Assembly (NCBI RefSeq): GCF_009914755.1
Contig: NC_060929.1
Source: the human T2T-CHM13v2.0 reference genome, Homo sapiens
Length of the DNA stretch: 64,000 nt
Reading direction: 5' to 3' (one strand)
The notes beneath the pieces were generated by a model that worked only from the letters and a program-made list of their open reading frames with translations, was not told where the DNA came from and searched no databases. Every line of letters begins with the position of its first letter. The first letter of the stretch is position 1. The position numbers were made by a program, and so were the translations under genes. Below are positions 1-64,000 of the stretch, piece by piece.

Positions 1-308
<308 letters not shown>

Positions 309-711
309 CTGAGACAGGTCCATTTTGTTCTTCCTTCCTGATGTCCCTTAAGACATTTCCTGGCGGGCTCCTCCTAGCTGTTTCCAGCAGTGACATCACT
401 TTAGATCTCTCTTTTGTCTCTAGTCACACAGGGTTCTCCCACTCTGCACTCAGTGAGTCTTTGCACAGTGGCAGGGAAGAAATGCCTACTGTTTTTTGTA
501 CCTTTCCCTTGCTTCTCACCCCTCCCCACAACAAGGCTATTAAAATGATCAAGTGTTCCACACAAAAAAAAAAACCCCAAGAAAATGAAGTAAACCTTCT
601 CTCAACCTTGCTCCAGGTTTCTCCCACTGTCCCCCTCCCCCAGCCAAACCCCCATCTCACCTGGGATGGAATTTTCCATCCCTAGTATTGGGAGCAGAAG
701 GACAGAGCCTA

Positions 712-1169
<458 letters not shown>

Positions 1170-1279
1170 AGGACCGCTTCTTAAGGTGAGTGCTCCCCAA
1201 GACTCTGTTCTTGGGACACTTCCAGTCCCACTTCCCACTTCCTCCTGGGCAAGCAGCTGATAGCCCTGACACCATCCAT

Positions 1280-1500
1280 CGTCTGTCTCTAGCTCCAGCA
1301 CCTCTTTCTCTGTAAGTTCAGATCTGTGTATCCTACCTTGTGCCTATTGGATTTTATTGCATGGATGTCCCACAAGCATAACAAATAAATGTCTGCAACT
1401 TTTTCTCAAGCCAGTTCCTGCCTCTGGGTTTCTTATCCCTGGAAAGGGCGTTGACCCCTGGGCTAAGAACTCAAGCCATAAATCTGAGCATCAGCCTTGC
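1280..1500 (+). mobile_element. L2 LINE fragment (degraded)
   Basis: Pyrimidine-rich CTCCAG...GGATGTCCCACAAGCA...CCTGCCTCTGGGTTTCTTATC resembles the L2 3' region. Confidence 0.5.
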
Positions 1501-1521
1501 TTAGTTTTCTCCATTTTCATC

Positions 1522-1935
1522 AGTTATCAAGTGCTGTGTAACAAGTCACCCCAATATGTAATGGTTTAAACCCACCATGGTTTATTGCTTCCTGTGACTC
1601 TTCTGGTTTCACCTGGGCTCCCTTAATGTGGCTTCATTCGACTGGGGGTTGGCTGGAAGGTCCCAAATGGCCTCACTCTCCCACTGGCCTTGATTCCCTC
1701 CTAGTGGCCTCCCTCTCTCAGTATTCAGTGGTCTAGCCTGAGTACCTTTAAATGGCAGCTGGGAATGACAAAGCTGGGAAGTGGCAGTCACTTTCACCAT
1801 ATTCTCTCCGTCAAAGCATCACAGGGGCAGCCCAAGTTCAAGGGCTGCAGACACAGACTCCACCTCTTGATGAGTGGGGTGGCATACCTATACAGGGATG
1901 GGGGGCAATGTTGTCCATAGAGATGCCCACAGCAC
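1522..1935 (-). mobile_element. MLT1-family MaLR LTR
   Basis: GCTGTGTAACAAGTCACCCCAA...GCCCAAGTTCAAGGG...ACAGACTCCACCTCTTGATG motifs. Confidence 0.75.
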
Positions 1936-1978
1936 CCCCTGTATCCAATCGGACATCAGGCCAGCAGCTGCGCCCCCA

Positions 1979-2473
1979 GGTGGTAGACTGGTAGCACACA
2001 TGACCTCAATTCTTTCCCCCATCTGGATCTGTGCCCTTGGCTGTCTAACTTTGCCCTCCTACGTGTGGGGAGGGGGTTCTATTCTACCCCTTAACTCTGG
2101 GCTCAGGCATGTGACTTATTTTAGCAAATGTGACACAAGCAAAAACTTATAATAGGGCTTTTGCCTGTTTCACTCTCTCTCTGGCTCTCCTGCAATCACT
2201 AGGAGAAGGTCTGGGTTGACCCACGGGAGGTAAAACATGTGGAACTGAGCTGAGCCACCTCAGTGCTCTCAGCCAAGGCCATCTTAAACCAGCGGCCCTG
2301 AGACACATGAGAAGAATCCAGCCAATAGCTGCAGATCCAGCCATCCAGATCCACAGCTGGCTGTAGATGCGTGAGTCCAGGAGAACCACCCAGCCCGTGC
2401 ACTGGCTGGTGAACTAGCTAAATGCTGATTGTTTGACACTGCTGAATTTGGGGTGGCTATAGACAACTGACAC
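1979..2473 (+). mobile_element. MLT1(F/G/H)-like MaLR LTR
   Basis: TG...CA ends; CATGTGACTTATTTTAGC, GGCCATCTTAAACCAGC, TTTGGGGTGG...ACAACTGACA. Confidence 0.75.
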
Positions 2474-2544
2474 TCCGTGCCTTCCAGCATCCCTCCTGCC
2501 TCAGCTCAGGCCCTCCTCCTTCTCCTGGGCCTGCAACAGTGTTT

Positions 2545-2830
2545 GTTTCAGCCGGGATATGCTAGTCTATGCTGCTAAAACAGACATCCCCAAACTGAAG
2601 TGACTCAAGGCAACCAAGTTTATTTTGGCACTTGCTCCATATGTCACTTCATGGACAGAGGCCTCTGCTCCCTGTGGTTCCTCAGGGACACAGACTGAAA
2701 CTCCACCGTGTCCTGTGGCCCCTTTTGAACACAGAGGACACAAGCCAGGGGTTTTACACTGGTTTTGAAATGTTTCCACTAGAAATGACACCTATCTGCC
2801 AACTTTTCATTGGCTATAATTAGTCACACA
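2545..2830 (-). mobile_element. MLT1(J/K)-like MaLR LTR fragment
   Basis: TATGCTGCTAAAACAGACATCCCCAAA...AGAAATGACAC...TTCATTGGC...AGTCACA. Confidence 0.6.
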
Positions 2831-3120
2831 GGTCAGGTGCAGTGGCTCACACCTGTAATCCCAGCACTTTAGGAGGCCAAGGCAGGAGGATTGCTCGAGG
2901 CCAGGAGTTGGAGAACAGCCTGGGCAACATAGTGAGACCCTGTCTCTACAAAAAATGTAAAAATTAACTGGGCATGGTGGTGCGTGCCTGTAGTCCCAGC
3001 TACTTGGGAGGCTAAGGCAGGAGGATTGCTGGAGTTGGAGGCTGCAATGAGCGATGAGCTATTATCACACTACTGCACTCCAGCATGGGCAGCATACTGA
3101 GACCTTGTCTCATAAAAAAA
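2831..3120 (+). mobile_element. AluJ SINE
   Basis: GGAGGATTGCTCGAGGCCAGGAG and GGGCAACATAGTGAGACCC are J-type diagnostics; small internal deletion in the right arm. Confidence 0.93.
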
Positions 3121-3129
3121 TTATATATA

Positions 3130-3567
3130 TTTAAAAATAGAGTCCAGAAATTGTTCACTGATTTTCAATGAAGGTTCAAGGTTATTTTTTGGAGAAAGGC
3201 TAGCTTTTTCAACCAATGGTATTGGAACAATTGGATATCCAAACAGAAAAAAATGAACTTCAACTATATTTCACACCACATACAAAATTTACCTACAAAA
3301 ATTTACTCCAAATGGATCAGAGACCTAAATGTCGAGTCTAAAACTATAACATGTCCAGAAGGAAAAATAGGAGAAAATCTTTGTGTTGTTGTATTCAGTA
3401 AATCTTTCTTAGATATAATATCAAAAACACAATACATAAAAAAAGAACAAATAAAATCTCATCAAAATTAAGAATGGCTCTTCAAAAGACACTTTTAAGA
3501 GAATAAAAGGACAAGCTACAGTCTAGGAAAAAACATTTGTCAAACACATAATTGATAAAAGACTTCC
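3130..3567 (+). mobile_element. Old L1M LINE fragment (ORF2 3' region)
   Basis: TTTTCAACCAATGGTATTGGAACAATTGGATATCC...AAATGGATCAGAGACCTAAATGT; ORF 3253-3471 (SKWIRDLNV) resembles L1 ORF2. Confidence 0.85.
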
Positions 3568-3705
3568 AGCCGGGTGCAGTGGCTCACCCCTGTAATCCCA
3601 GCACTTTGGGAGGCCAAGGCAGGCAGATCACCTGAGGCCAGGAGTTCGAGACCAGCCTGGCCAACATAGTGAAACCCCTATCTCTACTAAAAATACAAAA
3701 ATTAG
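3568..3705 (+). mobile_element. AluS left arm only, truncated at the linker and fused to satellite
   Basis: GCCGGGTGCAGTGGCTCA...CTACTAAAAATACAAAAATTAG followed directly by satellite GAGTAATATC. Confidence 0.92.
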
Positions 3706-5560
3706 GAGTAATATCTTTCTACAATATTACAAATAGTATCACAACGTGTCCACACATGGTGTACACCCACTGTGATATCTGGAGTAATATCTTCCCATGA
3801 TATTACAAGTAATATCACAGGGTGGTTTCCCACTGTTATATTAGGAGTAGTATCTTCCTACAGTATCACAAATAATATCACAAGGTATACACACATTTTG
3901 TACACACAGTGTGATATTAGGAGTAATATCTCTATGATATGAAAAATAACACAGGGTGTACACCCAAAGTGATTTCAGGAGTAATATCTCCCTATGATAT
4001 TAAGATTAATATCACAGTGATGTTAGGAGTCATATCTCTATGATATTATGAATAATGTCACTGGGTGTAAACACATGGTGTACACCCTCTGTGATATGAG
4101 TAATCTTCTATGATATGGATAATATTACATGGTCTACACCCTCTGTGATATTATGAGTAATCTTCTATGATATGGATAATATTACATGGTGTACACCCCC
4201 TGTGATATTAGGAGTAATTTCTCAAGGATATATTTTACATAATATCACAGGGGTTTACACACACATGGTGTACACACCCCTATGATATTACCAGTAATGT
4301 CTTGAGGATATATTATGCATAATATCACTGGGGGTGTACGTACATATGGTGTACACCTGCTATGATATTAGCAATAATTGCTCAAGGATATATTATGCAT
4401 AATATCACAGGGGGTGTACAGAAACAGGTATACTCCTTCTGTGATATTAGCAGTAATGTCTTGAGGATATTTTATGCATAATATGTGTACACCCACTGTG
4501 ATATTACCAGTAATGTCTTGAGGGTATATTATGCATAATATCACAGGGTGTACACCCACGGTGATTCTAACAGTAATATCTTGAGAAATTATGCATAATA
4601 ACAGAGAGTTACCCGCACTATGATAGTAGCAGTAATATCTCGAGGACGTTATGCTTAGTATCACGGGCTGTACACACAGAGCGCAAACCCATGGTGTTAT
4701 TAGTGGTAATATCTCAAGGAAATTATTCCTAATATCATGGGGTATACACACAGGTTGCACACTTAGGGTGATATTAGCAGTAACATCTAGAGGACATTAA
4801 GCCTAATATCGTGGGGTGTACTGACAAGGTGTGCACCTTTGGTGACATGAACAGTAATATCTCAAGAATATTATGCCTGATATAACAGGGTGTACACACA
4901 GGGTGCACACCCACAGTGATATTCGCAGTCATATCTCGAGGATATTATGCCTAATATTACAGGGTGTACACACAGGATGTACATCCACTATGATATTAGC
5001 AGTGAGAATATTATGCACAATATCACAGTGGTTGTACACCCTGTGTGTACACCCTGTAATATTAGCAGTGTGATACCGCACTGTGATATTAGCAGTCATA
5101 TCTCGAGGACATTATTATGCATGACATCACGTGTACACCCACTGTGATATTAGCAGTCTTATGTCAGTGATATTCTTATGCATGATATCTCAGGGTGTAC
5201 ATGCCAGTTGTATACCCAATGTGACTTTAGCAGTCATATTTTGAGGATATTTTTATGCATGATATCACAGGGTGTACGCACAGGCTGTACACCCACTGTT
5301 ACACCAGCAGCCATATTTTGAGGATATTATTAATCGGGATATCACAGGGTGTACACCCACTGTGACAGTGGCAGTCATGTCTCAAGGATATTATGCAGGA
5401 CAGCACAGGGTGTACGCACAGGGTGTACCCTTACTGTGACAGTAGCAGTCATATCTCGATTATATTATGCAGGATATCACAGGGTGTACACTGTGTGTAC
5501 AGTGTGTACGGTGATAGCAGCAGTCATTTCTCAAGGGTATTATTATGCAGGATATCATAG
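3706..5560 (-). repeat. SATR1/SATR2-type satellite, opposite orientation to the main array
   Basis: Tandem TGTGATATTAG(G/C)AGTAATATCTC...AATATCACAGGGTGTACAC units; reverse complement of the units at 48525-52790. Confidence 0.85.
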
Positions 5561-5639
5561 TGTGTTGACACTACATATGATAAATGCCATTTGCCTGTCT
5601 ACACACAGGGTTATTATTGTGATATTACTGTGTGAAATT

Positions 5640-6580
5640 ACTGTGATATTACTGAAATATCCCTCTGATATTTATCATATTACAGTGTTGACATGGAGTG
5701 TTTACGCTGTGATATTAATGAAATATCACTCTGATGTTTATTATATCACAGTGCTTACACACTGTGATATTAATAAAATATCACTCTGATATTAATAAAG
5801 TATCATTCTGATATAATATCCAATGATTACACACTATGATATGAATGAAATATCACTATGATGTTAATATCACAGTGTGTACACACTGTGATTTCAATGA
5901 AATATCACTCTGATATTTATAATATCCAGTGTTTATACACCATGATATTAATGAAACATTGCTCTGATATTTATAATATTCATTGTTTACACACTGTGAT
6001 ATTAATGAAATATCGCTCTGGCATTTATAATATCGAGTGTTTATACACTGTGATATTAGTGAAATATCACTCTGGCATTTATAAGATCCAGTGTTTACAC
6101 ACTGTGATATTAATAAAATATTGCTCTGACATTTATAGTGTCCAGTGTTTATACACTGTGATAATATTGAAATATTGGTCTGACATTTATAATATCCAGT
6201 GCTTACACACCAAGATATTAATGAAATATCCCTCTTCTATTTATAATATCCAGTGTTTACACACTGTGATATTAATGAAATATTGCTCTGATATTGATAA
6301 TATCCAGTGTTTACACACTGTGATATTAAGGAAATATTGCAGTGATATTTATAATATCCAGTGTTTATACACAGTGCTTACACACTGTGATATTAATGAA
6401 ATATTGCAGCGTTATTTATGATACCCAGTGTTTACACACTGTGATATTAATGAAATATCGCTCTGATATTGATAATATCCAGTTACACACTGTGATATTA
6501 ATGAAATATCACTCTGATACTTATAATAGCCAGTGTTCACACACAGTGTTTACACCTTGTGATATTAATGAAATATCGCT
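5640..6580 (-). repeat. 54-bp SATR-related minisatellite (GTTTAC-centred)
   Basis: Unit CAGTGTTTACACACTGTGATATTAATGAAATATTGCTCTGATATTTATAATATC. Confidence 0.85.
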
Positions 6581-7420
6581 GTAATAGTTATCATATTTAG
6601 TGTCAATGCACTATGGTATTAATGAAATATCACTGTGGTATTCATCATATCTAATGTCAAAACAGTATGGTATTAATGAAATATCACTGTGATATTTATC
6701 ATATCTAGTGTCAATGCACTGTGGTATTAAGTAAATATTGCTGTGATACTTATCATATCATATCTAGTGTTGATGCGCTATGGTATTAATGAAATATCAC
6801 TGTGGTATTTATCATATCTAATGTCAACACACTATGGTGTTAATGAAATATCGCTGTGATATTTACCATATGTAGCGTCAACGCACTATGGTATTAATGA
6901 AATATCGCTGTGATATTTATCATATCTAATGACAACGAACTATAGTATTAATTAAATATTGCTGTGGTATTTCTTATATCTAGTGTCAACGCACTATCTT
7001 ATTAAGGAAATATTGCTGTGATATATATATATGGTCATACGTAGTGTCAATGCACTATGGTATGAATGAAATATCGCTGCGACATTTATCTCATATCTAA
7101 TGTCAATGCAGTGTAGTATTAATGAAATATCGCTGTGATATTTATCATATCATATTTAGTGTCAACGCACTATGATAGTAATAAAATATCTCTGTGGCAC
7201 TTATCATATGTAGTGTCAACGCACTATACTAATGAAATATCACTGTGCTATATATCATATCTATTGTCAACGGACATGAAATTTCACTATGATATTTATC
7301 ATATAATATCTAGTGTCAATACATTATGGTATTAATGAAATGTCGCTGTGATATTTGTCATATCTAATGTCAACACACTATGGTAGTAATGAAATATTGC
7401 TGTGATATTTATCGTATCTA
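6581..7420 (-). repeat. ~54-bp SATR-related minisatellite (GTCAAC-centred)
   Basis: Unit TAGTGTCAACGCACTATGGTATTAATGAAATATCGCTGTGATATTTATCATATC. Confidence 0.8.
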
Positions 7421-10488
<3,068 letters not shown>

Positions 10489-10494
10489 TGTGTG

Positions 10495-10728
10495 TGTATA
10501 TATATATGAAATAAATCATTAATACCATACAAAGCATTTTCCACATAACAAATGCTCTTGGAGACCATACCACTTCGAGTTATAAACATCTCTTCCTTTT
10601 TGGTAGCTGTGTAGTACTCCATGGTACGGATGTACCATTATTTATTTGACCATTCTCTATGGCTGAGCATTTGAGTTGTTCCCTGACTTCTGCTACTACA
10701 AGCACTGGTGCAATAAATATCTTTTCTC
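10495..10728 (-). mobile_element. L1ME-type LINE 3' UTR, upstream half
   Basis: Reverse complement reads ...GAATGGTCAAATAAATAATGGTACATCC...GGTCTCCAAGAGCATTTGTT...TATATATATACACACAC; probably continues at ~11000-11085. Confidence 0.75.
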
Positions 10729-10737
10729 GTGCAATTT

Positions 10738-10997
10738 CTTTAAGTCAAGTTTATTGAGGTACAATGTTCACGCAGTGAAATTCTCCTTCTTCAGCACATA
10801 GTTACTGAGTCCTGAATAAGTCATACAGGGATGCCCCTACTCACAGCCAAGATTAGAGCATTTCCATCACCACAGGGAGTCTTCTTGTCCCTTCCCCCTG
10901 CCACCAATAGGGCCCTTGGTCCTCACAAATGCCACATAAAAGGAATCAAGTAAGATGCAGTCCTTTGAATCTAGTACTCTCACTTAGCATAATGCTA
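10738..10997 (-). mobile_element. L1MB/ME-type LINE 3' end nested in the L1ME
   Basis: TTTATTGAGGTACAA...CATTTCCATCACCACAG...TCACTTAGCATAATG. Confidence 0.7.
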
Positions 10998-11100
10998 AAA
11001 GCAAATATCCTTCCATATACGCATCTGGGCATGTGTGAGAACTTCAGAAGAAGCTGCGGGATTGAAGAGCGTGTGTATTTTTTACTTGTTATATATCATC

Positions 11101-11478
<378 letters not shown>

Positions 11479-12286
11479 TAGTGCATATATTCCTGTTATA
11501 GTTACATAGTGCATATACGTGCATATATTCCTGTTCTAAGGGTCTCTATGGGGAGCACACAGGGTTTTCCTTGAGCCCTGGCTCAGATGCCAACAGATCC
11601 CACTCAGGTGTGGCGGCTTCTGCCTGTTTGACTTGGTTGGGATCCCAGTGGTCTGGGTGTTGGGGAGCTCAGGCATGAACACCAAGGCCAGAAAGTGGCT
11701 CCCCAAGATTCCCCCAAACTGATGCCAGTTACAGGGCTGCTGTGGAGGGGAAGGCAGAGCCTTAGAAAAACACAGCAAGAGGCCAAAAAATGCCCGTTGG
11801 TGATTTTCAGAGTGGACTGCTCTCTGCAGGCTGGAAGTGTCTGGGACCTTGCTCAGCTGGGCTCCAGGTCAGCTGCTGGAGTGATTTGGGGAGTTGAGTG
11901 AGGATAGATGCCATGAAAGTCTGCCATCCACAGAGTGAAACTAAGTCACCCGGGAAATTGAGCCGATTGTCGGCCACTTGGGGCTTTTGCCTGATTTTCC
12001 TAAGCAAGGTGGGGCTTCTTGAAGGAAAGAATTAATCTCAAATTTCTGATATTCGACTTTGGATATTTAACATATGTAGATAAAATATGATCTCTACTTC
12101 CATGTGTGTACATGTGTATAACCAGTGTGCATTTTTCCCTGGTGTAAAGAAAAATAAGAACCTATGTCAAGAGTATAACAGTAAAGCAGAGTGCAGTCTG
12201 CAAGGTGTAGTATTTTTGTTTGGAAAGTGACATTTTTAGTTCCTCCATGAAATCTTTTACTGATTCCAAATAATGTATTTAACATT

Positions 12287-12578
12287 GACCAGGCATGGTG
12301 GCTCATTCCTGTAATTCCAACACTTTGGGAGACCAAGGAGTGGAGGATAGCTTGAGCCCAGGAGTTCCAGACCAGCCTGAGCAACATGGTGAGACCCCCC
12401 AATCTCTAAAAATAAAAATAAAAATAAAAATTAATTAGCCGGGCATGGTGGCGCACCTGTAGTCCCAGATATTCAGGAGGCTGAGGTGAGAGGATCACTT
12501 GAGCCCAGGAGGTTGAGGCTGCAATGAGCCATTATCTCACCACTGAACTCCAGCCTGGATGACAGACCAAGACCCAAC
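12287..12578 (+). mobile_element. AluJ SINE lacking its own tail
   Basis: GGAGGATAGCTTGAGCCCAGGAG diagnostics; ends at AAGACCC where an L1PA begins. Confidence 0.92.
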
Positions 12579-12581
12579 CGC

Positions 12582-12758
12582 ATGGGGGAGGGATAGCATT
12601 AGGAGATATACCTCATGTAAAGGACGAGTTAATGGGTGCAGCACACCAACATGGCACATGTATACATATGTAACAAACCTGCATGTTGTGCACATGTACC
12701 CTAGAACTTAAAGTATAATTAAAATATATATATAAAAAAAGAAGAAAGAAAAAGAAAA
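12582..12758 (+). mobile_element. 5'-truncated young primate L1PA 3' end with poly-A
   Basis: GGGGGAGGGATAGCATTAGGAGATATACC...GTACCCTAGAACTTAAAGTATAAT plus A-rich tail. Confidence 0.93.
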
Positions 12759-13321
12759 CTGAACTATATTCTCCTTTTATTTGTTAATTGTTACAAAACC
12801 ATAAAACTAACCAAAAATGTAACCATTACTGAAAATGTTGTACAGTAGAGGAAAGTGTTTAAAAAAATGATCTACTCCAATGCAAATACCCTAGCTCCAC
12901 CACACCACTGCTTAGAGGCCTCTCGTCCATCACCAGAAGATTGTTTTCAATCTCTCTTAAACCGTATTCATGGGAAACACATTCTCTTTCTGAAATGCCA
13001 GATGGCTGGCAGAATCCTACCCTGTGTGGGCAGTGGAGGAGGAGGGTCGGTGAGATGGAAGAGGTGAGACCTCACTGTCCCCAGGAGCAGGATTCCAGAT
13101 CCTGCGCCCCCCACTTGGCCTCCCACACTTTGGATGCTCCAGGCCAAGGTTGATGGGCCATTTTCCTGCCATCGCTGCCTGGAACCTGCCCAGATTGTTT
13201 TAAGACAGCTGCTTGAGCTCCATGGGCTGGAAAGGGACTGTGCTGCATCTGTGAACCTGATATGAAACCCATCTGTCTGCCGAAGGAATGCATTGGAGAC
13301 TGTCTTAGGTGACAGCTGGCA

Positions 13322-13487
13322 CAGCACTGTCCGACAGAAGTTTCTGTAGAAATGTGCTGTTCTGTAGAAATGTACTGTTCTGTGCAGCCACATGTGGCTA
13401 CTGAGCACTTGAAATGTGGTTAGCCAACTTTTAATTGAAATTTAAATGGCCGCACGTGGCCAGTGGCTATCATGTTGAACAGCACGG
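13322..13487. mobile_element. MER3 DNA transposon
   Basis: CAGCACTGTCC...GCCACATGTGGCTACTGAGCACTTGAAATGTGG...TTGAACAGCAC. Confidence 0.8.
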
Positions 13488-13499
13488 GGCTAGGAAATC

Positions 13500-13745
13500 T
13501 ATGTGTGCTAATGTGGAATAACCATGCAGATGGATGCATGAGGTGCAGGGAGAGGCAAGGGCCCAATCTGCTGTTATTTGCTGAAAATGGGGGTGAAGGG
13601 TGGTGTTTGCAGAGGCACACATCGTGCTGGAAGGACTGAGGACAGGAGAGGAGCTGGCAGAGGGCAAGAGGGAGATTTTCCAGGTGTGCTCTTGTGTACA
13701 TTTTGTATTTTGAACCACGCTAATGTATTACTAATTCCAAATATT
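13500..13745 (+). mobile_element. L1ME-type 3' terminal fragment
   Basis: TGTACATTTTGTATTTTGAACCACGCTAATGTATTAC resembles the L1ME3/4 terminus. Confidence 0.5.
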
Positions 13746-13799
13746 GATCTATTGAAAGATATTGCTAAATGGCTGCAGGGGAGGAGCAGAACATTGCTG

Positions 13800-14360
13800 G
13801 GTATTATTATAGCATATGGGTATATTATATGCTATATGGGTATATTATAGTATATAATATGTGTCTTGGGTCAGGGGATGTGTCCACAGTGAGTGTGCGG
13901 GTAACTATGAAAGAATGGGAGTGTGAATGTGAGTGCAGGAGTGTTGAGTATATAAGAACGGGAGTGAGAATGAGTGTGTGCGTGTGTAAGTTGAATATGA
14001 GTGTGTGCATATGCAAATACAAATTGAGCATGTGTGTAGGTTAGAGGATGGGTGTGTGAGAGCATAGTGTGAATGTGTATAAATGTGAGTGTGGATGTGT
14101 GAGTTTGTAAAAGAATCAGTGGGAGAACTGCAGTGTGTGAGTGTGAGAAACAGCAAATGTGAGTGTGTGAATGTGTGTTTGTGTGGCTGAGTATGGGTGT
14201 GAGTAGGGGTAAGTGTGTGTGACAGTGTAAGAGTATGTGTGTGCATGTGTATATGTGAACGTGAGAGAGTTTGAGTTCTGTGTGTGAGAGAGTGAACCTG
14301 GAGGGGCGTGAGGCTGTGTGTCAGTGTGGGTGAATATGTGTGTGCATTGTGTGTGAGATC
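13800..14360. repeat. Degenerate (TG)n/(TGAG)n low-complexity tract
   Basis: About 550 bp of interrupted GTGT/GAGT dinucleotide runs. Confidence 0.85.
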
Positions 14361-15005
14361 AGGCATGGGAGTCATCCAGGAAGAAAAAGACAGTTGAAAC
14401 ACAAACCCTGACCGTGGAGAGCTCACAGCCTGGCATGGGAGGAGGACGGGAAATCCCTCAGTGAGAACCACACAATAAGATGGTGGAAATTTAATTTGCT
14501 GGCATTTGACTCACGGGGCTAGCTGTGCTTGGAGAAATGCTTCCTAAGGGCCTGGCATACAAGGTGGTAGCAGCAGCAATGGCATCTGTTAGGTTTTGAG
14601 CCCCTGCCATGGCAGAGCCTCCTGAGTTGAGAACTTCATGGTGTCATCCCCCTGCCATGTCTACCCACAGCCCCAGCTCAGGACCTGCCCGTAGTGGGCA
14701 CCCAGCACCCTCCAGCCAGCCCAGGAGCAGCTACACAGCCTCACTTGTCCCTGTTTACCCAGCCCCAGATCCCACAAGCGCTGGAGGCAACGTGATATTC
14801 TATGGAGGAGGAGGAGGGGAAGAAAGAGGGAATCCCTCGAGGAGGGGAAGAAAGAGGGAATCCTTCAGATCAAATGAGCCCTCAGCACCACTCAAGCCAA
14901 CAGGTGTTCCACTGGCCCACCTTATGGCAGGCAGGAAACTTGTCTAAACTTTGTCTTTCTCGAAGCCAAAATTTGTGACTGGAGGTGGCTCCAAGCAGTG
15001 CTTAG

Positions 15006-31560
<16,555 letters not shown>

Positions 31561-31574
31561 ACACTGTGTGTTCA

Positions 31575-32622
31575 CCCCCCTTGTCCCATAGATCGTAATG
31601 TCCGGGTGGGGAGATGGTGATATTATTCCCCATGGAACGGGGGATGGAACACCTCCCTTGCTCCATGGATCGTAATCTCCAGGGAGGGAGGGGCTGATTT
31701 ACTCCCCTTGGGGCGGGAGGTGGAACCCTCCCCGCCGCTTGCCCTATGGATTGTAATATCCAGTGGGGGAAAGGGTGATATTACTCCCTATGCGGCGGGA
31801 AGTGGAACACCCCCTTTGCCCCATGGATGGTAATATCCAGGCGGGAGGGGGTGATATTACTCACCATGGGGCAGGGTGTGGAACACCCCCTTGCCCCATG
31901 GATCGTAATATCCAGGGGGGGAGAGGGTGATAATGCTCCCCATGGGGCGAGGGGTGGAACACCCGCCTTGCCCCATGGATTGTAATATCCAGGAAAAGAG
32001 AGGTTGATAATGCTCCCCATGGGGAGAGGGGGGTGGAACACCCCTTGCCCAGTGGATCATAATATCCAGAGGGGAGAGGGAGAGGGTGATGTTACTCTCC
32101 ATGGGGCGGGGGTGAAACATCCCCCTTGCCCCATGGATCGTAATATCCAGGGGGCGAGAGGGTAACATTACTCCCCATAGGGCGGGGGTGGAACACCTCT
32201 TTTGCCTCATAAATTGTAATAACCAGGTGGGGAGGTGGTGACATTACTCACCATGGGGCGGGGTGTAGAGCATCCTTCTTGTCCCATACATTGTAAATCA
32301 ATGGGGAAAGGGGGTGATATTACAGCCCATGGGGCGGGGGTTGAAACACGCGCCTTGCTCCATGGATCCAGTGGGGGAGACGGTGGTATTTCTCCCCGTG
32401 GGGCTGGGGGTGGAACACCTTCTTTGCCCCATGGATTCTAATATCCTGGGGTGGGGGAGGGTGATATTACTCCCCATGAGCAGAGGGTGGAACACCCCCC
32501 TTGCTCCATGGATCATATCCAAGTGGGGAGACGGTACTATTACTCCCCATGGGGCAGGGGTGTAAAACCCTCCTTGCACCATGGATCGTATATTCAGAGG
32601 GGAGAGGGTGATATTACTCCCA
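31575..32622 (+). repeat. SATR variant C (CCATGGGGC...TGGAACA...GCCCCATGG)
   Basis: Run of GC-rich monomers with remodelled palindrome arms. Confidence 0.85.
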
Positions 32623-34420
32623 ATTCTTAACATGATACTATTCGTAATATTTTAGGGTGATGTTTTTTCTAATGTCTCCGTGTGTGTACACCATGTGTGT
32701 ACACCTTGTGGGGTTTTATGCAGTATCTTTGAAAAATGTTACTCCTAATGTCACAGTGGGTCTACGCCATGTGTGTATACTCTGTGATATTGTTTGTAAT
32801 GTCATAAGGGGATATTACATGGGTGCACATTGTGTGAAATTATCTGTAATATTCTAGGGGTTGTTTGTCTTAATGTCACCGTGGCTGTATCTGATGTTTT
32901 TACATCCTGTTTTATTGTTTATGATACTATAGGGGGATGTTACTTCTAATGTCACAGTGATTGTACACAATGTACGGTTACCCCTAGTGATACTAATTGT
33001 AATTTCTTAGGGGGATATTTCTCCTAATGTCACAGTGGGTGTTCACCATGTGCGTACACCCTCTGTGACACTGTTTGTAATATCCTGGCGAGATGTTATA
33101 TTTAATGTCGCAGTGGGTGTACACCCTGTGTCATTATTTGTAATATCCTCTGGGGATTTTATACCTAATGTCACAGTGGGTGTACACCATGTGTTTATGC
33201 CCTGTGATATTATTGGTAATAGTCTAAGAAAATGCTACTCTTAATGTCACAGTAGGTGTACACCATGTGTGTACATCCTGTGATATTATTTGTAAAATCC
33301 TAGGTGGATGTTACTCCTAATGTCACAGTGTGTGTACACTATGTGTATACACTCTGTGATATTATTTGTACTCTCCTAGGGGGATGTTACTTTTAATGTG
33401 ACAGTGGGTGTAACCCATGTGTGTTCACCCTGTGGTATTATTCGTAGAATCCTAGGGGGATGTTACTCCTAATTTCACAGTAAGTGTACACCATGGGTGT
33501 GCACCCTGTGATATTATTCATATAATTACAGAAGGATGTTACTTCCAAAATCACAGTGGGTGTACAACAAATGTGTTCACCCTGTGATACTATTCGTAAT
33601 ATTTTAGGGGGATTTTACTCCTAATATCACAGTGCTTATACAGCCTGTGTGTACAATCTGTGATATTATTCATAATATTTTAGGGAGACACGACTTCTAA
33701 TATCTCACTGGGTGTAGACCCTGTACCACAGTCGATTTACAACCTGTGATATTAGCAGTAATATTTTAGGGGGATATTACACCTAATATCACAGTGTGTG
33801 TACACCCTGTGTTATTATTCGTAATATCTTAGAGGAATGTTACTCCTAATATCACAGGAGATGTATAACCTGTTATATTATTTGTTATATTCTTGGGTGA
33901 TGTTACTCCTATTTTCACAGGAGGTGTACACCCTGTAATATTAATTGTAATTTTCTAGGGGGATGTTACTTTTAATTTCACAGGGAGTGTATACTCTGTG
34001 ATATTATTCGTAATATCCTCGGGGGGATGTTACTCCTAATGTCACTGGGGGTGTACACTGTGATATTATTCGTAACATTTTAGGGATATGTTACTCCTAA
34101 TGTCACAGGAGGTGTACACGCTGTGATATTGTTCATAATATCCTAGGGGGATATTACTCCTAATGTCACAGCTGGTGTACATTTTTTGATATTATTCTTA
34201 ATATCCTAGGTGGATTTTACTCCTAATGTCACAAAGGGTGTACACCTTGTGATATTACTGCTAATAGCCTTGGGGGATGTTACTCCTAAAGTCACAACGG
34301 TGGTATACCCTGTGATATTATTCATAATATTCTAGGGTGATGTTACTCCAAATGTCACAGGGGTTGTAATTTCTGTATATTATTTGTAATATCTTAGGGT
34401 GATATTACTTATAATGTCAC
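32623..34420 (+). repeat. SATR variant A2 (63/76-bp monomers)
   Basis: GGGGATGTTACTCCTAATGTCACAGTGGGTGTACAC(CATGTGTGTACAC)CCTGTGATATTATT. Confidence 0.88.
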
Positions 34421-36150
34421 ACCCCCGCTATATGGTTAGTAATATCTGAGGGGAGACGGTGATATTGCTCCCCATGTGGCGAGGGGTGTACATTCCCCCG
34501 GCATATGGTCCGTAATGTCCGGGGTGGGGGAAAGGGTGTTATTACTTCCCTTGTAGCGGGGGTCGTAGCACCTCCCCGCTGTATGGTCAGTAATATCCAG
34601 AATGGGGAGAGGGTGATATTATTCACCATGGGGTGGGGGATGTACAGCCCCTTGCCATATGGTCCGTAATATCCGTGGGGAGAGAGGTGATATTACTCCC
34701 CATGGGTTGGGGGGTGTACACCCCCCCGCCATATGGTCCATAGTATCCAGGGAATTGAGAGGGTGATATTACTCCCCATGTGGCGGCGGGTGTACCCCCT
34801 CCCGCCATATGGTCCATTATATTCGTGGGGGGAGAGGGTGATATTTCTTCCCATGGGGTGGGGGTGTACACCTCCCGCCATATGGTCCGTAATATCCAGG
34901 GTGGGAAAGAGAGTGATATTACTCCCCTGTGGAGGGTGGTGTACACACCCCCGCCCTATGCTTCGTAATATCCAGGGCAGGGAGAGGGTGATATTCCTCC
35001 CCATGTGGCAGGGAGTGTACACCCCTCCACCATATGGTCTCTAATATCCAGGGGGGGAAGAGGGTGACATTATTCCCCATGTGGCGGGAGGTGTACACCC
35101 CCCTGCCATACGATCCGTAATATCCGTGGGTTGGGGAGAGGGTAATATTACTCCCCGTGTGGTGGTGGGGGATGTACACCCCCCTCCCTGCCATATGGTC
35201 CGTAATATCTAGGAGGGAGAGATGGTGATATTACTCCCCATGTGTCGGGGGGTGTACACCCCCACGCCATATGGTGCGTAATATCCGGGGGGGAGAGGGT
35301 GGTATTACTTCCCATGTGTGGAGGGTGTCCACATCCCTGTGATATGGTCTGTAATATCCATGAGTAGGAGAGGGTGGTATTATTCCCCATGTGTCGGGGG
35401 ATGTACACCCCCATGCCATATGGTCCGTAATATCCGAGAAGAGAGAGAGAGGTATTACTTCCTATGTGGCAGGTGGTGTACACATCCCTGTGATATGGTT
35501 CGTAATATCCAGGGTGGGGAGGGTGATATTAGTCCCCATGTTGCGGTGGGTGTACACCCCCCCCCGCGATATTAGTCCCCATGTTGCGGTGAGTGTACAC
35601 CGCCCCCCACGATATGGTTTGTAATATTTAAGGGGGAAGTGGGTGGTATTACTTTCCATGTGGCAGGGGGTGTACACCCCCTGCCATATGTTTCGTAATA
35701 TCCAAGGGAGAAAAGGGTGGTATTACTCCGCATGTGGCGGGGGGTGTACAACTTCCTGCCATATGATTTGTAATATCCAGTGAAGAGAAGGTGTTATTAC
35801 TCCCCAGGTGGCCGGGGTGTATACCCCACTGCAATATGGTTTGTAATATCTAGCCAGGGAGAAGGTGGTATTACTCCCCAGGTGTACACCCGCCTGCGGT
35901 ATGGTTTGTAATATCCAGGAGGGGAGAGGGTGGTATTACTTCCCATGTTGCTGGGGGTGTACAACCCCGTGCGATATGGTTTGTAATATCCAGTGGGGAA
36001 GAGGGTGGTATTATTCCCCACGTGGTGGGGGGTGTACAGCCTTTTGCGATATGGATTGTAATATACAGGGAGCACTATTACTCCCCATGTGGCAGGGGGG
36101 TGTACACCCTTCTGTGATATGGTTCTTAATATTAAGGGGGGGATAGCCTG
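34421..36150 (+). repeat. SATR variant D (CCATGTGGCG...CGCCATATGG), CpG-rich
   Basis: Run of monomers with GGTCCGTAATATCC and altered arms. Confidence 0.85.
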
Positions 36151-36164
36151 ATATTACTTCTCGA

Positions 36165-39100
36165 TTGTACCTTGCGATATGGGGAATAAAATCTCTGGGT
36201 GTACAATCCTTTGTAATATCTACATTGGAATAAGGTATAACAGTTTCCTAGAATATTTGGAATAATTTCACAGGGTGTACACCTCTTGAGACATTAGGAG
36301 TAAGATCTCCCTACAATATTACAAATAATTTCTCAAGGTGTACACTCACTGTGACATTAGGAGTAACATTTCAGTATAATACTATGAACAATACCACTGG
36401 GTGTACACTCCCTGTGAAATTAAGTGTAACATCTCAGTAGGATATTAGTAATAATATAACTGGGAGTACACCACTTGTCATATTAGGAGTAACATCTTTC
36501 TTGGATATGATGAATGATATCTATTATTATTATAATTATTAATTATTTTTCATAATAGTTATTTTAATTCTCAATATGATATTATTCATAATAATCTAGG
36601 GGGATGTTTTTCCTAATGTCACAGTGTGTTTACACCATGTGTGTACACCCTGTGGGGTTTTACGTACTATCATAGAAAAATATTACTTCTAATGTCACAG
36701 TGGGTTACGCCATGTGTGTATACTCTGTTATATTATTCATAATGTCCTAGGGAAATATGTGGGTGTACATTCTGTGAAATTACCTGTATTGTCCTAGAAG
36801 TTGTTACTCTTAATGTCACAGTGGGTGTACACGATTTGTGTACATCCTGTTTTATTATTTATAATACTATAGGGGGATGTTACTTCTAATGTCACAGTGA
36901 GTGTACATAATGTGTGGGTACTCCCAGTGATACTAACTGTAATTTCCTAGGGGGATATTTCTCCTAATGTCACAGTGGGTGTACACCATATGTGATGTTA
37001 TTTGTAATATCCTGGCGAGATGTTACATTTAATGTCACAGTAGGTGTACATCCTGTGTTATTATTTGTAATATCCTCTGGTGATGCTACTCCTAATGTCA
37101 CAGTGGGTGTACACTATGTGTATACACTGTGTGATATTATTCATAATATTCTAGGAAAATGCTGTACACCATGTATGTACACCCTGTGATATTATTTGTA
37201 AAATCCTTGGTGGATGTTACTCCTAATGTCACAGTGGGTGTAGACTATGTGTATACACTGTGTGATATTATTCATAATATCCTAGGGGGATGTTACTCCT
37301 AATGTCACAGTTGGTGTTCGGGGGATGTTGCTCCTAATTTCACAGTAATTGTACATTATGTGTGAATACCCTTTGATATTATTTGTATAATTACGGGGGG
37401 GTGTTACTTCTAATGTCACAGTGTGTGTACAACATATGTGTTCACCCTGTGATACTCTTTGTAATATTTTAGGGAGATTTTACTTCTAATATCACAGTGG
37501 TTGTACAGCCTGTGTGTACAACCTGTGATACTGCTTGTAATATCCTAGGGAGACATGACTTCTAATATCACACTAAGGGTACACCCTGTATCACAGTGGG
37601 TGTACAACCTGTGATATTAGCAATAATATCCTAGGTGATATTATGTCTTATGTCACAGTTTGTGTACACTCTGTGATATTATTCATAATATCTTAGGTGA
37701 ATGTTACTTCTGATGTCACAGGTGATCTATAACTTGTGATATTATTTGTTATATTCTAGGATGATGTTACTCCTAATGTCACAGCGGGTGTAAACCCTGT
37801 GATATTTATCATAATTTCTTTGGGGGATGTTACTTTTGATTTCGCAGGGAGTGTACACCCTGTGATATTATGCGTTATATCCTAGGGAGATGTTACTCCT
37901 AATGTTACAGGGGATGTACACCCAGTGATATTATTCATAATATCCTAGGAGTATGTTACTCCTAATGTCAGAACTGGTGTACATACTGTGATATTATTCT
38001 TAATATCCTAGGTGGTTGTTACTCCTAATGTCACAGAGGGTGTACATCCTGTGATATTAATGGTAATATTATAGGGAGATGTTACTAAATTCACAATGGG
38101 GGTACACACTGTGATATTATTGGTAACATCCTAGGGTGATGTTACTTCTAATGTCACAGGGGTTGTCTTTCCTGTGATATTATTTGTAATACCCTAGGAT
38201 GATATTACTTATAATGCCACAGGGGGTGTGCACCTTGTGATATTATTCACAATTTTCTAGAGGTTTGTTACTTTTAATGTCACAGGGTATGTACATTCTG
38301 TGATAATATATGTAATATCCTAAGAAGATATTACCGCAAACATCACAGTGCATGTACACACACGTTGTACACACTGTGATATTATTTGAATTACTTTAGG
38401 AAGATATAACTCCTAATATCACTGTGGGTGTTCACCTCCTATGTTAACATTCGTAATATTCTAAGGGGATATTACTCCTAATGTCACAGTGGGTGTACGC
38501 CAAGTGTGTACACACCCTGTAATATTATTCATAACATCCAAGGAGCATGTTACTCCTAATGTAACTTGGGTTGTACACTATGTGTGTACACCGCTGCGTT
38601 ATGTTATTCGTAATAACCTTTGGTGAATTTAACTTTAATATCTCACGGGTTCTATAGCATGTGTGTACAACCCCTGTGATATTATTCGTAGTAAGCTAGG
38701 GGGATATTATCTCTAATATTTTGGTGGATGTTACTCCTATAAAACAGTGGTTGTACGCCATGTGTGTACACCACAGGGGGTGATATCATTTCTATTATCC
38801 TAAGGGGATGCTGCTACTAATGTCACAGTGCTTGTACACCATGTGTACAATCCCGGTTATATTATTTGTAATATCTTAGGGGGTTGTTAATCTTAATGTA
38901 ACCCTCTGGTTACATGTAATGTAACCATTATGTGTATACACTCTCTGGGATATTATTTGTTATAGTTTTGGAGATATTACTCTCCTAATGTCACTGTGCA
39001 TTTACACCTTGTTTGTACATCTTTGGATATTATTCGTAACATCCCCGGGAGATATTCCTCTGCTAATATCACAGTAAGTGTTCACCATATTTGTACTCCC

Positions 39101-40345
39101 TGGAATACTATTTGTAATATCCTTGCGAGATATTACCTCCTAATATCACAGTGGGTTTACACCATGTGTGTACACTCTGGGATATTATTCCTAATATACT
39201 GAGAAGATATTATTCCTAATATTACAGTCAGTGTACACCCAAATATATTATTCATAATATCCAGGGGAGATATTACTTCTAATATCACAGTGGGTGTACA
39301 CCCTGGGATATGGTTCGTAATATCCTGGAAAGATATTATTCATTATGTCACAGTGGATATACACCATGTATGTACACCCTGAGATATTATGCATAATATC
39401 CTGGGGAGATATTATTCCTAATATCACAGTGGGTGTACACCAGGTGGGTACACCCTGGGATATTATTCGTATTATCCAGGGAAGATATTAGTCTCCTAAT
39501 ATCACAGTAAGTGTACACCATGTGCATACACTCTGGGATATCGCTCGTAATATCTGGGGGAGATATTATTCTCCTAATATTACACTGGGTGTACACCATG
39601 TGTGTACACCCTGGATGTTATTTATAATATCCTTGGGAGTTATTACTTTCCTAATACCACAGTGGGTATACAATATTTGTGTACCACCTGGAACATTATT
39701 CTTAATATCCTTGAGAGATGATACCCTCCTGATGTCACAGAGGGTGTACATCATGTGTGTACACCCTGGGATATTATTCGTAGTATTTTGGGGAGATATT
39801 ACTCTCTTAATGTTACAGTTTGTTTACACCATATTTGTACATTCTGGGATATTATCCATAACATCCTGAGAGATATTACTGTCCTAATATCGCAGTAGGT
39901 GTTCACCATGTTTGTATACCCTGGAATATTATTCGTAATATCCTTGGGAGATATTTCTCTCCTAAAGTCACATTGGGTTTACACCATGTGTGTATACTTT
40001 TGGATATTATTCATAACATTTTGGGGAGATATTACTCTCCTAATGTCACAGTGCATTTCCATCTTGTTTGTACATCCTGGGTTTATTATTTGTAATATCC
40101 TGGGGAGATATTACTCTCCTAATATCACAATAGGTGTTCACCATTTTTGTACACCCTGGAATATTATTTGTAATATCCTTGGGAGATATTACTCTCCTAA
40201 TATCACAGTAGGTTTACGCCATGTGTGTGCACTCTGGGATATTATGTGTAATATCATGTGGAGATATTACTCTCCTAATATCACAGTGAGTGTACACCAT
40301 GTGTGTACAACCTGGGATATTATTCGTAATATTCTGGAGAGGTAA
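36165..40345 (+). repeat. SATR variant A/A2 block, first ~360 bp inverted
   Basis: 36165-36525 are reverse-complement units; 36566-38220 is paralogous to 32622-34420. Confidence 0.85.
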
Positions 40346-40349
40346 CACA

Positions 40350-43300
40350 GTTTGTGATATTACACCCAGTATCGCAGAGGGTGTATACTATTTCTTTTAT
40401 ATTGTTCCTAATATTCAGGGGGGAAATTATATTACTCCTAATATCACAGGATTTGTACACCTCCCTTGTAATATTGTTCCAAATATCTAGGGAAAGAGAG
40501 AATGATATTACTCAAGATATCCCAGGGGATGCACATTCCCCAGTGAGATTGTTCCTAATATCCATGAAGGAGAGGATGGCATGACTCTCATTATCGCAGG
40601 TGGTGTACACCCCTTCTGTGATATTGTTTCTAATATCTAGGGGGGGAGTGGATGATGTTACTCCCAATATTGCGGGGGATATCCTTTGTGATATTGTTCC
40701 AAATATCCAGGGGGTGAGAGGATAGTATTACTCTCAATATCACAGGAGTTGTACACCCCTTTGTGATATTGTCCTTAATATCCACGAGAGGAGATGATGA
40801 TATCACTGCCAATATCGCAGTTGGTGTACACCTCTTCTGTGATATTGTTCCTAATATCTTTGAGGGAAGAGGATAATATTACTTTCAGCATCGCAGTGGG
40901 TGTACACCTTCCTTGTGATATTGTTCCTAATATCCAGGGGAAAAGAAGATGATATTACTGTCAGTATTGCAGAAGGTGTACACTCCCCGTGTGAAATTGT
41001 TCCTTATATTTAGGTCGAGAGAGAATAAATTTACTCCCAAGATCGCAGGGGGTGTACAACCCCTGTGATATTGTATCTAATAGCCGGGGGGAGAGGATGA
41101 TATTACTTAAAATATCACAGGGCGTATACACCCCTCCTGTGATATTGTTCCAAATATCCAAGTGAAGAGATAAAAATACTCCCAATATTGCAGGGGGTAG
41201 ACACTCCCCACATAATAATGTTCCTAATATTCGGGGGGGAAGTATAATATCATTCCCAGTATATCAGGGGGTGAACACAACCCTTTTGATATTGTTTCTC
41301 ATATCCTGTGGGAAAGAAAGTGGTATTACTACCAAATTCACATGGGGCGTACACCATTCTGTGATATGGTTCCCAATATCCAGGTGAGGAGAGGATGATA
41401 TTACACTCAATTTCCCAGGGGTTATACACCCCCACATTGATATTGTTTGTAATCTCCAGGAGAGAAGAGGATATTACTCTTAGCATCACAGGGGCTGTAC
41501 ACCACTCCTGTGATATTGTTCCTAACACCCTGGGTGGGAGAGGATGTTATTACTCCCAATATCGCAAGGGGTGTACACCCACCATGTGGTATTATTTCTC
41601 ATATTTCATGGGGGAGAGGAAGATATTACTCCCAATATCGCAGAAGGTGTACACCCCACCTTGTGATATTGTTCTTAATATCCAGTGGGGAGAGGATGAT
41701 ATTACTCTCAATATCACAAAGGGTTTACACCCCCCATGATATTATTCCTAATATCCATTGGGGGAGAAAATAATATTAATCCCAATAACGCAGGGGGTGT
41801 ACACTCTTCCTGTGATATTGTTCCTAATATCCAGGGAGAGAGGGGATGGTATTACTCTCAATGTCCCATGGGGTGTGCACCCCTCCTGTCATATTGTTCC
41901 CAATATTTAGAGGAAAGAGATTGATATTACGCTCAATATTGCCATGCATGTACACTCCCCTCCCACGTGATACTGTTCCTAACATCCAGGGGGAAAGAGA
42001 ATTATATTACTGCCAACATCACAGGGGTTGTACACTTCCCTGTGATATGGTTCATAATATTCAGGGGGGTAGAGGGTGATATTACTCCCCATAATGCGGG
42101 AAGTCTACACTTTCAGGTGATATGGTTCATAACATCCGGTGGGGGAGAGAGTGTGACTGCTCTCCATATCACTGGTGGTGTAGACTCCCCTGCTACATGG
42201 TTCATAATATCCAGGGGGGAGAGGGTGATATTACTCCCCATATCACTGGAGTTGTACATCCCCGATGATATGGTTCATAATATCCGTGGCGGGGGTGGGG
42301 GTGAGGGTGATATTACTCCCCATATCGTGGGGGGTGTACACCCACAGTGATATGGTTCATAATATTCAGGGGTGGAGGGGATAATATTACTCCCAGTATC
42401 GCGAGGGGGGGGGGTGGGTGTAACTGCCCACTTATGATATTGTTCCTAATATCCAGTGTCGGAGAGGATGATATTACACCACTTATCACAGGGGGTGTAC
42501 AGCCCCCCTGATATGTTTCACAATATCCATGGTGGGAGAGGGTGATATTACTTTTTATATTGTGTGGTGTGTTCAGCCCCCTGTGATATGGTTCGCAATA
42601 TCCATGGAAGAGAAGGTAATATTACTCTCCATATCACGGGGGGAGTACATCACCCCGCGATGTGGTTCACAATATTCAGCGGGGGAGACGGTGATATCTA
42701 ACTCCCCATATTGTGGGGGGTGTGCACCCCCCTGTGATATGGTTTGTAATATCCAGTAGGGGAGAGTGTGATATCACGCCTTTTATCGCAGGAGGCATAC
42801 AGCCCCCTGTGATATGGTTCACAATATCTAGGGGTGGAGAGGGTGATATTACTCCCCATATCCCAGGGAGTGTACACACCCCTGTGATATCATTTGCAAT
42901 ATCCTGGGGGTGAGAGGATGATATTACTCCCCATATCGTTGAGGGTTTGATATGGTTCATAATATCCACAGGGGGAGAGGGTAATATTACTCCCCATATT
43001 GCAAGAAGTGTGTTATGGTTCGTAATATCCAGAGGGGGAGATGGTGATATTACTCCCCATATCCCGGGGGGTGTACATTTTTCTGTGATATGGTTTGTAA
43101 TATCCATTGTGAAGATCGTGATATTACTCATAGTATTGCGGGGTGTGTAACCACCCACTTGTGATATTGTTCCTAATATCCAGGGGGAAAAAGGATGATA
43201 TTACTCCTAATATTGCACGGGTGTGTGCCACCACTGTGATACTGTTCCTAATATCTAGGGAAGGAGAGGATGATATGACTTCCTATAGTGCAGTGAATGT

Positions 43301-46300
43301 ACACCCCTCCTGCGATATTGCTTTTAATATCCAGGGGAGGAAAAGAATGATATTTCTCCCAATATCAAGGGTGGTTTTCACCCCCCCATGATATTGTTTC
43401 TAATATCCAGGGGAGAAAAGGACAAATATTACTCCCAATATCGAGAGGGGTCTACATCCCTTCTGTGATATTGTTCCTAATATGCGAAGGGGAAGGATAT
43501 TACTTCCAAAATCACAGGGGTATGCACCATTTCTGTGATATTCTTCCTAATATCCAGGGGTGAAGAAGATGATAATACTCCCAATATCGCAGTGGGTGTA
43601 CACCCCCATGTGACATTGTTTCTAATATCCAGAAGTGGAGAGCATGATATTACTCCCAATATCACAGGGGCTGTGACATTGTTATATTGTTTCTGTTATA
43701 TTGTTTCTAATATCCACAGAAGGATATTGCAGGGGGTTTACACACCCACTGTGATATTATTTCTAATATCGTGAGGGAGAGAGGATGATAGTAATTCCAG
43801 TATTTCAGGGGGTGTACACCCTTGCTGTGAAATTGCTTTTATATCCAAAGGGCTAGAGGCTGATATTATTTCAGTATCACAGGAAGTGTACACTCACCCT
43901 TTGATATACTTCCTAAAGTTTAGAAAAGAATAATATTACTTTCAATATTGCAGATGGTATACACAGTTTCTGTGATATTGCTGTCAGTATCCAGGGGGAG
44001 AGAGGGTGATATGACTTCCAGTATCACAGGGAGTGTACACCTCCCTTGTGATATTGTTCCTAATATCCAGGGCAGGCAGAAGATGATATTATTACAAATA
44101 TTGCAGAAAGTGTAAACCCCCCCCGTGATATTGTTCATAATTTCCAGGGGAAGAGAGGATGATATAACTCTCAATATCTCAGGGGATGTACACCAGCCCT
44201 GTGATATTGTTTCTAAAATCAAGCAGGGGGGAGGATGACATTACTTCCAATATCGCAAAAGGTGTACACCCCTTCTGTGATATGGTTCCTAATATCCATG
44301 AGAAAGAGGATGATATTACTCCCAATACCGCATGGGGTGTACACCCCCTCTATGGTATTGTTTTTAATATCCAGAGGAAGAAAGGATGATATTACACCCA
44401 ATATTACAGAGGGTGTACACCCTCCCGTGATATTCTTTTTAATATCAAGGGAAAAGAGAATGATATTACTCCCAATATCAAAGGGTGTGTGCACCACCCC
44501 TGTGATATTGTTCCTAATATCCAGGGAGGAGATAATAAAATTATTCCAAATATCACAGGGGCTGTACACCTCTCCTGTCATATTGTTCCTAATATCTAGG
44601 GTGGGGAGAAGATAACATTATTCCTAATTACTCAGATGGTTACACCATCCCTGTGATATTGTTTCTAATATCCAGGGGGAAAGAGGATGATATTACTCCC
44701 AATATCGCAGGTGGTGTACAGCACCCCTGATATTGTTCCTAATATCCAGAGAGGGAGAGAATGTTCTTACTCCCAATATCACAGAGATTGTACAACCCTC
44801 TTGTGATATTGTTTGTAATATCCAGAAGGGGAGAAAATGATATTACTCCCAATATCGCAGGTTGTGTACATTCCCCCCTGTGATATATTTACTAATAACC
44901 GGGGGGGAGAGGATGCTATTACTCTCAATATCGTGGAGGTTGTACACCCCCCTTGTGATATTGTTCCTATTATCCAGGTGGACAGACGAAGGTATTATGA
45001 TTAATATCCCCAAAATTTTGCACCCCCTGCTGTGATAGATTTCCTAATATCAGAAGGTGAGAGGATAATATTACTCCCTAAATCGCAGGGGGTGTACACT
45101 CTCCCTGTGATACGGTCCCTAATATCTATGGGGAAAGAGGATGTTATTACTCCCAATATCGCAGAAGGTGTACATCCCTCACACATGATATTGCTTCTAA
45201 TTCCCGTGGGAGAGAGGATGATACTACTCCCGATATTGTAGGAGTTGTACACTTTGCTTGTGATATTGTTTCTAATATCCATGGGGATGACGATGATATT
45301 GCTGTCAATATCCTAAAGAGTGTACACCTGCAATAAGATATTGTTTCTAATATCCGGGGGGGAGAGGAAGATACAACTTCCAATATCGCAGAGGGTGTAC
45401 ACTTCGCCTGTGATATTGTTTTTAATATCCAAGGGAAGAGAGGATGATATTACTCCCAATATCGCAAAGAATGTACACCACTTTGGTGATATTTTTCCTA
45501 ATGTACAGGGCGGGAGAGGATGATTTTACTCCCAATATCGCAGGGGATGTACAGCACCCTGTGATATTCTTCCTAATATCCAGAAGGAAAGAGAATGCCA
45601 TTACTCCCAATATTGCAGGGTGTATAAACCCCTTCTGTGATATTGTTTCCAGTATCCAGGGAGGGAGAGGATAATATTACTACCAATATTGAAGGGCAGA
45701 TGTACTCCCTCCCTGTGATATTGTTCTCTATATCCAGGGAAAAGAAGATGATATTACTCCCAATATTGCAGAAAGTGTACACAGTGCCCCCCCGCCCCGT
45801 GATATTGTTTCTAATGCCCGGTGGGGGGAGAAGATAATGTGACTCCCAATATTGCAGGAAGTGTACACGTTCTCGGTGATATTGTTCCCAATATCCAGGG
45901 GAAAGAGAATCATATTATTCCCATTATCGAAGGATGTGTACACCCCCCTGTTGTATTATTCCTAATATCCAGGTGGGGATATGTTAATATTACTCCAAAT
46001 ATTGCAGGGGCTGGTCACCCACCATGTAATATTGTTCCTAATACCTAAGGGGAAAATAATATTACTCCCAATATCGCAAAGGGTGGACATCTTTCCTGTA
46101 AATTTGTTCCTAATATCCGCTGCAGAGAGAGGATGATATACTCTCAATGTCGCAGGGAGTGTTCATCCCCACTTTAATATTGTTCCTAATATTCAGTAGT
46201 GGAGAGGATGGCATTACTTACAATATCGCAAAGAGTGTACAACCCTCTTGTGACATTGTTCCTAATATCCAGGGGAAAATAGGATGATATTACTCCCAAT

Positions 46301-48520
46301 ATCTCAGGGAGTTTACACTGCCTCTGCGATATTGTTCCTAACATCTAGATAAGAAGAGAATATCACTCCCAAAATCGCAGAAGGTGTGCACCCCAAGTGT
46401 AATATAGTTCCTGATATCCAGGGGGGACAGGATGATATTACTCCCAATATTGCAGGAACTGTACACCCCCCTGGTGATATTGTTTCTAATACCCAGGTGG
46501 AAAGACGATTATATTACTCCCAATATCCCAGGGGCTGTACAACCCGCCTGTGATATTGCTTTTAATGTCCAGTGGGGGATAGAACTCTATTACTATCAAT
46601 ATCACTGGGAGAGTACACCCCGCCCAGTGATATTCTTCCTAATATCCAGAAAAGGAGAGTTTGATGTTAGTCCAAATATAGCAAAGGGTGTACAGCCCGC
46701 TTGTGGTATTGTTCTTAATATTTAGGGAGCAGAAGATAATATTATTCCCAATATCGAAGGGGGTGTTCACCATTTCTGTAATATTGTTCCTAATATCCAG
46801 AAGCTAAGCAGATGATATTACTTTCAATATCACAGAAAATGTCCACACCCCCTTGTGATATTGTTCCTAATATGCAGGGGAAGAGAGGATGACATGAGTT
46901 TCAACATCGCAGGGGGTGTACACCCCGCCTGTAGTAGAATTCCTATATCCAGAGGAAGAGGGAGGATGAAGTTATGCCCAATATCGCAGTGGCTGTACAC
47001 CCACCCTCCCGGGTGATGTTGTTTCTAATATCCAGAGGGGAGAATATATTACTTCCAATATCGTAAACACCTTGAGTGTACACCCCCCTGGGATAGGGTT
47101 TGTAATATTTAGGAGGGGAGAGGGTGATACTACTCCTGATATCACGGGGTGTGTACACTCTGCTGTGAAATGGTTTGTAAGATCCGGTGGGGAGTGGATG
47201 ATAATACACCCCATATCGCTGGGGAGTGTACACTCGCCTGTGATATGGTTCGTAACATCCAGAGGGGGAGAGGATGATATCACTCCCCATATCGCAGGGG
47301 CGTGTACACCCCCCTGTGATATGGTTCATAACACTCAGGGGAGGAGAGGGTTATAACACTCCCCATATCTTTGGGGTTGTACAACTCCCAATATCGCAGG
47401 GTGTGTACACCCTTCTGTGATATTTTTCATAATATCTAGGCGGGAAGAGGACGATATTACTCCCAATATCTCAGGGGTTGTAAACCCCCCTGTGATGTTG
47501 TTTGTAATATCCAGGGAAGGAAGACAATGATATTACTCCCAATATCACAGAAGGTGTATACCCTCTGTGATATTGTTTGTAATATCCAGGGTGGTAGGGG
47601 ATGATATTACTCCCAATATCACAAGGGGTGTACACCCCCTGTGATATTGTTTGTAATATCCGGAAGGGTAGGGAATGATATTACTTCCAATATCGCAGGG
47701 GGTGTATACTCCCCTGTGATATTCTTCAAAATATCTAGAAAAAAAAGGGGATAATATCACTCTCAATATCGTAGGGGGTGTACTCCTTCCTGTGATATTG
47801 TTCATAGGAGGTGTACGTCTGCTTGTGATATTGTTGGTAATATCTAGGGGGCGAGAGGATGATATTACTCCCAATATCACAGGGTGTGTAAACCCCCTGT
47901 GATGTTGTTAATAATATTCAGTGGGAGAAGAAGATGATATTACTTCTTCTTATTAGACAAAGGGATGATATTACCTCCAATATCGCAGAAGGTGTACACC
48001 CTCTGTTACATTTTTCATAATATCCAGGAGGGGAGGAGATGATATTACCCTCAATATCACAGTGGGAATACACTCCCTATAATATGGTTTGTAATATTAG
48101 AAGGAGAGGGGATGATATTACATCCAATATCACAGGGTGTGTGCACCCCGCAGTGATATTGTACGTAATATGCAGGGAGAAAGGGAATAATATTAGTCCC
48201 AATACTGCAGAGGGTGTACATTCCTCTATCATATTGTTCGTATTATCCGGGGGGCGGGGATGATATTACTCGCAATATTGCAAGAAGTGTACACCCTCTC
48301 TGATACTTTTCATAATATTTAGGGAAAGAGGGGATGATATTACTCCCAATATTGCAGTGGGTGTACACCCCAATGTTATATTGTTCATAATATCCAGAAG
48401 GAGATAAGATGCTATTACACCCAGTATTGCAGGGAATGTACAAACCCCTGTTACATTGCAAGGGTTGTACACTCCCCTGTTCATAATATCCAGGGGAAGA
48501 GAAGATATTACTCCCAATAC
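40350..48520 (+). repeat. SATR ~75-bp G-rich monomers (B2 with B1 islands)
   Basis: Same consensus as 15275-31560; B1 islands at ~42040-43140 and ~47070-47380. Confidence 0.9.
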
Positions 48521-48524
48521 CCTC

Positions 48525-51500
48525 ATATCCTACGGAGATATTACTCCTAATATCACAGTGGGTTTACATCATATGACTACACCCTGTTATACTATTCATT
48601 ATATCATAGGGAGATATTTCTCCTAGTATCACAATGGGTGTACACCATGCATGTATACCCTGTGATATTATCTGTAATATCCTAGGAAGATATTACTCCT
48701 ACTATCACAGTGGGTATACACCATGTGTGTAGACCCTATGATATTATTTGTAATATCCTGGAAAAATATTACTCCTATTAACACTGTGAATGTACACCAT
48801 GTGCATATACCTTGTGATATTATTTATAATATCCTAGGGAGGTATTACTCCTACTATCACAGTGGGTGTACACCATATATGTACACTTTTTGACATTATT
48901 TCTAGTATCCTTGGAAGATATCACTCTTAGTATGACAGTGGGGGGTACACCATGTGTGTACACCCTGTGATATTATTCACAATATCCTAGGGAGATATTG
49001 TGAATATCACAGTAGGGGTACACCATGTGTGTTCACCCTGTGATATTATTCATAATATCCTAGAGAGATACTACTCCTAGTATCACAGTGAGAATACAGA
49101 ATCTGTGTACATTCAGTGAAATTATTTATAATATCCCAGGGAGATATTAATCCTAGTATCACAGGGAAGGTACACAATGTAAGTACACCCTGTGATATTA
49201 TTTGTAATATCCTAGGGAAATATTACTCCTAGTATCACAGTAGGGGTACACCATGTTTGTACACCCTGTGATATTATTTGTAATATTCTAGGGAGATATT
49301 ACTCCTAATATCACAGTGAGTGTGCACCTTGTGATATTCATAATATCCTAGAAAGATATTACTTCTAATATCACAGTAGGGTACAACATTGTGTACACCT
49401 ACTGTGATATTATTCATAATAACCTAGAGAGCTATTACTCTTAATATCACAGTGGGTATATACAATGTTATATAATTAGTAATATCCTACGGAGGTATTA
49501 CTCTTAATATCACAGTGGGTGTACACCTTGTGTGTACATCCATTGATGTTATTCATAATATTCTAGGGAGATATTACGTGTAATATCACAGTGGGTGCAC
49601 TCTGTATGATGTTATTTATAATATACTTGGCAGATGTTATTTATAATATTCTTGGCAGATATTATTCCTAATATCACAGTGGGTGTACACCTTGTGAGTA
49701 CAATCTGTGATATTATTCATAATATTCCAGGGATATATTAATCCTAATATCACAGTAGGTGTACACTCTGTGATACTATTCATAATATTCTAGGGATATA
49801 TTACTCCTAATATCACTGTGGGTGTACACCCTGTGATATTATTTTTAATATTCTAAGGAGATATTACTCCTAATATCACAGTTGGTGTGCACCCTGTGAT
49901 AATATTCATAATATTTTAGTGATAATATTTTTTAATATCACAGTCAGTGTACACCCTGTGATATTATTTTTAATATTCTAAGGAGATATTACTCCTAATA
50001 TCACAGTTGGTGTGCACCCTGTGATAATATTCATAATATTTTAGTGATGATATTTTTTAATATCACAGTCAGTGTACACCCTGTGATATTATTTGTAATA
50101 TTCTAGGGAGATATTACTCCTAATATTACAGTGGGTGTACACCCTGTGATATTATTTGTAATATCCTAGGGAGATATTACACCTAATATCAAAGTGTTGT
50201 GATATTAAGTGTAATATCTCCCTAGGATATTATGAATCATATCAAAGGGTGTACAGGCACTGTAATAGGATATCGCCCTGTGTGTATACCCACTCCGATA
50301 TTATATGTAATATTCTAAGGAGATATTACTCCTCATATAACAGTGAGTGCACATCTTGTGTATACCTTGTACACTCACTGTCTACACCCTCTGTGATATT
50401 AGGAGTATTATCTTCATAGGATATTATGAATAACCTCACAGTGAGTGCACACGCTGTGTGTACACCCACTGTGTTCTTAATATTCTAGGAAGATACTACT
50501 CTTAGGAAGATGTCACAGGATGTCTACACATGCTGTACATTTTCTGTGATATTAGGAATCATATCTCCCTAAAATATTATAAATAATGTCACATGATCTC
50601 CACACATGATGTACACCCCCTTTGACATTAAGAGTACTATCTCCCTATGGTATTATGAATGATGTCACAGAAGGTGTCCACAGACAGGGTACACCTTCTG
50701 TGACATAGAAGTAATATCTCCCTAGGATATTATGAATAATGTCACGAGGTGTCCACAAACGTTGATCACCCCCGTGACATTAAGTGTAATATCTCCCTAA
50801 GATATTACAAATAATGTCACAGGGTTTCCACACATGGTGTATACCCCCGGCGACATTAAGAGTAATATCTTCCTAGAATATTATGAATAATGTCACAGGG
50901 TTTCCACGCATAATGTACACCCCCTGTGACATTAGGAGTAAGATCTCGCTGTGTGTTTGTGTACACCCACTGTGATATTATTCATAATATGCTATGGATG
51001 TAATACATCTAATATCATAGAGGGTGTACACCCTGTGTGTGCACCAACTGTGATATTATTTGTTATATCCTAGAGAGATATTACTCCTAATATCACAGTG
51101 GGTGTAGAGATATTACCCTTAATATCACAGTGGGTTTACATCATGTGTTTACACCCTGTGATATTATTCTTAATATCATAGGGAGATATTCCTTCTAATA
51201 TCACAGTGTGTGTACAGTCTGTGATATTATTCATATCATAGAAATATATTACTCAATATCACAGTGAGTGTACATCATAAGTGTACACCCTGTGAAAATA
51301 TTCATAATATTTTAGAGATATATTACTTTTAATGTCACAGTGGGTGTACACCCTGACATATTATTTGTAATATCCTAGTGAGATATTGCTTTTAATGTTA
51401 ATGTGACTGTACACCCTGGGATATTATCTGTAATGTCCCAGGGAGATTTTTCTCTTAGTTTCACAGTAAGTGTACACCCTGGGATAGTATTTGTAATATC

Positions 51501-52790
51501 CTAGGTAGATATTACTCCTAATATCACAGTTAGTGTGCACCCTGAAATATTATTCATAGTATCCTAGGAAGATATTACTCCTAATATCACAGTTGGTGTA
51601 CAGCCTGTGAAATAATTCATAATATTATAGGGAGATATTACTCCTAATATAATATCACAGTGGGTGTACACCTGTGTGTGCACCCTGGGATATTCTTTGT
51701 AATCTCCTAGGGAGATATTAATCCTAACATCACAGTCAGTGTACACCCTGTGTGTACACCGGGGATATTATTTGTAATGTCCTAGGCAGATATTATTTTT
51801 AATATCAGTGTATGTACACATTGTGTGTACACCCTGAGATATTATTTGTAATGTCATAGGAAGACATAATTCCTAATATCAACATGGGCATACACCCTTT
51901 GTGTACACCCTGAAATATTATTTATAATGTAATATGAAGATATTACTCCTAACATCACAGTGGGTATACACGCTGTGCATACACCCTGGAAAATTATTCG
52001 TAACAACCCAAGGAGATATTACTCCTAATATCACAGTGGGTGTACACCACATGCGTTCACCCTGTGATATTAGTTATAACATCATAGGGAGATATTACTT
52101 TTAATATCGCAGTATGTGTACACACTGTGATAATATTTCTAATATGTTAAACAGATATTGCTCCTAATATCACAGTGGAGGTACACCCTGTGATATTATT
52201 CATAATATCTTAAGGGGATATTACTTCTAATATCCCAGTGGGTGTACACCCTGTGATATCTGTAATATTTTAGGCAGATATTACTTTTAATATCCCAGTG
52301 GGTGTATACCCTGTGTGTACATGCTGTGTTATTATTTGTAATATTTTAGGGAGATATTACTCCTAATATCCCTGTGGGTGTATACCCTGTGTGTATACCC
52401 TGTGATATTATTTGTAATATCTTAGGGAGATATTACTCATAATATTCCAGTGGGTGCACACCCTGTGTGTACATCCTGTGATATTATTTGTAATATCTTA
52501 GGGAGATATTACTCCTAATATCCCAGTGAGTGTTCACCCTGTGTGTACACTCTGTCATGTCATTTGTAATAGCTTAGGGAGATATTATCCCTAATATCTC
52601 AGTTATTGTACACCCTTTGCATTCAGCCTTTGTTGTCGTTTTTATCATCTTAAATAGATATCACTCCTAGTATTTCAGTGGGTGTACACACTGGATGTAC
52701 ACCCCGTGATATGATTCATAATATCTAGAAAGATATTATTCCTAATATTCCAGTGGATGTACACCCTGTGGGTATGTACTCTGATGTGGC
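48525..52790 (+). repeat. SATR variant A (63/76-bp monomers) with internal inversions at ~50200-50945
   Basis: GGGAGATATTACTCCTAATATCACAGTGGGTGTACACCCTGTGATATTATTTGTAATATCCTA. Confidence 0.9.
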
Positions 52791-52799
52791 TATAACGGA

Positions 52800-54830
52800 T
52801 ATCATGGATATCATGCAAAATATCATCAATATTTTATTAATATCATAGTATGTTAAAACTAGGTATTATAAATATCATGGATATTTCATTAATATCTTAG
52901 TGTGTTAATACTGAGTATTAACATTTGTTATTATAAATATCATGTATATTTTATTAATACCATAATGTGTTCACACTGTGTTAACACTACATATTATAAA
53001 TATCAAAGATATTTTATTAATATCATAGTGTTTTAACACTGGATATCATAAATATCAAGATATTTTATTAATATCGTGTGTTAACACTAGATGTTATAAA
53101 TATCATTGATTTTTTAATATCATAGTGTTTTCACTAGATATTATAAATATTGTAGATATTTTATAAATAACTTAGCACTGTGTGTTAATACTAGATATTA
53201 TAAATATCATGGATATTTCATTAATATACTGTGTTAACACTGTGTGTTAATACTAGATATAATTATCACAGATATTTTCTTAATATCATAGTGTGTTAAA
53301 ACTAGACATTATAAATATCATTATATTTTATTATTATTAGTAATATCTCAGTGTGTTAACATTAGGTATTATAAAATCATGGATATTTCAATAATATCAC
53401 AGTGTGTTAACACTAGATATTATGAATGTCATTGATATTTTATTAATATCGTAGTGTGTTAACACTAGATATTTTGAATATCATAATAACTGTGTTAAAA
53501 CACAGGATTAACACTAGATATTATAAATATCAGAGATATTTTGTTAGTATCATAATGTGTTAACACTAGATATTATAAATATCAAATATTTTATTAATAT
53601 CATAGTGGGTTTAACACTGTGTTTTAACTCTAGATATTACAAATATCAAAGATATCTTATGAATATCATAGTGTGTTTACATCAGATATTTTAAATATCA
53701 TGGATATTTTATTCATATCATAGTGTGTCACCACTAGATATTATAAATATCATGGCTATTTCATGAATGTCATAGTATGTTAACACTCTGTGTTAACTCT
53801 GGATATAGTAATTATCATGTATATTTTCTTAATATCATAGCATGTTATCACTAGATATAAATATCATCATATCTTGTTAATATCTTAGTGTGTTAACACT
53901 AGATATTTAAAATATTATGGATATTTCATTAATATCCTAGTATGTTAACACTTGATATTATAAATATCATGGATACTTTATTAATGTCATATTGTGTTAA
54001 CACTATGTGATACATTACATATGATTATTATGGATTTATTATTAGTATCACAGGTGTTAACACAAGATATTATAAATATAATGGATATTTTATTAATAGT
54101 ATAGTGTTAAAACTGAATATTTTATTAGTATCATAGTGTGTTAACCCTAGATATTATAAATATGGAAATTTTATTAATATCATAGTTTGTTAACACTAGA
54201 TATTATAAATATGGAAATTTTATTAATATCATTGTGTGTTAACACTGTGTGTAAACACTAGAGATTATAAATATCATATTTTATTAATATCATTGTGTGT
54301 TTACATTAATAAATATCATAGGTATTTTATGGATATCATAGTGTGTAAACACTGTGTGTTAACTTCAGATATTATAAATATCATAGATATTTTCTTAGTA
54401 TCATAATGTGTTAACCCTGTGTGTTAACACTGTATATTATAAATATCTTAGTTTTTTTTTAATATCATAGTGTGTTTACACTGTATGTTAACACAAGGTC
54501 ATGTAAATATCATACATATTTTCTTAATATCATAGTATGTTATCACTACCTAAGACAAATATAAAGATATTTTCTCAATATCATAGTGTGTTAACACTAG
54601 ATATTATAAATATCATAGATATTTTATTAATATCACAGTGTGTTAAAACTAGATATTTTAAATGTCTTAGATATTTTATTAATATCATATTGTGTTAACA
54701 CTAGATATTATAAATATTATAGATATTTTATTAACATAGTGTGGTAACACTGTATTAACACTTGATATTATTATAAATATTTTAGATATTTTATTAACAT
54801 AGTGTATTATATATGATATTATCTATATAT
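52800..54830 (+). repeat. AT-rich GTTAAC-centred minisatellite, outer layer of the array
   Basis: ATATCATAGTGTGTTAACACTAGATATTATAAATATCATAGATATTTTATTA; reverse complement of the 7421-10488 unit. Confidence 0.88.
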
Positions 54831-54834
54831 ATGC

Positions 54835-54965
54835 TATATATCTATGAATTATCTCTGGAAAGGATATCTGATAATATTAATTATATCTGGGGAGGCTACA
54901 AGAAGCCAAGGATGATAAGAAACCCTAAATTTCACTTTATACTTGTTGATGTTACACAAAAAAAC
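54835..54965 (+). mobile_element. L1ME-type LINE 3' UTR, terminal half
   Basis: TATATATGC...TCTGGAAAGGATA...TATCTGGGGAGG...TTTCACTTTATACTT resembles the L1ME terminus downstream of its TA-rich tract. Confidence 0.55.
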
Positions 54966-55199
54966 TTTTTTTCCCTCACCTCCCCCCTCACTTCCCTCCA
55001 AAGAATACTTTACCATAACCATTTAGTGCTTAAAAAAATACCCAAATCTTTTTCATCCATCTCTTGGCTGCCTTCTGCGTGTAGGCCCTCCTGTATGTGA
55101 CATCCCATCTTAGAAAATCCTGAGGGGTAAGTGTTGTGGACATCGAGAGGACCAGAGCCCGCTTGCTTTTCTGATCCTGTCCTGTAAGATGTCGGTGTC

Positions 55200-55290
55200 A
55201 AGTCTTCCTTAAAGGTTTGCTGTGGAAATGAAATAAATTTGTACATGTAAAGCACAAGAACATGGAAGGTGCTTACTAAATGTTACTTAT
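55200..55290 (+). mobile_element. MIR 3' fragment
   Basis: AGGTTTGCTGTGGAAATGAAATAA...CATGTAAAGCAC...GTGCTTACTAAATGTTA. Confidence 0.6.
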
Positions 55291-55404
55291 CTTTACTTTC
55301 TCTGCCTTGGTCCTCTCATACCCACTCCTGATTTTAGGTGATTGGGTGGAAATGGCCATTGAACATCATACTCTACTAACAAAGACCATTTGAGAGTTAG
55401 ATTA

Positions 55405-55830
<426 letters not shown>

Positions 55831-55892
55831 AATTGTTATAGAATATAGAGTTGAATAACTTTTCTGGAATGAGAAAGCTCTCATTTTAGATA

Positions 55893-55985
55893 TCCATTCA
55901 TTCATTCATTCAATAGTGTGCTGGATGCCAGGAATTTAATGGTGAGGAAAATAGACATGATCTCTGCCTTCTGAGGCTCAAGATC
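55893..55985 (-). mobile_element. L2 3' end
   Basis: (CATT)n followed by AGACATGATCTCTGCCTTC. Confidence 0.6.
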
Positions 55986-55994
55986 CTCCCTCTA

Positions 55995-56737
<743 letters not shown>

Positions 56738-57769
56738 TGATTGAATTCACTGGCTAAACTACATTAGTTTTCCTCCCATGGGGCCCAGTTAGGTCTGGGG
56801 ACATAATTTAGTTGTAATAGAAAGATAAAAATGTCACTTCCTGCAACCTAATCTGTGGATTGTGAAACTCACATTCACTTGCCAATTACTGTTTTTGTCT
56901 TTTTGTTTTGGGTAATATGGCCCCAGCTGGCCTGTAAATGAGCAAAGGCCCCACTAAAAGTCCCTCTCCCCAGGCTTTATGCCACCAGTTGAGGCTGCAG
57001 CTGCCTGATCTGTCTCCCTCTGGAATTTTCCTTATGACAGAAAAATAAATTCCTGTTTGGCTAAGCCACTGTTGTCAAGTATCTATTACATGCAGCCAAA
57101 AGCAATCCTAACTGAGCAGGGAGATGACTGGCTCCTCTCTTTCTGCTCTGCCACGCACAGCATGTGGTTTTTGTCCTACTCTTCCCAAGGAGGTTTCGTA
57201 TTTTATATTGCAAGTCCCTGTGTGCCAGGGGCCTCTTGATATTCTCATTCGAGGCAGGAAGGCAAGGGTAGAACAAAGAGCAGACACATCACTGAACGCC
57301 TTCGCTTTTTATTAGGGAACGTCTTTTCCAGAAGGCCCATCATGTGTTTCCATTTTTAGCCCATTTGCCAGCACTCGCAAGGGTTCTCTGGCTGCAAAGG
57401 GGTCTGGATAAGCGAATGTTTCTCACTGAATCCAGGAGAAAATCATGGGAGGGGTTGAGTGGACACTGGGTAAGGAACCAGCAGCACCTACCGGAACTGA
57501 CTTTGGCCACACAGGACGATGATCGGCTGCTCCCTGGAGTGTGTAGGGGAACTCGGGACTTCTTGCCTGGAAGCCTCCTGCAGCTACAGGGGCTTCTGTA
57601 GGAGGGATCCTGCCTCTGGATCCCCCTGGGAGACATGGCATAGGTTTCCACCACTCCAGGACTTCCAAACCCATGAAATGCAAGGAGCGGAAGGAGGGTT
57701 CCTCTGTTTCCCTATCCCCACCCCTAGATTCTCCCTGGGAAGGAGGATGGGCAGGGCTGCTTCTCAGAG

Positions 57770-58230
57770 CAGGAAATCCTGTCATTTGTGACATGGATGA
57801 GCCTACAGGACATTTTATAAAGTGAAATAAGTCAGGCCCAGAAAGACAAATATCTCATGATCTCACATATATGTGGAATCTAAAACAATCGAATTCATAA
57901 AAGCACCGAGTAGAATGGTGGTTACCAGAGGCTAGGGGTGGGGGATTGAGGAGATATTGGTCGAAGGGTACAAAATTTCAGTTCGTCAGGAGGAATAAGT
58001 TCCAGAGATCTGTTGTACAACATGGTGACCATAGTAACAATGTATTGTGTTATTGAAAATCACTGAGATTTTAAGTGTTCTCACCACAAAAAATAAGTAT
58101 GTGAGGAAATACAAATGTTAATTAGTTCAATGTTTTAAAATATACATGTAATTTCAAAAGATCAGGTTTTACATAATACAGCATATACCATTCTTGTCAA
58201 TTAAAAATGAGTAAGTAATTTAAAAAAAAA
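57770..58230 (+). mobile_element. L1MA-type LINE 3' end
   Basis: GGAAATCCTGTCATTTG...AGTAGAATGGTGGTTACCAGAGGC...TGTTCTCACCACAAAAAA. Confidence 0.9.
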
Positions 58231-58320
58231 TAAGTGCAGGAAAAATGCAATAAAAGAAAGACACCGTCCTGTCCCAATTCTTCCTTTGGTAAAATTTGCC
58301 TGTTTAAATATGAGTATTTA

Positions 58321-58627
58321 GGCTAGGTGCAGTGGCTCATGCCTATAAGCTCAGCACTTTGGGAGGCTGAGGTGGGCAGATCACCTGAGGTCAGGAGTTT
58401 GAGACCAGCCTGGCCAACATGGTGAAACTTTGTCTCTACTAAAAATACAAAAACTAGCTGGGTGTGGTGGCATGGGCCTGTAATCCCAGCTACTCAGGAA
58501 GCTGAGGCAGGAGAATTGCATGAATCTGGGAGGCAGAGGTTGCAGTGAGCTGAGCCCACACCACTGCATTCCAGCCTGGGTGGCAGAGTGAGACTCTGTC
58601 TCAAAAAAAATAAATAAATAAACAAAT
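58321..58627 (+). mobile_element. AluS SINE
   Basis: Full dimer; TSD AAATATGA(G/A)TATTTA. Confidence 0.95.
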
Positions 58628-58669
58628 AAATATGAATATTTAAGGGATTTTATTTACTGAATTGATTTT

Positions 58670-58910
58670 TATTTATTTTATTTTATTTTTTAAGCTTCTA
58701 TGGGTACATAGTAGGTGTATATATTTATGGGGTACATGAGATATTTTGATACAGGCATGCAATTTGTAACAATCACATCAGGGTAACTGGAGTATCCATC
58801 CCCTCCAGCATTTATCATTTCTTTGTGTTACAAACACTCCCATTTATACTTTTTTAGTTATTTTTAAATGTGCAATGAATTATTGTTGACTGTAGTCACC
58901 CTGCTGTGCT
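58670..58910 (-). mobile_element. L1MA-type LINE 3' end
   Basis: GGGTACATAGTAGGTGTATATATTTATGGGGTACATGAGATATTTTGATACAGGCATGC. Confidence 0.9.
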
Positions 58911-59779
58911 TAAGGTTTTTTTAAGTGAATTAATTTATAGACAAACTGTAGACAACAATAGTCCTGGTGATAGGTGGGATTGTGAGAAATTAGGACAGGG
59001 GCACACAAATTATTGAATTTCAACTCTGTTTTTCTCCTTTCAGCTATCATCCCTCCTGTTATATTTGCATCTTCTCTGCACACCTCCACCTGTGATGTCT
59101 TCCTAGGACTCTCCAATGTGTCTGGCCCTGACCAAGCTTTTTGCCCTAAGTGTGGCTTATCTGCGATGTCTTTCTCCCTAACATCCAGTTCCAACCCCTT
59201 TGCGGGGTCCAAGGGCTCCTGGAGGAGGAGATGACTTCTGGGGCACAGCAAACCAAGATGTGTGCTCCCCAGAGCTGACTTGGAAGCTGTCCGGCCCCTC
59301 TGCATTCACCCCAGCTGCCCATGTACACCAGGCAGCAGGAGGGACAGCCACTGCAGGCTGCCAGCCTGTCCTTTGCTGTCTGTGTCTGTGTCAAGAGTGA
59401 ATGAAGTGATAAAACCAGGAGAGCAGTGTGCTGTGAAAAAGTTAAAGGTGAGTGCCAGCTGCAGGTGGAGAAGAGGCGGCTGCTTCTGGGGGAACTGGAT
59501 CCAAGGGCTTAGCTACGGGCCCCAAGCCCCGTAAAACTCAAGCCTGCCTTTAATTATGAGAGGGGCCCCCGGGGTTGTTGGGATACCACTTACCTAATCT
59601 TGTTAGAACATGAAGCTGATTTCTTTTGAAGACTCCTGGCTCAATGCATCCACCAGCTCCCTTCTGGAGGTGCCCAGCGCCTGGCCTTGCTACCTAATAC
59701 CACTCACCCTCTGCCATCTCCCAAGGTTCATAACTCAAATGGGGAAGCCACAGGCTAAGAGGGGCCTCAGGAGTGATGG

Positions 59780-60060
59780 GATGAAGTCAGAATTTTAGAG
59801 AAAGAAGCCTGGTAGCAGCGTGGGTTGGGGGAGTGTTGAAAGTTGGGACCAGCTGAGAAATGCGGTAGTTGTCCACAGTCAGAGTGAGGGTGGGAATGAG
59901 AGTGGTTGAAGACAGGGCCAGAAGTGGACCCCAGAGAAGGAATAGCACACAGTGACACAGAGACTGTGCATGGGGTATCCAGATGACACTGTCTGATAGG
60001 TGAGAGATGTCAGGGCCATAGATGGGGCGAGAGGGAAGGAGAGCTATAAGACCCTTGAGT
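59780..60060 (-). mobile_element. Probable degraded L2 fragment
   Basis: Purine-rich TTTTAGAGAAAG...CTGGTAGCAGCGTGG...GTAGTTGTCCA pattern. Confidence 0.45.
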
Positions 60061-61666
60061 AGCACTGGTGTTGTTACTATGACCAGGATCTATTATATAC
60101 AGCCATGGCTTTGATTTGTCAGTGTTGAAAAGGGGGCATTACTCTGAAAGTTTGTCCTTCGGACACGACAAACTTCTTATCTGAATTGGAGAAGAGAGTT
60201 GGCAACCAGCTCATCTGGTAGTCAGGCAGAGAGGGAAAATTAAACACAACATCAATCCTTTCAGGCAGAAATCCTGGGCGGGAGGAAGAGCAATGTTGGG
60301 AAAAAGGGGAGAGAGGAGAACTTTCCCAGAGGGCAAGAGGAGGGTGCTGCGCTGAGTGCAGGCGCTCAGGAACAAAGGCACTTGATGTGCCCCACAGAGC
60401 AACTGCACCAACCCCCAAGCCGGCTCTGGGTGATGAGTGGTTGGAGACAAGGTCAGAAGTGAATCCCCGAGAAAGAAAAGCACATAGGTGACACAGAGTG
60501 TGCTATTCCTGTCACTCCAGGAAAGGAAACATGAAGGGCTGCTTTGATCAGAGGCACCCATGTGGCGGGTTTGGGGATATTTTCCCCCCATCATGGAAAA
60601 CCAAGTTGCAGATGAAATGGAATCTGCGCTGCAGTTGAGCCAGGTGTTGAGAGTGACTTCTCACTGAGCTGAGGGTCCATGCCCATGAGCACCATTGCCA
60701 TGGATGTCCCTGACTGGGCTTCTGCACCCTGGGCCTTTTCCATGCTCCATCCTTTGGCTGCCTCTGCTTGGGCACTTGTCCCTTAGATCCATTCCCTGAA
60801 GATTCACTCAGTTTGGTCACAGTCCAGCCCTTCTGCCTCTTGCAGACAGCCTACTCTGATCACTCCAGCCTTTGCTAACCTCTGCTTTCTGAGAACTCCA
60901 ACTGCACGCAGCAGTGTGGGGATCATGTGTTCCTGGGATCATGTGTCCCAGGACAGTAGGAATGTCAAACATCCTGCCTGTGCTGTCCTCACCTGCTTCT
61001 TCCAGGATGGGTCAGATGGTCCCTGTTACACAGACAAAATATGAGTCATCAGAAAGGCTAGTGTCCCTCTCCTTCTAGATGGTGCAGTCTGTCTGGGCAG
61101 CAAGCATGCTTTTCCTGCAGAGTAGGGGCTAGAAGCACAGGCTCCGGAGTCAGAGGGACCTGGGACCAGGCACCCAGACACACTGACCTCAAGTGCCGCA
61201 TCTCCAGGATGGTGCTCTGAATCCCCAACCCTGGTGTGATGACAGTTACATGTGAGAGTATGCTTAAACTGTTTCCTTGGCACAGTTCCTGGTGCTGATT
61301 CCCACCTCCATCATTCTACAGCCCTGGACAAGTCATCGTTTGTCTCAGCTGGATCATCCAGGCTGGTCTCTGGGCATGAAGGCCTAGTGAGGATTCAGTG
61401 AGGCCATGGGGCCATGGGAGGCCACTGCCTCGTGAACTGGCAGGGCCTTACTGTGATGGGCCCACAGAGTACTGTGGGTTCTGCTAGACCAGATGCTGGA
61501 GCTGTGGGCCTTTTGTTACCTCCCAGTTTGATTAAGTTTCATCTTACACAGTGAATTATGTGCATTTCCTCTTGGGCTCTGTGCTGGCTGGGATAACTGA
61601 GGGCCTGCTATGGAGATCCTGGAACCCTGACTTTCACAGCATCTGTGAGGTGGATGTACTCTAAAG

Positions 61667-62007
61667 CAGCGGTCCCCAACCTTTTTGGCACCAGGAACCA
61701 GTTTGGTGGAAGACCACTTTTCCACAGAGAGGGGGAAGGCATGGTTATGGGATGAAACAGTTCCACTTCAAATCATCAGGCATTAGTTAGAGTCTCATAA
61801 GGAGCATGAAACCTAGATCCCTCACATGCACAGTTCACAACAGGGTTTGTGCTCCTATGAGAATTTCATGCCCCCCACTGATCTGACGGGAGGTGGAGCT
61901 CAGGTGGTAATGTTCTCTTGCCAGCTGCTCACCTCCTGCTGTGTGGCCTGGTTCCTAAAAGGCCACAAATCAGTACCAGTCCATGGCCTAGGGGTTGGGG
62001 ACCCCTG
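61667..62007. mobile_element. MER1B hAT-Charlie DNA transposon, full length
   Basis: TIRs CAGCGGTCCCCAACC / GGTTGGGGACCCCTG; 8-bp TSD CT(C/A)TAAAG. Confidence 0.93.
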
Positions 62008-62074
62008 CTATAAAGGCACCAAAAGCTGCTTGCAGGTAAGGAAGAGCATCAACCACACAGAAAGGCCTGAGGGG

Positions 62075-62380
62075 CTGCCTTTGAACTCTCTCTATGTATG
62101 GGTAAGGGCAAAGGCTAGCACATATTGTGGAATGAAGAAAGCAAGTTGCAGTGAGAGTTTCCTTTATGTAAAATTAGTTCTATCCATCCATGTCTACAGA
62201 TGCACATGGACACAGGGGCAGGCCTGGAGCCACATTCACCAAGCCAGAAGGGATACGTGTAGTCAGTGCACCTTCCCAGAGTGCAGATATTCTCTGTCAC
62301 CTGCATGTTCTTGCCATATCTGATTATGACCTGTAATACAGATATTTAAACAGACTCATATTTTTATTTTAAAAAAATCT
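62075..62380 (+). mobile_element. L1ME-type 3' UTR fragment
   Basis: GAAAGCAAGTTGCAG...CCTTTATGTAAAA motif. Confidence 0.5.
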
Positions 62381-62430
62381 ACTCACTCTTGTCCCAAGCA
62401 AAAGTATCTGAAAAATCATGGCTTAGATGT

Positions 62431-62796
62431 TGTATTAGTCTATTTTCACACTGCTGTGAAGATACTACCTGAGACTGGGTAATTTATAAACAAAAGAGGT
62501 TTAATTGACTCACAGTTCCATATGGCTGGGGAGGCCTCAGGAAACTTACAGTCATGGCGGAAGGTGAAGGGAATTAGGTGCCTTCTTCACATGGTGGCAG
62601 GAGAGAGAGAGCGTGCAGGGAAAGCTGCTATTTTTAAAACCATCAGATCTCGTAAGAACTCCCTCACTATCACAAGAACAGCACGGGGGAAACCATCCCC
62701 ATCATCCAATTACCTCCCACCAGGTTCCTCCCTCAACATGTGGGGATTACAATTGGAGATTAGATTTGGGTGGGGACACAGAACCAAACCATATCA
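62431..62796 (-). mobile_element. THE1(D)/MST-type MaLR solo LTR
   Basis: TGTATTAGTC...CCAAACCATATCA ends; 5-bp TSD GATGT on both sides. Confidence 0.95.
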
Positions 62797-62921
62797 GATG
62801 TGGTAACTATATTTTTTCTAACATATATTACATAAAATATATTACATTAATTTGCTACTAAAATAAAAACAGTTAACCTGTGTGTCATCTAAAATCGTTT
62901 TTCATATAGTGCTTTTGTACA

Positions 62922-63172
62922 ACTGGCAAAGTGATTAAACACTTCGCTTCAGAATCCAACTACCAAAATTTGAATTCCAGCCCTGCCATTTGCTACTGTC
63001 TATTACTCAATAAATTCTTACCCTCTCTAAACCTCATTTTCTTATCTTTACATAGGGATGATCATTGGTAACTACCTGATAAGATTATTCATAAGAAATA
63101 AAATAATCAATGAAGAATGACTAGTGTAGTTTCTGGCACAGAGTAACCACTCAAATAAATGAGACTGTTAAA
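62922..63172 (+). mobile_element. MIR SINE
   Basis: TTGAATTCCAGCCCTGCCATTTGCTA...CTCTCTAAACCTCATTTTCTTATCT...CTGGCACAGAGTAA. Confidence 0.8.
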
Positions 63173-63185
63173 AGTTGGTTATTAG

Positions 63186-64000
63186 GGACTTCTGCTTATA
63201 GTCATGGTGAGGTAACTGGTACTAGATTTGCCCTCCCACTATAAACAACAAGAAAACTGAATAAAATAAGAAACCACTATTTAAAGATGATGGAAAACAG
63301 AAAACACAGGACAATGATCCAAAGAGAAAGAGAACAAATGAGGTGAGCCCTAAAATTACCTCAGCTTTCAACCTGAAGGCATTCTTTAGAATGTAACATT
63401 GTATTTGACAATTTCACTGTACACAATTAGATCTCAATAAAACCAGCTAAAAAAGAGAGACATAAAAACCCCAAAATATTTAGAGATAAATTTAACATAT
63501 ATGAAACTGCAGAGGACCTAGAATATATTTTTGTTTATATTGTAAAAATATAAAAATGTATTTTAGAAAGAGCAAAGTTGGCAGACTATCCTAGCTATCA
63601 AGGAATATAGCAAATTTATAGCAGCAGTGCTCAATGGGGCCAATTTCCCCCCCAGGGAACATCTGGCAAAGTTGGGAGACATTCTTTATTGTCATTACTC
63701 TGGAGGGAGGAGAGCAGTATGATATTGGCATCTAGTAGGTAGAGGCCAGAGATGCTGCTAAACATCCAACAGTGCACAGGACAATGGCCCGAAACAAAGA
63801 ATTATCTGGCTTAAAGTATCAATAGTGCCAAGGCTGAGAAACTGTGATCCACAATAAGGCAGTGAGTAGAGATCAATGGAACAGAATAGACAATCCAGGT
63901 ATGAATCCACATGTATATTACTGATTTTTGACAAATATGCCAATGTATATCAATGAGGGAAAGAAAAGTCTTTTCAGCCAGTGAGGCACAATAGCTATCC
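63186..64000 (+). mobile_element. Old L1M fragments (5'-end-like piece, then ORF2 pieces)
   Basis: ACAAATGAGGTGAGCCC motif; GATCAATGGAACAGAATAGA...CTGATTTTTGACAAA. Confidence 0.65.
63625..63846. mobile_element. MER20 DNA transposon nested in L1
   Basis: CCCCCAGGGAACATCTGGCAA...GGCATCTAGTAGGTAGAGGCCAGAGATGCTGCTAAACATCC...GCCAAGGCTGAGAAAC. Confidence 0.92.

What the first reader, a model, noticed from the sequence alone, without database searches (positions are those of the whole stretch)
3706..54965. Array appears to have grown inside the (TA)n tract of an L1ME 3' UTR, with layered structure
Seen: both outer edges fade into TATATA/TGTGTG simple sequence (10480-10510 and 54805-54850) next to L1ME-like sequence. 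From the edge inward the unit changes stepwise: short AT-rich GTTAAC units, GTCAAC units, 54-bp GTTTAC units, then 63/76-bp TGTACA units and ~75-bp G-rich units. The right side shows GTTAAC, then type A, then type B. From my recollection of the consensus, L1ME 3' UTRs have a TA/TG-rich tract at this point. Inference: the satellite arose in situ from a self-complementary microsatellite and expanded from the middle, leaving older layers outside as described for alpha satellite. This could be a founder-like SATR locus.
Basis: partly seen in the sequence, partly recalled or inferred. Interest (0 to 1): 0.8.

Follow-up and report, generated by a model that had tools for sequence, protein, structure and literature searches.

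The report
Layered SATR satellite array, partly inverted
A 46-kb block of a known primate satellite family in an intron of SLC25A48 really is built of ordered layers of different repeat units, but the same layers occur at other chromosomal sites, so it is more likely one copy of an old composite array than the family's birthplace.

Summary
The layered satellite is real. It has two blocks, 3706-10510 and 15279-54850 (46.4 kb), separated by 4.8 kb of ordinary DNA. Unit types change stepwise from AT-rich GTTAAC units through GTCAAC, GTTTAC and TGTACA units to G-rich units.

An old paralogue at chr16:10.72-10.78 Mb has about 9% substitutions in its flanks. It keeps one array in one orientation between the same two flanks.

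With the inversion undone, the array begins where an old L1 ORF2 should end (about 10480). It ends 115 bp before an A-run (54957-54965). The L1 setting is therefore supported on one side only.

The founder, in-situ and older-outside readings are not supported:
- Seven other loci carry the same outer unit types. Four of them show the same inner-to-outer order. None of the 13 stretches fetched shares chr5's flanks.
- The GTTTAC unit consensus is identical at 53 of 54 positions on chr5 and chr8.
- Outer layers are less diverged from their consensus (9-11%) than the G-rich core (14-19%).
- No part of the array is young and homogeneous.

Most likely this is one descendant of an old composite SATR array, later duplicated, inverted and enlarged by block duplications.

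The parts
3564..3705 (+). Left part of an Alu, cut off and joined directly to satellite. This is one junction of the chr5 rearrangement.
   Evidence: Sequence and Alu hit 3705-3569. The chr16 copy of this Alu is full length, with an A-tail and a short direct repeat on both sides.
3706..5565 (-). TGTACA-core units of 57-80 bp (type A/B) in reversed orientation. This is the inner end of the inverted block.
   Evidence: TRF rows. The motif AGTAATATC is present and GATATTACT absent.
5812..6548 (-). Layer of 54-bp units with a GTTTAC core.
   Evidence: TRF gives 13.5 copies at 80% matches. Divergence from consensus is 0.091 for 10 units. The consensus matches the chr8:29.6 Mb layer at 53 of 54 positions.
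6563..7674 (-). Layer of 54-bp units with a GTCAAC core.
   Evidence: TRF and motif counts.
7706..7953 (-). The only Alu insertion inside the array.
   Evidence: Of 11 Alu hits in the window, 1 lies inside the array.
8051..10446 (-). AT-rich layer of 55-57-bp units with a GTTAAC core, GC about 0.21.
10480..10510 (.). TG run then TA run at the array edge. It lies where the L1 ORF2 stop is expected.
   Evidence: The same tract is in the chr16 copy. The ORF2 position is extrapolated.
10511..10724 (-). C-terminal part of an old L1 ORF2, pointing into the array.
   Evidence: 38 genome copies at 71-78% cover 10585-10720. phmmer hits L1 ORF2p residues 1218-1242 of 1275, E 0.045.
10725..15138 (.). Non-satellite DNA carried along by the inversion.
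   Evidence: There are no satellite rows here. It is collinear with chr16:10761433-10766060 at about 9% substitutions.
15139..15278 (-). Right part of a second Alu (A-tail inward), cut off and joined to satellite. This is the second junction.
   Evidence: The chr16 copy of this Alu runs about 27 bp further.
15279..31522 (+). G-rich units of 75-76 bp with a TGTACA core.
   Evidence: TRF gives 124.9 copies at 67% matches for 15315-24537. Divergence from consensus is 0.16-0.18.
31573..32621 (+). G-rich 76-bp variant that lacks the TGTACA core.
   Evidence: TRF. No TGTACA occurs in bins 31501-32500.
32930..34421 (+). Type A/B units of 63/76 bp. This block is duplicated at 36566-38229.
   Evidence: The off-diagonal matches are 82.6-83.3% identical.
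34418..36132 (+). G-rich units of 75-76 bp, GC 0.53.
36248..40341 (+). Type A/B units of 63/76/78 bp. By my reading, the TRF consensus of 36248-36497 is in reverse orientation.
40355..48458 (+). G-rich 76-bp units. They are partly a block duplicate of 24.9-29.1 kb.
   Evidence: 24893-29059 matches 44007-46880 at 74.5-80%.
48525..52774 (+). Type A/B units of 63/76 bp. 50510-50947 is reversed.
49382..49472 (-). Annotated MIR5692C1. It lies inside the A/B satellite block and folds as a near-perfect hairpin.
   Evidence: RNA fold -42.9 kcal/mol, z -9.2. The annotation comes with the task.
52818..54751 (+). AT-rich layer of 48-52-bp units with a GTTAAC core.
   Evidence: The outer part is collinear with chr16.
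54805..54850 (.). TA-rich, decayed last unit(s) of the array.
54851..54965 (+). Short flank ending in an A-run. It may be the 3' end of the same L1, but this is not shown.
   Evidence: Sequence. It matches only its chr16 paralogue. No significant match to L1 3' ends was found.

Best explanation
This is a 46.4-kb composite array of the dispersed primate SATR satellite family.

All unit types share one plan: a palindromic core plus two GATATT...AATATC hairpins. As a result every unit can fold back on itself.

The array was built by successive amplification of unit variants and by multi-kb block duplications inside it. The AT-rich 52-57-bp and 54-bp variants sit at the ends. They look like the latest amplifications, not the oldest.

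This layered series already existed when the family spread, because other loci carry it next to unrelated DNA. I infer that the chr5 locus is one descendant copy, lying at the end of a 5'-truncated old L1.

The whole locus, flanks included, was duplicated between 5q31 and 16p13.13 tens of millions of years ago. Afterwards the chr5 copy broke at three points: in one Alu, in a second Alu and inside the array. The array's L1-side 6.8 kb plus 4.8 kb of flank was inverted. The DNA between the two Alus, 8.6 kb in the chr16 copy, was lost.

Shown: the layers, the unit orientations, the paralogue, the derived chr5 junctions, and the presence of the layers elsewhere.

Inferred: the order of amplification, the dates, and that this locus is not where the family was born.
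For: - Layers and orientation.
- Similarity falls with distance between layers: AT to GTTGAC 0.75, GTTGAC to GTAAAC 0.72, GTAAAC to A/B 0.57-0.60, A/B to G-rich 0.56-0.62, AT to G-rich 0.50-0.53. The two AT ends are as alike (0.73) as units within one end (0.74-0.78) (380 units).
- Units of all 12 layer groups fold better than shuffles as single-stranded DNA (z -1.9 to -3.7).
- Paralogue: both immediate flanks match only chr16. The chr16 layout is right flank reversed, then 21 kb of array in one orientation, a 6.9-kb insert, 175 bp of GTTAAC units, and the left flank.
- The chr5 junctions are derived. The first Alu is full length with an A-tail and a flanking direct repeat on chr16, and the second runs further there.
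- Substitution divergence between chr5 and chr16 is 0.085-0.094 in flanks and 0.091-0.111 in the outermost AT-rich satellite.
- Divergence from layer consensus is 0.097-0.108 for AT layers, 0.091 for GTAAAC, 0.125-0.174 for A/B and 0.138-0.186 for G-rich.
- Internal block duplicates exist at 83% and at 75-80%. The nearest relatives of inner units lie 3.4-5 kb or about 19 kb away, against 0.2-1 kb for outer units.
- The same layers occur elsewhere, with no homology to chr5's flanks.
- Literature, passages read: SATR1/SATR2 are dispersed and form mixed arrays with inverted parts and an uncharacterised AT-rich repeat in macaque (10.1101/2025.08.04.668424). They also mark duplicon and inversion breakpoints (PMC5088589).
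Against: - Divergence from consensus is a weak clock here. Sample sizes differ (7-69 units), G-rich layers may mix subfamilies, and GC-rich hairpin DNA may mutate faster.
- The chr5/chr16 ancestor is the only locus examined with long AT-rich layers at both ends in one orientation. That is what a birthplace might look like.
- Satellite identity between other loci (73-80%) equals identity within arrays, so no direction of copying can be read from it.
- Only 7 of the roughly 9 loci with AT-rich or 54-bp layers were inspected, and none of the hundreds of first-look candidate places with inner unit types.
- No outgroup genome was available.
- The right flank could not be shown to be L1.
Confidence: 0.6

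Rival explanations
1. The satellite was born here from a self-complementary TA/TG tract at the start of an L1 3' UTR. It grew from the middle and left the oldest layers outside, and this locus (or its chr5/chr16 ancestor) seeded all other SATR loci.
For: - The array starts where the ORF2 stop is expected and next to a TG/TA tract.
- An A-run follows 115 bp after the other end.
- The ends are symmetric and of one unit type.
- The outer 0.75-1.45 kb is collinear between chr5 and chr16 while the interior is not.
- Inner parts grew by block duplication.
Against: - The same outer unit types lie at seven other loci, in the same order at four, with no match to chr5's flanks.
- chr7 has a further outer layer of 26-37-bp units that chr5 lacks.
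- Outer layers are less diverged than the core.
- There is no homogeneous core.
- The flanks do not resemble the units.
- The right-edge TA tract reads as a decayed unit.
Confidence: 0.15
2. Cassette insertion. A ready-made layered array was copied from elsewhere into a fragile TA-rich spot at the end of this L1. The TA/TG tracts at both edges are remnants of the target, not of the satellite.
For: - TA-rich tracts lie at both edges on chr5 and chr16. The edges examined at chr7, chr8 and chr10 show none.
- The layers exist at other loci.
- The small chr10 array lies between two near-identical 11-12-bp direct repeats.
- SATR marks integration points of duplications (PMC5088589, passages).
Against: - No clear target-site duplication was found at the chr5 edges.
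- No donor was identified.
- Much of the L1 3' UTR would have to be missing.
- This overlaps with the best explanation, which leaves the mode of arrival open.
Confidence: 0.2
3. The layers are a decay gradient, not separate amplifications. The edge units simply mutated towards AT.
For: GC falls towards the edges. A mammalian mutation bias towards AT is recalled general knowledge.
Against: - Each layer has its own coherent consensus, core and length.
- The GTTTAC consensus matches at 53 of 54 positions on two chromosomes.
- Outer layers are the least diverged from their consensus.
Confidence: 0.03
4. The inverted left block is an assembly error.
For: Satellite DNA is hard to assemble.
Against: - Both junctions join satellite to unique, truncated Alus.
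- The inverted piece includes 4.8 kb of unique DNA.
- Unit orientation switches exactly at the junctions.
- Reads could not be inspected here.
Confidence: 0.02

Closest known systems
SATR1/SATR1v/SATR2 mixed arrays, as described for the macaque T2T genome (10.1101/2025.08.04.668424, passages read)
   Same: Dispersed interstitial arrays mix GC-rich and other SATR types. They contain inverted SATR1 pieces next to an uncharacterised AT-rich repeat, and duplicated DNA lies at the array borders.
   Different: On chr5 the AT-rich material proves to be diverged units of the same plan, ordered in steps from core to edge. The array lies inside an old L1 and has one old paralogue. Correspondence to the macaque 'rnd6' repeat was not tested.
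Layered expansion of alpha satellite at centromeres (recalled)
   Same: Distinct unit families are arranged symmetrically around a centre, the edges keep their order, and the interior is reshaped.
   Different: There is no young homogeneous core and no increase of divergence outward; the trend is the reverse. The array is small, interstitial and intronic.
Xiao/DA core duplicons with SATR-HERVE-SATR borders (PMC2700803 and PMC5088589, passages read)
   Same: SATR satellite is tied to duplicative spread and to inversion breakpoints.
   Different: No HERV-E or OR7E content was seen in the window. The chr5/chr16 pair is much older (about 9% substitutions) than those duplicons.
Edge effect in tandem arrays, where end repeats escape homogenisation (recalled population-genetic models)
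   Same: The outermost 0.75-1.45 kb is still collinear between the chr5 and chr16 copies. The interior is not.
   Different: At chr8:29.6 Mb the outermost layer is the most homogeneous (90% matches). Edges in this family can therefore also be sites of fresh amplification.

Membership tests
SATR1/SATR2 satellite family (Repbase/Dfam) | Sequence match to the SATR1 or SATR2 consensus | not testable with these tools
No Dfam or Repbase library is available.
SATR1/SATR2 satellite family (Repbase/Dfam) | Dispersed over many chromosomes as interstitial arrays of mixed unit types | tested here: met
   The A/B query gave 467 matches from 492 first-look candidates, 36 scored. The G-rich query gave 101 matches from 377 candidates, 7 scored. 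Both hit many chromosomes.
Layered satellite with age gradient (alpha-satellite type) | Distinct unit families placed symmetrically around a centre | tested here: met
   This holds with the inversion undone: AT-rich GTTAAC layers lie at both ends and A/B and G-rich units inside. The inner part alternates G-rich and A/B blocks and is not strictly concentric.
Layered satellite with age gradient (alpha-satellite type) | A young, highly homogeneous core | tested here: not met
   Within-layer identity is 0.63-0.80. The best internal duplicate is about 83% identical.
Layered satellite with age gradient (alpha-satellite type) | Divergence rises from core to edge | tested here: not met
   Divergence from consensus is 0.09-0.11 in the outer AT and GTAAAC layers, 0.14 in the GTTGAC layer (7 units) and 0.14-0.19 in G-rich layers.
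Layered satellite with age gradient (alpha-satellite type) | More transposon insertions in outer, older layers | tested here: inconclusive
   The one Alu in the chr5 array lies in the outer layers. The three Alus in the chr16 array lie in inner types. The numbers are too small to decide.
Tandem array inside an L1 3' UTR | L1 ORF2 end directly upstream, in the right orientation | tested here: met
   On chr16 the orientation is consistent on both sides of one array.
Tandem array inside an L1 3' UTR | Downstream flank is the L1 3' end with a poly-A tail and target-site duplication | tested here: inconclusive
   An A-run lies at 54957-54965. No match to six L1 copies or to the neighbouring L1 3' end was found (72 of 500 shuffles scored as well). 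A genome search found only the chr16 copy. No convincing duplication was seen.
Founder locus of a satellite family | Outer layers and flanks are unique to this locus, or shared only together | tested here: not met
   The outer unit types are present at seven other loci, and no match to chr5's flanks was found in the 13 stretches fetched.

The most novel reading that the evidence does not exclude
The common ancestor of the chr5q31 and chr16p13.13 loci is where the whole SATR family arose. A hairpin-forming AT-rich unit emerged at the ORF2/3' UTR boundary of one truncated L1. The nested layers record its stepwise change into the 63/76-bp and G-rich units that later spread through primate genomes and now mark duplication and inversion hot spots. 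The lower divergence of the outer layers would then reflect slower decay of AT-rich DNA and not younger age.
Probability: 0.15. Interest if true: 0.6.

Novelty: new member of a known kind. Interest (0 to 1): 0.3.

Why it matters
SATR satellites sit at breakpoints of primate duplications and inversions, yet their origin and internal build are hardly described.

This locus shows three things:
- The AT-rich material beside SATR arrays consists of diverged units of the same hairpin plan.
- The unit types keep a fixed order at several loci.
- Such an array can itself be inverted, duplicated between chromosomes and hit by mitochondrial DNA.

This gives a concrete series of subfamilies and a dated paralogue pair for anyone tracing the family in complete primate genomes. 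It does not by itself answer where the family was born.

Tried and rejected
1. My first model was that one Alu had been split by a simple inversion. I dropped it because chr16 shows two separate Alus, one of them full length. Three breaks with loss of the DNA between the Alus fit better. An Alu-Alu deletion followed by an inversion remains possible.
2. I tested whether 54850-54965 is an L1 3' end. BLAST against six L1 copies gave nothing beyond TA-rich noise. A local alignment to the neighbouring L1 3' end scored 24, which 72 of 500 shuffles reached. A genome search found only chr16.
3. I tested whether L1 homology runs to the array edge by aligning 10470-10600 to the neighbouring L1. The alignment looks sensible by eye but 170 of 500 shuffles scored as well. 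The six L1 copies fetched are of a younger type and align only to about 10588.
4. I compared both flanks with the AT-rich units. Of 8 flank-by-strand-by-unit comparisons, the best was reached by 9 of 300 shuffles and the rest by 60-236 of 300.
5. I tested whether 3455-3565 and the DNA after the chr16 Alu are one continuous L1 ORF2. PDB searches gave no L1 hit. That continuity rests on my reading of the translations only.
6. Rfam gave no family at gathering score in 3000-56000.
7. I looked at Alu scarcity as a dating tool. There are 10 Alu hits in 17.6 kb of flank, 1 in the 46.4-kb chr5 array and 3 in the 21-kb chr16 array. The contrast with the flanks is strong. The chr5/chr16 difference is not significant by my own arithmetic, and insertion bias cannot be excluded.
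8. Paper searches for SLC25A48 with 'satellite' (6 papers, listing only, none relevant) and for miR-5692, 'satellite' and SATR (top 10 listed, none relevant) found no description of this locus.

Full report
**What is there**

Tandem Repeats Finder lists arrays from 3766 to 10481 and from 15284 to 54751. Between them it lists only two short rows, 13798-13855 and (AC)20 at 15024-15063. GC is 0.20-0.24 at 8001-10000 and 53001-55000, and 0.39-0.53 in the interior.

Counting core motifs in 500-bp bins gives a clean series:
- TGTACA at 3501-5500
- GTTTAC at 5501-6500
- GTCAAC at 6501-7500
- GTTAAC at 7501-10500
- TGTACA from 15001 to 52500
- GTTAAC from 52501 to 54800

Unit lengths are 52-59 bp at the ends, 54 bp in the GTTTAC and GTCAAC layers, and 63 or 75-76 bp inside (570 cores found).

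**The left block is inverted**

Strand-specific motifs show that 3706-10510 has the opposite orientation to 15279-54850. AGTAATATC and ATATTAATAA occur only on the left. GATATTACT and TTATTAATAT dominate the right, apart from a short reversed stretch at 50501-51000.

Satellite starts abruptly after a truncated Alu at 3705/3706. It starts again after a second truncated Alu, in the other orientation, at 15278/15279. The 4.8 kb between the blocks is ordinary DNA.

**A paralogue on chromosome 16 gives the older arrangement**

The 290 bp right of 10510 match the whole genome in full only at chr16:10761433-10761724 (91%). The other 38 of 40 matches are dispersed copies at 71-78% that cover only 10585-10720. 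The 400 bp right of 54840 match only chr16:10732677-10733073, on the other strand (88%; 2 matches including self). Shorter queries hugging each edge also find only chr16.

Mapping 90 kb of chr16 onto the window gives this order:
- the right flank, reversed
- 21 kb of array in one orientation (10733063-10754100)
- a 6.9-kb insert
- about 175 bp of GTTAAC units
- the window's 10511-15274, forward

On chr16 the first Alu is full length, with an A-tail and a short direct repeat on both sides. The second Alu runs about 27 bp further than on chr5. The chr5 junctions are therefore derived.

After the duplication, chr5 broke in both Alus and inside the array. The segment 3706-15278 was turned round. 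The DNA between the two Alus, 8.6 kb on chr16, was lost. That this DNA was lost on chr5, and not gained on chr16, rests only on my reading of translations. Two PDB searches did not confirm it.

chr16 has further rearrangements of its own. The homology spans window 886-59771.

Substitution divergence between the copies is 0.085-0.094 in the flanks. With recalled primate rates this means roughly 35-45 million years.

**The L1 setting**

10588-10720 belongs to an old L1. Read on the minus strand, it aligns to residues 1218-1242 of the 1275-residue human L1 ORF2 protein (E 0.045). Extrapolating 33 more codons puts the stop at about 10480, exactly at the TG/TA tract that ends the array.

With the inversion undone, as on chr16, the other end of the array is followed by 115 bp and an A-run at 54957-54965. 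That fits a truncated L1 whose 3' UTR holds the array.

I could not show that those 115 bp are L1. The right-hand TA-rich edge reads, beside its chr16 counterpart, as a decayed last unit.

**Relations between layers**

I cut 380 units out of the restored array.

Mean identity within layers:
- AT-rich ends: 0.74-0.78
- GTAAAC: 0.80
- G-rich: 0.70-0.75
- A/B: 0.63-0.70

Mean identity between layers falls with distance in the array:
- AT to GTTGAC: 0.75
- GTTGAC to GTAAAC: 0.72
- GTAAAC to A/B: 0.57-0.60
- A/B to G-rich: 0.56-0.62
- AT to G-rich: 0.50-0.53

The two AT-rich ends are as alike as units within one end (0.73).

Units of every layer fold on themselves better than shuffles as single-stranded DNA. 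The annotated MIR5692C1 lies inside the A/B satellite block.

The inner part is not strictly concentric. G-rich and A/B blocks alternate three times. Block duplicates explain part of this: 32622-34367 matches 36566-38229 at about 83%, and 24.9-29.1 kb matches 44.0-46.9 kb at 75-80%. Nearest relatives of inner units lie 3.4-5 kb or about 19 kb away. Those of outer units lie 0.2-1 kb away.

**Age of the layers**

Non-CpG divergence from each layer's own consensus:
- AT-rich ends: 0.097 and 0.108
- GTAAAC: 0.091
- GTTGAC: 0.139 (only 7 units)
- A/B: 0.125-0.174
- G-rich: 0.138-0.186

There is no young core and no older-outside trend. Taken at face value the trend is the reverse.

The outermost AT-rich satellite differs by 0.091-0.111 between chr5 and chr16. 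About half of its divergence from consensus therefore arose after the duplication.

Only the outer 0.75-1.45 kb is uniquely collinear between the two copies. The interior aligns in many registers at 77% or less.

Caveats: sample sizes are unequal, G-rich layers may contain hidden subfamilies, and GC-rich hairpin DNA may decay faster.

**Other loci**

A GTTAAC-layer query found 73 matches from 19 candidates. Besides chr5 and the chr16 paralogue, they lie at chr16:83.77, chr8:29.6, chr11:98.87, chr8:94.80, chr1:223.74, chr7:100.83 and chr10:17.32 Mb. Three more places gave weak single matches.

I fetched 13 stretches. Nine of them, covering seven loci, hold arrays. The three weak places do not.

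- chr7 runs from G-rich through A/B, GTAAAC and GTTAAC to a further layer of 26-37-bp AT units, and then unrelated DNA.
- chr8:29.6 Mb runs from A/B through GTTTAC to GTTAAC, and then unrelated DNA.
- chr1 and chr16:83.77 Mb show TGTACA units followed by GTAAAC units.
- chr11:98.87 and chr8:94.79 Mb hold GTAAAC units only.
- chr10 is a 2.6-kb array with GTTAAC units at both ends.

Three chr5 flank queries found nothing in any of the 13 stretches.

The 54-bp GTTTAC consensus on chr8 differs from the chr5 one at 1 of 54 positions. BLAST identity of these layers to chr5 (78-79%) equals the identity within the chr5 layer.

At chr8 the outermost layer is the most homogeneous, a 73-bp unit at 90% matches. 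Edges in this family can therefore be young.

**What is known**

All of the following comes from passages I read, not whole papers.
- SATR1, SATR1v and SATR2 are described as dispersed satellites. In macaque they form mixed arrays with inverted pieces, an uncharacterised AT-rich repeat and bordering duplications (10.1101/2025.08.04.668424).
- They form borders of the Xiao/DA duplicons and mark duplication and inversion breakpoints (PMC5088589 and PMC2700803).
- A SATR1 variant was added in the human T2T repeat annotation (10.1101/2021.07.12.451456).
- SATR1 is abundant in hoolock gibbon (PMC3606032).

The listings of three paper searches showed no account of this locus or of ordered AT-rich SATR layers. 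Supplements were not read.

**Verdict**

The L1 setting is half shown. The founder, in-situ and older-outside inferences are not supported.

The locus is best read as one descendant of an old composite SATR array, later duplicated, inverted and enlarged.

Noticed in passing
L009:9110-10000 and L010:1-6250 (chr16:10754110-10761250): The 6.9-kb insert in the chr16 paralogue array is mitochondrial DNA. Open frames on the minus strand hit COX3 (E 7e-35), ATP synthase A (5e-23), an NADH dehydrogenase subunit family (2.5e-13) and, weakly, cytochrome b. It lies where the chr5 copy has its 54-bp and most of its GTTAAC layers.
   Followed up: partly
window 49382-49472 (-): Annotated MIR5692C1 lies inside the A/B satellite block. 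It folds as a near-perfect hairpin (-42.9 kcal/mol, z -9.2). Units of all layers have similar fold-back potential, so the hairpin alone does not set this unit apart. Rfam gave no match.
   Followed up: partly
L020:4683-7345 (chr10:17321683-17324345): A 2.6-kb mini-array has GTTAAC units at both ends, A/B and G-rich units inside, and one Alu. It lies between two near-identical 11-12-bp AT-rich direct repeats, which may be a target-site duplication. Chance was not excluded.
   Followed up: no
L025:3497-4037 (chr8:29606497-29607037): The outermost layer of the chr8 array is a 73-bp compound GTTAAC unit with 7.6 copies at 90% matches. That is far more homogeneous than the inner layers (66-80%).
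   Followed up: partly
L024:200-1255 (chr7:100836200-100837255): Beyond the GTTAAC layer the chr7 array continues into short 26-37-bp AT units that keep the GTTAAC core. An Alu interrupts them, and then unrelated DNA follows. chr5 has no such layer.
   Followed up: partly
window 1-3705, 10511-15278, 54851-64000 against 3706-10510 and 15279-54850: Alu hits number 10 in 17.6 kb of non-satellite DNA and 1 in the 46.4-kb array. The 21-kb chr16 array has 3. Turnover, late growth or insertion bias could each explain this.
   Followed up: partly
window 54850-59771 against chr16:10722835-10733063: The chr16 copy of the right flank is cut into four pieces in alternating orientation. The piece 57768-59771, which holds the SLC25A48 alternative exon 59044-59447, has an 88% copy at chr16:10722835-10724841.
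   Followed up: no
window 10725-11030 (-): By my reading of the translation, a second old L1 3' end lies directly upstream of the L1 fragment that abuts the array, in the same orientation. This is not confirmed by any search.
   Followed up: no
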